Of a stretch of DNA of 64,000 bases, positions 1 to 64,000 are shown one piece after another. The translations under genes were made by a program, and so were the position numbers. The notes under the pieces are model-generated. The model was given only the letters and a program-made list of their open reading frames with translations. It did no database searches and was not told the origin of the DNA. Numbering within the stretch: position 1 is the stretch's first letter; every line of letters starts with the position of its first letter. The stretch covers positions 32,001 through 96,000 of IMG/VR virus record IMGVR_UViG_3300032167_007466. The stretch is one strand, 5' to 3'. Source of the DNA: a virus (Duplodnaviria > Caudoviricetes).

Positions 1-143
1 CTTTTTAATCATTTTTTACAACCTCACTTAATTATTCTCCGTAATTTTGCCAATAAAACCTTTCTTCTGTGGAGAGTTTTTTCAACTTTCTGATTAGAAA
101 CCAGACTACTTAGGGGCTCCACATACCCATCTACTACTTTGGC

Positions 144-1532
144 TTACGCTATCCGTAGATACTTTAAATTTTTGTACCTTTCAATATGAATGTCTTTTCC
201 ATTAAAGTTAAGTATATTCATAGCACCGACTAAATCACGATGTTGCTCATAACCACACTGACATATGTAGTTTCTGCCACTCGGCTTATGTCTTTCGCCA
301 CAATGAGGGCAAGTTTGAGAACTGAACGCTTCCGAAACTTTAACAAGTTCAATACCATACCTGCTTAACTTATTCTCTAACTGTAATGTCAATAGACCAT
401 AACACCAATCACGAAGTTTTTGATTAGTGTAACCATTAAATTTTCCGTGATGTCCTCTTGTGCAAGAGTCTAAATCACCATAATATACTTTTGATATGTT
501 ATTCTCAATACAGTAATCAAGATACAATTTACTTATCTTATGAACACAGTCCAAAATCTGCCTATCTGTTTTTAACTTCAACTTATAGATGGCACGACTG
601 TATTTCTTGTACTGCCTACTGCCTTTGGTTAACTTGTCTCTCTTGCTCCTTAGTTTTGCCTGTTCTTTGTTTTGAAGCCTCTTGATACTCCTAATCTTCC
701 TACCCGTTATAATGACGGCATCGCCATTATTATCAATAGAAGATATACTATGTATTTCTCCAAAATCAATAGCAGCAACATTTTCCTCTTTGATGTCTGT
801 ATTGGCTTTAGGTTCTTTGTATTTGACTGCAAAACAAAGCCCGTTGCGATATATTAACTCTATTTCTACAATGTGTTTTGGCATTGTTTTAAACCAACAT
901 CTCACTTGTTTTTGAGGACGCCCGTTTTCGTCAACCTTTTTAGCAAGTTTAAGAATTTTGTTTTTATAATCGACAACAAAGCTAAAGACATTCCAACAAA
1001 CCACGAAATACTTTTTCTTTTTATATGGCAATTCGACTTTCTTGCTGTTGGTGTGGTCTGAAGTCATAGACTTATACATTGCATCTCTTGCGGTATAATA
1101 TTTTATAAACACACCCTGATTCCCAACTGCATGAAGTGGAGTTTTGTTTTTTACAAAAGACTGCAACTCTCCCTTTTTCATGTATCTACCGTTCTGATTA
1201 TGGAATTCTTTATCAGCATCAACTATCGCATTCCAACAGTCGCCAGCCCAACGGCTACACTGCATCAGATATTGGTAATCTTTACTGGAGCATTTCACAG
1301 GAATAATCATTGTTTTATAAAAATACCCATTCTCAAATCCCGGCAACGGATACTTATATATTTTGTTAATTTTAATGTGCCTGTTGTCCGTTCTTTCAAA
1401 TTCAAAATATCTTTCAAATTCTTCAAGTAATTCAACCTTTTTATTGGTTCCAGTCTCGCATTTAACTTCTAGTCGTTCACACAAAGTTCTATATTCGTAT
1501 ATTTCGCCAACCTGAATGTTCTCAATTTTCGT
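144..1532 (-). CDS. tnpB: TnpB (IS200/IS605-family RNA-guided nuclease) with N-terminal extension
   Basis: RuvC-I AAIDFG, YGDL, VSEAFSSQTCPHCG zinc finger, HRDLVGAMNI. Frame is open upstream of 1484 to an ACG at 1532 with GGAGG 8 nt upstream. Confidence 0.88.
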   Translation of the reverse strand, partial: TKIENIQVGEIYEYRTLCERLEVKCETGTNKKVELLEEFERYFEFERTDNRHIKINKIYKYPLPGFENGYFYKTMIIPVKCSSKDYQYLMQCSRWAGDCWNAIVDADKEFHNQNGRYMKKGELQSFVKNKTPLHAVGNQGVFIKYYTARDAMYKSMTSDHTNSKKVELPYKKKKYFVVCWNVFSFVVDYKNKILKLAKKVDENGRPQKQVRCWFKTMPKHIVEIELIYRNGLCFAVKYKEPKANTDIKEENVAAIDFGEIHSISSIDNNGDAVIITGRKIRSIKRLQNKEQAKLRSKRDKLTKGSRQYKKYSRAIYKLKLKTDRQILDCVHKISKLYLDYCIENNISKVYYGDLDSCTRGHHGKFNGYTNQKLRDWCYGLLTLQLENKLSRYGIELVKVSEAFSSQTCPHCGERHKPSGRNYICQCGYEQHRDLVGAMNILNFNGKDIHIERYKNLKYLRIA

Positions 1533-1597
1533 ATTTTACACCTCCCCTCAATACATTATTCTCCATAATTCCCTGATAAAATAAGAATTTCAACTAC

Positions 1598-1942
1598 TCA
1601 ACATCTCGATTTTGTTAATTCGCCATTAAAGTAATCATAACAGGTAGTTGTTCCATTATCGTATATCACCACAACCTCGCCTTCATAGTTTTGAATTTTA
1701 CTATGTAATTCTGTTGAATTGCCATATCTGTATCCTAATATTGTTGGATTATAACACTTTCTTTTATCAAACAACTCTTCTCTAATCTCGTGATTCAGCT
1801 CATCAAAATTTATCTCTGGGAACAAATCAGGGAATTCTTCCATAATTTTCTGACTTTCCCAATAAGTTACATCATCTTGTGTGCGTAAAAACATCATCAC
1901 AATAGATTTATATACGCTTTTCACTTTGTCTTTTTTGTTCAT
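1598..1942 (-). CDS. Hypothetical phage protein
   Basis: 114-aa ORF with AAGGAGG RBS. Confidence 0.7.
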   Translation of the reverse strand: MNKKDKVKSVYKSIVMMFLRTQDDVTYWESQKIMEEFPDLFPEINFDELNHEIREELFDKRKCYNPTILGYRYGNSTELHSKIQNYEGEVVVIYDNGTTTCYDYFNGELTKSRC

Positions 1943-1964
1943 AATTCCTCCTTAAAACAACGTT

Positions 1965-2213
1965 TTATTTGCTTTCAGCAGTTTTTACTTTTACAATCTT
2001 ACACTGTTCATTAAGCAACCAATTTAAACTCACATTTGATGGTTTTCTTATAAAGAAATTAGGGCTTTTGTTAGAATACTTTGCTTTTACTACTTGTGTA
2101 TTACTAAAATAATAATAGTCTCTCACATTAGATTGGTTTGAAAACCTAAACTTTTCCCATTTCTTTAAACCTAATTTTTTACGTATAAGAAATAATATTA
2201 TTTTATTCGTCAT
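1965..2213 (-). CDS. Hypothetical phage protein
   Basis: 82-aa basic ORF with RBS, operon context. Confidence 0.7.
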   Translation of the reverse strand: MTNKIILFLIRKKLGLKKWEKFRFSNQSNVRDYYYFSNTQVVKAKYSNKSPNFFIRKPSNVSLNWLLNEQCKIVKVKTAESK

Positions 2214-2215
2214 CT

Positions 2216-2707
2216 TTATTTACTCCTTTCTAATGCTCCATTACTGCAATAAGTTATAGAACAGTAGCTACCACCCATGTACACTTCTTTATTGCATTCT
2301 TTCTTAAATTCACAATCTTTACAGTACACAATTCTTTCTGTTGGCATAGTTTCAACAGTCTCTTTTGCCTGTTCTATTGCATCAAGAAAACCTTCTGAAT
2401 AATCATCTATACCTCCACCACATTTTGTAAACGGACTGGTGTTTAAAAGCTTTTTATTATTAATGTATTCAGCCCCTAAATCAAATTTAGTCCAATTCCC
2501 TTTGTGAACAGTTTTAGCTATATCGTCCATATCTGCTTCAGCTTCCTGTCTAGTTTGTTTGCTACCGCCATAATTTTGATTGTACCATGACATTTTTTTA
2601 AACGGAATTTCATTGCTATCTTTATTTTTTATGTACACTCCATATTCACCATCATCGTCTTTAAATACAGCCATAACTTGTCCCTTAAAACTTCTATAAG
2701 CCCTCAC
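2216..2707 (-). CDS. Hypothetical protein with C-terminal Cys-rich motif
   Basis: 163 aa, C-terminal CKDC...C...C. Confidence 0.65.
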   Translation of the reverse strand: MRAYRSFKGQVMAVFKDDDGEYGVYIKNKDSNEIPFKKMSWYNQNYGGSKQTRQEAEADMDDIAKTVHKGNWTKFDLGAEYINNKKLLNTSPFTKCGGGIDDYSEGFLDAIEQAKETVETMPTERIVYCKDCEFKKECNKEVYMGGSYCSITYCSNGALERSK

Positions 2708-2729
2708 CTACATAACTCCTTTCCAATCA

Positions 2730-2963
2730 TTACATCAGTTCAGATGCAAATATAGGTTCAATCGGTTGTGACTTACTTAGCATAACAGTATTATTACCAT
2801 ATTTGATTCTTTGTTTTGGTTGTATTGCAGCAACAAAATCACGTGCCTCATTACCCCAATTCCATACGTCCTGCATACACCAACCGTCATCATTTGTACT
2901 TGCATCTTTTGATACTATATAATTATTTCTCTTCGGTCTATAAACTCTCTTTATTCTCAACAT
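2730..2963 (-). CDS. Hypothetical phage protein
   Basis: 77 aa, AAGGAG RBS. Confidence 0.65.
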   Translation of the reverse strand: MLRIKRVYRPKRNNYIVSKDASTNDDGWCMQDVWNWGNEARDFVAAIQPKQRIKYGNNTVMLSKSQPIEPIFASELM

Positions 2964-2976
2964 AATATTATTCTCC

Positions 2977-3666
2977 TTATATATCGATATCTAAGTCATC
3001 ATTTTCGAATAAGCCGATTAGCACTCTTGGTATATATCGCCTATCTCGTATGATATTTATTGTCTTACAAATATCATTAACTTGAGCATTTAACTCAGCA
3101 TGATACTGGTTTATTTTATGCAATATTTCAAGCTGAGTTTTTATAGACCTACGCTCAAGCAATATCTTGCTTTCCAGTCTATCTCTTTTATAAGCATCAA
3201 CTGTTCCAAGTTTCTTTTTTAAATGATGATGTTCCAAATCTTCAAAAGCACATTCCAATGCTTGCAGTCTGTTTTTCAGAATTTCTTCGGTTTTTTTAGA
3301 GTTCTCCAATATATTTTGTATGTTTTCAAAAGCAGACACATATTTTTGTACGTTGTCGTCATTATTGAAATCATATAGGTCAAGGGTGTACAACTTCGTT
3401 TTATCAGTCGCAGTATTTTCTATTCTTTTTTGAATTTTTTCTGACTGCGAAAGCGTAGATTTCTCTAAAGCACCATTTTCAAGTTTCGATATAAAAAAGT
3501 TGGAACGCCATGCCTTTGGTACAGAGTTATCTAAAACAGCCTTAGCAACTTGGGCTTTGTCCCATACGTCAGCTAAAGATATGTTGCTTACTATACTGAA
3601 TTGTCCATTCATTGACTGTTTGATAAATTTATTTCCGTCGGTTATGTAATATTCTGCCTTTGCCAA
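2977..3666 (-). CDS. Hypothetical coiled-coil phage protein
   Basis: 229 aa, abuts the upstream gene. Confidence 0.75.
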   Translation of the reverse strand: MAKAEYYITDGNKFIKQSMNGQFSIVSNISLADVWDKAQVAKAVLDNSVPKAWRSNFFISKLENGALEKSTLSQSEKIQKRIENTATDKTKLYTLDLYDFNNDDNVQKYVSAFENIQNILENSKKTEEILKNRLQALECAFEDLEHHHLKKKLGTVDAYKRDRLESKILLERRSIKTQLEILHKINQYHAELNAQVNDICKTINIIRDRRYIPRVLIGLFENDDLDIDI

Positions 3667-4494
3667 TTAACTCACCTTTGCCTTCTTGTTTCTTCTTGGT
3701 TTATTAATTGTATCTTCATACAACTCGTTTATTTGTTTTGCGATATGATAACACGCACCATCTGCACGTCCCGGTCTCAAAATGCCAAATTTCATAAACA
3801 GAGATGCACTTGCGATCAATTCATTAGGAGAAATGTGACCCAAAACATCAATTAAAACATTATCATCCACATCAGAATGTTCGTTAAAGAAGGTAGCCAT
3901 TCCAGTAATAATTGAACTTGTTAAAGAATCTTTGTCTCCAAGCCAAGCACCCCTTAGTACTTTAAGTACTCTTTCAGCCATGCTAAACCCATACTTTTTA
4001 CACATTTTATCGAATTTGCTTACGGCTCCGATAAGGTTGTTGTCTTTTGTAGAGCCATTCTTGTTATAGTCATATTTGTATTTCTTGAATAGACTCACTA
4101 AAGTGATAGCAATATCTTCTTTTTCTTCAACACGACAATGGAATACCTGATTTGCATTAAGTTGAGTTCTCCCTGTGTTGAGAATATTAAATCTCCTACA
4201 TTCCTGTTCGTATGTTAAGCCCGAAAGAACTATCGCCCAGATCTCTTTAAATCCCAGTCTTTTAAGAGCCTCGATTCGGTGCTGTGCATCTATGCACCAA
4301 AACTCTCCGTTTCTCCAACTCACCAAAGCAACACCCATAATATCAGGTATAAAATTTTCGATAATCTTTCTTACCTTTGACATCTTTAACTCTCTTTGAT
4401 AAGGGGCAAACTTGATACTATCTATCGGAATTCTTTTGAGGGTTAGTTCCGGCAACACCCTTGATTCTACGTTCTTTGCTTTAAATATTTTCAT
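3667..4494 (-). CDS. ParB/Srx-like (DUF6551-like) protein
   Basis: YQR...IDAQHR ParB-type motifs. Confidence 0.7.
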   Translation of the reverse strand: MKIFKAKNVESRVLPELTLKRIPIDSIKFAPYQRELKMSKVRKIIENFIPDIMGVALVSWRNGEFWCIDAQHRIEALKRLGFKEIWAIVLSGLTYEQECRRFNILNTGRTQLNANQVFHCRVEEKEDIAITLVSLFKKYKYDYNKNGSTKDNNLIGAVSKFDKMCKKYGFSMAERVLKVLRGAWLGDKDSLTSSIITGMATFFNEHSDVDDNVLIDVLGHISPNELIASASLFMKFGILRPGRADGACYHIAKQINELYEDTINKPRRNKKAKVS

Positions 4495-6094
4495 ACTTCA
4501 TCATCTCCTTGCTTATATATTGATTTATATTTGAAATAATTTCTTGCTGCTTCATCACAATGGTACTATTAGAAGAGAAAGAGTTGTTCTCGTCAGCATC
4601 TATCTCTTTAAAGGCATTTCCCTTAAATGATAGCAACCACTCATCAATATCAATGTCAATATTATTATCAAAAATATATTTAACAGCATAAACATACATT
4701 GGTAAATTAACATCGTTTTCATCGACACCAACATCATCAAGATAAGATTTATAAGATAAACAATCATCTAACATTGATTTTTTCCCGTATTTCTTATACC
4801 ATCTAATAATACTTTTTAATGTGTCGGCTTCAAAATCATTATAAGAATGGTTATCTGTTGTCATCATAAGTGTTTCTAACGCAACACCTTCACTTTCAAA
4901 GTTTTCAGAGAATTCTACAAGTTCTTCATTCATATCATCAGATACACAATCGTCTTTTGGTACATCAACACCAAGATAATCGCACATAAGTTTTGTAAGA
5001 AAATCAATTCGTGTTTTTACAACATTTGTATCCTTAGTAGAAGTGTTTTTTAATAAACCTTCGAAACTAACACCATCTATTTCTTTTATACATAGACCCG
5101 ACATAGGTTCTTTTGTAAGAATTTTGCCCTTTTCATCTCTTGGAATCCCCTTATTTAACTCAAGCATAAATTCATTGAATTTATCATCATCTACACCAAG
5201 TTTAGTAAAACGAGCATACAATCCAAACCATAAGAAACTATATTTAGAATCAAACATTTGACCAACCGATGGGTCAACTAAGTCTTCAAGTGATTCTACA
5301 AGATTTCTAAATTCTTCAAAGTCTTCATTTGTTGCATTTTCTTTAATATATTCACATATTTCACCATAATCCTTAAACCACTTATCTAAGAATCTTGTTG
5401 TCATAACTGATTCAACAATGATACGATAGATTTTTCCGTTTTTGAATTGACTATTCGAATATGCACCAATACCATCTTCGAAAAATGCCATAGATGAAAT
5501 ATTTCTTACTACACTTGCAAAATGAGTTCCTATACGAGTAATACCTTTTTGTTCTGCATTCATTGCACGACCTTCATTATATCTCTTGATATGATACGCA
5601 AGATTTTCTTCTGAACAATCATAATACAAAACAATATCAAAACCGTAGTCAAGAATTCTTTCCTGTAGTTCTCTTGGCAAAGATTTAAACCTTTTACCAC
5701 GAATATCACACACCTCTGTTTTGTGTATTACAATGTTATCTTCATCACGCATCTGTATTCCATCTTCATCAAGAACTGGCACAGCATATTCAATCATATA
5801 TCTATCTATGTTTTTACTTATAGAATACCCATTATTAATGAAATCCTTTATGTTTGTACATCTTTGTTTCCCATCAATACCCCAAGTAACTGGAGCTTCG
5901 TGAATTTCCTGCTCTGCAAATACTAAATCGGGTATTGGATTTTCCTGTAATATATCAGATATTAAATTACCTTTCATTACAGATGACCATTGCTCTGATG
6001 CTCTTTGTAAAGGATGGTCAAAATTAATAGCATGTCTGTCCATCTTTTTTACAATAGAGCCAATATGTAAGCGTATTTTTTTACTGTCTTTCAT
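4481..6094 (-). CDS. DUF262/ParB-like domain protein
   Basis: LQRA..W, IDGKQR motif, YNEG; 537 aa. Confidence 0.72.
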   Translation of the reverse strand: MKDSKKIRLHIGSIVKKMDRHAINFDHPLQRASEQWSSVMKGNLISDILQENPIPDLVFAEQEIHEAPVTWGIDGKQRCTNIKDFINNGYSISKNIDRYMIEYAVPVLDEDGIQMRDEDNIVIHKTEVCDIRGKRFKSLPRELQERILDYGFDIVLYYDCSEENLAYHIKRYNEGRAMNAEQKGITRIGTHFASVVRNISSMAFFEDGIGAYSNSQFKNGKIYRIIVESVMTTRFLDKWFKDYGEICEYIKENATNEDFEEFRNLVESLEDLVDPSVGQMFDSKYSFLWFGLYARFTKLGVDDDKFNEFMLELNKGIPRDEKGKILTKEPMSGLCIKEIDGVSFEGLLKNTSTKDTNVVKTRIDFLTKLMCDYLGVDVPKDDCVSDDMNEELVEFSENFESEGVALETLMMTTDNHSYNDFEADTLKSIIRWYKKYGKKSMLDDCLSYKSYLDDVGVDENDVNLPMYVYAVKYIFDNNIDIDIDEWLLSFKGNAFKEIDADENNSFSSNSTIVMKQQEIISNINQYISKEMMKYENI

Positions 6095-6651
6095 TTTATC
6101 ACTCCTCTTAATTTGTTAAGCGGCTCCGTCTTTTCTTCGGAACGCATCCTTTGAATTATCATTTTAAACTTGTCATCACTAAGACCAAGCATTTTTTTTA
6201 TTGTATTAACATCATAACCCGCTATAATTAATTCTGCTATTTTTCTTTGTGTTTTTGTAAGTGAGTCGATGTATCTTTGAGCAAGATAGTTTAATTCATA
6301 CTCTTGTTCTGCAATAAGCATATTCTCAATAGTTATCTTGGATTCTTCATCAGTAACTTTATTTATACTTTCTGATTTTGAATTTCCTATCCTCTTATCT
6401 CTATAATAAAAAGTAAGTTCTGTTTTAGCTTTACGTTGTAATATATTTGTTGCATATGTAAGTAGGTTAGATTTTTGCGGGTTGAATGTTTTAATAGCTT
6501 TAGACAACTCAAACCCTGCAAGACTTTCAAAATCATCATAATCTAACTTGGCACTCTCATACATTTTTTTGAATTTCCTATTCCATAAGGGAAGAATAAC
6601 TTTCTTTTGTATATCTTTCCAGTTTTCCTCTAACACTATCAATGTCATCAA
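6091..6651 (-). CDS. Phage sigma-70 family (SigH/ComX-like) sigma factor
   Basis: Region 2-like DFESLA..AIKTFNPQK..TYA; region 4 HTH LTKTQRKIAELIIAGY..IKKMLGLS. Confidence 0.75.
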   Translation of the reverse strand: MMTLIVLEENWKDIQKKVILPLWNRKFKKMYESAKLDYDDFESLAGFELSKAIKTFNPQKSNLLTYATNILQRKAKTELTFYYRDKRIGNSKSESINKVTDEESKITIENMLIAEQEYELNYLAQRYIDSLTKTQRKIAELIIAGYDVNTIKKMLGLSDDKFKMIIQRMRSEEKTEPLNKLRGVIK

Positions 6652-6666
6652 CTCCTTGCATATGTA

Positions 6667-6957
6667 TTATTGACGATCATCTATAAATTGTGGACATTTT
6701 TTTATTTTAAAAGATTTAATATCTCCCATGCTGTCTTTAATTATTGTAGGAGTAGCATCCCAACCATCGACAGGTGTTAGACTCTTACTCCATGAGCAAC
6801 CACCACAAGCATTTTTACATCTCCAACATAGTTGTTCGTTTTCTTCCCGCCTTTGCTTTGCCATTCCACGAGTGCACTCATATGAACAATACTTTTTAAG
6901 ACTTGACCTACTAAGAAATTTCTTTTTACAAAATTCACAAGTTTTCTTATACTTCAT
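6667..6957 (-). CDS. Cys-rich zinc-finger protein
   Basis: CEFC..YCSYEC and CWRCKNACGGCSWS; ATG at 6957 with GAGGTG RBS. Confidence 0.7.
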   Translation of the reverse strand: MKYKKTCEFCKKKFLSRSSLKKYCSYECTRGMAKQRREENEQLCWRCKNACGGCSWSKSLTPVDGWDATPTIIKDSMGDIKSFKIKKCPQFIDDRQ

Positions 6958-6967
6958 TAGTATCACC

Positions 6968-7657
6968 TCATTTGTATAATCTTCTGTTGCTTGAATAACA
7001 AAAGTAAGTTGTGCCAAGCGTCTTGTCTCTTATTGCTTTATATGTACCGCTACCTTGTGTAAAATTCGCCTGAAATACCACGCTTGGAGGAGCAATACTA
7101 CCATTTATAAGCACTTGTAATGCAGAATTAATTGCCTTTTCAGACGGAATAAGGTTTTGAAAATATCCTGTCCGTACTGGTGCATATTGTCCTCTTTGGT
7201 ATATGACGTCATATATCGTATTTGGAAACTCAGGACTATTTACCCTGTTTATAACAACACTTGCCACAAGTTGTCTATGCTCTTCAGTGAGCCAATTACT
7301 GCCTGCTTCAGCTTGTACTATCTTAGCGAGGAGCATCAACTCGTCATAATTAAGATTATCATCAATTCCTATGTATTCTTTTTTTAGGTTTCTCAATCTC
7401 TCATACTCTTTGCCTGACACACTATTACCTTTACTGACCGCCTGAGCCATCAATAAAGAGTAATCTGTATTCATATCAAATTCTTTTGGTTCTTCTGTTA
7501 CTATTGGAATTTCTGTTTGAATAGTTTCATTATCATCTTCAGCAAACTTTCGCTCAAACTCTCCCGATGCAGTCAATGTCATTTTATAAGACAATATAAT
7601 TCCAAAGACTATAATAATTGTTGCACCTATAATAGACATAAATTTTTCTTTCTTCAT
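6968..7657 (-). CDS. SleB-like cell wall hydrolase (Hydrolase_2) with N-terminal membrane anchor
   Basis: LLAKIVQAEAG..VASVVINRV..FPNTIYDVIYQRGQY. Confidence 0.85.
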   Translation of the reverse strand: MKKEKFMSIIGATIIIVFGIILSYKMTLTASGEFERKFAEDDNETIQTEIPIVTEEPKEFDMNTDYSLLMAQAVSKGNSVSGKEYERLRNLKKEYIGIDDNLNYDELMLLAKIVQAEAGSNWLTEEHRQLVASVVINRVNSPEFPNTIYDVIYQRGQYAPVRTGYFQNLIPSEKAINSALQVLINGSIAPPSVVFQANFTQGSGTYKAIRDKTLGTTYFCYSSNRRLYK

Positions 7658-7868
7658 TTTTATTTTCTTCCTTTCATACTACCTATTCTCATTTTCTTAT
7701 CTAAAAGCATACTCTAAGTGGGCATCCGAGAACGTTGCAGCTCTGCCCACTTTTAAAAGGAGAATGAGTATGCAAAATAGCAACTACTTCTTTATCTTGA
7801 CCTTCAGGAAGTATAGACTGTGTAGGTGGGTGTTTCATATCAGCGCCCAAATTTGTTCAACTTTTGCA

Positions 7869-7898
7869 TTGACTTTTAGACATAATATATGCTAAAAT
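7869..7898 (+). promoter_or_regulatory. SigA-type promoter
   Basis: TTGACT-18-TAAAAT with TG extension. Confidence 0.5.
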
Positions 7899-8065
7899 AC
7901 TAAATAAGGCAATTGCATATCCAAACAATATATATAGCCCAAATATCAAATCTTATTTTCCACAATTAAGACTATTATGTTTAGTACAAAATTCAAAACA
8001 ATAATGATATTTAAACTTATATATTGGGAGTTGATACATAGTATCAACTATTTAGTAGTTGTCTT

Positions 8066-8097
8066 AAGAACGACTGGTCGCAACAGTCGTTCTTTTT
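8066..8097 (+). terminator. Intrinsic terminator
   Basis: AAGAACGACTG-gtcgcaa-CAGTCGTTCTT followed by T tract. Confidence 0.75.
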
Positions 8098-8108
8098 ATG
8101 TACAAAAC

Positions 8109-8216
8109 TCATCTGCTACCGCGCTGAATTTGCTCCAAGGTTTTCAACAATTCTTTTTGTTCTTCTTTTGACAATGATTTGAATTGTTCTAAAAATTCTA
8201 AAACCTTTGAATTCAT
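8109..8216 (-). CDS. Small protein (35 aa, MNSKVLEFLEQFKSLSKEEQKELLKTLEQIQRGSR)
   Basis: Read manually; GAAAGAGGGTG RBS; below ORF-track cutoff. Confidence 0.6.
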   Translation of the reverse strand: MNSKVLEFLEQFKSLSKEEQKELLKTLEQIQRGSR

Positions 8217-8304
8217 ATTTTCACCCTCTTTCTTAAATATGTTGAATTTTCGTCCTATCTATGATATAATTGATTTAAGAATATTATAGATAGGAGGTTT
8301 TACT

Positions 8305-8484
8305 ATGGCATTTTGTCCTTTCGTAAATGACGAGTGTAGAAATGACTGCGTATTCAACAACGGAACTTGCAAAATATTAAGAGTTTGTGATGACATCGAC
8401 AGAATACAGAGTCAAACAACTGATTGTTCTTATACATACAGCATTTACACCAAACTTGATGATATTATTGAAAAGTTGAAATAA
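8305..8484 (+). CDS. Small Cys-rich protein (59 aa, MAFCPFVNDECRNDC...), moron-like
   Basis: AGGAGG RBS and own TTGAAT-17-TATAAT promoter; opposes the flanking operon. Confidence 0.7.
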   Translation: MAFCPFVNDECRNDCVFNNGTCKILRVCDDIDRIQSQTTDCSYTYSIYTKLDDIIEKLK

Positions 8485-8495
8485 TAATCATAATG

Positions 8496-8651
8496 CTACA
8501 TTTTTTCAATAAGGGTTATAGCATGCAATAATTGCTCTATAACTCTTATTTTTTGTTCATAAGATTTATAGTCGTCTTTTGTCGCATCATTGTTTAATTC
8601 CTTAGTGATTTCGCTAATTACTTCCTTAACTTTTTTGATTTTTTCTTTCAT
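8496..8651 (-). CDS. Small protein (51 aa)
   Basis: Read manually; AAAGGA RBS. Confidence 0.55.
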   Translation of the reverse strand: MKEKIKKVKEVISEITKELNNDATKDDYKSYEQKIRVIEQLLHAITLIEKM

Positions 8652-8709
8652 AATTTTAATTTCCTTTCTTTTTGTGTTATAACGTTCTTAGATTATTAAT
8701 CCATCGACC

Positions 8710-9024
8710 CTATCTATCAATTTCCTTAATAGACGAGAAAGTCTCCCAAAGCATAGTAGGTTCTGGTGGTTCAGGTAACGGACTTTCTCTATGTGTTTCT
8801 CTTGTGTCTTTATCGACACATAATGGTGTAAAAAAAATAACGTCTAAACTCTCGCCTAACAATATAGCGATCTGTTGCCCCTCACTAAGAGTAAAATCAT
8901 CTTTGCCAATAATCTTATCTACAATTTCATTAAAAGATAACTTTAATGAATTAGCTAAAGTCTGAAATGAAATATTTCGTGTGTCCATAAGATAAATCAA
9001 ATCATAATACGTCGGATGTTTCAT
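8710..9024 (-). CDS. Cro-like HTH regulator
   Basis: XRE-like HTH (SFQTLANSLKLS..KIIGKDDFTLSE); divergent from the cI-like gene. Confidence 0.7.
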   Translation of the reverse strand: MKHPTYYDLIYLMDTRNISFQTLANSLKLSFNEIVDKIIGKDDFTLSEGQQIAILLGESLDVIFFTPLCVDKDTRETHRESPLPEPPEPTMLWETFSSIKEIDR

Positions 9025-9044
9025 AATATTTCTCACCCCTTTCG

Positions 9045-9183
9045 TGTGTTGTATTCGACACATCTATAATACACCCTTTTTGTGTCGCTGTCAACACATA
9101 TTCTCAATTTGTAATCTTTTTATAACTGTACCGTAATCTTTATGTAATATTTTATGCATTTTTATTGTTGCATTCTCGACACA
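9045..9183. promoter_or_regulatory. Lysis/lysogeny switch operators TGTGTYG-N4-CRACACA
   Basis: 18-bp palindromes at 9045-9062 and 9081-9098, degenerate copy at 9166-9183, another copy at 8803-8820; they overlap the divergent promoters. Confidence 0.75.
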
Positions 9184-9216
9184 TTTATGATATAATACAA
9201 ATACGAGGTGATAAAA

Positions 9217-9639
9217 ATGAGTATTCTTGGTGAAAACTTAAAAATAGCAAGAAATAGTTTAGGATTAACTCAACAAGAAGTAGTTGATAAAATTAATAAA
9301 ACATTTAATAGCAACATACAAAGAGAGATGCTTAGTAAATGGGAAACTGGTTTCCAAGAACCAACAATATATTATCTTTCATGCCTAAGCCGATTTTATG
9401 AAATCTCGTCAGATGAATTGTTGGGTAATACTCCTAAAAAATCATTAGAAAGTCATCGCAAAATAATCGCAGCCGACACCGCTTCTTTGCCTTCCGCAAT
9501 TTTTCATATGGACGAAGCCGATAAAACTCAACATCATAAAAATATGATTGCTGAAAGAATTATAAACTCCAATTATTCAGACGAAGAGCTAAATAAGATT
9601 GAACAAATGTTAGATATTATCGTACCAATAAAAAAGTAG
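9217..9639 (+). CDS. CI-like XRE-family repressor
   Basis: LGENLKIAR..LTQQEV..LSKWETG..P..LLG HTH_3 signature. Confidence 0.85.
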   Translation: MSILGENLKIARNSLGLTQQEVVDKINKTFNSNIQREMLSKWETGFQEPTIYYLSCLSRFYEISSDELLGNTPKKSLESHRKIIAADTASLPSAIFHMDEADKTQHHKNMIAERIINSNYSDEELNKIEQMLDIIVPIKK

Positions 9640-9659
9640 CCATATTACAGGCTACTTTT
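9630..9659. terminator. Bidirectional terminator
   Basis: AAAAGTAGCC-loop-GGCTACTTTT between convergent genes. Confidence 0.7.
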
Positions 9660-9665
9660 ATTTTA

Positions 9666-11495
9666 TTATTCAGAAATATATTTTATAAAATATTTTTTTT
9701 GATTTTCTAAGGCACTTCTTTCTTGTCTACCCAACCACTTTCCGATTAATTTGTCATCAATTTCGCTTTTTGTCATAGTTGAATAATCTACACCATTATC
9801 ATCTATGTAATCCCTTGCATACTCTTCAGTTATAGACTTGAAACTATTATATATTTCCTCAAAAGAATCTTTGTTTTCATACATAAACGATAGCTTCTTA
9901 TGTATTTGTTCCTTGTTTGATTTGTCAAGTTTTCGACCTATAAAGTCAACCATATAATACGGAATGCAATATCTATCTTTCCTTCCTTGTTCTAATCCGC
10001 CAGATTTTAAATATATTAAGTATATCCAAATCATACTATCTATAGTCAGCATTTTATCTATATTTAAAGAAAAATCTTTAAAATATTTGGGCGAATTCTT
10101 TTTAACGGTCTTACTTCCATGCTTAAATGCAATATATCCGTTTTGGCAAAATGCAATAAGTGCCTTTAAAAGCTTGTCTAACGGAATAAAAAGGTCTTCT
10201 TTTTTCTCATATCCAACCCCTACAATTTGACGAATCTGCTTTGACCTTTCTATCAATTTAGAAAAATCATCATTATAATTTTTCCTAAAAGTATTCTCAT
10301 CACTTTTTTTAACAAGCAACAAAAAACCTTTATTTTCAAATTCTTTTTGCAAATTCAAAAAATAATTTTCTTGTGCAACAAAATCATCCATTTTAATAGG
10401 AGTTTGACTATTGGTATATTTAACTATGTTATTGTATAACTCTTCTTCATCATTCCTATCTAATTCATAAAATTTAACTAAAACAAATATTTTACTAAAA
10501 TCAGCCAACGCTTTTTTGCCAATTTCCTTTTCAAGTTCATTTATCACCATACATATAGAATTGGTTGTTTGGCATCCGTTAACAATTTTAGGATTATCAA
10601 CATCAATAAACGAGTCCCCTTTATCCCTATATACTTCTCCTATTTTATCGCATATAATAGTAATTCCATTGTTAAATAAGAAAAAATTATTACGTTGTTC
10701 AGCATTCTTTAAAGTGGCGACCATAGATTTGTTAACACTTCCAATTCGCCCTTTTACACCTAAAAAATCTCTAACATTTTTGTCAAACAAATCATATCCA
10801 ATACTATCTGCTGCATTTTTCATATTATAAATTTCACTAAGAGGAAGGGCAACATATTTTGAATCTATAATATTATCCTGTTTTTCACCAAGAGAAATAA
10901 CTTTATTTTTTGTTCCAACTTTTAATTTATGTGGAAAGTTAATTTTCTTTTCATTTCTTACTCCAAAATATAATTCATATATCCTGTCAAGTGGAATAAA
11001 TTCAGCTGCATATTCACACTGTACATCACAAATGAAATCATTAAAAATATTCTTTATATCTAAATATTCACCAATATTTGCAGTATATAGCTGAATGTAA
11101 ATTTTATATTCTTTGTCTTGGACTGCACAAGCAAATATATTTTTTAATTCATTTGATTTTTTATACGTTCCGTTCAACAATTGTGATTTTATAATACTTA
11201 AAAAGTCTATGGCATCATTTCTTCTCAATCCCGAAGGGTAATACTTATTTTGAATAATATATAACTCTTTTGTATCTTCATAATGAATATAACAATCTAT
11301 TCCGTTACCAGACTTCTCAACGATATGATCTGGAATACACTCCATATCTATATTGAACAGATGGTTTAATACCCAATAATTAAAAGCGTATTGCTCATCC
11401 TTAATATTTTCGTCTATGACACCCCAATCCTGTTGTATGTGTGTAATATCTTCTTTTATTTGCAACAAGAAATTCTTCACAACCAAACACTCCAA
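9666..11495 (-). CDS. AIPR family abortive-infection/phage-resistance protein
   Basis: NVRDFLG, FNNGITIIC, IVNGCQT, TNSQT motifs. Confidence 0.85.
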   Translation of the reverse strand: MECLVVKNFLLQIKEDITHIQQDWGVIDENIKDEQYAFNYWVLNHLFNIDMECIPDHIVEKSGNGIDCYIHYEDTKELYIIQNKYYPSGLRRNDAIDFLSIIKSQLLNGTYKKSNELKNIFACAVQDKEYKIYIQLYTANIGEYLDIKNIFNDFICDVQCEYAAEFIPLDRIYELYFGVRNEKKINFPHKLKVGTKNKVISLGEKQDNIIDSKYVALPLSEIYNMKNAADSIGYDLFDKNVRDFLGVKGRIGSVNKSMVATLKNAEQRNNFFLFNNGITIICDKIGEVYRDKGDSFIDVDNPKIVNGCQTTNSICMVINELEKEIGKKALADFSKIFVLVKFYELDRNDEEELYNNIVKYTNSQTPIKMDDFVAQENYFLNLQKEFENKGFLLLVKKSDENTFRKNYNDDFSKLIERSKQIRQIVGVGYEKKEDLFIPLDKLLKALIAFCQNGYIAFKHGSKTVKKNSPKYFKDFSLNIDKMLTIDSMIWIYLIYLKSGGLEQGRKDRYCIPYYMVDFIGRKLDKSNKEQIHKKLSFMYENKDSFEEIYNSFKSITEEYARDYIDDNGVDYSTMTKSEIDDKLIGKWLGRQERSALENQKKYFIKYISE

Positions 11496-11643
11496 TCAAC
11501 TTTTTCTACATTATACCACAATCACTCCTAAAAATCAACCTAAATATATCGAAATTTCGACATATTTATGACAAAAGAATACATCTGTTGATTTTTGTTA
11601 TAATAATGTATAATAACATTAAATAACAAAGGAGTTTTATATA

Positions 11644-11976
11644 ATGGAGGATATTTGCGTGACAGAACATATCAAGGAAATATGTAAGCAACGTGGGTGG
11701 AGCTACTATAAATTAGCAAAGGAATCAGGCATATCACATTCATCCTTGAATTATATGATGAAACATCAACACGTTCCAACAATAAATACCTTAATTAAGA
11801 TTTGTAATGGATTGGGAATAACGCTATCTCAATTTTTTATTAGTCTATCTAATGAAAAAACAGTGGGACAAGATGAAATTATTAAACTTTGGAATTTGCT
11901 TAATAATCAAGAAAAAGAATTAGTTCTTACTTATGTGTATGGATTACTTCACAAAATGCCACAACAAAAGGAGTAA
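11644..11976 (+). CDS. XRE-family HTH regulator
   Basis: SYYKLAKESGISHSSL..PTINTLIKICNGLGITLSQFF. Confidence 0.85.
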   Translation: MEDICVTEHIKEICKQRGWSYYKLAKESGISHSSLNYMMKHQHVPTINTLIKICNGLGITLSQFFISLSNEKTVGQDEIIKLWNLLNNQEKELVLTYVYGLLHKMPQQKE

Positions 11977-11982
11977 TAAATT

Positions 11983-12795
11983 TTGAATTTTGAACAGTTA
12001 GAAAGAATTGCAGAAAGGCATATTACAAAAAACACGAATAAAATTCCTGCAAATGCTTTTGAGTTAGCACAAAAGTTAAATCTACGTGTTAAAAATAGCA
12101 TAGAATGTAAACAAGATTTTAAAGAACAATATCCACTATACAAGTGCAATGCTGCCTATACATTAGTAAATGGTGAATATACAATTTATCACGACGAGAA
12201 ATATGCTTATAAGAATTTTTCTGTCGCTCACGAAATAGCACACCACTTGTTAGAGCATTATTCAGACGGAATAAGAGAACACCATGATGCAAATTTACTT
12301 GCGGCTATTATCCTATTATCACCTGAAGGTATAAAAAAGAATAAAATAAAAAATGCCACCGAGTTATCAGAAAAATGTCTCATTCCTTATGATGTTGCTA
12401 TCGAATATTGGTCAAACATAAAAAATATTTCCAAACCACCTAAGAAACGCATAAAATACAGAGATGCAATTGACATAGCACTAATTGTTGCATTATTTGC
12501 AACGCTTTGTTTCATAGGATTTGCAAACAAAACTGAAGATAAACAAACTAATATTCAAAAACAAATAACCACAACCGCCGCCCCCGATGTTACATATACT
12601 CCTGTTCCAAAACTTTCCCCTGCCCCACAAATAGAAGCAACAAACACAACTACAGTATATGCAACTTCATCAGGCAAAAAATATCATATAGCCGGATGCA
12701 GATACATAAAGAATAAAACCAATATTACACCATTGACACCGGACGAAGCTGTAACTCGCAATTTACAGCCGTGTTCAATTTGTATTGGTCAGTAA
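11983..12795 (+). CDS. ImmA/IrrE metallopeptidase fused to a TM helix and C-terminal metal-binding domain
   Basis: FSVAHEIAH zinc motif; TM IALIVALFATLCFIGFA; TSSGKKYH..CRY..PCSIC. Confidence 0.75.
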   Translation: MNFEQLERIAERHITKNTNKIPANAFELAQKLNLRVKNSIECKQDFKEQYPLYKCNAAYTLVNGEYTIYHDEKYAYKNFSVAHEIAHHLLEHYSDGIREHHDANLLAAIILLSPEGIKKNKIKNATELSEKCLIPYDVAIEYWSNIKNISKPPKKRIKYRDAIDIALIVALFATLCFIGFANKTEDKQTNIQKQITTTAAPDVTYTPVPKLSPAPQIEATNTTTVYATSSGKKYHIAGCRYIKNKTNITPLTPDEAVTRNLQPCSICIGQ

Positions 12796-12796
12796 A

Positions 12797-12988
12797 TCAT
12801 TCATCTGATTTGTTAAGTATTCGTTCTGCTTTAATACAACCGTCAGCATACCAATTATCATAGCCAAAATCGTCCATACAAGGCGAATCTTCGTTGCTGA
12901 CGGTAATTTTATTGCATTGTTTACTGTTTGTTTTACAGGGCGTTTCTGAGCCTGTGACAACTTTATTTATATTATCCATATTGTACAT
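12797..12988 (-). CDS. Small hypothetical protein (63 aa)
   Basis: ATG at 12988 with GGAG RBS. Confidence 0.5.
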   Translation of the reverse strand: MYNMDNINKVVTGSETPCKTNSKQCNKITVSNEDSPCMDDFGYDNWYADGCIKAERILNKSDE

Positions 12989-13562
12989 TTTACTTTCTCC
13001 ATGTTCTTTAAATAAGATTATATTATATATGTTAACAAAACTCAATATTAGTATAACATAATATTTTACAAATTTCAATAGCAAAAGACCGCCCAAATAG
13101 ACGGTCTAACTTGTTAGCACTCTCAAACAAATTTTCCATATTGCTCGCATTTTGCCAATACCTATGTTATACTCATTATGTGCCTTATGGCAAAGAAAGG
13201 AGTTGGTTTTTATGTCCGACTTTTTGAATTTGCCTTGTTCTTGTGGTAACGGCGATGCGTAAGGCAAGCAAAACTTACATAGCAGAACTCGTACTGCTGA
13301 AGTGAGCCGCATACCAAGATAACACGTAGTAGCATTGCGTTTAGGCGTTGGCATTGTGCTCGTGGCAACCGAAGTCTCGACAGAGTTGCCGTGGATTTTC
13401 CCTAAAGGAATTGTACCCGTGAAGGATTTATCAGTGCTCTTGCAATATGTACAAGTAAACAAATTTGAGAGAAAAAGAGTCTGTGATGCTACCATAGACT
13501 CTTTTGTCTTTGTGCCTACATTATATTATTCTCCATTCGAAAAGAACAATATTAAAAAATCA

Positions 13563-14543
13563 TCACATCATTCTCAATAAATCCCCAACACCAAATGCAG
13601 CATTGACATAATTTCCAACAGTTGTTTCTATATCCTTATGCCCCAAATTCTGTGCCACAAACTGGATGTCTGCTCTTTTTGCCATAACAGTAGAATAATA
13701 ATGTCTTATCTGATGTGGAGTAATTCCATTGCCATAATTCTTAAAGATAGCAATAACTGTATCAGCCGAAATACTCGTGTTGTTTTTTGTTATAAATACA
13801 GCATTGATATTTTCCACTCCGTCAATTTCTTGTCTTATCTCAAGCCATTTTTCAAGAGCAGACAACGCTGTTCCTGTTATAAATACCTTTCGTTTATCAT
13901 CTTCTTCATAATAACCTTTACCAAGCACAGTAATATAAGGTATATCTTCCTCAAAATGAAGGTCTGATATTTCCAATCCCGCAAGCTCGCTCTCTCTTAT
14001 TCCTGAACCTAAAAGTGTTTGAAGCATAGCAATATTCCGCTCTCTCACTATTTTATCCTTTTTCCATTGTATGCGTTCAAACATTTCATCTATTTGTTTT
14101 TTATCAGGCAATTTAGCATAGATATTTTCAACATTATTTTTCTTGCCTTTATAACCACATGTTTTTACCGGATTCTTTTCCAGTTTACTATTTGGAGACT
14201 CAACTAAATTTGAAAAGAAGGATGACAATATATTTTTTCGTGTTGTTAAAGTTGTACGACTCATTCCTTCTGTTTGTCTCTGTTTTAAATATAGAAATAC
14301 ATCTGCCGGCTCCAGTGTGTTAAATGAATTTGGAGTTAGTTCAGAGATTCCTTTCTCCGTAATTAAAGCATTTTCCACAAGCCACAAAAGAAAATCCTTA
14401 ATGGCAATATAGTAATTTCTCGCACTAGCTTTACTATATAATTTATATAAGTACTTCCGTATAAATAATGGTGTTTTATCTTTGTCAAATTCTGCAAACA
14501 ATTTATCCTCATTGTGTCTTTGAACATTGTCTTTATAACACAT
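13563..14543 (-). CDS. Tyrosine recombinase/integrase (Xer-like)
   Basis: GIRESEL, GKG, HQIRH, LGH, catalytic Y (GNY); ATG at 14543 with AAAGGAAGGA RBS. Confidence 0.92.
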   Translation of the reverse strand: MCYKDNVQRHNEDKLFAEFDKDKTPLFIRKYLYKLYSKASARNYYIAIKDFLLWLVENALITEKGISELTPNSFNTLEPADVFLYLKQRQTEGMSRTTLTTRKNILSSFFSNLVESPNSKLEKNPVKTCGYKGKKNNVENIYAKLPDKKQIDEMFERIQWKKDKIVRERNIAMLQTLLGSGIRESELAGLEISDLHFEEDIPYITVLGKGYYEEDDKRKVFITGTALSALEKWLEIRQEIDGVENINAVFITKNNTSISADTVIAIFKNYGNGITPHQIRHYYSTVMAKRADIQFVAQNLGHKDIETTVGNYVNAAFGVGDLLRMM

Positions 14544-14608
14544 TTTAATCCTTCCTTTCTGTAATTTAAGTATAAAAAACAACAGCCAACCGAAATCGGC
14601 TGTTTAAA

Positions 14609-14637
14609 TTGACAAATATTTTCCGTTGTGATATAAT
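14609..14637 (+). promoter_or_regulatory. Consensus SigA promoter
   Basis: TTGACA-17-TATAAT with TG extension. Confidence 0.85.
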
Positions 14638-14737
14638 ATTGAAGACAACAACTTCAATATATAAAATGATTCAGCAAAATAAATGCTTGACCCCGTAATG
14701 GTCGTAGGGGCATTTTATATATTTGGAGGTGATAGAC

Positions 14738-14827
14738 ATATCTAAGATTTTAATAATCTTGGGTGTATCAGCCGACATAGCCACTTTGGTTATGTTTACT
14801 GATTACATCCTTGCAAAAATCGGATAA
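14738..14827 (+). CDS. Putative type I toxin peptide (29 aa, ATA start: MSKILIILGVSADIATLVMFTDYILAKIG)
   Basis: GGAGGTGA RBS, hydrophobic single helix, own promoter and terminator, 13-nt anti-RBS complement at 14877-14889. Confidence 0.6.
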   Translation: MSKILIILGVSADIATLVMFTDYILAKIG

Positions 14828-14931
14828 TGTCGCAGTTGTCTGATAAAAGCACTTGTGAAAGCAGGTGCTTTTGTTTTGTCTATCACCTCTGGTATATTAT
14901 TCTCCATAAATTTCAAGTTGAAACTATTATT

Positions 14932-15156
14932 CTATTGTGGTTTTATAACCTGAACATCTGCAATTTCATAGAAGAAAGCATCAAGCTCTCCTATATCGCC
15001 TATTAGGTCACATGAAATATGGGTTTCTGATATATCAGTAACCATACCAACATAGTTCTTTTCATCATTGTTTAATTTAATTTCAACTTTGTCACCTTGA
15101 ACAACTTGAACTCCGTTAGATAATACATAACAAAATCTTGCGTTTTCCATAAACAA
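14932..15156 (-). CDS. Small hypothetical early protein
   Basis: ORF with RBS in early array. Confidence 0.6.
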   Translation of the reverse strand: MFMENARFCYVLSNGVQVVQGDKVEIKLNNDEKNYVGMVTDISETHISCDLIGDIGELDAFFYEIADVQVIKPQ

Positions 15157-15184
15157 ACCTCTCTTTCACTTTTGAACAATCATT

Positions 15185-15643
15185 TCATTGATATAATATT
15201 CTTTCAATATCAGAGATTATTTCTTCCATTCCCATAATATAAGCATCCTCAAATTCTTGGTCTTCCCAGTGGTTAGTGGATTTTGACTTTTTAATCTCTT
15301 CTTTCCATTGTTTTAATTTATCTTCAATTTGATTGCAAATCCAAGTATCATTATTTACTCGCTTATAACCATCTTCGCCTGTTTCTTTCCAAAACTCGCC
15401 GTCGAGCCATTTCTTTGCTTCTACTAAATCCCCTGAATTAACATACATAGTTGATAATGCCGTGTCGATTATCTTTCTACATACTTCTCTTTCGCATCCG
15501 GGAGCGCAAGTCTTCGCTAAAACAACAGGCGCTTTCATTCCGTCATACACAATAGTCAGTTTATATTTGTCGCTCAATTCTCTATCGTTTTCGATAGTCA
15601 TACCCTCTTTTAATTCCTGTTTGAGAATATCTATCATTTTCAT
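15185..15643 (-). CDS. Hypothetical early protein
   Basis: 152-aa ORF with RBS. Confidence 0.7.
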   Translation of the reverse strand: MKMIDILKQELKEGMTIENDRELSDKYKLTIVYDGMKAPVVLAKTCAPGCEREVCRKIIDTALSTMYVNSGDLVEAKKWLDGEFWKETGEDGYKRVNNDTWICNQIEDKLKQWKEEIKKSKSTNHWEDQEFEDAYIMGMEEIISDIERILYQ

Positions 15644-15679
15644 ATTATCACATCCTTTTTAGGTGTTAAAACAGTAGTT

Positions 15680-15973
15680 CTATTGGCAATCTATAAAGTT
15701 TATATCGCAATCACAACCAATAAATTGACCTCCACAAACAGGGCATCTTTCTACATCACAACCATAATGATGATAATGCCCTTTTAATACGTTACAATCA
15801 TGGCATCTTTCCCCTGTATCAAAATCATCTTCTCCGTATAGGATTCTTTTATAAATTTTTCCATTACATTCAATTTCTGAACAGCTACATCCGTCACTTT
15901 TTAACATGCGCTGACCGCAAATTTCACATTTAGCTCCGCCTTCAGCAATAATTTCTTCTATGGTTTTATTCAT
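15680..15973 (-). CDS. Cys-rich zinc-binding early protein
   Basis: [29 protein letters not shown]. Confidence 0.75.
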
Positions 15974-16009
15974 TGTATTCCCTCCTAAATTCTATATAAA
16001 ATACACGAT

Positions 16010-16204
16010 TTATTTATTCTTATCGTAATATCCGTTACCGTATCTTCTTCTGATTTCGGACTGTGAAACACCGTTACAGATGTCTCTTGTCATTTTTGAA
16101 TTGTCAACATCCAGAGGATTTTTATTTTCCACTTTCTGATTAGTTGAATAACTGCAACATGCCCAAATAACCGCTATGATAATAATTCCAATTAAAGTTC
16201 CCAT
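16010..16204 (-). CDS. Small membrane-anchored protein
   Basis: N-terminal hydrophobic helix, RBS. Confidence 0.65.
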   Translation of the reverse strand: MGTLIGIIIIAVIWACCSYSTNQKVENKNPLDVDNSKMTRDICNGVSQSEIRRRYGNGYYDKNK

Positions 16205-16219
16205 AACTCATATTCTCCT

Positions 16220-16459
16220 TTACTTTTTACTTATATCAACATTTTCGCCATCATAATATCCTAATGCTCTTCTTCTATCTCTTTCCTCTCTCGGAACAGT
16301 ATCTAAATCAGCCATCATTCTCTCAAAACCAATATCCTTTTTGGTCTTTTGGGTAAAATACTTTTCCGCTTGAGGCGAACTGTATTTTACATGATTTCTG
16401 TCATAACCTTCCTTTGCCCAAGATCCTAACCCTGCCAATATTCCAAACCATCCAAACAT
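16220..16459 (-). CDS. Small protein
   Basis: AGGAGG RBS; C-terminus RRRALGYYD resembles the neighbour's RRRYGNGYYD. Confidence 0.65.
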   Translation of the reverse strand: MFGWFGILAGLGSWAKEGYDRNHVKYSSPQAEKYFTQKTKKDIGFERMMADLDTVPREERDRRRALGYYDGENVDISKK

Positions 16460-16500
16460 GATTTATTCCTCCTAAATTCTTTTCCTATATTATACCACAA

Positions 16501-16692
16501 TTAACATCCTCTTGCAATGCTTTTGTAGTAAATTTGTGCCACTTGCTGCCGTGATTTTCCAATGATATTTCCAATCTCAGCAAAAGACTTTTTCTCCGCT
16601 TTGAGTTGCTTAACTTTATCTACCGTTCCATCTACTACAAGTTTACTTCTGTACTGATGTGGTCTTTTATATCTATGTTCATATTCGTTCAA
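16501..16692 (-). CDS. Small HTH protein
   Basis: KSFAEIGNIIGKSRQQVAQI HTH. Confidence 0.7.
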   Translation of the reverse strand: MNEYEHRYKRPHQYRSKLVVDGTVDKVKQLKAEKKSFAEIGNIIGKSRQQVAQIYYKSIARGC

Positions 16693-16871
16693 GCTGACAC
16701 CTTCTCTCTGATATTTTCCATATGATTTTCAGTTCTCGCTTCCGCTACCAACATATCAACTAAGTCATTATAACATTCATCCCAAGTATCACCGCTTAAT
16801 ACGAAATTTCCGTTGCTATCATGTACTTCATAATGTTCTTTAACTTGTACGATCCTATGTGTATTATCCAT
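16689..16871 (-). CDS. Hypothetical early protein
   Basis: 60 aa, coupled ORF. Confidence 0.6.
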   Translation of the reverse strand: MDNTHRIVQVKEHYEVHDSNGNFVLSGDTWDECYNDLVDMLVAEARTENHMENIREKVSA

Positions 16872-16873
16872 AA

Positions 16874-17083
16874 TTAAATAGCTCCCATTCTTAATTTAAT
16901 CTTTATCTCTGTTAAGTCTGCAAGAGTATTCATAACTTCTAATTCATGTTCAAAATCAATGGGTTTATCAGATGTTTTCCCATAATCTCTTGCTATGATA
17001 CTTCTTTGCAAGTTAGATATTTCGCCAATCGTCATATTTGATACTTTCATATTTGCCTCCTGTTGAAATGCGACTTCTATCAA
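16874..17083 (-). CDS. Hypothetical early protein
   Basis: Probable internal ATG with AGGAGG RBS. Confidence 0.55.
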   Translation of the reverse strand: MIEVAFQQEANMKVSNMTIGEISNLQRSIIARDYGKTSDKPIDFEHELEVMNTLADLTEIKIKLRMGAI

Positions 17084-17379
17084 GAAATTACCTCAAAATT
17101 GCTCTTGAAAATTTCCTCTGATATTACTTTAAACATTCTTCTATCTGATACCCTTCTGATAATATAATCAGTAGGTTTTACAACTGATTCATAATTATGA
17201 TGTTCCAAATTACAAATATGTAAATCTGGCACAATTACTCTTACACATAAATCCAACTTCTCTGTTATAAACTTCTTGCATTTTTCCACTTGTTCTGAAG
17301 TGTATTTTTCATATCTGATTGCTTCATATTCATTTTCCGTAAAAAGATTTCTAATCTTTAACATATCCTCTACCTCCAA
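17080..17379 (-). CDS. Hypothetical early protein
   Basis: ORF with RBS. Confidence 0.6.
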   Translation of the reverse strand: MEVEDMLKIRNLFTENEYEAIRYEKYTSEQVEKCKKFITEKLDLCVRVIVPDLHICNLEHHNYESVVKPTDYIIRRVSDRRMFKVISEEIFKSNFEVIS

Positions 17380-17405
17380 TCCGATTGAATACGAGATTTA
17401 TTGCT

Positions 17406-18137
17406 TTATGCAATCTTTAATTTGCTCTGCTTCTGTTCCGTTTTATTAAGACTTCTGATATATTTTCCACCATCTTTTTCAAAGTATTTCAGATATCCTT
17501 CCTCAATCATTTCATCTGCCACTTTCAAGATATAATCAATGGTCTGTCCACCAGTATAATTCTTTCCATCATTAAGTCCTAAACGATTTAATCTAACAAT
17601 TCCTGCAATATTTCTTGCTATGTCAAAAGCAGAATAATATTTTGTTGTTCTTGTTGTGGCTGCTTTTTCAAATAATACCTTGCGAATTTCCTCTTTTCTT
17701 TCGTTTAAGTATTCCTCATATTCGCTATCAGAAATAACATAAACTGTATCATGCAAGTTCACCCAACGAATAGAAGATAATTCCATTCTGTCAATGGCTT
17801 CTGCAACTTTCTTAACATCATTCTTTAAAATAACTCCGCTAATCTGTTGTGGATGTGCGTGTAAATAAGCACGTTTTTCCTTACTATGTTCCACTTTCCA
17901 TCCGCTATCTTCCATAATTCCAAAAGATTCTATCAGGTTAATTGCTTCCGTTCTCCATGCCTCTCTATCTTCTGTCGTTTCAAATCTGCAATTACGGTCA
18001 TATGATGGTGTATCAATATTAAAATGTACTTCTACATATTCATTTCCATAATCCATATCTGGATTCCAATTATTTGTAAGTGTATGGTCTTCTCCATAGT
18101 CATTTCCAATTCCATACTGATGATATTTAATACTCAT
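17406..18137 (-). CDS. Hypothetical phage protein
   Basis: 243-aa ORF with RBS. Confidence 0.75.
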   Translation of the reverse strand: MSIKYHQYGIGNDYGEDHTLTNNWNPDMDYGNEYVEVHFNIDTPSYDRNCRFETTEDREAWRTEAINLIESFGIMEDSGWKVEHSKEKRAYLHAHPQQISGVILKNDVKKVAEAIDRMELSSIRWVNLHDTVYVISDSEYEEYLNERKEEIRKVLFEKAATTRTTKYYSAFDIARNIAGIVRLNRLGLNDGKNYTGGQTIDYILKVADEMIEEGYLKYFEKDGGKYIRSLNKTEQKQSKLKIA

Positions 18138-18181
18138 ATAATCAACCTTCCTCTCTGTAAAATAGACTTAAAATTCCGATT

Positions 18182-18430
18182 TCATTGCCTATTAATTCCT
18201 AAAATTCGTTCACAAGCACTATATACAGTTTCAGTATCATCTGTATGTCCATTACACTCTTCAACAATTCTAACAATCATATCCATTGATATATCATCAA
18301 ATTTAGTGTTAAATGGATATACTTTAGATGTTTCACTTTCAAATGCAATAAAGTCAATTATATTCCATTCTTCTGTTGTCATTGGAATATTTAATTTTTC
18401 ATTGCTTGTTTTTGCCCAAGTCTGTTTCAT
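18182..18430 (-). CDS. Hypothetical early protein
   Basis: AGGAGG RBS. Confidence 0.65.
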   Translation of the reverse strand: MKQTWAKTSNEKLNIPMTTEEWNIIDFIAFESETSKVYPFNTKFDDISMDMIVRIVEECNGHTDDTETVYSACERILGINRQ

Positions 18431-18464
18431 ATTTTACCTCCTAATAAAATCACTCATTTATTGC

Positions 18465-19022
18465 TTAATTTCCACCTGCAAACTCACCATAATATTTTTG
18501 TCTCATTTCCTCTGCGAATTTTCCGGCTTGTTCTAATTCTTCATAAGAAAATTTTCCAAGTACAGTGTTTTTCTTATTTATCTGAAGCTGTACTATCCAC
18601 ATTTTCTCTGTGTTACTCCAAGAAACATTTCTGTAACCTGACTTATTATTACTGTTTCTACCCCTTCTGTTTTTAGAATTATTAGTATCTAAAACAATCC
18701 TTAAATTCTCTTTTCTGTTATCCAAGCAATTATTGTTTTTATGATCTACCGTCTTTCCGTTTGCTTCCATAATAAACTGATGTAAAAATATCGGTCTTGC
18801 TCTTTTTAGTTCAGGTATGTATTCACTTGCATAAGCATAATATTTACCCATACTTTTATTAAGTTTTGCATACCAAGTATAAGGAAAATTTATCAATACT
18901 CTTTCCAAATCGTCTAAATCAATAACCGTCCATATACTTTCTGCATTTGTTCTGTTTAATTCAACCCTTACAATATTATTTACTTCATCAACAATATAAT
19001 TGTTTCCCTTTTTCTTTGCCAT
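18465..19022 (-). CDS. HNH endonuclease with AP2 DNA-binding domain
   Basis: LHQFI..VDHKNNNCLDNRKENLR..N; SGYRNVSW..W..LGKF..A. Confidence 0.88.
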   Translation of the reverse strand: MAKKKGNNYIVDEVNNIVRVELNRTNAESIWTVIDLDDLERVLINFPYTWYAKLNKSMGKYYAYASEYIPELKRARPIFLHQFIMEANGKTVDHKNNNCLDNRKENLRIVLDTNNSKNRRGRNSNNKSGYRNVSWSNTEKMWIVQLQINKKNTVLGKFSYEELEQAGKFAEEMRQKYYGEFAGGN

Positions 19023-19057
19023 CCCAACTCTCCCTCTTTAATGCCCTTTCATCTGCT

Positions 19058-19417
19058 TTATTCTTCAACATCTAATAGTGTTACATTTCCGTTTTCAACA
19101 AGATAAATTTCATCAGCCGAAACATCCTCAATGTTGTATATCCTCTCAATAGGTAAGTATTCAAAATCAATCTTTTGAACACCACCGCTCCAAAAGATAT
19201 AATCCGGATTGTGATAATACTGTTGTGCAACCAAATCAGCTTTTACAAAATCCTCAACTGTTCCAACATATTCAAAGGCTTTTATAATTTCATTCCAATC
19301 CTTGTCACAATATCCATGCATGCCCCTCTGTTCAAAATCGTGCTTATCTCCGTTGTATTCCTCTGTCGCATACATTCTGCCTTTGTTATCCGTAAAAATT
19401 ATCCTTCTGCGTGTCAT
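19058..19417 (-). CDS. Hypothetical early protein
   Basis: AGGAGG RBS. Confidence 0.7.
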   Translation of the reverse strand: MTRRRIIFTDNKGRMYATEEYNGDKHDFEQRGMHGYCDKDWNEIIKAFEYVGTVEDFVKADLVAQQYYHNPDYIFWSGGVQKIDFEYLPIERIYNIEDVSADEIYLVENGNVTLLDVEE

Positions 19418-19474
19418 ATTCGTTTCCTCCTAAAATCTATACTTAAACCCCTAATTCTATCGTGTTATTTCCGC

Positions 19475-19639
19475 TTACGATATATGCCTTCTGTGTACTA
19501 ATGCACATTTGTTGCAGACACAAACCGTTTTTAATCCTTCGTTTTTTACCAAAGTTAAAACTTCATACTTTACACTTCTTGTTTCACCGCAAAAATGGCA
19601 TTTTAAGTTTTTGTCTTTCCAATTCTCAATAAGTTTCAT
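19475..19639 (-). CDS. Small zinc-finger protein (54 aa)
   Basis: Read manually: CHFCG...VCNKC, AGGAGG RBS. Confidence 0.65.
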   Translation of the reverse strand: MKLIENWKDKNLKCHFCGETRSVKYEVLTLVKNEGLKTVCVCNKCALVHRRHIS

Positions 19640-19648
19640 AATAGCCTC

Positions 19649-20041
19649 CTAACAAGCAGGACAACCGCATTTTCCGTATAACGCTCCATGCTTCAAAAAC
19701 ATTCCTATATTCATAATTTCGTGTCTGTCAAGCTCTCTGCCCTTGTTTTCTCCAGCGATGTAGACAAAGCATCTTTTGACAATTTCCTTCGGCAATAATA
19801 CCGCTTCTTTTGTGATAACCTTTATTCCAATACCCAAAGACAACATCACATCTCCGGCACCGCCATCAACTATATATCGTCTTATTTCCTCTGTTGCTCT
19901 GTTTAAATGATCTTGTGTTAAGGCTACACCAAAGAATAATTTTTCCGTCAAGTCTCTATATTCAAAGTAATTACAAGTCATATTAAATCCCTCCGTGTAA
20001 AGCAATTTGTTTAAAACTGTATTTCCGCTTCTTCTCTCCAT
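19649..20041 (-). CDS. Hypothetical early protein
   Basis: ORF; probable internal start MTCNY. Confidence 0.55.
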   Translation of the reverse strand: MERRSGNTVLNKLLYTEGFNMTCNYFEYRDLTEKLFFGVALTQDHLNRATEEIRRYIVDGGAGDVMLSLGIGIKVITKEAVLLPKEIVKRCFVYIAGENKGRELDRHEIMNIGMFLKHGALYGKCGCPAC

Positions 20042-20256
20042 CCAATAGGCTTATAACCCAACGCGGAAAGAAAACTCTGATAAATAGTGTTTAACCACTC
20101 CACTCTTGTTTTATCATTGCCTTTGATCCTGTCAAAAACATTCATATCAATAAAACGCTTCTGTTCTTCTTCCGTTAGCTTCTGCCAAGTCCACGACTTT
20201 TTAATAACATTCTGAAAGTAATTTTCCACCGTCATTGTGTGTTTTGCCATTTTCAA
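20011..20256 (-). CDS. Hypothetical early protein
   Basis: AGGAGG RBS. Confidence 0.65.
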   Translation of the reverse strand: MKMAKHTMTVENYFQNVIKKSWTWQKLTEEEQKRFIDMNVFDRIKGNDKTRVEWLNTIYQSFLSALGYKPIGWREEAEIQF

Positions 20257-20262
20257 AACCTC

Positions 20263-20391
20263 CTACTCTACATCAAATTCTTCTATGTCAAAATTTCCGT
20301 CATACTTATTGCATCCAATATCATAAGCCTTTGTATATTCATCATAAATGCCTATGATTTCTCCATCTACACTTAATACATAAACCGTCAT
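20263..20391 (-). CDS. Small acidic protein (42 aa)
   Basis: ATG at 20391 with GGGGAG RBS. Confidence 0.6.
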   Translation of the reverse strand: MTVYVLSVDGEIIGIYDEYTKAYDIGCNKYDGNFDIEEFDVE

Positions 20392-20419
20392 AGCAAACTC
20401 CCCTTTTAAAATCCTTGTT

Positions 20420-20671
20420 TCATCGTGTCTCGTCATTGAATACATCAATAAAATAATCCGCTTTTGGAAATTCTGAAAGGTATTTTCCACCCTCTCCGTA
20501 TTCCTTGTTATATTCACTAACCACCGCCCATGCCTTATCGTGATCTTCTGTTTCCAAAACAGTTTTTACTGTTCTTCCGCTTTTCTTTTCCCTTATATCA
20601 ACACAATACAACATTGCTTTATTCCTCGCTTTCCGTTGCTTCAAACCTTGCACAAACAAAATTTTCCGCAT
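20420..20671 (-). CDS. Hypothetical early protein
   Basis: ORF; probable internal start MLYCV. Confidence 0.55.
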   Translation of the reverse strand: MRKILFVQGLKQRKARNKAMLYCVDIREKKSGRTVKTVLETEDHDKAWAVVSEYNKEYGEGGKYLSEFPKADYFIDVFNDETR

Positions 20672-21146
20672 CTAAAATGTATTCTGAATTATTCCAATTT
20701 TCCTCTGCTACTGCTTCTGCTTCAATCCGGCTATCAGCTTCAATATAAACAACTTTTTCCAATGTTTCTGTTATCTTAACTGCATACTGTCTTGTTGTCT
20801 TTTCCTCTGTTTCATTTTCCATAAGCTGACATCCCTCTGTGTTAAACATACAATCATAAGAATTTTTATTATAGCATCCTTTGACACCACAAGTTAAATC
20901 CTGATGATGATTTCCAAAAGTTATTCCGTTGTATTCCGTTTCTGCAATTTCCTTTTCGGTTTCCTCTTTGAAAACTCCACACTCTGCATATAACCCATAT
21001 TTCTTGATGCAGTGCGGACAAACATATACATTCGCACTATCAAATCCGTCAAGAGATTTTGAGTTATAATCTCCATAATCGTTTGTTTCTCCGTTGTATA
21101 GCTGAAAATCATCAAATTCAATACCTTTGTAAAGTAATTTCTTCAT
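20619..21146 (-). CDS. Protein with C-terminal DpnD/PcfM-like domain
   Basis: YAVKITETLEKVVYIEADSRIEAE...YILDAENF. Confidence 0.65.
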   Translation of the reverse strand: MKKLLYKGIEFDDFQLYNGETNDYGDYNSKSLDGFDSANVYVCPHCIKKYGLYAECGVFKEETEKEIAETEYNGITFGNHHQDLTCGVKGCYNKNSYDCMFNTEGCQLMENETEEKTTRQYAVKITETLEKVVYIEADSRIEAEAVAEENWNNSEYILDAENFVCARFEATESEE

Positions 21147-21161
21147 ATCTAAAACCCCTTA

Positions 21162-21629
21162 TTATAAAGAACATTTTCCGCATCCGTTACCATCACATAA
21201 ACTGCATGCAAGAATAACACTTCCGCAACTTTGACAAACCACAATCTTTTTTCCGTCCTTATAGTCCTTTGCTTCTGATAACTTGTATTCGTTTATATGG
21301 TCGCAATGCGGACAAGTCTCCTCTAAAATTTCATCTTCAACAATTCTCTCTGTAATATTGTTTCTTTCCTCATATTTTTTGACACTCGCTCTAATCGTTT
21401 CTACACAATCCTCTATGTAGTTTTTATTGCTTTCATCTTTCCAAAGTGTTGCTCCGTAAACATAGTCAACAAAATTTGTATCTACATTATAGTTAGCATC
21501 CATAAGTATTATAAAGACAATATCACTTGTATATTGTTTATCTGCTCCTATTGATACACCCTCTAAAAGTTCATATTCAATCCCTAAATCACTAATAAAC
21601 ACATAACCATCTGATTTTAATTTGATCAT
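21162..21629 (-). CDS. Hypothetical protein with C-terminal zinc ribbon
   Basis: CPHC..CQSCG..CSLC..C..C. Confidence 0.65.
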   Translation of the reverse strand: MIKLKSDGYVFISDLGIEYELLEGVSIGADKQYTSDIVFIILMDANYNVDTNFVDYVYGATLWKDESNKNYIEDCVETIRASVKKYEERNNITERIVEDEILEETCPHCDHINEYKLSEAKDYKDGKKIVVCQSCGSVILACSLCDGNGCGKCSL

Positions 21630-21793
21630 CTGTTTTTACTCTCCCATTCTTCAAACTCTTTCCATACAGATTCTCTGTAATATACATCACTTAAAAAATA
21701 GTGTGGATGTGCTTCTAAAAATGCTTCGATATGTGAAAACTTTTCTTCTCCAAGTTGTTTTCTTATCTGTTCATATTCTTGTAAAATGCTCAT
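21626..21793 (-). CDS. Small hypothetical protein (55 aa)
   Basis: Read manually: MSILQEYEQIRKQLGEEKF..., GAGGAG RBS. Confidence 0.65.
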   Translation of the reverse strand: MSILQEYEQIRKQLGEEKFSHIEAFLEAHPHYFLSDVYYRESVWKEFEEWESKNR

Positions 21794-21799
21794 TAACAA

Positions 21800-22054
21800 T
21801 CACTCCTCATAATTCCATAATTCAAGCTCGTCAAAAATCCATGTATTGTCTTTGTATTCCTCTGCAAGTTCTGCTCCAATACTTCGCCAATTTGACGGAC
21901 AATTTATAGTTAGTGCCATCTGTTCAATAAGTTGTGCTGCAAACTGCAATAACTCTCTTGATTCGTCATAAAGGCTTAAATTTTCCTTGTAATATATAGC
22001 TTTTTCAATCATGCTTTTTATGATATTTTCCATCTGTTTTATTCTCCTTTGCAA
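21800..22054 (-). CDS. Hypothetical early protein
   Basis: ORF with RBS before MENII. Confidence 0.6.
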   Translation of the reverse strand: MQRRIKQMENIIKSMIEKAIYYKENLSLYDESRELLQFAAQLIEQMALTINCPSNWRSIGAELAEEYKDNTWIFDELELWNYEE

Positions 22055-22260
22055 TACTTCTTTACATATCGTCTGAAAGTCGCTTCTGCTTTCTTTTTAT
22101 CATTGATTGAATATGTCATTTTTTGAAGAGGATAACCGCACATATTATTGTCATAACAGGGACAAACCTCTACAATATAAATGTCATTTCCCCATACATT
22201 TTTAACTTCCATAGTCACATAATAATTATTTTCCTTGTGTTGCCTTATTACTGTTGACAT
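22039..22260 (-). CDS. Hypothetical early protein
   Basis: GGAGGG RBS. Confidence 0.65.
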   Translation of the reverse strand: MSTVIRQHKENNYYVTMEVKNVWGNDIYIVEVCPCYDNNMCGYPLQKMTYSINDKKKAEATFRRYVKKYCKGE

Positions 22261-22373
22261 ATTAAAACATCCCTCCGCTTTAAAATCTTGCTTTCAAAGT
22301 GTTTTTTCCATAAAAATAGAGTGACCTATGTATTAAACACATAAATCACTCTGTAAATGTTTTTTAATATCAA

Positions 22374-22595
22374 TCAATTTTCTGTAAAAACTCCGCTATT
22401 GATGCAAACAGTAATTAACACATGCCCATTATTGCCCGGGGCTATAGCCGTAAGTGTTGCCTCTTTATATCTACTCATCTTTTTTTTATCCTCTAAAGAA
22501 AAATCGTCAACATAACTATATTCTTCATTTGTTGCATCTTCAACCAATATATCGCAATCTACAACCATATATCCACTAATATCTTTTAATTTCAT
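22374..22595 (-). CDS. Moron-like small protein with own promoter
   Basis: AAAGGAGG RBS, upstream TTGAAT..TGGTATAAT, downstream hairpin. Confidence 0.65.
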   Translation of the reverse strand: MKLKDISGYMVVDCDILVEDATNEEYSYVDDFSLEDKKKMSRYKEATLTAIAPGNNGHVLITVCINSGVFTEN

Positions 22596-22712
22596 AACAA
22601 AACCCTCCTTTCATATGTTATTATACCAAATTAATCTTGAAAATTCAAGTCTGTATGAGTGATTTATGTATTTAATTGTCAAGGTTCAAATTAATATTTT
22701 TCAAAAACCGCT

Positions 22713-22943
22713 TTATTTTCCGTTTACTTGATTATAAATGTAATGTAATTTGTCTTGTGCTTCTGTTTCCGTTTCTGCCTCTGCAAGTGCAAAATTACCG
22801 CATAAATTAATACTTGCATATATGATAAAATTCTTCTGTTCGTGTTCCGGCTCTGATATATAAATACTTGTTATTTGTGCCGTGTTCAATAGTCTTTTAT
22901 TGTCATGTGTTTTCATCGTGTCCGTGCTCCTACTGTCAAGCAA
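22713..22943 (-). CDS. Hypothetical early protein
   Basis: ORF with AGGAG RBS before MKTHD. Confidence 0.55.
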   Translation of the reverse strand: MLDSRSTDTMKTHDNKRLLNTAQITSIYISEPEHEQKNFIIYASINLCGNFALAEAETETEAQDKLHYIYNQVNGK

Positions 22944-22951
22944 TTTAAAAA

Positions 22952-23353
22952 TTAATCAATATAGCAGTTAATAACCGTTGCAAACTGTCTCATATTTTCC
23001 GCTATTGTCTGCCGTTCCTCTGCTCTTTTTTGATCTGATTCCCAACCGTCAACACCTTTAAAAAGTTTGTTGTATGTTTCTATTGGTTTTAAGTTGTGCA
23101 GATAATAAAGGCGATTTTCTGCAATAATAACCGCATCTATAATATCAGCAATACCACTACCCCAAAGTCCAGCACTTCTCAAAGATTTAAAATGTTCTAT
23201 TTGTTTATTTGGCTGCAAATCCTTAAATTTGCAGATATTCCGCACAACTCCGCATGTTTTGTTGTTTTCCGTGTTTACAACTGTAATTGATGTTTTACCT
23301 ATTTTTATATGCTTGTTTTCAAGTTCTGAAATGTGCATTTTGACAACCTCCAA
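22952..23353 (-). CDS. Hypothetical early protein
   Basis: GGAGG RBS before MHISE. Confidence 0.65.
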   Translation of the reverse strand: MEVVKMHISELENKHIKIGKTSITVVNTENNKTCGVVRNICKFKDLQPNKQIEHFKSLRSAGLWGSGIADIIDAVIIAENRLYYLHNLKPIETYNKLFKGVDGWESDQKRAEERQTIAENMRQFATVINCYID

Positions 23354-23378
23354 AATTTACTATAAAATCATTATTCAA

Positions 23379-23666
23379 TTACCAAGCAATATGTAAAAAT
23401 CTATCCCCATGCACATTATAAAAATTATCTTCTTTTGTTTCCCATACTCTAAAACCCTTTGCAATGAAATAGTTTTTTACTTCGTTGTATTCCTCAATCC
23501 ATCTAATTTTAGTCATAAAGGATGTAACGCCCTTTTTAGCTGATTTTTTAACATCTGCTTTTAATGTTCTGATAATGCTTTTGACTTCCTTTTTATAGCT
23601 CTTTTGTGCTTTTCTTGTTTCCTTTTGTGCTAAACCTCTAACCGCTTTAATATTAAATACCATCAT
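23379..23666 (-). CDS. Basic hypothetical early protein
   Basis: AAGGAG RBS. Confidence 0.65.
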   Translation of the reverse strand: MMVFNIKAVRGLAQKETRKAQKSYKKEVKSIIRTLKADVKKSAKKGVTSFMTKIRWIEEYNEVKNYFIAKGFRVWETKEDNFYNVHGDRFLHIAW

Positions 23667-23713
23667 TTTTTTATTCTCCTTTTAATTTGATTTTTTAGTG
23701 TAAAGTAATTTAA

Positions 23714-23977
23714 TTATTTAATAACTAATTTAATAAAATTAAGTATGTAAGCAATACCACAACACAAAAAGCCTTGTAAAAGTTGTGTGATAATTTGTGT
23801 AAATGGTATGTTGTTGTTGTCTGATGTTCCTGCCGTGCCTATAATCCATATAACACCGCAAAAAGCACATAGAAAAGTTAATATTTTTAAAATGGTTATA
23901 ACTGCACTTTTAAAGCGACTTTTTAACAAGTCTATATTGATATATATAGTCTGTTTTTCTGTTGTTATAGTTAGCAT
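23714..23977 (-). CDS. Small two-TM membrane protein
   Basis: Two hydrophobic helices. Confidence 0.6.
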   Translation of the reverse strand: MLTITTEKQTIYINIDLLKSRFKSAVITILKILTFLCAFCGVIWIIGTAGTSDNNNIPFTQIITQLLQGFLCCGIAYILNFIKLVIK

Positions 23978-24363
23978 TATTGCACCGCCTTTTTTAATTC
24001 TCTATAAATTAAATTTGTCAAAAGTTTTTCTGCATCCGCTTCTGAATATTTGCTTTTTTCTGCTTCTGTTTCTTCTAATATAACCGCTAAATCATTAACC
24101 GCACTTCTGTTGTAAAAATAACATGTATCAATTACAGAAGGTAAACCGCTACACCAATCAAAAAATATTTCTTGTTCTGAGTAATTTTTGTAGCCGTCAT
24201 TATATCGCTTTTCAGTAAGAAAACAATTATAAATAAATTTTGCTATTGCTTCAAATGTTTTTGGCTCTTCTGTTGTGCCGTCATCATAATTACAGAAGTC
24301 AAAGTTGTTGATTATGTAATTTTTAATATTTTCTATTGCTTTTTTGCTATTTGTTTTTAACAT
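23977..24363 (-). CDS. Hypothetical early protein
   Basis: 128 aa, GGAGGG RBS. Confidence 0.7.
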   Translation of the reverse strand: MLKTNSKKAIENIKNYIINNFDFCNYDDGTTEEPKTFEAIAKFIYNCFLTEKRYNDGYKNYSEQEIFFDWCSGLPSVIDTCYFYNRSAVNDLAVILEETEAEKSKYSEADAEKLLTNLIYRELKKAVQ

Positions 24364-24381
24364 AGTTATTCCCTCCGCTTT

Positions 24382-24741
24382 TTATTTCTGTATTTCTTCA
24401 ATAAACTTTTCAACAAGTTTTTCAAGCTTCTTTTGTTGTTCTTCGTATTTGATAGAATAATCTTTAAAAAGTGCTTCTGCTTTTGCTTCGTATTTTTCAG
24501 TTATTCTATAATCAATTCTAATTCCCGGCATGCTTCTGTAACCTGTGCAAATTGCTATATTGCCGTTGTCAAGTGAAAATACATCGTAATTCCAACCATA
24601 AACACCGCTATTATAACCGACTTTGTTTGACCTTCTTAAAAGACATTGTAATTCACAATAACCAATACAATATATTTTTTTGTAACCGTTCTGTATTTCT
24701 TTTCTTGTCATTTTCATTTTTAATACCTCCAAATATTTCAT
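24382..24741 (-). CDS. Hypothetical early protein
   Basis: GYCELQ..GVYGWNYD; GGAGG RBS before MKMTR. Confidence 0.7.
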   Translation of the reverse strand: MKYLEVLKMKMTRKEIQNGYKKIYCIGYCELQCLLRRSNKVGYNSGVYGWNYDVFSLDNGNIAICTGYRSMPGIRIDYRITEKYEAKAEALFKDYSIKYEEQQKKLEKLVEKFIEEIQK

Positions 24742-24788
24742 AGAATTACTGTTTTATAGTGTTTCTGCCCTCTGTTATGCCCTCTGTA

Positions 24789-25133
24789 TTAATTAATATA
24801 ATCGTTGTAATCACTCTGTAATTCGCCTTTTATAATCTCATTATGCAGGCACTTAAGCTCCCATTTTAAATAATTTATAGATTGCTTCAGCATTGCATCA
24901 AGTTCTTTTTTGCTGATGCCTTTAAAGTTATCATTTACGGCTTTAAAGTAGTTATATGCTTCGCTGCTAAACTCATAATCGAATAATATACAAGATGTCA
25001 TATCATAACAGAAATCAAACGCTTTTTTAACCTGATACCATAAATATTGATGATCTGCTTTTTTGGATGCCGTTGTGTTTAGTGCCTTTACAGTTTCAAT
25101 ACATTTTAAAACATTGTTATAATTGTATGTCAT
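24789..25133 (-). CDS. Hypothetical early protein
   Basis: AAGGAGG RBS. Confidence 0.7.
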   Translation of the reverse strand: MTYNYNNVLKCIETVKALNTTASKKADHQYLWYQVKKAFDFCYDMTSCILFDYEFSSEAYNYFKAVNDNFKGISKKELDAMLKQSINYLKWELKCLHNEIIKGELQSDYNDYIN

Positions 25134-25139
25134 GATGTT

Positions 25140-25388
25140 TTATGCCTCCTTGCTAAAAATTAAATCACCTTTATTTATAAAGCCTTTAAAGGTTTTAATT
25201 GCATCGTCTGCATCATAGCTTGTATCTGTAATATTATAGTAATTGATTATTACATTAATAATACTGTCGGTTGTTGCTGCATCGTATTTGGTCTGATTAG
25301 ATGCTATGTTTTTTAAAGTGTTTTTTAATTCGATAGTATTCATTTTTTGTACCGTCCTTTTTTTAGTTTGGGTCTCAGGTCGCTGCAA
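25140..25388 (-). CDS. First gene of the leftward early operon
   Basis: AAAGGA RBS before MNTIEL. Confidence 0.6.
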   Translation of the reverse strand: MQRPETQTKKRTVQKMNTIELKNTLKNIASNQTKYDAATTDSIINVIINYYNITDTSYDADDAIKTFKGFINKGDLIFSKEA

Positions 25389-25421
25389 AGTAATTTGTAT
25401 TAACTACCCTTGACACTTACT

Positions 25422-25483
25422 ATTATAGCAAATAGAGTACACTATTTCAATAGGCAAAATAACAAAAATAGAGTACACTATTT
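25422..25483 (-). promoter_or_regulatory. Leftward early promoter with two identical 18-bp operators
   Basis: TTGAAA-17-TATAAT on the minus strand; AAATAGAGTACACTATTT at 25430-25447 (in the spacer) and 25466-25483. Confidence 0.75.
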
Positions 25484-25628
25484 TGTGCATATTTACTAAC
25501 AATATATTGCGTTTTATAGCACATTAAAACATATTAAACACTACATATTGTATATAGGAATGATGTTTGACTTTTTTAAAAAAATATGATAAAATATTTT
25601 AAAGTTTTTATTGTTTGAGGTCTGAAGA

Positions 25629-25814
25629 ATGGAAGAAAAGAAAAGTACATACAATGCAACCGCACAAAAAAAGTACAATGAAAAAAGAAAAAAGATAGCC
25701 TGCACTGTATACAATGATTTATATGACAAGATAAAGCTGCACGCAAGCAAAAAAGGATTTACAAGTATTAATTCATATGTATTAGATTTAATAAAAAAAG
25801 ATATGGAATTGTAA
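25629..25814 (+). CDS. Small ribbon-helix-helix DNA-binding protein
   Basis: AQKKYNEK..DKIKLHASKKG..SINSYVLDLIKKDM; divergent from the operators. Confidence 0.7.
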   Translation: MEEKKSTYNATAQKKYNEKRKKIACTVYNDLYDKIKLHASKKGFTSINSYVLDLIKKDMEL

Positions 25815-26934
25815 ACCGTTCCCGGCTTTATGTTTTGAACTGATGAAGGATAGTTATGTTATAAAATTTAGGATATTTTTATAGGTATAATTTATAGGAT
25901 ATTTTATACCTATTGTTTATAGTTAAAATTTTAAGTATATAAAATTCAAGTCTATTTTTACGAACCCGTAACCGTTCAGAATTTCAGCAGATGCAAAACT
26001 AAAAAAGCAAGTTAAAAACTTATACAGATAAAACATACTATAATAGTAATAATATTATGGTATGTTTTTTTTAATATCCCGGCTGGGTTTACATTTTAGA
26101 AACCGCATAACAGAGCCATTTTGAGCCTATCTGTTCCATCCACACGTAGACTCCCATTTCAAAACTCAATACACAAAAATAAGAGTATCAAATTCGATAC
26201 TCTTTTTCTTTTACCTAAAATCCATCAAATTCATTCGATATCAACTTCGATAAAACCTCACAACAAAGCCATTTAAGGCTCTTTTTTTATACTCAAAAAT
26301 TAATTTAATTTATCAAATCTTTTAAAAATCTCAGAAAAATCAGTATCTTTTACGAAAACAGTCAATTTATATTAAATATCTTAGTCTTCTCAAAACAGAA
26401 ATCTCACACAATTCCTTAAAATCTTAGTAATAATCACACTTTTATATCTAAAATATATTTAATCATCGAAGTCTGTTATTTCCATATGTGCAAAATTATT
26501 TCACAATATATTTTTATCTCATCACATTTTAGTGATCATTACAATTCAAAGCAGAAACTTAACCCTTATATCAAACCAACAGAGAATATATGATGTAGGG
26601 GTATATTTTACATCTAAAGCAAACTTATGACTATATAACTACCCCCCCACTCAAAAAAATGATAGACAAAAATTTTAAAACAGATATAAGATTAAAAAGA
26701 GAATAATATCTTGAGAGCAAAATTTTAACAAGAAGATTTTAAGGTGAGCGAAGCGAAACTGAATGAGCAGATTTATCTGCGAATGAATATGTCTGTTTTA
26801 TTATATAGGTGTCTATATTATTTCAGTTCCGTAAACGAGGTCTGAACCTCGTCAAAATTCTCAGATTTAAAAATTAAGTGAGGGTAAAACCTCGTTTGCC
26901 GTACGCAGGTGAATTTATAAAGGGAGGAATTTTT

Positions 26935-27741
26935 ATTACAAAATACATAACAAAAGAATATTTTACAAGATTTCCTAATGAGTATATACGATGCAATATC
27001 AAGAAAGATTATGGCGTGAGTAGGAAATTTTACATCATTTATATCTTAATCGACAAGTACCGTTCTTATGAAAACTACAGTTGGATAACTATTCGTAAGA
27101 TATTAAACTTTTACGGATATAAGACAAATAAACATAAACCTAAAGCGGTATATGAAATTTTAGATGTACTGGAATATATGATTAATAATAAAATGATTAA
27201 AGTATCGCAAGATTTAGATTCTCTTTCTTATGATACTGGCATTGAAATTGAAATCATCCCTGAAAACTTTGATTGTGCTGAAAAGTTTACAATGATAACT
27301 ACATCTCAACTAAACACAATAATGATGGCTGACAGTTCTTTAAACAAAGAGAATATATTATTGGCATTCCTTTATATCAATTCCTATATTGGTTGTCGTA
27401 GCAAAAAAGATGACGGCACCGAGTACGAGAATGCAAAAGATAATCCTGAAGCTTTCTTTAAAAGCCTTGAATCTATGGCAAAAGAAATATCAATGTCTAA
27501 AGAAACTATAAATCAAACTCTTGATTATCTTGTTTCTGATGAAAATCATCCTGCTTTACTTATAAGAAAAAATATTGGCAGTATTCCTGCCACAAAATCA
27601 CATCCGCCTAAAAATGTTCCTAACATATATGTTTTGAATGAAAATGGATATCAACGAGAAATTAAATGGGCTTTAGATAAAATGTTAGAGGCGTATGGAG
27701 TTGAAAATTTTAACAAAGCTTCTCAAACAAACAGAGAATAA
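26935..27741 (+). CDS. Putative winged-helix DNA-binding/replication protein
   Basis: Two helical DNA-binding-like repeats, C-terminal PNIYVL; ATT start after GGGAGG. Confidence 0.55.
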   Translation: MTKYITKEYFTRFPNEYIRCNIKKDYGVSRKFYIIYILIDKYRSYENYSWITIRKILNFYGYKTNKHKPKAVYEILDVLEYMINNKMIKVSQDLDSLSYDTGIEIEIIPENFDCAEKFTMITTSQLNTIMMADSSLNKENILLAFLYINSYIGCRSKKDDGTEYENAKDNPEAFFKSLESMAKEISMSKETINQTLDYLVSDENHPALLIRKNIGSIPATKSHPPKNVPNIYVLNENGYQREIKWALDKMLEAYGVENFNKASQTNRE

Positions 27742-27793
27742 TATATTAGAATCACCCACTTTATAAATAACAAAAGGAGACTTTAAATAAATA

Positions 27794-28006
27794 ATGCAAA
27801 ATGGAGATTACATAAATGACCCTTCAAGATTTGGAGGCAGGATATATTTATCGGATTTTGAAACAGATTATAGAGGTAAAGACAATACCGCCGGTTCCAT
27901 TATCGCTTCTCGTATCATTTCAGACTGGCGTTTTGATGAAATGTGTAGGAAAAATTCGATTATTAGAGATAAAAAGAGCAAGAATGATGGCAAAGGAGGA
28001 AATTGA
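27794..28006 (+). CDS. Small hypothetical protein
   Basis: 70 aa, AAGGAG RBS, stop abuts the RNAP start. Confidence 0.6.
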   Translation: MQNGDYINDPSRFGGRIYLSDFETDYRGKDNTAGSIIASRIISDWRFDEMCRKNSIIRDKKSKNDGKGGN

Positions 28007-28007
28007 C

Positions 28008-30635
28008 ATAGAAGCAACACAATATACACTTGTAAAGATTCCTATTAAAGAACTTATATCTCAGAATTATGAAGTAAACTTAACTCAAGAGCAGGAAATA
28101 AACAATGAATATTTGATAAAACAAGGATCTTCCCCTTTATTTGACCAAATAGAAAGACTTCGTGGGGAATTTTCAACTCACATAAATGAAATAATCCTAG
28201 TGGTTGCAAAGAAGAATCCAAGGCAGGAAAAGGATTTAAGTTATATTTTAGATAAAGGTTTTGTATATAATGGCGTGCATTATAAGCGTTTTGGAAAATC
28301 TGCCTCTCAAGGGAAAGACGGGATTACCGCATTTGTATGTGATGATATCTTTGACGAGTTATATATGGTTACACAAATGGATATTGAGATTGAAGAGTGT
28401 GTAATATCAAAATATGAAGCACAAAGATGTCTTGTATTTAGTTCCTGTACACTCATTCAGGATTATATGCCTAACATTGTTATTATAGGAGAATATGAAA
28501 AAACACTACGAAATCAGCTAATAAAATATGTTGTTGAAAGGGAACGTGAGTTTGTCGACAAGGAAACAGGTAAAACAAAAAAATATAATTCAAGGGAAAT
28601 TGAAGAGGGTTATAAAGATTTAAAACTTATACCATTTGATGGTTGTGGATGTCACGAAAAAGAGTTTATGGAAATTACCAGCGCCCAGCTTGGACTAGAT
28701 TACAATGCTATAGGCAGCCAGATAAGGCTTCCGTTTGTTAAGGGGTATTCTGTTTATGTACCATTCCGAGAAATCCTTAAAGAATGGGGATATGAATACA
28801 TAACCGATATATATGGACATAAGCATCGTATTGATACAATTGATTGTATTTGGAATACGTCTATGTTTAAAGGACATAAAATCTTCAAAGAAAAATATGG
28901 CAACGATGCTTGGATAGAATATATGAATACACTTCGTAAGTATAACTTTAAACTTGGAATAAGCAAATACAGTCATCATATAAAAAACCTTAATAAGTAT
29001 ACCCGTATGAATTTTCAATATTTACAGTGTTTAGATTTGTGGAATCCTAAATATATTGATTATTGCGAAAATCAAATCGTTGGAGATTATGATATTCTTA
29101 ATAACAAAAATAATGGTAAAATAATTTCGTTAGCTAAGTATACCACTTCACTTTTTGAAAAAATAATCAAAGGTGATAAGTTCTATACATACAAATTCAT
29201 GGGTATATTAGACACCGAAAGTTATGAGCCTGAAAGCAAATATCTTGAAGCTGCACTTGTCAACGATGTAATGTTAAAAGACCCTGCCGTTAAGCAGTTT
29301 ATATATCGTAAACTGAAAAAGTCAATTGACGAAGCTAAAGTTGGAAAAATATATTGTTCAGGCTTTTATCATACTGGCGTTGGGGATATGATTGGTTATT
29401 TACAATATGCGGTTGGTGAAGATCCTGTTGGATGTTTAAATGAAAGAGAGTTGTATAGTGCCAATTTTGAGTCTGGTGATATTATTTCTTTTCGCTCTCC
29501 ACTTGTTGATCCTTCGGAAGTGAATAAGATACGGATTGTGCGTAATGACATCTCAAATAAATGGTTTAAACATTTTAAAGACCAAGATGTTGTTATGTTT
29601 AATATGTACGATGTGTCAGCTCCACAACAAGGCGGTGCAGATTTTGACGGAGATATATTTTTACTCTGTAATGAGCCAATAATTATTGATTCTAAAATCG
29701 ATAAGAAAATAATTATTGACATAGATGACAAAACAACTGCAAAAGCAAAACCCTACACAAAAGAAAATATTATTGAGTATGAGGTTATGACCAGAGATAA
29801 TCGTATAGGCGAGATTACAAATTCGGCAACCAGTATTGAAAATAGGTACACTACAAACGAAGATATTAAAGCCTTATATGACAATTATTCTTCCCTACTA
29901 CGTGTGTACCAAGGACATGAAATCGACTTTATCAAGACCGGCACTCGATGGCAAATGACAAAGGGATTAAGAAAACATCTAAATCAACTGCCTTACTTTT
30001 TGTTGTTTAATTATCCAAAAAAGATGAAAACCTATATCAAATTAAAAGAAAAAAATAAGTATATCGAAAACCCTCAAGATAAAATCAAATTAAACGCATA
30101 TCACTCCCCTTCTCCCATGAACGAGTTGTGTGACTACGTTTGCGCTTGGGAAAAGAAAAATATATTATGGGACAACCAGTTGCAAGATTTAATTGATACA
30201 AGATGTCTTATTATAAATAACGATTTAGACTTAAACAACAAAAACGCCCTAAAAATTGCACGTAGATATGTAAATTCATACGCTGACGAATTAAGAAAAC
30301 ATCTTAATATGAATAAGGACAAGGACAAATCTAATAGCGGAGACTATAAATTCGCAATGGAGAAACTTGTAGAAAAATATAAACAAAATTTAAAACGAGA
30401 TATAAGTTTAAGAGAAGAATTGGTAGCTAATTATGTAATAAAAGCATCTTATGGTAACTTTTCTATCAGCAAGTCGCTTGCTTGGTCGGCTTATGGAGAT
30501 TATATAATCAAAAATTTAAAAGCAAATTCAAACCCACAAAGAAACATCTCTATAACTGAAGTCCCCTATCAAACAAATAACTCATATGGGTATCTTGGAA
30601 AGTTTTATGAGTTTAAGGAGGTTGATGTATTATAG
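28008..30635 (+). CDS. YonO-like single-subunit DNA-dependent RNA polymerase
   Basis: DGCG, QIRLP..KG, RSP and catalytic GGADFDGD. ORF is open from 27816; best RBS (AAAGGAGG) points to ATA at 28008. Confidence 0.88.
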   Translation: MEATQYTLVKIPIKELISQNYEVNLTQEQEINNEYLIKQGSSPLFDQIERLRGEFSTHINEIILVVAKKNPRQEKDLSYILDKGFVYNGVHYKRFGKSASQGKDGITAFVCDDIFDELYMVTQMDIEIEECVISKYEAQRCLVFSSCTLIQDYMPNIVIIGEYEKTLRNQLIKYVVEREREFVDKETGKTKKYNSREIEEGYKDLKLIPFDGCGCHEKEFMEITSAQLGLDYNAIGSQIRLPFVKGYSVYVPFREILKEWGYEYITDIYGHKHRIDTIDCIWNTSMFKGHKIFKEKYGNDAWIEYMNTLRKYNFKLGISKYSHHIKNLNKYTRMNFQYLQCLDLWNPKYIDYCENQIVGDYDILNNKNNGKIISLAKYTTSLFEKIIKGDKFYTYKFMGILDTESYEPESKYLEAALVNDVMLKDPAVKQFIYRKLKKSIDEAKVGKIYCSGFYHTGVGDMIGYLQYAVGEDPVGCLNERELYSANFESGDIISFRSPLVDPSEVNKIRIVRNDISNKWFKHFKDQDVVMFNMYDVSAPQQGGADFDGDIFLLCNEPIIIDSKIDKKIIIDIDDKTTAKAKPYTKENIIEYEVMTRDNRIGEITNSATSIENRYTTNEDIKALYDNYSSLLRVYQGHEIDFIKTGTRWQMTKGLRKHLNQLPYFLLFNYPKKMKTYIKLKEKNKYIENPQDKIKLNAYHSPSPMNELCDYVCAWEKKNILWDNQLQDLIDTRCLIINNDLDLNNKNALKIARRYVNSYADELRKHLNMNKDKDKSNSGDYKFAMEKLVEKYKQNLKRDISLREELVANYVIKASYGNFSISKSLAWSAYGDYIIKNLKANSNPQRNISITEVPYQTNNSYGYLGKFYEFKEVDVL

Positions 30636-31450
30636 AGCAGTATTTGTATGAAATAATTGAAGATTATAAATCTTGTGAAAATAAAGATAATATTTTTAAT
30701 TCTTTCTGTCGCATAATTTGGCAAAGTGATAATAAGAGGAAAGTGTTTACAAAAACAATTCATTACACCGTTAGAAAAGATTTGTTAAACACAGATGTTG
30801 GTAAAGTGTTTGATTGTTGGTCTGATGTGGAGTATAAAGGCTATAAGGCTATGTCAACTGAAAATGATTGGTGCAGTCTTATACGACAGAAAATAAACAA
30901 TCTTTATACTCGATATTTTGATAAAGAAGTAATTCTTAATAAAGATTATATGCATTTATTGAACACACCAAAAAGATTATATTACAGATGGATTGACGGA
31001 GACGAAATGGATGCTGATGAGTTGACTGTTATCATTGATGACGCGATTGACAAGGCAATTAAATTAAAACCCATATATCAAAAACAAAAGATGTCGCTAT
31101 CTTGGCAGGAATATAAAACCTTGATAGAGGTGTTCCTAAGGAAGATTTTTGACAGATGCAAGACAATCAACGAGTATGAAGATAGAAACATTAAAATTCG
31201 GTTGTATGATTTTGCAAACGAAGATAATTTTTACATACGATATTTTTGTAAATGTCTTGAGGGTGAAATGTTGAAATATCAAAAGCAATACTATGGTGTA
31301 AGGGATCATAAAAAATACAAAAGGTGTAAAACTTGTGGTTCTTTAATTGAAAATGACGCAAAAAATCGCCAATATTGTGATAGTTGTAAAAAGAAAAAAA
31401 GAAAAGAAATAAATCACAATTACTACATTAAGACTGTTTTAAAATCATAG
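30629..31450 (+). CDS. Hypothetical protein with C-terminal zinc finger (possible RNAP cofactor)
   Basis: CKTCG...YCDSC; coupled to the RNAP stop, AAGGAGG RBS. Confidence 0.65.
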   Translation: MIEQYLYEIIEDYKSCENKDNIFNSFCRIIWQSDNKRKVFTKTIHYTVRKDLLNTDVGKVFDCWSDVEYKGYKAMSTENDWCSLIRQKINNLYTRYFDKEVILNKDYMHLLNTPKRLYYRWIDGDEMDADELTVIIDDAIDKAIKLKPIYQKQKMSLSWQEYKTLIEVFLRKIFDRCKTINEYEDRNIKIRLYDFANEDNFYIRYFCKCLEGEMLKYQKQYYGVRDHKKYKRCKTCGSLIENDAKNRQYCDSCKKKKRKEINHNYYIKTVLKS

Positions 31451-31584
31451 TTTTAGGCTTAGTTATGCCGTTCATAAAGATTTTCAACTTCGTATATATA
31501 CAGTATAGGATAAAGAAACAATTAGCTATAAAGCATCGTTTAAAGACGGTGCTTTTTATATTACAAAAAATAATTTAAGAAAGA

Positions 31585-31806
31585 GTGATAATTATAATTC
31601 CTATAACAAAGGACGAGGCACAAAAATTGAATAAGGTTTATAAGATACAGTTTCATAGAGATAATGGTATATCTTCTACTTATTCAAAACCTAAGAAATT
31701 TTATCTTACGCCTGTTAAACGCAATATTAACGCACTTAACGAAATCAGAGGTGTAAAAACTTACAAAAATAAACCTAATTTTGAGAATAAGAGAGTTGGT
31801 GTATAA
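31585..31806 (+). CDS. Small hypothetical protein
   Basis: 73-aa ORF heading the operon. Confidence 0.55.
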   Translation: MIIIIPITKDEAQKLNKVYKIQFHRDNGISSTYSKPKKFYLTPVKRNINALNEIRGVKTYKNKPNFENKRVGV

Positions 31807-33063
31807 TTGTACGATTTTGAACAAGAGATTGCAAAATATGGTTTGACAATCGAAGAATATGAAAATGCACTTAAAGAGTGTGCCGACAAACAGAATCATA
31901 AGATTGATTGCGAATGGCTTGATATAATTTCTAAATACAACATTAAGAATCCGAATGGCAGAGATGCCAATATTCATTACGATAGTCTCAGGAAATCGCA
32001 ACAAACCATTTTTGGTGGTGCATTTGTATTAGAATATCACAAATGGAAAAATGAAAAAGAAACTGGGAACACCAATTATTCAAAAGAGTTAGATGACAAA
32101 CTCGAAAAGATACGAAAAGAAAGAATCAAACTTCAAACAGCAAATATTGAGAGAGGTCGAGTAGACAGAAGCTCCTCTCGTCAAGAAATGTATTATGAGT
32201 ATGTTGGTAGTGTTTGTGAGGCTTTACCTCTTCCCTCTTTTTGTTCTATTCCGGATTCTCAAACGGATGACATTGAATATATTATGCCAATAGCGGATGT
32301 TCATTATGGTGCTACATTCAAAAGCGAGAACAACGAATATTCTCCTGATATTGCGAAAGAAAGATTTGAAAATTTGGCTTGTTATGTTACTGACTTTATT
32401 CAAAAACATAAACTTAACAAGTTACACGTTGTTTCACTTGGAGATTTGATACAAGGTATTTTAAGAGCTAGTGATTTAAAAATCAACGACTCATCTGTTG
32501 TAAAGGCAACGGTTGAGATTAGTAGATTAATGGCGTCATTCTTAAATGATATATCAGCATACACAAACATTGAGTATTACCATGCTCCATCTGCCAATCA
32601 TACACAAATTAGACCTTTAGGTACAAAGGCTAATGAATTAGGCGATGAGGACTTGGAATACATAATTGGACATTACATAAAAGATTTGTGTCGAAATAAC
32701 ACAAGAATAAATGTGTATTTAGCCGAGGAAGGAAAACAGTACGTAGAAATTCCTGTTTGTGGAAATGAAATAATTGCTATGCATGGACACCAATTGAAGA
32801 ATATAGAAAATTCTATAAGAGATTTAAGTATGCTTAGACGCTCATTCTTAGATTATCTTCTTTTAGGGCATTGGCACAACGGAAGAGAAGTACCAAGTTT
32901 TGAAGGTGTATACAACGATACGGAAATTTTAGTTAGCCCGTCATTTGTAGGCAGTGACCCTTATAGCGATTCAATTATGAAAGGTTCTAAAGCATCCGTA
33001 AAAATATATGGGTTTTCTGACGTGTACGGGCATACGGAAACTTATAAATTCATTTTAAATTGA
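31807..33063 (+). CDS. Calcineurin-like metallophosphoesterase (SPbeta YonJ-like)
   Basis: ADVHYG, LGDLIQG, ANH, HGH, GHWH motifs. Confidence 0.85.
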   Translation: MYDFEQEIAKYGLTIEEYENALKECADKQNHKIDCEWLDIISKYNIKNPNGRDANIHYDSLRKSQQTIFGGAFVLEYHKWKNEKETGNTNYSKELDDKLEKIRKERIKLQTANIERGRVDRSSSRQEMYYEYVGSVCEALPLPSFCSIPDSQTDDIEYIMPIADVHYGATFKSENNEYSPDIAKERFENLACYVTDFIQKHKLNKLHVVSLGDLIQGILRASDLKINDSSVVKATVEISRLMASFLNDISAYTNIEYYHAPSANHTQIRPLGTKANELGDEDLEYIIGHYIKDLCRNNTRINVYLAEEGKQYVEIPVCGNEIIAMHGHQLKNIENSIRDLSMLRRSFLDYLLLGHWHNGREVPSFEGVYNDTEILVSPSFVGSDPYSDSIMKGSKASVKIYGFSDVYGHTETYKFILN

Positions 33064-33125
33064 GGTTAATTATATTTTATTAGCGTTATAAATTAATTGT
33101 AAAGAATGAAAGGAAAATAATTGAT

Positions 33126-33398
33126 ATGAACAAGCAAGATATGATAAAGGAAATTGCAGGCAGAATAGACGTGTCAAATAAGACCGTTTCTGCTGTTTTG
33201 GAGACGTTTCAACAGGTTGTAAAGGAAAATGTAAGTACAGGAAACAAAGTTGCTATAAGCGGCTTCATAACCTTTGAGAAGAGACATGTAGAGGAACGTT
33301 CTGGAGTAAGTCAACTTGGAGATGGCAAGACATGGACAAAACCAGCTCATGATGAAATAAAAGTGACACTCTCAAAGGCTTATAAAAATATTGACTAA
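33126..33398 (+). CDS. hup: HU family DNA-binding protein
   Basis: MNKQDMIKEIA..VAISGFITFE..R.G. Confidence 0.88.
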   Translation: MNKQDMIKEIAGRIDVSNKTVSAVLETFQQVVKENVSTGNKVAISGFITFEKRHVEERSGVSQLGDGKTWTKPAHDEIKVTLSKAYKNID

Positions 33399-33419
33399 TA
33401 CTGATTGGAGCGTGTATGA

Positions 33420-33974
33420 ATGAAAAGTTATAAGTCCATAGACGAATTAGTTTCTGAAATATTTGAATACGTTGAAACTAAATACGAATCAGTCGCTATT
33501 GTTGCTTATCCTAAAGTTGCTTCAGCAATAATGGATACGATATTTTCAGATTATGTAGTATATCCCAAGTTTATTCATTATGACATAGATTATGAAGATG
33601 AATATGCCATTACAATAGATGAAAATTATTGTATATACATGGAACCTATAAAGGATTCTCAGGAATATTCAATGGTAGATGCTGATATGTTATTGCTACA
33701 CGAAGACATCAAATCAAGTTTCTTGCGTTTTCAAAATGAAAATTGCAACTATAAGATGTTTGAAGTAGCAAATGGCGAATGCGACTATGATTGTTGTGAA
33801 GAATGTTCAGATGAACTTGTAGATGAATTTGCAAAGGTTGATGAAGATACTGAGATACATGGATTTACTATTAAGAAAAATGATGGTGATAAGTTTGCAA
33901 GTTATAGTTTCTATACTTCTGAAATAATAGACAAAGATGACATTAGAACAATTATAAAGGATTTTGGGTTTTAA
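33420..33974 (+). CDS. Acidic hypothetical protein
   Basis: 184-aa ORF. Confidence 0.7.
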   Translation: MKSYKSIDELVSEIFEYVETKYESVAIVAYPKVASAIMDTIFSDYVVYPKFIHYDIDYEDEYAITIDENYCIYMEPIKDSQEYSMVDADMLLLHEDIKSSFLRFQNENCNYKMFEVANGECDYDCCEECSDELVDEFAKVDEDTEIHGFTIKKNDGDKFASYSFYTSEIIDKDDIRTIIKDFGF

Positions 33975-34155
33975 TAAAAGTTATTGTTTTCATTGGAAAG
34001 TTTAATGGATTAAAAGAGCGACGGTTCTTTTGTACGGGTTATACTCGCATAACTCTTAGCTTTTTGAACAGAATCTGACACGCCTCTCAACGATGCGTAC
34101 CACGTCAGGTCATTTATACGTAGAGGGCTGATTTACTTCGGCTCTCTTTTTATAT

Positions 34156-34228
34156 GGCGCCATCGTCTAATGGTCAGGACACGAGATTTTCAATCTCGGA
34201 ATGATGGGTTCAACTCCCTCTGGCGTCA
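34156..34228 (+). tRNA. tRNA-Glu(TTC)
   Basis: Acceptor GGCGCCA/TGGCGTC, anticodon arm CGAGA-ttTTCaa-TCTCG, GGTTCAACTCC T arm; no encoded CCA. Confidence 0.88.
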
Positions 34229-34577
34229 GTAATAAGGCGAACTCTACCTACAGTTCTATGGAGATAGTCTGAATCGTACTAGCGATAGGATGAAACAAGT
34301 GAGACAGTTTGCAATATCAGAAGACGGACAGAGCATTGCAAATGATGCCCTGAGACGAATAGGGCTTGAATAATGAGTCGGTCTGTGAGTGTAATTTGCT
34401 TTTAAAGTTTAAGTGGATTATGCAATAACGGTGGCGATAACAGGACGCTATAGGAGTTACTGTGGATAATCGCAAAACTTTATCCATTTATTTGGATAAT
34501 AACATTATAGAGGTCAGTCAGTTAGACTGGTAAGGGGAATTATAGGTACTTCCTATCCCCGCCTCCAATTTTTACGA

Positions 34578-36248
34578 TTGGAGGGTTATATGGGATTAAT
34601 TAACGAATATACTACTGTAGGTTTAAATAGTAGTGTTATTAAGTATTACGAAGAGTTGGGGTATGTTATACCCAGAAGTAAAGACAGTGAAGGTAGAATG
34701 AGAGTTCCTAGAGGAACAACCATAGATGTAAAAACAACAGACCTTACACCTTTCTCTAACCAATATGTAGATGTTAAATGTGACTGTTGTGGTACAAGAA
34801 AAAAGATTTTTTATTCAATGTATAATAAGAACATAAGTAGAAACAATGGTTTTTATTTATGTACTATGGATACTAAACATAGGGATTTTGCTAACGGGAT
34901 AACAATGGATAAAATAGTAAAATGCCTAAAAGATTTTTATAATAAAACTGGTAAGTTTCCTAAATATAATGAATACACGGAAGATAACGGAATACCTTTT
35001 TCTTATTCAAAAATAATAGATGTTTTTAAGCAAAACGGAACAACCTTAAACGATGAATTAGCAAAGATTGATTGTTATAGTTTGAGAAAAGTTAATGTTC
35101 AATATTATGATAAATATTTATGTAGATTAAAAGATGTGATTAGTAAAAATCCAAACATAGGGAACAGTTTATATTCGTTGTCAAGAGATGATAATTGCAG
35201 CGTGTATGGACTCCCAAATATTCGATGGTTTATAGAACACTGTCCTGATAAGACAGTTAACAATGTTGACACATTTAAAGAGTGGGCAGGACTTTTTACA
35301 AAACACATGTCCAAAGAGCAATGTACACAAATTATTTTAAATATGGCTAAAAATTTTGATAGACCATTGATGTATGATGATTTTAGAGGGCATGAATATG
35401 GACAAGTCACAATTCAAATGATACGCAACCACTGGGGTTCGTTAAATAAAATGAAACAAGAACTTGGTTTAGTGATTAATATCGAGTCTATGATAGACAA
35501 GCAACTATCTAAAGAGCAGTTTGACGAAGTGGTTTCTAAAATTTGCGAGTTTGTTCATAACGAAAAAAGAAATTTTATAACCACTCGTGAAATTGACAAT
35601 AATCCAGACTGGTGTAACATGAGTACTTTAAGAAGAATGACAGACAAATATTATCATTGTAAAGTACAGGATTTGTTTGCACAGAATGATGTCTCACTTG
35701 GTAAACAAGGTTGTGGTATAAATTTTGATTTTGGTGATGGAGAGCATATTACAAGTCAGTTTGAATATATGTTTTCAAAATATCTTAGAGATTGCGGTTT
35801 AAAGTATAATATCGATTATTTCAGAGATGTAAAATATTCTACATTTATTCCAGAATATAAAAATAATATGAATTGCGACTATGTAATACATATTGGCGAG
35901 AAAACAATATACATAGAAATTGCAGGTATTTTGGCAGAATATAAGAATTGGTACTATGATAACAGACCGATAATTCGTAGTAAATCAAAAGAGAACTACA
36001 GATTAAAACTAAAGAAAAAGGAAGAGATGTTAAAATCTAATAACCTTATTTACTTTATACTCTTTCCTTGTGATTTGACCAAGGACAACTTTAAAAACAT
36101 ATTGCATGATGGTTCTATTAAGTTAAGAAAGACTATCGAAAAATTTATACAGAATAATATTGACTGGGTAAAAATTAGAGAAGTTGGCGAATTGGATTAT
36201 ACAAAGCCATTTCTCAGAGATACAAGACCTAAAAAAGAAGCAGTTTGA
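34578..36248 (+). CDS. Free-standing homing endonuclease-like protein (helical repeats plus C-terminal PD-(D/E)xK-like domain)
   Basis: N-terminal CDCCG, repeated helical units, SQFE..CDYVI..YIEIAG. Confidence 0.55.
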   Translation: MEGYMGLINEYTTVGLNSSVIKYYEELGYVIPRSKDSEGRMRVPRGTTIDVKTTDLTPFSNQYVDVKCDCCGTRKKIFYSMYNKNISRNNGFYLCTMDTKHRDFANGITMDKIVKCLKDFYNKTGKFPKYNEYTEDNGIPFSYSKIIDVFKQNGTTLNDELAKIDCYSLRKVNVQYYDKYLCRLKDVISKNPNIGNSLYSLSRDDNCSVYGLPNIRWFIEHCPDKTVNNVDTFKEWAGLFTKHMSKEQCTQIILNMAKNFDRPLMYDDFRGHEYGQVTIQMIRNHWGSLNKMKQELGLVINIESMIDKQLSKEQFDEVVSKICEFVHNEKRNFITTREIDNNPDWCNMSTLRRMTDKYYHCKVQDLFAQNDVSLGKQGCGINFDFGDGEHITSQFEYMFSKYLRDCGLKYNIDYFRDVKYSTFIPEYKNNMNCDYVIHIGEKTIYIEIAGILAEYKNWYYDNRPIIRSKSKENYRLKLKKKEEMLKSNNLIYFILFPCDLTKDNFKNILHDGSIKLRKTIEKFIQNNIDWVKIREVGELDYTKPFLRDTRPKKEAV

Positions 36249-36287
36249 ATGTTTGAACTGCTTCTTTTTATATGTTAACGAAAGGGA

Positions 36288-37304
36288 GTGAGGCTAATGG
36301 CTCGTGGAAGAATATATAATAATTTTTATACACCCGAATTGTGGGAGCAGGTAAATAAAGAAAACAAAAGAATTCTTGATGATTTTTTGGCTGAGTATAG
36401 GCAAAGAAAGAAAGCGAAGAGCACAATTTCCTCTTACTTTCAAGATTTAAGAATTATACTCATATATGTGCTTAAAGAGCACTCAAATAAATCAATTCTC
36501 GAAATGAACAAAAAAGATTTTAGAGGTATGAGTTTATATTTTACTGAAGAGTGTGGAATGTCACCAGCAAGAACAAACAGACTAAAAAGTTCTATTAATA
36601 GTCTACTTACCTTTTGCGAAGAAGATGACGACTATGAATACGAAATCAATCAGTCTAAAAAGGTTAAGGGTGTGCCTAGAGAACGAGTTAGGGACAATGA
36701 AGATGATTTCTTCTTTACTTTTGAAGAATTTATCAAAGTTAGAGATATATTGGTAGAAAAGGGTAATTTGCAGTCTGCCGTACTCTGGTCGCTTGGTTTT
36801 GATTCTGCTGGGAGAAAGAATGAACTTTTGCAGGTAGAAAAGCACGGATTGACTGATAGTAACAAGACTAACGTTGTAGTTGGCAAGCGTGGTAAAAAGT
36901 TTTGTTTAGTGTATCTTGATGATACAAAAGAGTTAATTCGTCAATATCTCGAAGAACGTGGTGAAGACGAAGTTGATTCGTTGTGGTATAAAAATCTAAA
37001 TGGTAAAAGAGAGCCTGTTACCGACAGTGCATTGTATGATAGGATATGCTCTATTTCAAAAATCTTATCCGAAGTACGTGGTGAGGAATGTAATATATTT
37101 ACTCATACAATGAGACATAGTAGATTGGAGTGTTTGGCTCAAGGAACCGACACAAGATTGCTTGATGAAAATGGAAGCCCTAAGAAGTTCCCATTGGAGC
37201 AAGTACAGGTGTTTGCTCATCACAGCGACGTGTCTACTACGCAATCATATCTTAAAGACCATTCTGATGACACCATTAATGAAATGTTTGGTTTTGAAAG
37301 TTAA
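36288..37304 (+). CDS. Tyrosine recombinase
   Basis: GRKNEL, GKRGK, HTMRH, AHH, TTQSY. Confidence 0.88.
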   Translation: MRLMARGRIYNNFYTPELWEQVNKENKRILDDFLAEYRQRKKAKSTISSYFQDLRIILIYVLKEHSNKSILEMNKKDFRGMSLYFTEECGMSPARTNRLKSSINSLLTFCEEDDDYEYEINQSKKVKGVPRERVRDNEDDFFFTFEEFIKVRDILVEKGNLQSAVLWSLGFDSAGRKNELLQVEKHGLTDSNKTNVVVGKRGKKFCLVYLDDTKELIRQYLEERGEDEVDSLWYKNLNGKREPVTDSALYDRICSISKILSEVRGEECNIFTHTMRHSRLECLAQGTDTRLLDENGSPKKFPLEQVQVFAHHSDVSTTQSYLKDHSDDTINEMFGFES

Positions 37305-37634
37305 ATCCCTTTAGCACTTCAATTTTATGGAGAATAATATAGTGGTCATAGTAGGTGTGGGTACGCCCACCCTGCTTTAACTTATCGCCTTTGACTAATT
37401 AAGTTAAAAATAACTGCTTAATTTATCATATTTGACTACTTATCCGACAAACATACTATCGTGTCGGATATTTGCTTATTACACCCTTATGGGTACAAAA
37501 ATGTAATTATATCTTAAAATTATACCCTTAAAGGTGCAATTAATGGAGAATGATATATTAGAACTATAAGAACGGTGTAACTGTCGCTTATACTTCACCA
37601 CGCCCACCGGAGAGGTGTAACTTCTGCCGGGCGT

Positions 37635-38101
37635 GGAATATATTAACATAGCTCCTTGCGAGCAACAAAATATCGACACCGCCCCTTGCAGGCATTAAAA
37701 CAATTTGGCTGACGAAAGTCTGGTCAACCGAATTATGGGGAATTTCCTCATCGACGGGTACGAGTCGAAATCATACGGATTGAAAATGGTAAACCGTACC
37801 GATTAGAGTGGCAGACCTAAACTGCTATTAACCGATGACACAATACGCTTTGTCGAGTAGTGATTGTTGAGGTTCTATATCAGTTATTGCTTAGCTGGTC
37901 TCGAATAGGCTTTGCGCTGAAAACAAAAGCGAGAAGTATCACAAACGCAAGATAAGTGATACGCACCACATACTTGAGATGTGGGTATACAATGATTATA
38001 TATGCCGGGCTACTTTCGGTGTATATATGAGTATTGGAGGGGTCGCTTTACCACAGAGTAGATAGCCGTATGGCGAAAGAAAAGCACTTGCACATGTTTT
38101 T
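37635..38101 (+). ncRNA. Probable ROOL large ornate ncRNA (compact)
   Basis: ORF-free, multi-hairpin, GC-elevated stretch. Blocks ACATAGCT, GTACCGATT..AGTGGCAGACCT, GAGTAG, ATCAGT..TTGCTTAGCTG..TCGAATA and TGGCGAAAG..AGCAC match my recollection of ROOL; tRNA-adjacent prophage context. Confidence 0.6.
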
Positions 38102-38144
38102 CATTTTTTTATCTCCTTTGGAGGGGTATTCTCCCCTCTTATAT

Positions 38145-38203
38145 GTCAGTGTAGCTCAGATGGTAAGAGCCTTGGAGCGTAGGTTCAAGTCCTACCACTG
38201 ACC
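38145..38203 (+). ncRNA. tRNA-like RNA lacking the anticodon arm
   Basis: Acceptor GTCAGTG/CACTGAC, D arm GCTC-agatggtaa-GAGC, 8-nt linker, T arm GTAGG-ttcaagt-CCTAC. Confidence 0.75.
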
Positions 38204-38294
38204 ACAGAATAAGCATTCTAAAGTGATGCTTACAGATATGGCTAACTTGGCAGTTAGTCGGAATATATCGCAACCTTATATGGTTGCATTTGCG

Positions 38295-38322
38295 AAAAGC
38301 AACCTTTACGGGTTGCTTTTTC
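38295..38322 (+). terminator. Intrinsic terminator
   Basis: AAAAGCAACC-tttacg-GGTTGCTTTTT. Confidence 0.7.
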
Positions 38323-38329
38323 TATTTGA

Positions 38330-39418
38330 ATGAAAGGATGTGAGCGTTTGGCTCAAGGTGCAAAAACTAGAGAAGAAATAATTCGTGAGTCGATTGACTC
38401 ACCCAAAACAATTGATACAAGTATTGATTTTAAAATACATAGGTCTCCTAAGCAGTACAATCCAAAAGAGCACGAGTTTAAATGTTCTTGTTGTGGAGCA
38501 GGGTTTAATTCACAAAAAATCAATTTTCAAAAAACAAATAGTCCCCTATTTCAGTCTAATGACGGATACTTGCCTTGGTGTAAGAGTTGTACAGATAAAT
38601 ATATGATACTTCTTACGGCTTTTTATTCTGGAAACGAAGAACACGCAATAGAGCATTTTTGTCAGCAGGTGGATTGGGTATTTGATGTTGAACCTCTTAA
38701 ATGCGCAAGAGAAATTTCATCGGATCGCTCACGCATTAGTCATTATGCCGCTAAAAAGAATTTGAATGTCGGGGGTAGAAAAACATTCTTTGATAGTCTT
38801 AAATACAATTTCTTGAACAAGAAAGCCGAGGTAATTGAAACTCTCGAAGATGTTAAAGATTCTAAAAAGGCTAAGTTAAAAACAGTTAAATTCTTTGGTA
38901 CTGGCTTTGAAGATGACGACTATGTATTCTTAGAAGATGAATATCTCGACTGGACAACTCGACACGAGTGCAACACTAAAGCTCAAGAAGAAGTGTTTAA
39001 ACAGATATGTTATGCTCAGTTAGATATATTGAAAGCAAAACGTGCTGGATTACCTACTAAGGATTTAACAAGGACGCTACAAGATTTGTTGGCAACTGCT
39101 AATTTACAGCCAAAACAAACAAAAGATAATACATTGGCAGAACAAAATACATTTGGCACTTTGATTAGAAAATGGGAAAATGAAAAACCCATTCCTGAGC
39201 CTGACGAAGAATGGAAAGATGTAGATGGTATTGTCAGATATATAACCGTCTATTTCTTAGGACATTTATGTAAAATGATGGGCATAAAGAATTCATATTC
39301 TCGTATGTATGAGGCTGAAATGGCTAAATATAAGGTTGAAAAACCAGAATATGAAGATGATGATGAGGCACTATTTGATGCTGTTTTTGGTGGTGAATTA
39401 GATGATTCAAACCAGTAA
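38330..39418 (+). CDS. Putative terminase small subunit (SPbeta YonG-like)
   Basis: CSCCG..WCKSC zinc finger, TFGTLIRKWENEKPIPE; directly precedes terL. Confidence 0.65.
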   Translation: MKGCERLAQGAKTREEIIRESIDSPKTIDTSIDFKIHRSPKQYNPKEHEFKCSCCGAGFNSQKINFQKTNSPLFQSNDGYLPWCKSCTDKYMILLTAFYSGNEEHAIEHFCQQVDWVFDVEPLKCAREISSDRSRISHYAAKKNLNVGGRKTFFDSLKYNFLNKKAEVIETLEDVKDSKKAKLKTVKFFGTGFEDDDYVFLEDEYLDWTTRHECNTKAQEEVFKQICYAQLDILKAKRAGLPTKDLTRTLQDLLATANLQPKQTKDNTLAEQNTFGTLIRKWENEKPIPEPDEEWKDVDGIVRYITVYFLGHLCKMMGIKNSYSRMYEAEMAKYKVEKPEYEDDDEALFDAVFGGELDDSNQ

Positions 39419-39620
39419 AAAAACAGACAAAGAAGTTGCCAATGACAAGTCTGCCAAAATAATGAATGGCGTTGCTACTTGGTGTAGTTTTTATAGAGCA
39501 AATCCACATCGATTTGCAAGAGATTATTTGGGAGTAACCTTAAAATTCTTTCAAATAATTCTTCTTTATATGATGAACATAAGCAACTACTTTATGTATC
39601 TTGCTGCACGTGGACAGGGT
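39402..39620 (+). CDS. terL: Terminase large subunit, exon 1
   Basis: YRANPHRFARDYLG..FQ..AARGQG, the first half of Walker A. Confidence 0.88.
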
Positions 39621-40645
39621 TAACAAAAAAAAACATCACGTGTGAAAAGGAGAAATAAACAATGAGTAAATATTTTTACAATAAGAGTTATTTCAAAAAA
39701 ATTACAACCGAAAAACAAGCATATTGGCTGGGATTTTTATATGCAGATGGTTGTATAACAAGATTTTACAGGAACGAAAAATTAAAATCTATGTCATTGG
39801 AATTAGTATTGCAGTCGGAAGACAAAGAACATTTAGAAAATTTCAAGTACGATTTAGAAACAAACATTCCCATAGTACATAAAATCATTTCTAATAAGTA
39901 TCATGCAGACAAAATAGTTTTAAACTGTACGTCTCTTTGTAGGGATCTAATTAATTTAGGTTGCACGCCACAAAAAAGTCTAACATTAGAATTTCCAACA
40001 GAAGAAATTGTCCCAAAGCATTTATTGAGACATTTTATAAGAGGATATTTTGATGGCGATGGTGGTGTTTCATATACAGAGGGAGAGTATTATCATTCTC
40101 AAAAAGATAAGTATTATAAACAACATCATTATAGATGTTATTTTTGTGGTAATACGATGTTTTTAAAACAATTACGAGATGTGTTATTATCAGAGGGGAT
40201 TGTTGTTTCTGAATTAAAGAAAGACAATCGCAGTAACGCAGTTAATATTTATATTTATGGTGCTGAGAATATAGAGAGATTTAAACGGTATTTATATTCG
40301 GACAGCCATAGGAATTTATCGCGAAAATACAATAAGTTCTTTTTTATTGAAACTGATAACGAATTACATATAAACAGATAACCACTTTAGCCCTGTCTAA
40401 ATCGGAGAAAATCGGTGAAAGCTAAGTTGAAATATATGCTAATACCGAGGTAATTTTACAGATTGCGAAAGGCTGTAAAACACCGTAGAGAGTAGGAATT
40501 GAATAAATAAAATATTCCCAAGAGTCTCCGACCATATGAATAATATGGATAATGTACTCCAAACTGGGTTGGAATTGACCAACCGATGAAAATGAAGGAA
40601 ACTTCCAGAGCCACGAATAAAGAGTCGTGGGTTAATAACAATTTG
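39621..40645 (+). ncRNA. Group I intron in terL
   Basis: 5' splice after U, terminal G; P1 GACAGGGT/TAA pairs with TTAGCCCTGTC (40387-40397) with U-G wobble; P3 TCGGAGA/TCTCCGA; P7 GAGTA/TACTC; splicing restores AARGQGKT. Confidence 0.92.
39662..40381 (+). CDS. Intron-encoded LAGLIDADG homing endonuclease
   Basis: YWLGFLYADG and FIRGYFDGDG motifs. Confidence 0.92.
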   Translation: MSKYFYNKSYFKKITTEKQAYWLGFLYADGCITRFYRNEKLKSMSLELVLQSEDKEHLENFKYDLETNIPIVHKIISNKYHADKIVLNCTSLCRDLINLGCTPQKSLTLEFPTEEIVPKHLLRHFIRGYFDGDGGVSYTEGEYYHSQKDKYYKQHHYRCYFCGNTMFLKQLRDVLLSEGIVVSELKKDNRSNAVNIYIYGAENIERFKRYLYSDSHRNLSRKYNKFFFIETDNELHINR

Positions 40646-42187
40646 AAAACGTGGTTAACTGCACTATTTTGTGTTATTAGGTGTATTTTATATCCCGGCA
40701 CGAAGATATGTGTTGCATCTAAAAACAGAAATCAGGCAAACGAGGTTCTTGAAAAAATAACTACAGACTTTATGGATAAGTCCGATAATCTTAAAATGGA
40801 AGTTGAAGATTATTCGGTAGGTCAAAACAAGGCTTATATTAATTTTAAAAATGGTTCTTGGATAAAAGTTGTAACAGCTTCAGATTCAGGACGCTCTGCA
40901 AGAGCAAATATTTTGATCACTGATGAATTTAGAATGGTTGATTTAAATGTCATCAACACTGTTCTTAGAAAGTTTTTGACAGCACCAAGAACACCTAAAT
41001 TTTTAAACAAAAAAGAATATAGACACATGGCTGAACGCAACAAGGAGATATATATGTCGAGCTGTTGGTTTAAGTCTCATTGGTCTTTTGAAAAAGCAAA
41101 AGCATATTGTGCAAACCTTGTTAATGATACAAAGAAATACTTTATATGCGGTCTTCCATATCAAGTATCCATTAAAGAAGGTTTATTGTCTCGTGAACAG
41201 GTTGAAGATGAAATGTCAGAAGCAGACTTTTCGGAAATGGCTTGGGATATGGAAATGGGATGTTTGTGGTATGGAGATAAAGACGGAAGCCTTTTCTCTT
41301 ACGAAGATACTTCAAAGAATCGTATCTTAAAAAGATGTGTGTATCCTACCACTATTTCAAGAATGCTTGCAGACAAATCAGTTAAGATACCAGATTTAAA
41401 ACCAAATGAGCAAAGAATTATATCTACTGACGTTGCGTTGCTGGCATCAAAGAAACAAAACAACGACGCCGCTTCGATATTTATCAACAGTGCAATACCG
41501 ACAAACAATCAAAAGTATGTTGGTAATATGATATACACCGAGAACCACGAGGGCTTGAATACTGACGAATTAGCACTAATTATTCGTAGATATTATGAGA
41601 TGTATAAGTGTACATATATCGCTCTTGACGTAAAAGGTATCGGTCTGGGCGTTTACGATTGTTTGATAAAAGATATGTACGACCCATTAACAGGTGAAAC
41701 TTATGGGGCACTGAGTTGTTGTAACGATAAAGTATATGCCGATAGATGTAAGGTTCCGAATGCACCAAAAGTTATTTGGGCAATTCAGGCAACAGCACAG
41801 TTTAATAATGATATGTACTTGTCATTAAGAGAAGGATTACGACAGCACAAAATAAACTTATTGATAAACGAATTCGAGGCAGAAGAAATATTGAGAGATA
41901 TAAGAGGCTACAACTCTTTAGAATTGAGTAACAAAACTTTATTGCAAATGCCTTATATTCACACTACCCTTTTGGTTAACGAATTGATTAACCTTGAATA
42001 TGAAACTAAGGGTGTAAATATTAAAGTATATGAAAAGACCGGAATGCGTAAAGACCGTGTAAGTAGTGTTGGGTATAATTATTGGGTTCAGTGTCAACTT
42101 GAAACCAAGCTTAAAAAGCCCAATGAAAAGAATTTCGACCCATCGAAATTTATAATGTCTAAGCAACCATCTTTGAGAAAATTATAA
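40646..42187 (+). CDS. terL: Terminase large subunit, exon 2
   Basis: KTWLTA, Walker B ILITDEF, nuclease STDVA..ND, KDRVSS. Confidence 0.9.
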   Translation, partial: KTWLTALFCVIRCILYPGTKICVASKNRNQANEVLEKITTDFMDKSDNLKMEVEDYSVGQNKAYINFKNGSWIKVVTASDSGRSARANILITDEFRMVDLNVINTVLRKFLTAPRTPKFLNKKEYRHMAERNKEIYMSSCWFKSHWSFEKAKAYCANLVNDTKKYFICGLPYQVSIKEGLLSREQVEDEMSEADFSEMAWDMEMGCLWYGDKDGSLFSYEDTSKNRILKRCVYPTTISRMLADKSVKIPDLKPNEQRIISTDVALLASKKQNNDAASIFINSAIPTNNQKYVGNMIYTENHEGLNTDELALIIRRYYEMYKCTYIALDVKGIGLGVYDCLIKDMYDPLTGETYGALSCCNDKVYADRCKVPNAPKVIWAIQATAQFNNDMYLSLREGLRQHKINLLINEFEAEEILRDIRGYNSLELSNKTLLQMPYIHTTLLVNELINLEYETKGVNIKVYEKTGMRKDRVSSVGYNYWVQCQLETKLKKPNEKNFDPSKFIMSKQPSLRKL

Positions 42188-42203
42188 GGAAGGAGGAAAA
42201 CAA

Positions 42204-43718
42204 ATGGAAGTAAAAGATTTTACCAAAGAAGAACAAGCAAAACTAATGCAGAAATATGCTCAACTCTCTTTTGCTAATTTGAAGAAAAACATCATTCAAG
42301 ACTTAATCAACAGTCGAAATGAAAGTGTAATTTATAAGAGATATAGCAAAGAGCAAATAGCAAAAATGTTAGAAAATCCACAGAAGCACGAAAAAGAACT
42401 TCGTGAACTTAGTGGATTTCTTTATTTGGTTTCTGGTCACTATAGACGCCTTATAGATTTCCAAGCAACCATCCTTCTTTATAATTATACGGTAACACCT
42501 ACAAAAATACCTTTGGACAAACCAAAGAAAATAGAATACAAAAAATCATATTATTATGTTGTAAATCAGTGTGAGAAATACAATCTTCGCCACGAAGGAA
42601 TAAAGGCGATGAAGATTGCAGCGCGTGACGGCGTTTATTATGGTCTATGTTATGAGTCTGAAGACTCTTTCTATATAAAGCCATTTGATAACAGATATGC
42701 AAAAATATCTTCTATTGAAGATGGAGTGTTTAGATTTTCAATAGATATGGCTTATTTTTCAAGTAAAGAATATTTGCTTGATATATATGGGAACGATGTT
42801 AAAAAGGCATATGAGTTATGGAAGGGCAATCCCGAAAAAGGAATTGAGGGAGATAAAAACAAGAAATGGTACGAACCAGAAAGTGGAATTTGTATAAAAG
42901 CGGACGAGTCCGACCCCACTTGCTCTCTTCCTATGTTTACTGGATTGCTTTTAGATATTCTTTCAATAGATGACTATAAATTGTTAAATAAGGCGAAAGC
43001 AGAAAATGATAATTACAAAGTATTGGCAGCAAAAATGGAAACGGATGATGATGGTGTTCCAAAAATGGATTATGAGACGGCTCAAAAGTATTATGGACAA
43101 ATGAGTCAAAATCTTCCTGAAGGAATTGGACTCCTCCTCTCTCCTTTTGACGTTGATGAATTTTCATTTCAAACATCAACGGCGTCCGACAGGAACAATG
43201 TTGAAGAAGCAATTAATAACTTCTGGCGTGGTGCGGGCACGACATCAGCATTGTTTGGTGGTGGCGATATATCAGCTTCTGGGTCTATGATGTTGTCCGT
43301 AAAACCCGACGAGGCAATTGCATTTGCGATACTTCAGCAGTTTGAGAGATTCTTTAATATGAAGATTAAAAAGTTTAATTTGCCTTATGACTTTAAATTA
43401 AAGTTTTCTCGGCTATCCATTTTTAACCAAGACGAACACGCAAACAGATTATCAAAGGCAGCCACATACGGACTCCCTGTTAAGTTGGAATATGCTTCCG
43501 CACTCGGTATGTCTCCAAGTGATATTTTGGGCATGACTTATCTCGAAGAAGAGTTGCTTGGCTTGTCAAAGAAATGTTGGCTTACTCCACTTGTTTCTTC
43601 TAATACACAAAGTTCTGTTGATAATCAAGGCGGACGACCTACAGCAGAAGAGAAGGGCGAAACTCTTGGTGATGCAGGAGAACAGACAAGAAACATTGAT
43701 GCAAACGATAATCGTTAG
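42204..43718 (+). CDS. Portal protein
   Basis: 504 aa directly after terL, C-terminal GGRP; SPbeta YonE-like position. Confidence 0.75.
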   Translation: MEVKDFTKEEQAKLMQKYAQLSFANLKKNIIQDLINSRNESVIYKRYSKEQIAKMLENPQKHEKELRELSGFLYLVSGHYRRLIDFQATILLYNYTVTPTKIPLDKPKKIEYKKSYYYVVNQCEKYNLRHEGIKAMKIAARDGVYYGLCYESEDSFYIKPFDNRYAKISSIEDGVFRFSIDMAYFSSKEYLLDIYGNDVKKAYELWKGNPEKGIEGDKNKKWYEPESGICIKADESDPTCSLPMFTGLLLDILSIDDYKLLNKAKAENDNYKVLAAKMETDDDGVPKMDYETAQKYYGQMSQNLPEGIGLLLSPFDVDEFSFQTSTASDRNNVEEAINNFWRGAGTTSALFGGGDISASGSMMLSVKPDEAIAFAILQQFERFFNMKIKKFNLPYDFKLKFSRLSIFNQDEHANRLSKAATYGLPVKLEYASALGMSPSDILGMTYLEEELLGLSKKCWLTPLVSSNTQSSVDNQGGRPTAEEKGETLGDAGEQTRNIDANDNR

Positions 43719-43731
43719 GTGGTGTGAATAA

Positions 43732-43926
43732 ATGGAGAAAAATTTAATAAAGGTATTCGATTCTAAAAAAGCAGAAGAACTTGCTAATTTAGGATTTAGA
43801 TATACATTAGACAGCATAAATGGTCAGTCCATTTATGCTTTTTTTGTTTCTGAGGAACTGTTGAAATACATCAATAGCAACTTTGATTCAAAAGACTTCT
43901 TTTTAGACAACATGCTCCACTTTTAG
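43732..43926 (+). CDS. Small hypothetical protein
   Basis: 64 aa in the head operon. Confidence 0.65.
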   Translation: MEKNLIKVFDSKKAEELANLGFRYTLDSINGQSIYAFFVSEELLKYINSNFDSKDFFLDNMLHF

Positions 43927-43947
43927 CATGAGAAAGGAGGAACTGAA

Positions 43948-45471
43948 ATGGATTTAGAAAAAGTATCGCTATTGTCAAATTTAAAGTTTTCTTCGTTTGA
44001 AAAAATTAATGAGAACTTTTTGAAAGCAAAATGTTATGTAATGGCATTAGGTAAGAATGTAAATAGGTCATATTTTGATAAAGAAAATGTAGATAAGGCA
44101 TTTCATACTCTTGCGTATGTACCGGTAATCGGTCACTTAATGGTTGATGATAATGGTGTTTATCATCTCGGCGGGCACGACTACAAGATTGATTTGAATG
44201 ATTTTAAACTAAAAAGTCAGTGTGTGCCATTCGGCGTGGCTCTTCCTGCTGAATCTCCTGTATACGAAGAAGTTAAAAATGACGATGGGACAACCTCTAC
44301 ATATTTAACTTGCGAGGTAATTCTTTGGATAGGCAGATATCCTGAATTAGCAGATGCATTCTATGACGAAAACATATTCACTGGTCAAAGTATGGAAATA
44401 TTCTATTCAAAGTATGAACCTTTGAAAGATGACCCATCTTACACCAACATTATCGACTTTTCTTTTGATGCGTTGTGTATGCTCCAAAAGTCTGATGACG
44501 ATAAGTTTAATGTCGACCCTTGTTTTCCGAAAGCATCTATTGTACCAATTACATATAGCATTGATAAACAAGAATTCTCATCCCTAATGAATGAGTTAAA
44601 AGAAGAATTGAATGGATTCTTTAATAAAAACAATAGTGAAAAAGGAGGTAGCACTTTGGATAAGAAACTTGAAATCCTCCAGAAGTTCAGCAAGACCATT
44701 GAAGATTTAGATTTTTCTATTGAAGATATGTCTGAAGAAGAATTGAGTGCAAAAATGGAAGAACTTTACGGAGAACAGAAAACAGAGCCTATCGCATTTT
44801 CTGCTACATACAGACAGAAACGTGATGCTCTAAACAATGCGTTAGACCCGATTATCGTAAAAGATGATGAGGGTAACTATCTTGAAGAAACATACTTCTG
44901 GGTAGAAGATTTTGACGATGAGTATGTTTATGTTGAAAAGAGTTATTGGGCTCCTGACAATTACGAATGTACTTATGGCAGATTTACTTATACTTTCGAT
45001 GAAGCAACTCTTACCGCTACAATCACAAGCGAGTTCGAAGAAATGGTTAAGATGTGGCTTACATTGGAAGAAAAAGAGAAAATCGAAAAAGAAAGACTTG
45101 AATACGAAACTAAATATTCAACACTTGAACAGGAGTTCTCTGACTACAAAGCAGAGCACTCTTTTTTAGATTCTGACTTTAATGCTCTTAAGGAGTATAA
45201 AGAAGGAAAAGAGGTTGAAGAACGCAAGAACGCAGAAGATACATTATTCGCTGATTACGAAGAAAAGATTGGCAAAACCGAAGAATTTAAAACACTTAAA
45301 TCTCAGTCTGCTAACTATTCGCTTGATGAGCTGAAGAAAGAGTGTCTGTGCATTGTTGGCATGTATTCAATGAATTCATCTAAGGATTCTCTTAAGTTTT
45401 CTATTGAGAAACCCGAAATAAATGATGATGTGCCTTATGGCGGAATTATTGAAAAATATTTAAACAAGTAA
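43948..45471 (+). CDS. Prohead protease/scaffold protein
   Basis: GKNVNRS..QSMEI..ALCML..PCF plus acidic coiled-coil C-terminus. Confidence 0.65.
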   Translation: MDLEKVSLLSNLKFSSFEKINENFLKAKCYVMALGKNVNRSYFDKENVDKAFHTLAYVPVIGHLMVDDNGVYHLGGHDYKIDLNDFKLKSQCVPFGVALPAESPVYEEVKNDDGTTSTYLTCEVILWIGRYPELADAFYDENIFTGQSMEIFYSKYEPLKDDPSYTNIIDFSFDALCMLQKSDDDKFNVDPCFPKASIVPITYSIDKQEFSSLMNELKEELNGFFNKNNSEKGGSTLDKKLEILQKFSKTIEDLDFSIEDMSEEELSAKMEELYGEQKTEPIAFSATYRQKRDALNNALDPIIVKDDEGNYLEETYFWVEDFDDEYVYVEKSYWAPDNYECTYGRFTYTFDEATLTATITSEFEEMVKMWLTLEEKEKIEKERLEYETKYSTLEQEFSDYKAEHSFLDSDFNALKEYKEGKEVEERKNAEDTLFADYEEKIGKTEEFKTLKSQSANYSLDELKKECLCIVGMYSMNSSKDSLKFSIEKPEINDDVPYGGIIEKYLNK

Positions 45472-45492
45472 AGAAAGTGAGGAATTTGAATT

Positions 45493-45927
45493 ATGGCAAA
45501 AGTTGTTAGATTAGACAATATGGCAGCAACAAAAGTACCTTCTCTTATTAAGAGTGCAAAGTATTTTGTAGACGAAACTGCTACTGCAATTGAAAATGGT
45601 GAACTCGTAACTGTAGGTGCGTTTGTGGACGGTGAAAGAGAAGTTCATAAAGCTACAGCTCCTGCAACAGGCGATGTAAATGTAGGTATCGTTTGCACAC
45701 CTGAACTTATTTACGACCAGTGTGGTGTTGGCGACACAGATTTGGCTAACTTCACAAATAAAGCTGGCGAAATCATCCGTGTAATGCTTCTTCAGGCAGG
45801 AGATATCTTCTCTATTGCTGGTGAAAATGCTGGCGCAGATAAGACTGTTGGTGACGTTGTAGTTGCTAAGTTTATGGGCACTGAGACTGCTGGTAGATAT
45901 ACATACAACGTATACGAAGTACAGTAA
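45493..45927 (+). CDS. Capsid decoration/structural protein
   Basis: IENGELV; precedes the major capsid gene; high-expression codon usage. Confidence 0.6.
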   Translation: MAKVVRLDNMAATKVPSLIKSAKYFVDETATAIENGELVTVGAFVDGEREVHKATAPATGDVNVGIVCTPELIYDQCGVGDTDLANFTNKAGEIIRVMLLQAGDIFSIAGENAGADKTVGDVVVAKFMGTETAGRYTYNVYEVQ

Positions 45928-45961
45928 TTAAAAGTTTAAAAGAAAGTGAGGATTACATATT

Positions 45962-46957
45962 ATGGCAGATAAAAATCTTATTAAGATGGCTGTTGATTCT
46001 TACAAAGGTCATATAGCTGGTAACTATTCTGTAGATGACACCAACGAAACATTAAGACAGGCTCTTATTGAAGCAAATGGTGGTTCTACAAAGCTTGATT
46101 ATAGAGCAATTAGAGATGGCAAGTGCAGTGGTGTATTTGCTATCGTTGAGGAAATTATCAACAAGACTGTTATCGAAGGACTTCCTGAGTCTTGTCCTCT
46201 CTTCAACTATGTTGATTACAGAAACGTAGCAGAAGGCGATTCTAACGTATTTGAACTTACAGACGAAGGTCTTTTCATCGTTGCTGACATTGCTGAAGGC
46301 ACACAGGGTCTTCGCAGACAGAGAATGGCTGGTGGCGAAGAAGTTGTTGTTAAGACACAGATTAAGGGCATTAAGATTTACGAAGAACTTCGTAGAGTTC
46401 TTGCTGGTCGTGTTGACTTCAACAAGCTTATCGACAAAGTTGCTGAGTCTTTCCAGAAGAAAATCACTGAGGAAATGTATGGTGCTGTAGTTGCAACATT
46501 TGATGGTCTTGTTGCTCCTTATACAGCAAACGGTACATTTGACGAAGCTAAACTTGCAGAAGTAATTGACCACGTAGAAGCTGCTACAGGTAAGAAAGCA
46601 GCAATCATCGGTTCTAAACAGGCTGTAAGAAAGATTACAGGCGTTAAGGGCGCTGATGCAGATTCTGCAAAAGAAGACCTTTATGCTATGGGTTACTATG
46701 GTCATTTCTATACAACTCCTATCGTTGTAATGCAGAATGGTCATAAGATCGGTGGCACAGACTTTATCCTTGGTAACGACCTTTACATCGTTGCTGGTGA
46801 TGAAAAGTTTATCAAGTTTGTAACTGAAGGCGATACTCTTATCGTTCCCGGAGATATGCTTGGTAACGCAGACCTTTCTCAGGAGTATTTCATGGCTCAG
46901 AGATATGGCGTTAAGGCTGTATTGTCAACTGCATTTGGCGTGTACAAGCTTGCGTAA
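45962..46957 (+). CDS. Major capsid protein
   Basis: 331 aa, position, strong codon bias, followed by a terminator at 46977-47001. Confidence 0.8.
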   Translation: MADKNLIKMAVDSYKGHIAGNYSVDDTNETLRQALIEANGGSTKLDYRAIRDGKCSGVFAIVEEIINKTVIEGLPESCPLFNYVDYRNVAEGDSNVFELTDEGLFIVADIAEGTQGLRRQRMAGGEEVVVKTQIKGIKIYEELRRVLAGRVDFNKLIDKVAESFQKKITEEMYGAVVATFDGLVAPYTANGTFDEAKLAEVIDHVEAATGKKAAIIGSKQAVRKITGVKGADADSAKEDLYAMGYYGHFYTTPIVVMQNGHKIGGTDFILGNDLYIVAGDEKFIKFVTEGDTLIVPGDMLGNADLSQEYFMAQRYGVKAVLSTAFGVYKLA

Positions 46958-46999
46958 GGTAAACAACTATAATTTGAGGGCGGATTTATACCGCCCTCT

Positions 47000-47647
47000 T
47001 TGAATAAAAGGAGATGGAATATAATGGCAAATTTAACAAAAGAACAGAGAGCCGAAAAAGAGGCTATGGAAAGAGCTGAATTAGAAGCGAAAATCAAAGC
47101 AGAACTTGAGGCGGAAATTCGTGCCGAATACGAAGAAAAGTACAAAGATAACAATACTGAAAAGCCTGTAAAAAAAGCTTCAAAAAAGGTTTCTAAAATC
47201 CCCCTCGATATTGAAGTTCCAGTAACTTGTAATGTCGTTGGAGGTGCTACTTATATTGCCAGAAATGGCGATGCTGTAGATTGGGACGAATTTGGTGCTT
47301 GTGAGTATATGACACTTGGCGAAATTGTTTCTATGAAGAATTCTCAAAGACGTTTCTTTACAGATAATTGGATTATCTTAGAAGATACAGAAGATTATTC
47401 TGCAATTGAGTTATATGAGTTTTTAAAGGTTACAAAGTTTTATGAACATATTTTGACGCCTGATACCATTGACTCAATTTTCGACATGGACGATTCTACA
47501 CTTATTCGCACTCTTTCTAATCTATCTGCCGGAATGAAGGCTACTGTTGCCGCAAGAGCAAAGGTAAAAATTGATGCTAAAGAATGCACAGGAAAGACTA
47601 TTGATGCTCTTGAAACGGCGTTAAATGTGAAATTTAGCATCGACTAA
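47000..47647 (+). CDS. Head-associated hypothetical protein
   Basis: Position after capsid gene; likely start MANLT. Confidence 0.6.
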   Translation: MNKRRWNIMANLTKEQRAEKEAMERAELEAKIKAELEAEIRAEYEEKYKDNNTEKPVKKASKKVSKIPLDIEVPVTCNVVGGATYIARNGDAVDWDEFGACEYMTLGEIVSMKNSQRRFFTDNWIILEDTEDYSAIELYEFLKVTKFYEHILTPDTIDSIFDMDDSTLIRTLSNLSAGMKATVAARAKVKIDAKECTGKTIDALETALNVKFSID

Positions 47648-47655
47648 TTAAGGAG

Positions 47656-48105
47656 GTGCTAACCATGAATACAAGTTATGAAACTGTATTTAATGAATTC
47701 AAAGATAAAATAACTGACCCAGATTTGATTACATTTGCTGAAAGTTTGCAGACAGAAATGCTTGTTGCATATATGAATAAGGCAATTTCAAGATGTGGTC
47801 GTGTCACAAACAAGGTTGTAGATTTATCTCTTCGTGACGATGAACTCATGGAATTCTCGGTAGAGATACCTTATGAAGTAATGGATATTATCACCGAATG
47901 GATGACAGTGTTTTGGCTACAGCCTTACGTGAACAATCTTGAAAACCTTAGAAACAATCTTTCTACAAAAGACTTTTCAGTATTCTCCCCCGCCAATCTT
48001 CTTGAAAAGGTTGGTAATAGATATGACACTGCTCGAAAACAAGCAAGAAGTCTTACCAATGAATACTCCTATATCATTGCCGATATGAAGGAGTTGAAAT
48101 CATGA
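47656..48105 (+). CDS. Head-tail adaptor (putative)
   Basis: TSYETVF..F..KI..DFSVFSPAN; neck position. Confidence 0.55.
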   Translation: MLTMNTSYETVFNEFKDKITDPDLITFAESLQTEMLVAYMNKAISRCGRVTNKVVDLSLRDDELMEFSVEIPYEVMDIITEWMTVFWLQPYVNNLENLRNNLSTKDFSVFSPANLLEKVGNRYDTARKQARSLTNEYSYIIADMKELKS

Positions 48106-48440
48106 TAGAAGTGAAATACGGGGCGTTGCCAAGAGAGAATTTTTGTAAGTATTTTGAGTTTTTGATAAACAAGACGTACAAGATACTTCCTCTTAAAGAA
48201 GAAAAGTCAGACACTCTAAAATCGTATCTCGAAAGTTACCTTAGAGAACTTATCGGGAATAAAGATTTGGTGTCAATCTTGGTTAACGAGCCAAGATTTA
48301 TAACTGTGTTGAATACAATGCAGTTTCTTATTTCAGAAGAGTATTCTAATAAGGTTTGCAAACGAGAAGTATTTAAGTGCATTCGTATTCTCGAAGAGAT
48401 AAATGAAAAGTATTTTAAGGAGGTTGATTCTAATGGATAG
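48102..48440 (+). CDS. Hypothetical morphogenesis protein
   Basis: KILPLKEE..KREVFKCI. Confidence 0.6.
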   Translation: MIEVKYGALPRENFCKYFEFLINKTYKILPLKEEKSDTLKSYLESYLRELIGNKDLVSILVNEPRFITVLNTMQFLISEEYSNKVCKREVFKCIRILEEINEKYFKEVDSNG

Positions 48441-49428
48441 ATATACCGCAAGAATAAACCTGCATGGTACTACTCAACGAGAGCGAATGGTAAATCGCAC
48501 GAAAGCGAATTTGCAAAACAAAGTTGTTGATAGTCTGTCGTATAAAACGATTAAACTTAATGGCATAGAAACGCAGTTGGTTATCAACGAAGGCACACAG
48601 CCTTATTATAAAGAATTTGAAAGTATGCCGGGGCAAGAGATAAATATTGGCGACTACATTGAGTGGGCTAATTCTTGGTGGCTTGTTACTACTTGTGATT
48701 ACGACGACGAGTTGTATCGCAATGGTAAACTGCAACAGTGCAATTATCTTTTAAAGTGGCAGAATGAACTTGGTGAAATCATTGAGCGTCAGGCTGTTAT
48801 TTTAAGTGCAAGTAAGTACAATGACGGTCTTGCTGAGAGCAATGTAATTTCATTAGGCTCAGATAAACTTTCAATCAATATACCGTTGGATGCTGAAGCT
48901 CTTAAGCTCAAAAAATCAATGGCTAAAAAGTTCTTTATTGACAACAACAAAGAAGACCCGACAGCGTATTTATTGGCTAATACGGGCAATGTTGCTGATA
49001 CATATAACGGACACGGAATTACTCATTGGATTGTTGAGGAATGTGCCTATACGGCAAGTGAAGATGATTTGAAGTATGGAGTTTGCGACTACATCTCCCC
49101 TGCTACTCCGCTTGAAAATGACGATGAAACGACAATTCTATCCAATGCTATCACTGGAACTATATCTGGCAATAAAAACCTTAAAGTTGGTTCTAGTCGT
49201 ACTTATACAGCCAATTTGGTTGACGAGGACGGTAATGCAGTTGAATGGTCTGATGAATTTAAGTGGAACATTGTGGGCGACATTGAGGTAGGTTTGACTG
49301 AGAATGGCAATCAGGTTAAGTTGCTTGTTGAAGACGAAGATTTGATTGACGAGATGTTCAAACTCACACTTTGTCAGGGCGATAAAATACTTGACGAGAT
49401 TGTTATTACAATCGTAAGTCCGTTTTAG
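48433..49428 (+). CDS. Head closure/neck protein with Ig-like C-terminus (putative)
   Basis: GDYIEW..CNYLLKW; ATG after AAGGAGG. Confidence 0.55.
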   Translation: MDRYTARINLHGTTQRERMVNRTKANLQNKVVDSLSYKTIKLNGIETQLVINEGTQPYYKEFESMPGQEINIGDYIEWANSWWLVTTCDYDDELYRNGKLQQCNYLLKWQNELGEIIERQAVILSASKYNDGLAESNVISLGSDKLSINIPLDAEALKLKKSMAKKFFIDNNKEDPTAYLLANTGNVADTYNGHGITHWIVEECAYTASEDDLKYGVCDYISPATPLENDDETTILSNAITGTISGNKNLKVGSSRTYTANLVDEDGNAVEWSDEFKWNIVGDIEVGLTENGNQVKLLVEDEDLIDEMFKLTLCQGDKILDEIVITIVSPF

Positions 49429-49439
49429 GAGGTGGTCGT

Positions 49440-49967
49440 GTGGCAAACAGTGAAATTATAAATGATTTAAAACAGGCTATTGCCAAAGAGATGATAAACG
49501 ACGAATCCTTTTATTATGCAATAAACAGTCCTAAGATATCTTCTGTAGAGGATAGAGACCAGCTTACTGATTATAATATATTCTCGTATAATAAAAATCC
49601 AGATACTATTACGGATGTAACAACCTTTATCACTCTTCAGGTACACATACCCAAGACTTATGATAAGAATAACACTTGGGTTGTCCCACGTTTAGAAATC
49701 TGGATTTATTCTCATAACGACCATATGGATGTTGATAATATACCCAAAATATCAGCAAATAGAAATGACTATATATCCATGTTGATAGACAAGAAGTTTA
49801 ATGGTCGTGATACTCTTGGTGGTAGCAAGAATGACAAATACAACTTGCATTTATTTGGTAAGTTAGATTTGGTTCATAATGTTGAGGGTACATATTCACC
49901 AAAATTCTTATATCGCCAGATGATATTTGAAATGAAAGACCTCAACAAATCTATGTGTGAAGAGTAG
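49440..49967 (+). CDS. Tail terminator (putative)
   Basis: RNDYIS..IDKKFNG; position. Confidence 0.5.
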   Translation: MANSEIINDLKQAIAKEMINDESFYYAINSPKISSVEDRDQLTDYNIFSYNKNPDTITDVTTFITLQVHIPKTYDKNNTWVVPRLEIWIYSHNDHMDVDNIPKISANRNDYISMLIDKKFNGRDTLGGSKNDKYNLHLFGKLDLVHNVEGTYSPKFLYRQMIFEMKDLNKSMCEE

Positions 49968-49974
49968 GTGAAAA

Positions 49975-50880
49975 ATGTTTAAAAAGATTTTGAATAGGAT
50001 TTCATCTGCTTTCACAAGTAAAATTGTATTGTCGTTGGAAAATATCATTCTTGGATTGAAAACTATAAACGACAACTTTTCTTCTCTTATGAAGTTTTTA
50101 ATGAAACCACCCGAAGAAGAGAAAGAACTTGTCTGTTTATTTGAAGACAATGACGATACAAAAATATATCGTGGATATAGCGTAAAAATAAATGACCATA
50201 TCACAATCAAACAGCCGTCCGTTGACGAGATAATAGAATACGGCGACAACAAGTATTACGGAATGATATATACTTTATGTTCTGTTGGTGCCGACTTAAA
50301 ATGGCAGTTAGATGATATGGGCAAAGATTATACACAGATTGAGGATTATGAACTCTTTTATTCTGTATTGGCGAGAGGTTTTGATGTTGAAAAAACAAAG
50401 ATATTGTTTGGAAATGTTATTGATTTCTCAAAAATGCAGTTAATGTATAATAAACAACTTGAAGAAGTTGTGATGGTGCAAGTTTTTGAGGACGGTAGTT
50501 ATCTGCAAATTGACAGATATGCCTATACTTGCATTGTTAGTGTGCTTCGTCAGATGCACAAAATCAAAAGAAACGATGAAATGCCAGGTAACGAAGCAAC
50601 CAGACAAGTTTTGATTGAGGATGCTCGTGATGAGTATGAACAAAACAAAGGTAAAAAACCGAAAGCCTACCTTCTCCCTTTGATATCAACACTGGTTGTA
50701 GAGAGTGGTTTTAATCGAGACTTTGTTCTTGGTTTAAATATAAATGCTTTTATGGATGGTATTGGTCGTATAAGTAAAATCAAAAATGCAGAATTGCTAT
50801 TGCAAAGTGGTTATTCTGGTTTTGGTGTAGATTTAAAGAAATTAAGTAAAGAAGAAACAAACTGGATGGGAGAGCTTTAA
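49975..50880 (+). CDS. Tail-region hypothetical protein
   Basis: 301-aa ORF. Confidence 0.65.
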   Translation: MFKKILNRISSAFTSKIVLSLENIILGLKTINDNFSSLMKFLMKPPEEEKELVCLFEDNDDTKIYRGYSVKINDHITIKQPSVDEIIEYGDNKYYGMIYTLCSVGADLKWQLDDMGKDYTQIEDYELFYSVLARGFDVEKTKILFGNVIDFSKMQLMYNKQLEEVVMVQVFEDGSYLQIDRYAYTCIVSVLRQMHKIKRNDEMPGNEATRQVLIEDARDEYEQNKGKKPKAYLLPLISTLVVESGFNRDFVLGLNINAFMDGIGRISKIKNAELLLQSGYSGFGVDLKKLSKEETNWMGEL

Positions 50881-50928
50881 TAAGCCTCTCTTTTATTTTG
50901 TTCTAAAAATAACAAGGAGGAAACTAAT

Positions 50929-51699
50929 ATGGCTATTAATGTTAATGAACTTATTCTTGATAAAGTTCGTGGACTTATCCTTACTGACTTGGAAGATGGC
51001 TCCGTTCTTACTCGTCTAACAAAGCTTGAAGACCCTAAACTTTCAAGTACAGCAGATGGCGAGGAAATTACTGATGCTGTTGGTGCTTTGATTACAAAAC
51101 TTTTCAGAGCTAAGAAAGGTAGATTTGAGACTACAAATTCACTCCACAGTATGGATTTGCTTGCGCAGCAGTATGGTACTGAAAAAGAGGTTGCTTCTAC
51201 TGACAATAAGATTGTCGCACCTTGCGAAGAAACTCTTACAGTAGAAGGCGGAAAGATCACCCTTTCTCACACACCTTCTAACGATATCAAGTATATTTAC
51301 AAACTTGAAAGGGGCACCCTTGCAACAAAGTATGCTCTTGGTACAAGTGCAACCGCTACAGAATTTACAGTGGATGGTAACACAATCACAGTTCCTACTG
51401 GTGTAACTGGTAAAATTTATGTTGAATACGAATATGAATCTGAAAGTGCTGTTCGTGTTGTTAACAACACTGAGAAATTCCCGAAAGCTGTTGGTGTTAA
51501 GATTTTCGCTATCTTCAGAGACCAGTGTAACGAAAACATCAAGTATGCTGGTGCAGTTGTTGCTAAGAAGGGTAAGATTGATCCGTCTTCTGTTGATACA
51601 ACTCTTACAGCCACAGGTAAGCACGGACTTGCGATTGACTTTATGAAGGACTATTGTGACGATGAGGCTGACCTCTTCAGCGTAATCGTAGCTGAGTAA
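50929..51699 (+). CDS. Major tail (tube) protein
   Basis: Thr/Val-rich, strong codon bias, strong RBS. Confidence 0.65.
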   Translation: MAINVNELILDKVRGLILTDLEDGSVLTRLTKLEDPKLSSTADGEEITDAVGALITKLFRAKKGRFETTNSLHSMDLLAQQYGTEKEVASTDNKIVAPCEETLTVEGGKITLSHTPSNDIKYIYKLERGTLATKYALGTSATATEFTVDGNTITVPTGVTGKIYVEYEYESESAVRVVNNTEKFPKAVGVKIFAIFRDQCNENIKYAGAVVAKKGKIDPSSVDTTLTATGKHGLAIDFMKDYCDDEADLFSVIVAE

Positions 51700-51762
51700 T
51701 TATATTGAATAGGATTGAGGGTATGGTTAATGCTATACCCTCTCTTATATCAAGGAGGATTT

Positions 51763-52116
51763 ATGTCAAAGAAGATTAACCATTGGTGCATTATCTGTGG
51801 TAAGGGCTATCACGCTTGTGATTCTTGTGATGAAATTCAGTCTTTTACACCTTGGAGAAAATTAGCTTGCAGTCCAGAGCATTATAAACTTTATATTCTT
51901 CTTAAACAGTATAACGCTAGCGTTATTACTAAAGAAGATGCAAAGGTAATGCTTGCAAATATAGATTTGGCAGGAATGAAAGATTTTAAGGAGAGTGCTA
52001 AAAAAGTGCTTGATGAAATTTTAAAAGAAGATGTTCCTGCACGTAAGTCATCTAAGAAAAAGGCTGTTGAAATAGTCGTTGAAAAATCTGCTACAGAAAG
52101 TGACGCTGAAGAATAA
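51763..52116 (+). CDS. Zinc-finger protein
   Basis: CIICGKGYHACDSC..WRKLACSPEH; ATG after AAGGAGG. Confidence 0.7.
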   Translation: MSKKINHWCIICGKGYHACDSCDEIQSFTPWRKLACSPEHYKLYILLKQYNASVITKEDAKVMLANIDLAGMKDFKESAKKVLDEILKEDVPARKSSKKKAVEIVVEKSATESDAEE

Positions 52117-52220
52117 AATTATGAATAGTATTATTTTAAAAACTCTTTTATAGGGGAGATGCTATTCATTTCATAGTTTCTCCCCTATTTTTTACTTTTT
52201 ATCGGAAGGATGTTTTAAAC

Positions 52221-52448
52221 ATAAAAACGACAAGCGAATTAACAGGAAAAGAATATGAAATGGAAGATGTCATTTGGTATGGGAACGCGTTACAGGCAGC
52301 TCAGTATTGGTTGTGGGGTTGTAAGCCCGTAGACCAGACAGTTATTCCCGACACCAAAAGATGGGCGTTTGCATTCACAAAAGATGACCATAAAAAGTAT
52401 ATAGGTCGTTGGAATGAACAAAAACAGAATAAAAATACGGAGGACTAA
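52221..52448 (+). CDS. Small hypothetical protein (ATA start)
   Basis: GGAAGGA RBS then in-frame ATA, 13 codons upstream of the track ATG. Confidence 0.55.
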   Translation: MKTTSELTGKEYEMEDVIWYGNALQAAQYWLWGCKPVDQTVIPDTKRWAFAFTKDDHKKYIGRWNEQKQNKNTED

Positions 52449-52450
52449 CT

Positions 52451-52756
52451 ATGAACAAAATAAATTTAAAGGGTATTACCTCTGAAACCGTTACAGGTAT
52501 ATTAATACTGCTTGTTGCTCTTATAAATGCAGTATTACAGATGTTTGGCATTAATACTTTGCCAATAGAAAACGAAGAAATATCAGTAATCGTGTCTGGT
52601 ATTTTTCTTGTAGTTGCGTCATTGTATAATACATATAAAAACAGAAATGTAACAACAGGTGCTCAGGAAGCACAACAGATTTTAGATGCTTTGAAGAATG
52701 GCACTTTGATTGTCGAAGATGTTCAGGCACTCGTCTCCAAGATTAAGAGACAGTAA
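52451..52756 (+). CDS. Holin (SPP1-like)
   Basis: Two TMs, LLVALIN..YKNRNVT..AQEAQ; adjacent to endolysin. Confidence 0.8.
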   Translation: MNKINLKGITSETVTGILILLVALINAVLQMFGINTLPIENEEISVIVSGIFLVVASLYNTYKNRNVTTGAQEAQQILDALKNGTLIVEDVQALVSKIKRQ

Positions 52757-52764
52757 GGAGATGA

Positions 52765-54177
52765 GTGTGTATGAAAAAAATATTTATTGACCCCGGACAT
52801 AATTATTCGGGTTTTGACACAGGTGCTTCTGGTAATGGTTTGAGAGAACAAGATATAACATTTCAAATCTCTGAAAAACTTTCAAAACTTTTAAAAAACA
52901 TTGGTTTTGAAGTTAAAATGTCAAGAAACAAAATAACTGATAATGTTGGAACAAGTGTCTCTTCAAGTCTAAGTCAAAGAGCTTCTTTGGCTAACAATTT
53001 TAAAGCTGATTATTTTATCTCGCTACATACAGACAGTTCAGCATCCAAGTCAGCACAAGGTTCTCATATTTGTATATATAAAAAAGGAACGAATGCTGAA
53101 AAATTAGCAAACAAAATAAATACACAGCTACTAAAACTTGGGTTAACTGGGCGTAGTAATTTAATATCGGAAAGACCAGAATTGAGCGTGTTAAAAGCAA
53201 CATCAATGCCTGCAATTTTAATAGAAATGGGTTTTATTTCTAACACACGAGATTCAGGTATACAAAAGAATAATCAAGATGGTTTAGCTAATGCAATTTT
53301 TATGGGTATTTGTGATCATTTAGGAATTGAACATACAAAGAAAGAGGAAGTTAGTGCATCTCCTTCGGCACAAACTACTATAAAAATTAATGACAAAAAA
53401 GTAGATATACCATTTACTAATATAGATGGATCTGTTTATGTTCCCATACGGAAGTTTTGTGACTTACTTGGTTATGGTGTCGATTGGAAGGATGATACAA
53501 AAGAGATAAATATAACTACCAATAAGAGCACTACTGAAAAGAATAAAGAAATTACCCCTTCTGTTGTTCCTACAAAATATAGTGTCATTGGCACCACTCA
53601 TGTTGTTGAAATAGACCCTAGAAATATTTTTCATGTAGAAACTCAGAGGGCTACAAATAAAACACCATATGATAACTTTGTAAACAGTTTATTCTTTATG
53701 CCACAAGGAAACGGCAAAGTGTTTCCCCAAGGTATGGCTGTTAATGCAGGTAAAGTTTTATCTAATTATGCAACCCATGGTAAGCCTGTTGCTACTCTCG
53801 TATGTTATGGTTGGAATAATGTACAATTAAAATATATTACCGACATCACAAAAGAAAAAGGTGTATGGTTTGCGGTCAGTGGTTATGGTGTTTATCCTAA
53901 AATTACGGCTGAAGAAGAAGGTTTTGTTGGGAAATTTTCAGACGTTATAAGGACAACCAATAGACCGATTATCGGATATAGAAAGTCTGATAATAGAATT
54001 GTTATTGCTGTGCGTTCAGGTAGCAATGCAACTAGAGCAAGCGAAACAGCAAAAAATCTTGGTCTTGATTTTGCTATATCTCTTGATGGTGGTGGTTCTA
54101 CTACCTTAAAGGTAAATGGTGAATATAAGTTTAAAGGCGACGGTAGACAGCTTTGGGGCGGTATTATTTGGAGTTAA
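52765..54177 (+). CDS. Endolysin: Amidase_3 + stalk-like + phosphodiester glycosidase (NAGPA-like) domains
   Basis: DPGH..E..SLH..IEMGF; YVPIRKF..VDW; LDGGGST. Confidence 0.85.
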   Translation: MCMKKIFIDPGHNYSGFDTGASGNGLREQDITFQISEKLSKLLKNIGFEVKMSRNKITDNVGTSVSSSLSQRASLANNFKADYFISLHTDSSASKSAQGSHICIYKKGTNAEKLANKINTQLLKLGLTGRSNLISERPELSVLKATSMPAILIEMGFISNTRDSGIQKNNQDGLANAIFMGICDHLGIEHTKKEEVSASPSAQTTIKINDKKVDIPFTNIDGSVYVPIRKFCDLLGYGVDWKDDTKEINITTNKSTTEKNKEITPSVVPTKYSVIGTTHVVEIDPRNIFHVETQRATNKTPYDNFVNSLFFMPQGNGKVFPQGMAVNAGKVLSNYATHGKPVATLVCYGWNNVQLKYITDITKEKGVWFAVSGYGVYPKITAEEEGFVGKFSDVIRTTNRPIIGYRKSDNRIVIAVRSGSNATRASETAKNLGLDFAISLDGGGSTTLKVNGEYKFKGDGRQLWGGIIWS

Positions 54178-54201
54178 TAGTGAAGGGATGGTAGTATATG
54201 A

Positions 54202-54720
54202 ATGGAACCAATAAGAGAATTACTTAAACTTGATTTTACCGCCGTCATTCTTACAGTGTTTATTATAATGTCTGGGATAATTGCAATGTATAGTATAATT
54301 GGCAAGTTTTCTGAGATAATCGGAAAGCCTGTTAAGTGGGTTAAACAGAGACAATTAGACCACGATTTATTAGAAAAGAATAAAAAAGACATAAAAGACC
54401 TAAAAGATAAACACGAAGCCGATACAAAGAAATACGAAACAAGCCACCAAGAATTAATTGATGATATCAAGGGTTTAAAAGACCTTTTGCTTGATAAACA
54501 AATTTCTGACTATCGATGGGAAATAATTAATACGGCTGATAAAATTTCAAACGGAAGAATTGTTAGCAAAGAATGTCTTAAGCATGCAATTACGACATAT
54601 GACAAGTACGAGAAAATTATTGAAAAATACAATATAAAGAACGGTGAGGTCTCAATTAGTATTAAAGTAATTAAAGGCGAATATGCAAAAATATTAGCCG
54701 ATGAGAAACAAGTCAATTGA
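54202..54720 (+). CDS. Membrane-anchored coiled-coil protein (lysis-associated?)
   Basis: N-terminal TM, RWEII..YE..NG motif. Confidence 0.6.
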   Translation: MEPIRELLKLDFTAVILTVFIIMSGIIAMYSIIGKFSEIIGKPVKWVKQRQLDHDLLEKNKKDIKDLKDKHEADTKKYETSHQELIDDIKGLKDLLLDKQISDYRWEIINTADKISNGRIVSKECLKHAITTYDKYEKIIEKYNIKNGEVSISIKVIKGEYAKILADEKQVN

Positions 54721-54795
54721 ATATAGGATTTAAGGAGAGGGTGTTAATTTAGGTTAGCATCCTCTTCTTCTATTATTATAAAGGATGTGAATGAT

Positions 54796-54939
54796 ATAGC
54801 AAAGAACGAAGGTAAAAAATTTGAAGATGCTTTTATTAAGTCAGTGCCGGACTATGTATTGGTCAAAAGATTGAATGACAATGCAAGCTCATGGTCGGGT
54901 GGTACAATGACAAGATTCGCATCCAAGAATGGAGAATAA
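54796..54939 (+). pseudogene. RecU-like Holliday junction resolvase, N-terminal fragment
   Basis: (M)AKNEGKKFEDAFIKSVPDY..RLND..TRFASKN then stop. Confidence 0.6.
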
Positions 54940-55390
54940 TATAGTGAGTAGATCAAAATTTAATGTAGATAAAGATACTGAAAAACGTACATATAACGGG
55001 ATTGTTTTTGACTCTATCTTAGAGATGAAATATTATCGAGATGTACTTTGTCCATTAGTGAAGAGTGGCGATGTGGTAAAATACGAATTACAAAAGCCAT
55101 ATGAGTTACAACCAAAGTTTATACACGATAATAAGTCCGTACAACCCATTAAATACGTGGCAGATTTTTTTATTGTTTACAAAGATGGTCATGAAGAAGT
55201 AATTGACACAAAGGGTTGCCCAGATAGTGTAGCAATTATAAAAAGAAAATTGTTTTGGTATCACTACCCAAATGTTAATTATAAGTGGGTTTGCTTTTCA
55301 AAAATTGATGGGGGCTGGTGTGATTATGAATACGTCAAAAAAAAGAGAGCAGAGAGAAAAAGAAATAAAAACAAAATGGAAATTTCATGA
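54929..55390 (+). CDS. DUF1064 family PD-(D/E)xK nuclease
   Basis: GIVFDS..E..YELQPKF..YVADF..VIDTKG. Confidence 0.85.
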   Translation: MENNIVSRSKFNVDKDTEKRTYNGIVFDSILEMKYYRDVLCPLVKSGDVVKYELQKPYELQPKFIHDNKSVQPIKYVADFFIVYKDGHEEVIDTKGCPDSVAIIKRKLFWYHYPNVNYKWVCFSKIDGGWCDYEYVKKKRAERKRNKNKMEIS

Positions 55391-56522
55391 TGGAGAAAAT
55401 ATTAAAGACGACAAAAGAAATTTAACGATTTTAGCTAAAGAAACAAAAGATTATTTGTACGGCAATTATATTTACAAACAAAAATGGTATAAGTTGCTGT
55501 GCAATAAATGTGGGTACGATTCAATTTACATTGATGAGTCCCATTTATCTCAAGGTAGAGGATGTCCCGTATGTAGCGGAAGAAAAGTTGCAGTTGGAAT
55601 TAACGATATAAACACGACGGCAAATTGGATGCTACAATACATAAAAAACAAAGAAGATGGGAGTTTGTACACAAAAACTTCAAATTCATATATCGATTTT
55701 AAATGTCCTGATTGTGGAGATATTTCTTCGCAAAAAATTTCAAATGTCTATAATTTTGGATTTCGATGTAAAAACTGTCGAGATGGAATATCATACCCAA
55801 ATAAATTTTCATATGAGTTTTTAAGGCAGTTACCTGTACAAAATGTTTGTCATGAATATATTCCTGATTGGGGAAATGGCAAAAGATATGACAATTACTT
55901 TGAGTATGATGGTGAAAAATATATACTAGAAATGGATGGTGGCTTTCATTATCAGTACAATACTTTAAACAAAAAGACGGCAGACGAAGAACAAAAAAAT
56001 GATTACATAAAAGATTTGTTAGCTAAAAATCATAGCATTACTGTTATTAGAATTAAAAGTGTTAAGAACGAATTGAATTATATGAAAGAACAGTTTGAAT
56101 CTAATGATATACTTAACTCTATGTTTGATTTAAGCAATATTGATTTTAAAAAATGCCATGAGTTTGCTATGTCTAATCTTTCAAAAGAAGTTTGTGATTA
56201 TTATAACCATTGTCAAAGTGTTAATGGATGCATTGAAAAATTTGGACTAGCAAGAATAACTATTTTAACTTATTTAAAAAATGGTTATGTTTTGGGATGG
56301 GGTGACTATACCCCACAAAAATCATACAAACAACGCTCTTTAAATAGGAAATCAAAGTCTATTTCAATTATAAAAGATGGCGAAGAAATTATATATGATT
56401 CTACTAAACAACTATGTTTTGATATAAAACATAAATTTGGGATAGATTTGAAAGTACAAGGGGTAAGAAATGCTGCGAGAGAAAATATAAAATATAAAAA
56501 ATGTATATTTAGATATGTTTAA
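55272..56522 (+). CDS. Zinc-ribbon homing endonuclease-like protein
   Basis: CNKCG, CPVC, CPDCG, CKNC; RYD..ILEMDGGFH..ND..K. Confidence 0.7.
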   Translation: MLIISGFAFQKLMGAGVIMNTSKKREQREKEIKTKWKFHDGENIKDDKRNLTILAKETKDYLYGNYIYKQKWYKLLCNKCGYDSIYIDESHLSQGRGCPVCSGRKVAVGINDINTTANWMLQYIKNKEDGSLYTKTSNSYIDFKCPDCGDISSQKISNVYNFGFRCKNCRDGISYPNKFSYEFLRQLPVQNVCHEYIPDWGNGKRYDNYFEYDGEKYILEMDGGFHYQYNTLNKKTADEEQKNDYIKDLLAKNHSITVIRIKSVKNELNYMKEQFESNDILNSMFDLSNIDFKKCHEFAMSNLSKEVCDYYNHCQSVNGCIEKFGLARITILTYLKNGYVLGWGDYTPQKSYKQRSLNRKSKSISIIKDGEEIIYDSTKQLCFDIKHKFGIDLKVQGVRNAARENIKYKKCIFRYV

Positions 56523-56639
56523 TCAATCAGCAAGAGTGATGTTTTGAAAATGAACCCTATTGAAATTGATAGCGAGTTGTTAAGAACAAACTATCGCTAT
56601 GATATAGAAAAATTTTTAAAAGAAACGAGGTTATCTTGA
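56523..56639 (+). pseudogene. RecU-like resolvase, C-terminal remnant
   Basis: SISKSDVLKMNPIEIDSELLRTNYRYDIEKFLKETRLS, in frame after the preceding stop. Confidence 0.55.
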
Positions 56640-56640
56640 A

Positions 56641-56829
56641 TTGTTTTATCCTTTTTTCTGCCCAAAATGTGGGCACACTGAGACGATATCCATGAGAATT
56701 ACAGAATACGTCGCAACGGGTCATGAGTGCCCTACCTGTAATACAGAAATGAAACGAGACCCGAAATCGCTTTGCTGTGGAATGACTGTAGACAAAACAG
56801 GAACGTTCTTTAAGAAAGTTACATTTTAG
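56641..56829 (+). CDS. FmdB-like zinc-ribbon protein
   Basis: YPFFCPKCG..CPTC..MKR. Confidence 0.7.
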   Translation: MFYPFFCPKCGHTETISMRITEYVATGHECPTCNTEMKRDPKSLCCGMTVDKTGTFFKKVTF

Positions 56830-56860
56830 GGTTAATAGAAAAATAAAAATTGAAAGAGAG

Positions 56861-57427
56861 GTGTATCAAATGGTTTTAAAAATGTCAAAAGATAAGACCT
56901 TGGTGATTACAAAGTCAAGTACTACATATAAAAATGAACACAACGCTGAGACAATCAAAATCATTATGCCGAAACAAATTGACGGTAAAGATTTAAAGCA
57001 GTGTTCAATTTGGTTAAGTTTTATGAACGAAGAGAAACTCGGCAGAGCTATTGATGTGACACAGTTTTTAACAGACTACTCCCCTATCTACTACTATATC
57101 GAGATACCGCTGGACAACATTTTCACTTATGTTGCTGGTAAAGTTCAAATATGGTTGAAGATATTGGATAGTCAAACCGAAATGGTTGATTTCACCAATT
57201 ATGTTACTCACTATATTCACAAGCATCCCGATGAAGAACTTGAGGGCGAAGTGACTGAGCAGGAACGTTCTGTATTGGAAAATCTGGCATTAAAACTTGA
57301 TGCGACCTCTATTCAGTTAGGTGAAGTAACCGCTAAAGTTGAGGATATTGATGAATATGTAAGCGAATTACAAGAGGGTGAAGTTATGTTGGTTCAGCCT
57401 ATGCTTACTGCAAAAATACAGGAATAG
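56861..57427 (+). CDS. BppU-like N-terminal domain protein (putative)
   Basis: EHNAETIKI..TYVAGKVQIWL. Confidence 0.5.
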   Translation: MYQMVLKMSKDKTLVITKSSTTYKNEHNAETIKIIMPKQIDGKDLKQCSIWLSFMNEEKLGRAIDVTQFLTDYSPIYYYIEIPLDNIFTYVAGKVQIWLKILDSQTEMVDFTNYVTHYIHKHPDEELEGEVTEQERSVLENLALKLDATSIQLGEVTAKVEDIDEYVSELQEGEVMLVQPMLTAKIQE

Positions 57428-57552
57428 GTGTTGAAATGCCAGTTTCATGGTGATTTATTTTATTATTCTCTCTTATGTAAAACGGAGAATAATATAGTAG
57501 AATCTTTTAATGGGTTCAAAATTAACTAAAAGATTTAAAGGAGATTTGATTT

Positions 57553-57822
57553 ATGGTCATTAGAAGAATTATTAATCATTTTACTTACAAAAAGAAACTT
57601 AAGCTACTAAAAGTTTATGCTGTTAACCAGTTATCCAGTATTGTTATCAACAATATGGATTACGTAGAAGGATTTAAGAGGCTTTTGCTTACAGCATCTA
57701 AATCTGATAATGCAGAAGAATTACAGAATATGTTGAATGAGTTTATTGACCTGTCTAACAAGGTAAAAATTGCAAACAAGGTTATAAATGAAAAACGAGC
57801 AGAAGAATCAAAGGCTGAATAA
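57553..57822 (+). CDS. Hypothetical protein (possible tail chaperone)
   Basis: 89 aa, AAGGAG RBS. Confidence 0.55.
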   Translation: MVIRRIINHFTYKKKLKLLKVYAVNQLSSIVINNMDYVEGFKRLLLTASKSDNAEELQNMLNEFIDLSNKVKIANKVINEKRAEESKAE

Positions 57823-57824
57823 TT

Positions 57825-58349
57825 ATGGCAAAACAAATACATAATTTTGGAGAACTTGCGGGAGCTTTAAACCCACAACTCATAGCGATTTTTGAAAAGG
57901 TTGCAGATGATGTAAAAAAAGAAATAGACAAAGCTCTTGCAAAATACTACTCGGAATATGACCCAAGCGTAAGACAAATCGTTGGCAGATACTGGTATGA
58001 CAGAACAGACCAACTGAGGAATTGTTGTAAGATAGGACAAGCAAAAGTGTCGGGTAATTCGGTATCAATTGAAATTTATTTAGATATTGATTCATTGAAC
58101 TATGAAAGTCCGGGTGCTGATGCATACAAAACTGTTGTTGCAGCCAATGCGGGATTACACGGTGGTTGGGATGTTTCGAGTTTTGTAAAGGGACAAACCA
58201 CTTGGGATTCTATCACCGATAACGATGGAAGTCGATGGGGTTCTGGCACACAAATTTGGGAAGAGCCTATGAATGAATTGTTTGGTGGTGGAAAACTCGT
58301 ATCTTTATTCAAAAAACACGCAAAGGCTCATGGATTAAATTTAAAATAA
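57825..58349 (+). CDS. Tail completion/neck protein (putative)
   Basis: YYSEYDP..YDRTDQL..GLHG. Confidence 0.55.
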   Translation: MAKQIHNFGELAGALNPQLIAIFEKVADDVKKEIDKALAKYYSEYDPSVRQIVGRYWYDRTDQLRNCCKIGQAKVSGNSVSIEIYLDIDSLNYESPGADAYKTVVAANAGLHGGWDVSSFVKGQTTWDSITDNDGSRWGSGTQIWEEPMNELFGGGKLVSLFKKHAKAHGLNLK

Positions 58350-58366
58350 AGGAAGGATTGGTTTAA

Positions 58367-58537
58367 ATAAAACAATCAAAACTATTCCCTTGCTACTCCG
58401 TTCCAATGCGTGATTATTTCGCATCGAAAGGTATTAAATATGAGTTAGTGGGGTTACATCCAAAATCAAAAGATATGTTTTGGGTGTATATAAAAACAAC
58501 CAAATTAGAAAAAGCAATGCAGGAGTGGTCTAAATAG
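58367..58537 (+). CDS. DUF5659-like small protein (ATA start, 56 aa)
   Basis: LFPCYSVPMRDYF..GIKY..HPKS..FWVY; missed by the ORF track. Confidence 0.65.
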   Translation: MKQSKLFPCYSVPMRDYFASKGIKYELVGLHPKSKDMFWVYIKTTKLEKAMQEWSK

Positions 58538-58582
58538 CCACTCTATTTTTATGTTGATTTTTAAAATGAAAGTGAGGAATTT

Positions 58583-59677
58583 ATGGACGGTTTAGAAAAG
58601 TATATTTCGTGGGATGTTGATGAAGATAGTGGGTTTAGACGGCTTGTGCTTAATGAATTTGAGTCACCCATAACAGAAATGGAAAAGTTCAAAGAATATA
58701 CAGGAGACAAGAAGGTTTGCCCAATATGTAAGCGCAATCTCCCTAAAAACACATATTTTTTCGCATCTGGAGGTAGCAAACGATACGGTGGACTTCATTC
58801 CTATTGTAAGGAGTGTGAAGGAACAAGGTTTGGTTGGGGCAGAAAGAAGAATGCTGAATTATATGCAGAAAACAAAAAATACTGTAGAACTTGCGACAGA
58901 ATATTACCCTTAAACGAATTATATTTCCAAAAAAGTGATGGTAGATGCAATACAAAAACAGGATTTTCAAGCAATTGCAAGGAGTGTCAAAATCACACAT
59001 TTGGAACAAGAAGTATTAATGCGTTTAAAGATGATTTTGGTATTCGTGACGGATATAAAGTGTGTCATAATTGTATGTTGGAAATGCCAGACACCGATGA
59101 TTATTTTTATCATAAGTCAGAAAGAGAATATGGACAAACTGTTTGCAAGTCATGTATCGCAAAAAAGGCAGGACGAGAACTTACTAACTCCAGACATTTA
59201 AACAAAAGTAAAGTTTATATGTTGAAGGAAGGCGAAAAATTTTGTACATCTTGTGGAGAAATATTTAGAGAAGAAGATATTTTAAGAAATGGTGGTGTTT
59301 GTTTGTGTGACAAGTGTTATCGTGACAGAAACAAATATACATACGAAAAACGTCGTTCAAGAAAAATGAATTTAATATCCGATTTGACACAAGAAGAATG
59401 GAATGACACTTTAAGATATTTTGAGCACAAATGTGCGTATTGTGGAATTGAAGAAAGTGAATGTTTTGGTAGACATCATAAATATTTAGCACAAGAACAT
59501 ATAGTCGCACTAACAAAAGGTGGTCATTTTACAAAAAATAATATTATACCGGTGTGTCCTGTTTGTAATTCTTCTAAAGGCAACAAATCGCTTGACGCCT
59601 TTTATAATAGATGTGATAGTTTCACAACAGAAATGTACAAAAAAGTTAAGGATTTTGTTAGTGCAAATTCCTGTTAA
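58583..59677 (+). CDS. HNH endonuclease with multiple zinc fingers
   Basis: Repeated CxxC; CAYCG..EHIVALTKGG..NIIPVCPVCNSSK. Confidence 0.88.
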   Translation: MDGLEKYISWDVDEDSGFRRLVLNEFESPITEMEKFKEYTGDKKVCPICKRNLPKNTYFFASGGSKRYGGLHSYCKECEGTRFGWGRKKNAELYAENKKYCRTCDRILPLNELYFQKSDGRCNTKTGFSSNCKECQNHTFGTRSINAFKDDFGIRDGYKVCHNCMLEMPDTDDYFYHKSEREYGQTVCKSCIAKKAGRELTNSRHLNKSKVYMLKEGEKFCTSCGEIFREEDILRNGGVCLCDKCYRDRNKYTYEKRRSRKMNLISDLTQEEWNDTLRYFEHKCAYCGIEESECFGRHHKYLAQEHIVALTKGGHFTKNNIIPVCPVCNSSKGNKSLDAFYNRCDSFTTEMYKKVKDFVSANSC

Positions 59678-59756
59678 ATAAAACTGATTACTACTCCCCT
59701 CTCTATGATTTAGGGGAGTCTTTTTTATACCTAAATAGAGAGGAGGATTATTATAT

Positions 59757-61892
59757 ATGGATGATTTTATAGTCAAACTTATTGCGAGGTTGGATTCAAG
59801 CAAAACTCCCGACGATTTAAGAAAGATTGAACAAGAGTTAAATAAAAAAAAGATAAATCTTCAAACTGTATTAGATACAGCTACTACTCAAAAAGAACTT
59901 AAAAACCTTGCAAAACAGATGCGAGAAGTCTTAAAATCTGAGGGTATTGATATTGATACAAGCACCATTTTAAGTTCATTAAAAAAAGCACAAAAAGCAG
60001 CCGAAGATGCCAACAAAGCACAACAAGAAGGAACAAAAGAAAATATCCGTCTTCGCAAACAAGAGCTGGAGAATATTAGACAGAAAAACAAAGAGTTGGC
60101 GGCTGAAACCGATACAATCAAAAAGACCACTGCAAATGCAAAAGCGAGACATCGAGAGGAAATGGAAGCCATTGATGCCGAAAGGGAGGCACTTGCTAAG
60201 AAAAGAAGGCTTGAAGATGAAAGAGCACGAAAATCTACTTCTCAAACAAAAATGGACAATATCAAGTTTTCTTTGGATAACGGGCATGGTGTTAGTGCAT
60301 ATCAAAACAGAATAAATTCTCTTATTGCTGACTTTGAAAGATACGGTGTTGCAACAAACAAAGCAGAAGCCGAAACAGCTCAGCTACAACAGATTTTAAA
60401 TAATATGAAAGGGATGTCTGGTGAGCAATTAATAGCCGAAGCAGACAGACTCGAACAAGAATTTAAAGCCGTCAAGGTTTCTGTTGACCAAGCAAAGTTG
60501 TCTTTTGATAAATTTAACCAACCCGTTTCAACAGAAAAGGCTTCGTCATTAATTCTGAGAATAAACACATTTTTAAGCAAGAACACTAAAATAACCGAAG
60601 AGGCAAAGGTTAAGTTACAGGAATATGTGCGCTTGCTTGAGGGTGGCGGTGTAACGCTTGGAAAGTGGAATGAGTATAACAATGAACTCAAAAAAGTAGA
60701 AACCTCAATGCGTGGTCTTGGTAGACTTGGTGCTAACTTAAGACAACAAATGAAACAGGCTGCCGAAAGCTTTACTCAATGGGTTTCTGTAAGTTCTGCA
60801 ATTATGTTGGTTATCTCAAAAACCAAACAAGCAATGACTGAACTTAAAGAGGTTAACACACTTTTAACTGAGATTAGCAAGGCAAACGAAAACCTTTCCA
60901 AATCCCAATTAAAAGGCATTGGGAACAACGCGTTTGATGTTGCAAGTGATTACGGTAAAAAGGCAACTGATTATCTCGCTGGCGTTCAAGAAATGTCGAG
61001 AGCTGGTTATTATGATACAGCCGAAGAAATGGGTGAGCTTTCAGTAAAAGCTCAGGGTGCTGGCGATATGACGGCAGAAGTTGCAAACAAATTCATTGTG
61101 GCAACTGATAAAGCATATATGCTTGGCGGCTCGTTAAAAGATTTGACAAGCATTATGGATGGCGTAAACTACATAACCAATCATAATGCAATAAATATGA
61201 CTGAACTCTCGGAAGGATTTTCAGTTGTAGCGTCTACGGCTTCATCTTTTGGTGTAGAAGCAAACGAATTAACTGCCGCACTTGCGACTATGGGCTCAAG
61301 AACTCAACAGAGTGGTTCTGAGGTAGCCCGTGCATTCCGTGCAATTTTACTTAATATTAGGCAGGTTTCCGATGAAGAAGAAGGTATCGATGCCGAGGGT
61401 CTTACAAAGTATGAGAATGCTTGTAATGCACTCAACGTTTCTCTTAAAGAAACCAAGAATGGTGTGCTCCAGACGAGAGATGCTATGGATGTTTTGCACG
61501 ACCTTTCTATTGAATATAATAAACTTGACGAGAACGATTTAAGGAGAACAAACCTTCTTAATGCGGTTGGTGGAAAACTTAGAGCGACACAATTAGACGC
61601 GCTATTGCGTGGATGGTCTGAGTACGAAAAGATGCTCGGTCAGTTTGAAGATGGCACTGGTTCAATGGCAAAAGAAGCCGGAAAAACCGCAAATAGTTGG
61701 GAAGGCTCTATGAACAGGCTTTCCAACACTTGGACTGACACCATTGGAAATATTGCTGATTCTGATGGAGTAATTGGACTTATAAAATCCCTTGATTGGA
61801 TTTTAGATAAAATAAACAATCTCACAGACGCATTGGGCTCACTTGGTTCAATAGGAACTATAGCAGGCATAACACTTAACAAAAAGCTGGGT
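59757..61892 (+). CDS. Tape measure protein, 5' exon (TP901-family core)
   Basis: Coiled-coil N-terminus and TMP core (SGSEVARAFRAILLNI..); ends GGT then TAA at a group I 5' splice site. Confidence 0.88.
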
Positions 61893-62340
61893 TAATTATC
61901 GCATTTTAACTTACCGTAGGCTAAATGGTCTTGCGAGGCTCAGTGGTATATCTCGTGCCGGAATGAAAGATGTCTGGATAAAACACAAAGACAAATGGTT
62001 ATTCATTTTAAGATATACCTATGTTGTAAAATAAAATAAATAAACTGTATGGTAAGGTACAGGCTGTTATATATCTAAGTGTCAACTACTTAGATTTGGG
62101 ATTTAGAAATAACCCAACAAGGACGGGAAAGGCTCACGTGACTCTATAAATTAAGCGTGATGACCCAATTCGCAGAGGGGCGTACTGCTTTTAGTAAGTG
62201 CCACTCCCATCGACTATTAGACAGACACGGATAAACGAAAGTGGATACGTGAAGATATAGTCAAGCCGCCAACCTTGAGTAAGTTGGTAAAAAGTTGTTC
62301 GTTTGTCGTATGCGAAAGCCGAAATACGATGAGTAACACA
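61893..62340 (+). ncRNA. Group I intron ribozyme core in the tape measure gene (3' end not located)
   Basis: P1 CTGGGT/GCTCAG (61938-61943) with U-G; P GACGGGAAA, Q AATTCGCAG, R CATCGACTAT, S AAGATATAGTC; P8 CACG/CGTG; P9 CCAAC/GTTGG. Confidence 0.85.
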
Positions 62341-62434
62341 TCTCTTTTATTAGTCTGTATGTGTGAACAGATAATAAAATAAAGTGTATTCGTGCGATAA
62401 TTATAATTTACAATATATAAAGGATTATAGTACG

Positions 62435-62620
62435 ATGATCAAAACAAACAATAAGACAGCAAAGCACTTATTGCTTGATAGTGGAAAAGCAAGCACAAAT
62501 AACGAGTGTTTTGACAGAGCAAACGATGTTATTAAAATTAAAACTGATGTTGTTACAGATACGCAAGGGAATATAATAATAATTGAAACACCTCGACCAG
62601 AGTATTTATACACATTATAG
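62435..62620 (+). CDS. Small protein (61 aa), paralog of 62636-62797
   Basis: AAAGGA RBS; NDVIKIKTDVVTDTQGNIIIIETPRPEYL. Confidence 0.65.
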   Translation: MIKTNNKTAKHLLLDSGKASTNNECFDRANDVIKIKTDVVTDTQGNIIIIETPRPEYLYTL

Positions 62621-62622
62621 TA

Positions 62623-62651
62623 AAACAGGAGACAGTTATTTGTCTCCTGTT
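62623..62651. terminator. Hairpin/bidirectional terminator between convergent ORFs
   Basis: AACAGGAGACA-gttatt-TGTCTCCTGTT. Confidence 0.65.
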
Positions 62652-62797
62652 AGTATTTCAGAATTATTTTCCGATTCTTTGAGAGAAAAGGTTTCTACTA
62701 AATATTCTGGTTTTGGGGTTACGACATTAATCGGAACGCCCTTGCTATCTGTTAACTGAATATCTGTGTTCATTTTTATAGCATCATTTTCTGACAT
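62636..62797 (-). CDS. Small protein (53 aa)
   Basis: Read manually: MSENDAIKMNTDIQLTDSKGVPINVVTPKPEYL...; GGAGGTGAG RBS; overlaps the upstream membrane gene. Confidence 0.7.
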   Translation of the reverse strand: MSENDAIKMNTDIQLTDSKGVPINVVTPKPEYLVETFSLKESENNSEILTGDK

Positions 62798-63362
62798 CTA
62801 TCTCACCTCCCTGCACATAAATTTCAGTAACTTCCTGAACATTTTGAGTCGATTCGTAATAATCAATGGAAACATTAATAGCAAAAGATAGGAATGTCAC
62901 TATAAATGTTGCTGTAATCATTTTAATCAAACTACGATGTCTATCATTTTTCTTAATGTTGAGTTCTCTATTATGGATAGCATCGTTAATAAAACGTTCA
63001 GCCATTTTTAATTCAAGAATTTCGTTAGCTTTATCTTTTTGATTTGTTTGAATTGAATTTAATACAGCAGTGTTTTGTGTGGCAATTGATTTTATTGGAA
63101 ATAACTGCGTTTTGTATCCAGAATATGTTCTAAAAAACATACCGATACAGATACAAAACATAATCGTAGATATTATGCAAAACACAAGATAAACACCAGT
63201 ATACCACAATAATTCGTAATTTTTAAATTGCGTCCATAACAATATTAATGCACTACCAATTATTGTTAAAAATGTAATACAAGTAGATATTTTACCGTTT
63301 AGACGGTCATTGAATTCTATTTCTTTGTAATAGAGTTCTTTGTATTCCTGAAGTAAATCCAC
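62784..63362 (-). CDS. Three-TM membrane protein (possible defence effector)
   Basis: Three hydrophobic helices, AAAGGAGG RBS. Confidence 0.7.
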   Translation of the reverse strand: MDLLQEYKELYYKEIEFNDRLNGKISTCITFLTIIGSALILLWTQFKNYELLWYTGVYLVFCIISTIMFCICIGMFFRTYSGYKTQLFPIKSIATQNTAVLNSIQTNQKDKANEILELKMAERFINDAIHNRELNIKKNDRHRSLIKMITATFIVTFLSFAINVSIDYYESTQNVQEVTEIYVQGGEIDVRK

Positions 63363-63395
63363 AATATGTATCCTCCTTTGTGTTCTTTAGAAAAT

Positions 63396-64000
63396 TTACT
63401 TGTGCCCGTGTAAATCCCTATTCAATGCTTCGAGCCAACCGCCGGGTTTCCACTTAAATCCACACTTCTTGCAGACATTCCTATGATTGCCTGAACCAAG
63501 AAATCCTGTGGTTAATGTAAAACCTCTTGTTCCTGATGTGATATCTGTAGAGCCACATTGAGGGCAAGTAAGTTGTTTTTCGGTTGGTTTAGGTTGAGAT
63601 TGAATTTGCTCTGCTTGTTTAGATTGGTTACGAAACTGAGACATTTTGAGTTCGTATTCTATAATGTCTTTTTCTTTGAGTTGTATCATTGCCCGAAGAA
63701 AAGATTGGTCTGTTGATATGTCTGTAATAGTGAAATAATCGTCTATGGATAGTTTATCTAAAATAGAACTGTCATTTACAACGATACAATGTTTTCCTAC
63801 GGGTACTCCACAATTTGGACACTTGTCTGCTATTCCAGTGGTTTTTGTTCCACAGATACGACAAAGAATACATGTGTTACTTGACATTAGTTCATCTAAG
63901 CTCATGTTACTAACTGGATAAAAATTATTTTGAGAACATACGGGACACTTTTCTATGTTTTCATCTACTTGATAGCCACAAGTTTTACAATACTTTTTCA
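63396..64000 (-). CDS. Multi zinc-ribbon protein (start at or just beyond the window edge)
   Basis: Frame open to 64000: CKTC..CPVC, CRIC..CPNC, CPQC..CKKC. Confidence 0.75.
   Translation of the reverse strand, partial: KKYCKTCGYQVDENIEKCPVCSQNNFYPVSNMSLDELMSSNTCILCRICGTKTTGIADKCPNCGVPVGKHCIVVNDSSILDKLSIDDYFTITDISTDQSFLRAMIQLKEKDIIEYELKMSQFRNQSKQAEQIQSQPKPTEKQLTCPQCGSTDITSGTRGFTLTTGFLGSGNHRNVCKKCGFKWKPGGWLEALNRDLHGHK

Follow-up and report, generated by a model that had tools for sequence, protein, structure and literature searches.

We lean towards the reading that a 16-bp dyad at the 3′ ends of accessory and early genes is a hallmark of SPbeta-like phages and a joint for the exchange of gene modules. 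The phage under study, a prophage of gut Clostridia, is a distant relative of SPbeta; the window is a 64,000-nucleotide stretch of its 109-kb record. Among related phages of the Bacillus group, stretches of homology begin or end at the dyad edges within a few nucleotides.

A stop-codon-anchored dyad along the leftward arm

The dyad consists of T-R-R-A-A, six variable bases and T-T-Y-Y-A, 16 bp in total, and occurs at about 29 sites across the entire 57-kb leftward arm of the record. An earlier note on this DNA had listed fifteen copies in the window. All fifteen sixteen-mers were recovered in place, three of them (54, 19444 and 23363) with one mismatch; one more junction site was found at 17064–17079, and 14 further sites precede the window (record coordinates 3393–29198). 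The seven stop-codon overlaps reported earlier agree with the ORF list, all on the minus strand: TAAAACGTTGTTTTAA at 1952–1967 (register off by one; TAA of ORF 1965–2213), TAGAATAATAGTTTCA at 14919–14934 (TAG of ORF 14932–15150), TGAAATGATTGTTCAA at 15172–15187 (TGA of ORF 15185–15643), TAGAACTACTGTTTTA at 15667–15682 (TAG of ORF 15680–15973), TAAATCGTGTATTTTA at 15997–16012 (TAA of ORF 16010–16204), TGAAATCGGAATTTTA at 18169–18184 (TGA of ORF 18182–18430) and TGAAACAAGGATTTTA at 20407–20422 (TGA of ORF 20420–20614), the last with the highest matrix score. The TnpB gene is flanked by TGAAATTCTTATTTTA upstream (1577–1592, minus strand) and by CAGAAGAAAGGTTTTA downstream (54–69, minus strand, in gene orientation), the weakest copy of the set, with a matrix score of 7.4 that falls below the threshold. 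The remaining minus-strand copies are the newly added TAGAAGTCGCATTTCA between ORFs 17080–17364 and 16874–17050, TAAATCTCGTATTCAA at 17385–17400, 8 nt past the stop of a conserved 243-aa gene, TAAATGAGTGATTTTA at 18445–18460, 7 nt past the stop of an HNH gene, TAGAATTAGGGGTTTA at 19444–19459, TGAAAGCAAGATTTTA at 22281–22296, right behind a terminator-like hairpin (22352–22318), TTGAATAATGATTTTA at 23363–23378 and TAAAACAGTAATTCTA at 24741–24756. Perfect dyads, with no strand assigned, are also present in one rightward-arm junction (TAAAATCATAGTTTTA, 31440–31455) and at a late-region junction (TGAAATGCCAGTTTCA, 57432–57447).

The dyad thus marks gene boundaries, as the earlier note had proposed, and usually lies just past the upstream gene's stop codon or overlaps it. 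It supplies the stop codon itself at 12 of the 29 sites and lies 3–18 nt past the stop at the others. The anchor is the stop codon and not the next start, the distance from dyad to start ranging from 9 to 65 nt. In the window logo, conservation is confined to the five-base arms, together with a weak C at −2 and a weak G at +19.

Enrichment over shuffled background, a check named in the earlier note, depended on the form of the pattern. The degenerate pattern of that note gave 58 matches in the whole window against 46.8 ± 8.5, with at least 58 in 11 of 100 shuffles, i.e. no enrichment; the symmetric TRRAA-N6-TTYYA gave 14 against 7.2 ± 2.7 (2 of 100 shuffles), a modest one. Perfect TAAAA-N6-TTTTA, the most frequent perfect 5-N6-5 palindrome of the 109-kb record, occurs 9 times where 1.9 ± 1.1 are expected. 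The signal of the dyad is its position at junctions. Counted from the first stop-codon base, TTTTA follows at a distance of 11 nt in seven of 108 leftward genes; other offsets yield about one. A weight matrix, trained on the same dyad sites that these junction counts score, found the dyad in 20 of the 33 leftward junctions that measure 25–90 nt (ca. 61%) and in 7 of 17 longer ones, as compared to 0/10 and 3/17 for rightward (late) junctions.

The dyad in SPbeta and other relatives

SPbeta carries 34 perfect copies of TAAAA-N6-TTTTA, the next arm in frequency reaching at most 6, and one 50-kb stretch of its genome holds 16 where 0.99 ± 0.82 are expected. Single-mismatch variants of the dyad occur at background level only, so the SPbeta arms must be under strict constraint. 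Consensus symmetry in the SPbeta flanks extends to about 28 bp, from −5 to +22, which corresponds to ca. 11-6-11. Among 37 related loci in four groups, TGAAA or TAAAA are the top perfect 5-N6-5 junction arms in three groups and rank second and third in the fourth. The preferred arm depends on lineage (TGAAA/TTTCA in one group, TAAAA/TTTTA in the others), and half-sites vary independently inside one genome. Phage BtCS33 shows no excess of the dyad, and the searchable SPbeta literature makes no mention of it. Judged from these sequence comparisons, the dyad appears to be a hallmark of SPbeta-like phages, from Bacillus SPbeta through to prophages of gut Clostridia.

Transcription, RNA folding and operator function

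The array is transcribed from a few sigma-A promoters, and individual dyads have no linked promoter. The main array promoter, of sigma-A type (TTGAAA-17-TATAAT with TG; 25422–25450, minus strand), is overlapped by ATAGTGTACTCTAT, an operator-like repeat that is distinct from the dyad and present twice. No consistent −35/−10 elements surround the dyads, and a role as sigma-70 promoter was rejected. The same applies to a stable RNA hairpin, as 4 of 8 window sites remained unfolded and the others reached −0.4 to −5.8 kcal/mol. Arm–arm covariation and compensatory changes were absent in the window and in SPbeta, and no Rfam family matched at the dyad sites. Because arm covariation is lacking and folds are weak or absent, we regard the dyad as a DNA rather than an RNA element. 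It is highly improbable that it acts in the transcript, as a post-stop hairpin or protein site that influences termination, the processing or stability of the mRNA, or how the next gene is translated. Anchoring to the stop codon and not to the following start would suit such a role, and G in the 5′ arm facing T in the 3′ arm, which outnumbers the reverse by 13 to 6, would preserve G–U pairs in the sense RNA. This bias, however, arises because TGA and TAG serve as stop codons, and some SPbeta dyads lie where there is no transcription or where it runs the opposite way.

The dyads may be dispersed operators of a dimeric DNA-binding regulator of phage (or host) origin, although we regard this as unlikely; such an operator, the alternative named in the earlier note, may still be the primary function of the dyad. 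Placed between the genes of long operons, the regulator would damp or block transcription in a stoperator-like manner, and exchange would be a by-product, the sites being the only sequence that unrelated modules share. Two five-base half-sites with centres 11 bp apart fit a helix-turn-helix dimer, a geometry established for CRP and 434 repressor sites. The independent variation of half-sites within a genome and the lineage-specific choice of arm agree with this, as do the several HTH proteins that the phage encodes and the dozens of dyads inside operons, none of them tied to a promoter. Dispersed repressor sites are moreover known in SPbeta (SPBRE/MrpR; PMC10516654). Conversely, the main early promoter bears the other repeated sequence described above, and the established repressor of SPbeta recognises another box, which is asymmetric and 24–26 bp long (bioRxiv 2025.11.27.690993). 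The dyad was rejected as an MrpR/SroF operator, as the sequence common upstream of ten ChAP-seq target genes is of the CAAATAATATGTATATAAT type and the phi3T box is CAGTAATTTTATTTTTATTCTTAATG, both different from the dyad. Identical cores in unrelated contexts and breaks 0–1 nt from the edge (see below) would likewise go unexplained by an operator, unless short-homology exchange is added.

Homology breaks at the dyad

The case for a joint of module exchange is carried by the Bacillus SPbeta group, for which all statistics derive from five genomes whose pairs are not independent. In 30 of 57 informative site pairs, homology begins or ends at the outer edges of the 16-mer. Twenty pairs differ upstream only, with the exact match extending 0–6 nt past the left edge, and ten differ downstream only, with the match extending 0–1 nt past the right edge in nine of them. 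In the five downstream-only cases in which they could be located, the ribosome-binding site follows 4–16 nt and the start codon 19–29 nt further on. Differing cores, i.e. a break inside the dyad, were seen in just 5 of the 57 pairs. The earlier note had predicted breakpoints in the 6-bp spacer; the opposite was observed, with 30 at the outer edges of dyads with identical spacer and only 5 inside. When SPbeta was compared with SPbetaL4, nine of the 13 block starts fell between −7 and +1 nt relative to a dyad. Over the group, 44 of the 66 junctions with a dyad have a block end, and so have 85 of the 284 without one (odds ratio 4.7, p 7e-8), numbers to be read with the clustering of dyads in variable regions in mind. 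Identical dyads, core included, stand beside unrelated genes on one or both sides, and the same 16-mer with both flanks unrelated was found in 36 of 5,253 pairs, where simple arithmetic predicts about 2.

The gut relatives, which represent the window's own lineage, gave a mixed result. Portable 16-mers with unrelated sequence on both flanks occur in 34 pairs as compared to about 3 expected, and single clean cases of block ends at the motif were observed, albeit without enrichment. Breakpoints fell at 33 of 61 motif junctions and at 209 of 372 others, i.e. without excess, and a per-pair test gave fewer at the motif (27/77 against 425/766). Many breakpoints lie outside dyads, for example at start codons (loci L029 vs L030) or in gene interiors (L012 vs L013). 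The suggestion that breakpoints of relatives fall at the sites was hence borne out for the Bacillus SPbeta group and not for the lineage of the window. None of the window's own 16-mers recurs among all relatives fetched, and exchange at the window's own sites is for this reason an extrapolation from relatives.

We infer that a phage-encoded protein reads both arms on double-stranded DNA, which would account for strict arms around a free core. Two copies that have the same core would exchange within the dyad; the crossover would then be invisible and the apparent breaks would fall at the dyad edges. The agent could be a site-specific recombinase, or short-homology recombination acting at a site that is kept for other purposes, e.g. 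regulation. A purely regulatory site, as the sole sequence common to unrelated modules, would give a similar picture.

Tyrosine recombinases

Two tyrosine recombinases, noted earlier, are indeed encoded in the window. The first adjoins the array (13563–14543, minus strand) and is Xer-like by profile scores, the best models being XerC, XerA and XerS at about 110 bits; the putative catalytic residues R, K, HxxR, H and Y were assigned by reading. Its assignment as an integron integrase was rejected, since TIGR02249 scored 32.2 bits against a cut-off of 265 and NF011946 (IntI) 18.6 bits against 435, the C-terminal motif alone being matched in both cases. The second (36288–37304, plus strand) is a homolog of SPbeta YomM (27% identity, E 2e-19). 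This YomM-like family is the sole recombinase family shared, and occurs also in phages without the dyad, such as BtCS33.

These enzymes bear on a refined form of the earlier note's idea, in which a site-specific tyrosine recombinase would use the dyads as core sites to shuffle gene cassettes; we consider this a possibility of low probability. The enzyme would bind the two arms, cut at the core edges and complete the reaction only between identical cores. Each junction would thereby have its own address, so that orthologous junctions of co-infecting phages recombine while the genome is spared self-deletion. Strict arms and a free core are in line with this, the 5-6-5 geometry grows to a dif-sized ~11-6-11 in SPbeta, and at 30 of 35 breaks the two sites agree in their core, as a required core identity predicts. 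The dyads are portable in both the Bacillus group and the gut relatives, every related record searched encodes at least one tyrosine recombinase, and SPbeta has the XerC-type protein YopP (PMC8612738). Still, no recombinase family tracks the dyad across the window, SPbeta, the related records and BtCS33. Five motif-bearing relatives, among them one whose record is 100% complete, have no homolog of the adjoining Xer-like protein, which speaks against the adjacent recombinase as the driver proposed earlier, and the protein shows no significant similarity to SPbeta YopP or YopR. Moreover, the conserved arms in the window are just 5 bp, short for such enzymes, and the gut lineage lacks the breakpoint excess.

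Comparison with known repeat systems

Among known systems, the promoter-early stem-loops (PeSLs) of T4-type phages (Arbiol et al. 2010, PMC2839356; Comeau et al. 2014, PMC4122927) share with the dyad the position as a short repeat that separates small, non-essential early genes of variable regions, and the modular shuffling of cassettes, with ends of insertions, deletions and replacements between related phages falling at the motif; in the Bacillus SPbeta group, such ends do coincide with the dyad. However, PeSLs combine a strong sigma-70-like promoter with a terminator stem-loop and recombine by homology (PMC2839356, PMC4122927), whereas the dyad is AT-rich, 16 bp long with a free six-base core, and without linked promoter or stable stem-loop. 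The identity shared between dyad copies amounts to only 16–20 nt.

Integron attC sites resemble the dyad in that they close cassettes without promoters at the 3′ end and often overlap the stop codon, and a one-orientation array with a tyrosine recombinase gene beside it is likewise integron-like. Promoterless cassettes with a site 3′ of each ORF were found here. In contrast to integrons, the array has no IntI-type integrase and its neighbouring recombinase is not conserved in relatives; the dyad has neither the 57–141 bp imperfect attC with R″/L″/L′/R′ boxes nor an attI/Pc arrangement, and the GTTRRRY core is absent from the dyad logos of the window and SPbeta, where the conserved element measures 16 bp and up to 28 bp, respectively. 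What survives of the earlier proposal is the cassette boundary, by virtue of the Bacillus-group edge breaks and the portable 16-mers; its integron-like nature is not supported, for want of an IntI-type integrase and attC-like architecture, nor is the adjacent recombinase as its motor.

Xer/dif sites have inverted arms, a six-base core and inner AA/TT in common with the dyad, the symmetry of ca. 28 bp in SPbeta and the Xer-like enzyme beside the array adding to the likeness. However, dif is one site per replicon and serves dimer resolution, whereas dyads number 29–34 per genome, with cores that all differ. The dyad sequence is presumably also unlike Firmicute dif. A full Xer/dif site spans about 28 bp, with two arms of ca. 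11 bp around a core of 6–8 bp; the consensus symmetry reaches this extent in SPbeta, but in the window conservation is confined to the five-base arms with the weak C and G. No recombinase was found whose conservation follows that of the dyad: the five motif-bearing relatives lack the Xer-like protein, and the YomM-like family extends to BtCS33.

Short extragenic palindromes in many copies at gene 3′ ends within operons also recall REP/RAYT, but REPs are GC-rich hairpins of 20–40 nt with a cognate Y1 (HUH) transposase; the dyads form no stable hairpins, and a Y1 transposase (PF01797) is absent from the record. In mycobacteriophage L5, stoperators are dispersed repressor sites. Like these and the SPBRE of SPbeta, the dyad is one short intergenic motif in many copies across a large temperate phage genome. 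SPBRE, bound by MrpR/SroF and representing dispersed repressor sites, is an asymmetric, monomer-bound box of ~15–26 bp in about ten promoters, and MrpR has a tyrosine-recombinase fold (PMC10516654; bioRxiv 2025.11.27.690993). The dyad, by contrast, is symmetric, follows stop codons and is unreported among the ten MrpR peaks.

Implications

A more far-reaching view, to which we give little credence at present, is that the six-base core serves as the address in a dedicated cassette-exchange system of SPbeta-like phages. The TAAAA/TTTTA arms would be recognised by a phage protein, which would swap DNA only where two dyads agree in their core. If so, co-infecting phages and resident prophages would trade accessory genes for anti-defence, toxins or host takeover at fixed, in-frame joints that leave the genome unscrambled, and phages would have their own counterpart of the integron, made of different parts.

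A dyad at the gene junctions of the leftward arm

The 15 sixteen-mers that the earlier note listed as AA-N6-TT palindromes at early-gene junctions were all found as described, three of them with a single mismatch to the proposed pattern, and the overlap with stop codons claimed for seven sites agrees with the upstream leftward ORFs. The degenerate pattern itself showed no enrichment across the entire window (58 occurrences vs. 46.8 ± 8.5 expected). Read on the minus strand, i.e. in gene direction, the dyad (TRRAA-N6-TTYYA) takes the form C/N-R-A, T-R-R-A-A-Y, four variable bases, R-T-T-T-T-A. Its position is fixed with respect to the 3′ end of the preceding gene: 12 of 29 sites have the stop codon of this gene as their opening triplet, and the remaining ones have it 3–18 nt ahead of the dyad. 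The next start codon follows at a variable distance of 9–65 nt. TTTTA located 11 nt past the stop was observed for 7 of 108 leftward genes, as compared to approximately one for any other offset. Moreover, TAAAA-N6-TTTTA is the top perfect 5-N6-5 palindrome of the record, with nine copies vs. 1.9 expected. Of the late-region junctions proposed for comparison, 0 of 10 carry a site vs. 20 of 33 leftward junctions (25–90 nt); the weight matrix of the window was trained on the same sites that it scores. The window corresponds to bases 32001–96000 of an IMG/VR provirus record of 109 kb. Fourteen additional sites are located upstream of the window in this record, and the array thus spans the entire 57-kb leftward arm.

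A second motif, TTATGGAGAATAAT, is found 10–12 nt past the dyad at five junctions, i.e. on the minus strand at 40–53, 1565–1578 and 14905–14918 as well as 3.2–3.7 kb upstream of the window, and also follows dyads in the related locus L002.

Relatives of the window phage and the dyad in SPbeta

A megablast search for close nucleotide-level relatives of the window in the phage collection was empty. Related loci were retrieved with a 243-aa protein (17406–18137, minus strand), which has no match in Pfam, PHROG or NCBIfam and more than 500 homologs, with 74–94% identity across the best 120. This query provided 37 IMG/VR loci, on contigs of mostly 80–220 kb, and prophages in Fusicatenibacter, Aminipila, Angelakisella and Acetatifactor genomes. 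Relatives with flanking DNA (IMG/VR, metagenomes, genomes) reach at most 77% identity; nearer homologs (84–94%) exist as proteins, and the single metagenome match of 94% (L003) is a 1.9-kb contig. The gene is the single conserved one of a hypervariable neighbourhood across the 37 related phage contigs, and the related loci have no more than one to four genes in common with the window. The favoured dyad arm varies between the four locus groups. TGAAA or TAAAA is among the top three perfect 5-N6-5 junction arms in all four and ranks first in three. The window phage is confirmed to be SPbeta-like: among the proteins of its record are counterparts of the YonO RNA polymerase, YorL DNA polymerase, YonJ, terminase, YomM and large serine integrase of SPbeta, all by homology.

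SPbeta itself carries 34 perfect TAAAA-N6-TTTTA copies, with every other arm at six or fewer. One 50-kb stretch holds 16 perfect copies vs. 0.99 ± 0.82 expected, and variants with one mismatch occur at background frequency. As in the window, the copies are mostly located at gene 3′ ends preceding the next ribosome-binding site, and their flanks widen the consensus symmetry to ~28 bp. The known dispersed element of SPbeta, SPBRE, is an asymmetric box in ~10 promoters and is bound by MrpR/SroF, a repressor with a recombinase fold (PMC10516654; bioRxiv 2025.11.27.690993). The dyad, in contrast, is symmetric, and an assignment to SPBRE or an MrpR operator was rejected on both sequence and position. 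The SPbeta reviews covered and a full-text search gave no mention of the dyad. In the GenBank entry (NC_001884, L044–L046) none of the 34 copies is annotated as “palindrome”, the two features of that name (77856–77871 and 82394–82411) are other sequences, and the copy at 2629 lies within an annotated stem_loop.

Breakpoints at the dyad

Block ends of the gut loci, the related Clostridia phages, are not in excess at the motif (33 of 61 motif junctions vs. 209 of 372 others), and in a per-pair test they are rarer there (27 of 77 vs. 425 of 766); single breaks map to start codons or to microhomology within coding sequence. Our first conclusion from these loci alone, that the dyad is unlinked to recombination, was revised upon comparison of the Bacillus group, which comprised SPbeta and parts of phi3T, SPbetaL4, SPR and BUCT083 (five genomes; pairs not independent). 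Here the motif is exact and shared blocks are 90–99% identical among relatives. Between SPbeta and SPbetaL4, 9 of 13 block starts fall at −7 to +1 nt from a dyad, and the alignments show unrelated upstream genes with identity beginning at the first T of the dyad, six-base core included. Across the five genomes, with regions pooled, a block end is found at 44 of 66 dyad junctions vs. 85 of 284 others (odds ratio 4.7).

The earlier note had predicted breakpoints within the six-base spacer. The breaks instead coincide with the outer edges and the cores are identical, differing cores being limited to 5 of 57 informative site pairs. In 20 pairs (13 distinct dyads) the sequences differ upstream only, the exact match extending 0–6 nt past the edge. 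Ten pairs (7–8 distinct dyads) differ downstream only, with a match of 0–1 nt past the edge in nine of them; for five of these pairs with locatable signals, the ribosome-binding site follows 4–16 nt and the start codon 19–29 nt further on. Another 13 pairs are fully orthologous, and six have cores that differ by a point change. Pairs in which the 16-mers are identical but neither flank is related number 36 of 5,253 vs. ~2 expected by our arithmetic. The same is seen in the gut loci (34 cases vs. ~3 expected), where AAATGAAACGATGATTTCA and ATGAAACGGAAATTTCA each appear in three or four unrelated contexts (alignments A3 and A4); none of the 16-mers of the window itself recurs in any relative fetched.

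We consider it most likely, on somewhat better than even terms, that the dyad is a joint at which SPbeta-like phages exchange gene modules. Recombination would take place inside the dyad, between copies that share its sequence but not their surroundings, and the recombinant would equal one parent through the right edge and the other from the left edge onward. Outer-edge breaks with identical cores are the pattern expected if exchange occurs within the dyad. This pattern fits a recombinase requiring identical cores and also fits short-homology exchange over 16–20 identical bases. A search of the array for long repeats able to support ordinary homologous recombination detected none.

Recombinases of the record

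Both tyrosine recombinases reported for the window are present. The one adjacent to the array (13563–14543, minus strand) is Xer-like and, by our reading of the sequence, retains the catalytic residues. It does not pass an integron-integrase model, at odds with the integron-like system proposed before, and it was rejected as a homolog of MrpR/YopR or YopP (BLASTP E 0.1 to 0.15; phmmer against the PDB returned Xer proteins exclusively). The second (36288–37304, plus strand) is a homolog of SPbeta YomM; in phage BtCS33, which encodes a YomM-like recombinase but lies outside the SPbeta group, dyads are not in excess. A dedicated site-specific exchange system acting at the dyad would suit the identical cores at outer-edge breaks, provided that its recombinase requires core identity. 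Some tyrosine recombinase occurs in each relative searched, but no recombinase family tracks the dyad among the relatives examined. The adjacent Xer-like gene has no homolog in five relatives that carry the motif, a complete record among them. We regard such a system as improbable, at roughly one chance in five. A large serine recombinase at record bases 244–1830 (minus strand), 30 kb upstream of the window at the record end, shares 22% identity with SPbeta SprA/YokA and is probably the true integrase.

Promoter, operator and transcript readings

The left arm of the dyad is −10-like (TAGAAT, with a preceding TGA at a few sites), and a −35 element at constant distance is absent; a sigma-70 promoter was thus dismissed. 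Canonical promoters reading the array (25450–25422, 22648–22620 and 16517–16489) are sited away from dyads. The first of them, the strongest leftward promoter (TTGAAA-17-TATAAT), has two copies of ATAGTGTACTCTAT (25432–25487, minus strand) beside or across its −35 box. This repeat differs from the dyad and is probably the operator of the lysis–lysogeny switch. The LexA box of Gram-positives is CGAAC-N4-GTTCG (table in PMC8270828). The likeness of the dyad to this box is limited to the inner AAC…GTT of some sites, with positions 6 and 11 unconserved, and the identity was rejected.

The dyad could also act in the transcript, which appears very unlikely: the arms show neither covariation nor compensatory changes, folds are weak with four of eight window sites lacking an RNA fold, and Rfam is empty at the dyads, its sole match (FuFi-1) being elsewhere. 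The strict symmetric arms and free core rather point to a putative protein reading double-stranded DNA. The dimeric regulator operator raised earlier, with recombination as a by-product, is kept as a main rival reading, improbable to the same degree as a dedicated exchange system.

Neighbouring features

The TnpB gene at 144–1484 (minus strand), with OrfB_IS605 and Cas12f-like TNB domains, is located between look-alike junctions (29–69 and 1552–1592), each a dyad followed by TTAyGGAGAATAAT. TnpA/Y1 transposase is absent from the record. The dyad was rejected as end or target of a TnpB element, as the gene is bordered by two ordinary junctions and TnpA/RAYT is absent; the unit resembles one further cassette more than it does a classical IS.

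In the interval that separates the recombinase gene from the first dyad, a terminator-like hairpin lies ~200 nt past a sigma-A promoter of perfect consensus (TTGACA-17-TATAAT plus TG), both antisense to the array (14609–14875, plus strand); the transcript could be a small RNA. The FuFi-1 sRNA match at 13256–13507 (plus strand; 74.8 bits, exceeding the gathering score) overlaps an opposite-strand ORF (13106–13495) and fits a Fusicatenibacter-like (Lachnospiraceae) host. A lysogeny/immunity-type module at 9217–12795 comprises an HTH gene (9217–9639), an AIPR abortive-infection gene (9666–11495, minus strand), an Xre-type HTH (11644–11976) and thereafter a weak match to an IrrE/ImmA-like peptidase (11983–12795).

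Significance

In large temperate phages of the SPbeta type, small accessory genes that change fast make up tens of kilobases, anti-defence genes among them; Gad1 and Gad2 are annotated in SPbetaL phages. How such genes are swapped cleanly is an open problem of modular phage evolution. The strict 16-bp joint, of which the model phage SPbeta has 34 copies and for which the literature searched apparently gives no description, makes this question testable by standard Bacillus subtilis genetics. If a dedicated enzyme acts on the dyad, it would be a potential tool for modular phage engineering in laboratory strains. The same joint would also allow cassettes to be delimited automatically across hundreds of uncultured gut prophages.

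Follow-up and report, generated by a model that had tools for sequence, protein, structure and literature searches.

The tape measure protein (TMP) gene of this gut-bacterial prophage is most probably (roughly 80%) a single gene whose two exons are separated by one 2188-nt group I intron, which we infer from its pairings to splice in cis to full-length TMP. The make-up of the intron suggests that introns of this kind can store accessory genes inside an essential virus gene. The window, that is the whole 64,000-nt stretch of DNA analysed, belongs to a provirus record that is 109 kb in full and rated 79% complete. The exon and splice-site features are as follows.

59757..61892, + strand: TMP exon 1, 712 codons (PF10145, E 3e-19; phrog_4211, E 3.5e-56)
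61887..61892, + strand: CTGGGT, 5′ strand of P1 (RNAalifold helix, U·G at the junction)
61893..64000 within the window, + strand: putative group I intron, 2188 nt in all, running 80 nt past the window end
61930..61943, + strand: internal guide sequence, CTTGCGAG|GCTCAG (RNAalifold and pairing scans)

The TMP ORF (59757-61895, 712 amino acids) ends with the codons AAG CTG GGT TAA, as a preliminary description of this DNA had reported, and its stop codon TAA (61893-61895) provides the first three bases of the intron. The ORF check also confirmed that no + strand ORF resumes between the intron start and 64000. The 3′ exon had been expected more than 1.7 kb further on, after a G and as an in-frame TMP C-terminal ORF without a ribosome binding site (RBS), and the rest of the same record holds exactly this: exon 2 begins 81 nt beyond the window end, 2188 nt after the 5′ splice site, and encodes a 1364-aa TMP C-part that is in frame after the G and has neither RBS nor ATG. 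Its reading frame is open from position 5024 of the locus (L002) onward, no Shine-Dalgarno sequence precedes the TTG at 5078 or its counterparts in the related loci L003 and L004, and a downstream tail ORF with its own start signal, the outcome named as evidence against an intron, did not occur. The joined product has 2076 amino acids (712 + 1364 codons) and reads …LNKKLG|LARFDSEGKF… at the junction. Single HSPs span this junction when the joined protein is compared with the intact TMPs P0071 and P0122, and its alignment is gapless at G|L against 62 of 120 long uninterrupted TMPs, the motif being LNKKLG|LAR..FDSEGKF here versus MNKDYGIT..KFDIQGN in the intact proteins. Among GenBank phages exon 1 matches only SPbeta-like and other TMPs (25-35% identity), and the same phages gave no match to the locus by megablast, to the ribozyme by blastn or to exon 2 by tblastn; an IMG/VR search with the protein P0001 found no relative.

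The 5′ splice site is placed after T61892, not after 61889, and the last intron base is the G at window-equivalent position 64080 (L002 5080). In P1, CTGGGT (61887-61892) pairs with GCTCAG (61938-61943) with the U·G wobble at the junction, as had been proposed; the helix was recovered independently by RNAalifold, agrees with the pairing scan and is conserved in L003 and in a further related locus, L165. In P10, CTTGCGAG (61930-61937) pairs at 8 of 8 positions with CTTGCAAG, the first 8 bases of exon 2, directly after the G. The guide can therefore pair unbroken with the last 6 bases of exon 1 and the first 8 of exon 2 (14 pairs), and the predicted splice junction is CTGGGT|CTTGCAAGG. Before splicing, P1 may be extended by TGCGA (61932-61936) pairing with TCGCA (61899-61903). 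When guide positions were combined without bias with candidate 5′ and 3′ splice sites, giving 5757 combinations, a single solution paired at 12 of 12 positions, both in this locus and in L003: the guide lies at 61932-61943 and the junction is 2892|5081. The whole 109-kb record has 6 sites at which a G precedes 8 bases that all pair with CTTGCGAG, and the only one within 6 kb downstream is the exon 2 start. Splicing to a proximal G, which would have spoken against a distant 3′ exon, finds no candidate in the pairing scan, as no G inside the intron has a P10 of at least 7/8. The terminal intron G is kept in L003 and L004, and in L004 the third exon 2 base is changed from U to C, converting a G·U pair to G-C; the two bases preceding the terminal G (P9.0) are not conserved in L003. 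An alternative 3′ splice site at L002 5089 was rejected, the base being A in L003. Applied to L005, L011 and L015-L020, which also have a split TMP, the P1/P10 scan gave no clear guide.

The ribozyme module comprises the first ~443 nt of the intron (61893-62335). Its predicted elements, all on the + strand, are listed below; those of P7, P8, P9 and P9.1 are taken from the unconstrained minimum-free-energy structure.

61945..62019: long P2 arm, GGTATATCT × AGATATACC plus inner helices; three compensatory pair changes relative to L165
62096..62335: ribozyme core (folding, covariation with L165, motif search)
62096..62117: GAAA-capped hairpin, part of the core
62122..62175: P4/P5, part of the core
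62175..62210: P6, part of the core
62212..62217 × 62257..62262: P7
62226..62251: P8
62268..62288: P9
62305..62330: P9.1
62122..62130: P motif, GACGGGAAA
62167..62175: Q motif, AATTCGCAG
62208..62217: R motif, CATCGACTAT
62252..62262: S motif, the J8/7 + P7 element, AAGATATAGTC

The P/Q (P4) and R/S (P7, J8/7) elements have the order and spacing known from group I introns. The core had been called complete to about 62340, and P, Q, R, S, P7, P8, P9 and P9.1 are indeed present, but a canonical P3 adjoining P4 was not found, as no complement to the P3′ position (62218-62226) lies there; P3 via CCCAAC next to P4 was rejected because the partner is absent. The candidate partners are TGTCTGG (61971-61977, 7 bp, within the P2 arm), CTGTT and TCTAA, of which TGTCTGG is conserved in L165 and is the only conserved complement. 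The base of P4 contains two non-canonical pairs. The Rfam group I model proposed as a check gave no support: RF00028 had no match at the gathering threshold or at E ≤ 10 in the window, the 2.3-kb and 256-nt segments or the 18-kb continuation. This model detects introns in other loci searched, yet it misses other phage-type cores (L019, L099). A search with a Q..R..S pattern derived from this sequence yielded more than 119 viral stretches, and in 8 of the 11 loci tested among them the pattern coincides exactly with an RF00028 group I intron, indicating more than a chance likeness; a stricter P-Q-R pattern returned one match, by chance, in a GC-rich gene.

Further evidence for a folded RNA comes from L165, which originates from another metagenome and carries a ribozyme of ~83% (82.6%) identity at the same TMP codon. 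Between the two ribozymes 12 pairs changed in a compensatory and 8 in a compatible manner while 5 are broken, whereas slid controls yielded 0-3 compensatory changes; P4, P5, P8 and P9.1 all covary. Such compensatory changes indicate selection on the RNA fold. When 27 related loci were searched with a covariance model of this ribozyme (R1), no other copy emerged, and the other split TMPs would therefore use other introns.

These observations bear on the idea that TMP is made as two polypeptides, with the ribozyme a relic within a 2.2-kb accessory island and the C-part starting at the TTG or GTG chosen by the gene caller. In relatives, gene callers have annotated hundreds of ORFs (1200-1600 aa) with the C-part alone, which together with the lacking RF00028 match and canonical P3 is in keeping with two products. 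However, translation of the C-part from the TTG at 5078, or from its counterparts in L003 and L004, would have to proceed without a Shine-Dalgarno sequence, the 8-bp P10 lies exactly at the in-frame G, the compensatory changes speak for a selected fold, and intact homologues run continuously through the junction motif. We consider two separate polypeptides unlikely, and a spliced TMP gene remains the preferred reading.

The preliminary description had also proposed that the intron acts as a landing pad for cargo, and the relatives support this. The ribozyme module ends at ~62335, the cargo behind this breakpoint is different in L165, and contigs from other samples carry yet other sequence there. 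L003, an independent assembly, has the same architecture, which rules out an assembly artefact. If this were instead a decaying prophage, in which the intron once spliced but was inactivated by cargo insertion and left TMP a pseudogene, then the completeness rating of 79%, the size of the cargo and the collision of antisense with late transcription would all be understandable. Against such decay, both exons and all downstream tail genes retain long open frames, L003 keeps the same layout although its exons have diverged, the ribozyme evolves through compensatory changes, and gaps of 2.5-5 kb with cargo are common in this TMP clade. Decay is thus very unlikely.

The passenger DNA of the intron, ~1.75 kb from the core to the 3′ splice site, carries the following non-nuclease genes and a hairpin.

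62436..62620, + strand: 61-aa peptide gene (BLASTP cluster), in sense orientation
62625..62650, no strand assigned: hairpin where the two peptide genes converge; TTTT follows it on the minus strand alone
62636..62797, − strand: 53-aa peptide gene, overlapping the end of the membrane-protein gene
62784..63362, − strand: 192-aa helical membrane protein gene (family of at least 141 proteins in Clostridia prophages)
63396..64000 in the window, − strand: 201-aa multi-zinc-ribbon protein gene, start ATG at window-equivalent 64001

The + strand peptide, the hairpin and the three minus-strand genes had all been described before and are all present, but the hairpin, then called terminator-like, fails the terminator scan and has no U-tract on the + strand, and it was rejected as a + strand terminator. 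Trans-splicing, in which late transcription would stop at this hairpin and a second RNA with the intron 3′ end and exon 2 would be joined via P10 and tertiary contacts, had been raised on the same grounds and could draw on the stability of the hairpin and a conceivable + strand promoter for exon 2, but is not supported and highly improbable, since the scan calls no terminator, the only promoter recognised in the last 80 nt of the intron is on the minus strand, and no long complementary segments to bring two RNAs together were seen.

The 61-aa peptide is a paralogue of the minus-strand peptide, with which it shares a TP.PEYL motif, and in some homologues the 53-aa peptide and the membrane protein are one fused protein with the peptide as its C-terminal tail. 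The AlphaFold model of the membrane protein is all-helical (pLDDT 78), and Foldseek against the PDB returned only generic helical bundles (E > 0.04). In the zinc-ribbon protein the C-terminal half is conserved while the N-terminal half varies among relatives. Upstream of the minus-strand genes lies the promoter TTGACA-17-TATAAT, a 12/12 consensus match with an extended -10 TG, which is conserved in L003 and L004 and whose -35 box sits 3 nt from the 3′ splice site. Pfam, PHROGs and PADLOC revealed no nuclease domain in the four cargo ORFs, and none of the homing endonuclease types LAGLIDADG, GIY-YIG, HNH, His-Cys or PD-(D/E)xK is encoded by the intron; a free-standing HNH gene lies upstream of TMP (58583-59677). 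Neither transposase, TnpB nor IS ends were found in the intron with Pfam and PHROGs. The suggested defence role of the cargo did not gain support, as PADLOC matched no defence system and the fold search was uninformative. PF18967 (Pycsar-type TM effector) has a precomputed match in only 2 of the 120 membrane-protein homologues listed and none in a scan of 25 family members, and no cyclase is encoded near the membrane-protein gene. The ESM atlas gave weak leads only for the cargo proteins, among them a score of 0.87 for likeness to a Pycsar-type TM effector, which is to be read as a lead only. Our best guess, held tentatively and at somewhat less than even odds, is that the cargo acts on the membrane as an accessory or exclusion module.

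In the mechanism that we propose for the spliced gene, the guide would first hold the end of exon 1 on the late phage transcript (P1, U·G at T61892) and, once the first step is complete, the 8 bases with which the distant exon 2 begins (P10). Binding of the terminal G and ligation of the exons in cis would follow, restoring full-length TMP and removing as passenger everything from ~62335 to 3 nt before the 3′ splice site. The antisense operon (zinc-ribbon protein, membrane protein, peptide) would be driven by its own consensus sigma-70-type promoter, independently of the late transcript, and could be expressed from the prophage, although this timing is deduced from the promoter. With its own promoter and splicing combined, the intron would be a phenotypically silent store for exchangeable accessory genes in an essential virion gene. 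A point against this is that transcription or folding could suffer from the strong convergent promoter and the 1.7 kb of antisense-coded RNA in the intron. A bolder and rather doubtful version is a modular system of a conserved 440-nt ribozyme with a fixed breakpoint at ~62335, where phages exchange complete accessory or defence cassettes, and in which lysogeny is coupled to splicing by the antisense promoter or the ever-present zinc-ribbon protein. Until induction, TMP splicing would then be blocked by antisense transcription at the 3′ splice site or by a protein bound there, and the intron would both store genes and serve as a regulatory switch.

To our knowledge, phage group I introns are viewed as selfish elements with at most a homing endonuclease as cargo. 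The nrdD (sunY) intron of phage T4 has its core at the 5′ end, an ORF downstream and a remote 3′ splice site that is brought back, and its cargo is one sense-strand homing endonuclease gene, whereas several genes, three of them antisense, are carried here. Phage morons are self-contained accessory cassettes that lie between late structural genes and have their own promoter, which allows expression from the prophage. The present cassette has a predicted promoter of its own (12/12 + TG), its minus-strand TTTT hairpin fails the terminator rule, and unlike a moron it lies inside a gene and needs RNA splicing to be harmless.

Group I introns in TMP genes are known from Bacillus cereus-group prophages as TMP-IVS1/2/3 (Tourasse and Kolsto 2008, PMC2504315); these ribozymes, of types IA1/IA2, are compact and encode no more than a (partial) endonuclease ORF, some lack a homing endonuclease, and related ribozymes are common to different phages (PMC2504315). 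As in these, a group I intron here occupies a conserved motif of a Firmicutes prophage TMP and a P1/P10 guide sets the site (PMC2504315), but here the core is separated from the 3′ splice site by 1.75 kb of DNA with non-nuclease genes that are mostly antisense and have a promoter of their own; no sequence similarity between this intron and the TMP-IVS introns was found. In the IStrons CdISt1 and BcISt1, in vivo splicing of long ribozyme chimeras has been shown (Tourasse et al. 2014, PMC4227781), and these elements owe their mobility to the IS200/IS605 transposon (TnpA/TnpB) that they carry (PMC4227781). They share with this intron a ribozyme joined to ~1.5 kb of passenger genes, the whole ~2-kb IStron being spliced out and its insertion harmless (PMC4227781), whereas the present cargo is an antisense operon with a promoter and lacks transposase, TnpB and IS ends. 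Antisense protein-coding genes within group I introns are also found in eukaryotic nuclear rDNA, where they encode homing endonucleases (PMC9548176), in contrast to the cargo here. TMP group I introns and IStrons are thus known in the literature, and we found no paper on this type of cargo.

This intron and its relatives suggest a second way of life for such elements, in which the ribozyme renders a site in an essential and highly conserved virion gene insertion-safe, and promoter-bearing accessory cassettes collect and exchange there. If true, this would explain many 'split' tape measure genes in gut-phage annotations, and prophage-borne accessory or defence genes would have a hot spot of a new kind. 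For ribozyme engineering, the intron would be an interesting natural case of efficient long-range cis-splicing, over ~1.7 kb of unrelated antisense-coded RNA, and gene callers and TMP-length-based tail predictions would have to allow for such introns.

Four public sequencing runs contain small shares of the locus, all of which are contigs of relatives that include no joints and are silent on splicing. A pig-gut metatranscriptome contains a 338-nt contig identical to 62554-62891, which is not proof of transcription. Finally, from the guide pairing we predict that in the public contig JABLTO010084858.1 the guide TTGGCGAG should lead to an in-frame TMP continuation after a G, with a start like CTCGCCAA.

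The window covers bases 32001-96000 of a 109,289-nt IMG/VR provirus with a completeness rating of 79%, and the remaining 13 kb of the record were read as a continuation past the window end (L002, coordinates being window coordinates minus 59000). The names that homologous loci and proteins bear suggest gut Clostridia (Lachnospiraceae, Eubacterium, Oscillospiraceae) as hosts. The preliminary description had placed a group I intron with multi-gene cargo in the tape measure protein (TMP) gene, and the elements it listed, from GCTCAG, P, Q, R, S and the hairpins to the plus-strand peptide, a further hairpin and three minus-strand ORFs, are all present in the sequence. Exon 1 closes with ...AAG CTG GGT TAA, and the position of CTGGGT (61887-61892) places the 5′ splice site after T61892, so that the stop codon forms the first intron bases.

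Features of the split TMP gene (window numbering, carried on past 64000 for the promoter)
59757-61895: N-terminal part of the TMP, 712-aa ORF (PF10145, E 3e-19; phrog_4211, E 3.5e-56)
61938-61943: GCTCAG, part of the guide pairing in P1
62122, 62167, 62208, 62252: core segments P, Q, R and S, respectively
up to about 62335: hairpins of the ribozyme module
3′ of the ribozyme module, plus strand: 61-aa peptide gene
between the plus-strand peptide gene and the minus-strand genes: hairpin
cargo, minus strand: 53-aa peptide gene
cargo, minus strand: 192-aa membrane protein gene
cargo, minus strand: gene for a 201-aa protein with three zinc ribbons
64077-64049, minus strand: promoter, -35 box 3 nt from the terminal G

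If the 3′ splice site is distant, as had been predicted, then a G will be followed by an in-frame C-terminal TMP part lacking its own ribosome binding site. Such a frame is open from L002 5024 to 9175, and it has neither an ATG nor a Shine-Dalgarno sequence. The block GTCAA(T/G)TG|CT(T/C)GCAAG(G/A) is common to L002 and the related loci L003 and L004, an ENA and a Logan contig respectively, and the base ahead of CTTGCAAG is G in all three. An alternative in-frame G at L002 5089 is A in L003 and was rejected as the 3′ splice site. The guide segment CTTGCGAG (61930-61937), immediately 5′ of GCTCAG, pairs with CTTGCAAG at 8/8 positions, so that P1 and P10 form 14 uninterrupted pairs holding both exon ends side by side, the textbook group I arrangement; before the first step, guide TGCGA extends P1 by pairing with TCGCA (61899-61903). 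When 5757 combinations of guide, 5′ site and 3′ site were scanned blind, the proposed junction was the sole 12/12 match in both L002 and L003. A G followed by full guide pairing occurs at only six positions in the whole 109-kb record, which corresponds to a chance of ∼1e-3 of finding one in frame within a stretch of ∼60 nt, and of these six the exon 2 start alone lies within 6 kb on the downstream side of the 5′ splice site. The predicted splice product (...ITLNKKLG|LARFDSEGKFESVF..., 712 + 1364 = 2076 aa) gives single HSPs across the junction with the intact TMPs P0071 and P0122. The alignment spans the junction for 62 of 120 long TMPs with 45-72% identity to exon 1, in most of them with no gap at G|L and with the motif NK(D/N)YG(I/L)(T/S)...K(F/I)D(I/V)(Q/E)GN in common; the intron thus lies in a conserved motif, the usual location of group I introns. 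Together these data support a group I intron of 2188 nt whose 3′ splice site is remote and whose splicing we infer.

The covariance-model search suggested in the preliminary description did not bear out the class assignment, as Rfam RF00028 gave no match in the intron, even at E ≤ 10 on 256 nt, while the same model scored 30 introns in control loci. We therefore relied on two further tests, a core-signature pattern search and a comparison with the diverged relative L165. The pattern CGCAG..CGACTA..GATATAGTC, derived from the present intron, matched >119 viral stretches (about 1e-4 chance matches expected per 64-kb window) and in 8 of 11 loci tested fell exactly on Q, R and S of an RF00028 intron. 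In an unconstrained minimum-free-energy fold P7 (62212-17 x 62257-62) encloses P8 and is followed by P9 and P9.1. A metagenome scan yielded the L165 ribozyme, which has 82.6% identity over 476 nt and occupies the same codon of the TMP gene (...AGG CTG GGT|). RNAalifold on the present intron, L165 and L003 predicted 126 pairs, of which 12 are compensatory with both sides changed (three in P2, two in P5, the rest in P2.1, two hairpins, P4, P8 and P9.1), 8 carry compatible one-side changes and 5 are broken; slid controls gave 0-3 compensatory pairs, and the fold is thus under selection. No canonical P3 was found next to P4, and the P4 base holds two non-canonical pairs, departures that probably account for the Rfam miss. 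TGTCTGG (61971-61977), which lies within the P2 arm, is the one conserved sequence able to pair with the P3′ position (TTAGACA, 62218-62224; 7 bp), and the pairing persists in L165, where a G.U has become A-U. It may be a long-range P3 of an unusual kind, or else a pairing that is tertiary or competes with P3.

Identity to L165 fades at ∼62335, the end of the ribozyme module, and 62335 is the exact base from which contigs of other samples diverge. The minus-strand promoter (TTGACA-17-TATAAT, extended -10 TG) matches the consensus at 12/12 positions and is kept in L003 and L004, and similar promoters adjoin exon 2 in L010, L011 and L015. The cargo comprises a sense peptide and a promoter-bearing antisense operon in place of a homing endonuclease, with a timing of expression that we infer. 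The hairpin, earlier described as terminator-like, was not called in a terminator scan and has no U-tract on the plus strand; splicing in cis would accordingly be favoured over splicing in trans. Among the cargo proteins none matched a family of nucleases or transposases or a known defence family. The 61-aa and 53-aa peptides are paralogous to each other. At least 141 proteins from Clostridia prophages make up the family of the membrane protein, in which the peptide always comes after the membrane protein, in some members as a fusion with it. Outside TMP genes the pair is found beside varied neighbours, and it is thus a mobile cassette rather than an intron-specific gene. The structure model of the membrane protein is an all-helical bundle without an informative match in a structure search, and the PycTM-like signals found for this protein serve as weak leads. 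The zinc-ribbon protein is conserved over its C-terminal half and variable over its N-terminal half, and in L011, L019 and L020 related zinc-ribbon genes lie antisense at the corresponding place, immediately upstream of the TMP C-part.

L002 2813-4692 is 97.8% identical to L003 (ribozyme 99.8%), whereas the TMP exons are far more diverged (87% over the first 500 aa of the C-part, lower overall), and exon 1 of L003 is 1009 aa rather than 712 aa. The identity tract runs from 80 nt inside exon 1 to inside the zinc-ribbon gene, so that these phages exchanged it through recombination rather than classical two-sided homing. In L165 this site is occupied by the same ribozyme but with different, sense-strand cargo of at least 3.9 kb (two membrane proteins, a 343-aa protein and an NYN-domain protein), with no exon 2 within the part of the contig examined. 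The L165 guide differs (TTGGCGAG), and the exon 2 start predicted from it differs as well.

In this clade the TMP gene is often interrupted by a multi-ORF gap of 1.4-5 kb, and sister phages have intact TMP genes of 2600-3000 aa. Relative to L007 (5583), L005 (4122-5581) has 1460 nt inserted cleanly at a different TMP site, within the PF10145 domain; the insertion encodes a 391-aa Cys-rich ORF with a DUF2726 C-terminus, likely a homing endonuclease, and Rfam found no group I match in it. A 217-aa plus-strand ORF in the L011 TMP gap (4903-5556) has a weak PF10145 match and may be a middle exon, which would imply at least two introns. Two tandem Rfam ‘6A RNA’ matches (56 and 51 bits) lie inside the multi-gene TMP gap of L015 (3396-3496).

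Group I introns in prophage TMP genes, some likewise endonuclease-less, have been described (PMC2504315), and in vivo splicing is documented for IStrons, which join a ribozyme to passenger genes of about 1.5 kb (PMC4227781). Antisense genes within group I introns are known from nuclear rDNA, where, in contrast to the present cargo, they are endonucleases (PMC9548176). Within the literature searched on phage group I introns that bear cargo or anti-phage genes, we found no description of the present layout.

A free-standing HNH endonuclease gene (58583-59677; PF01844, E 5e-7), missing from the corresponding place in L003, stops 80 nt ahead of the TMP start, and its product might mobilise the endonuclease-less TMP intron. 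A LAGLIDADG ORF (39662-40381; PF14528, E 1e-13) lies between large plus-strand ORFs (38330-39418 and 40586-42187) previously read as a split terminase; 38330-42187 probably holds a second group I intron, for which an Rfam search gave no match. Gathering-level Rfam matches in the window were FuFi-1 RNA (74.8 bits), drum RNA (53.4 bits) and two tRNA genes, together at 13256-13507, 37987-38090, 34156-34228 and 38145-38203. Finally, a cassette of membrane protein, 52-55-aa peptide and convergent paralogous peptide (L141-L149) is widespread in Clostridia prophages outside TMP introns, and in L148 it adjoins a gene for a 488-aa protein in which a GmrSD_N/DUF262-like domain is fused to an S24 peptidase/repressor domain.
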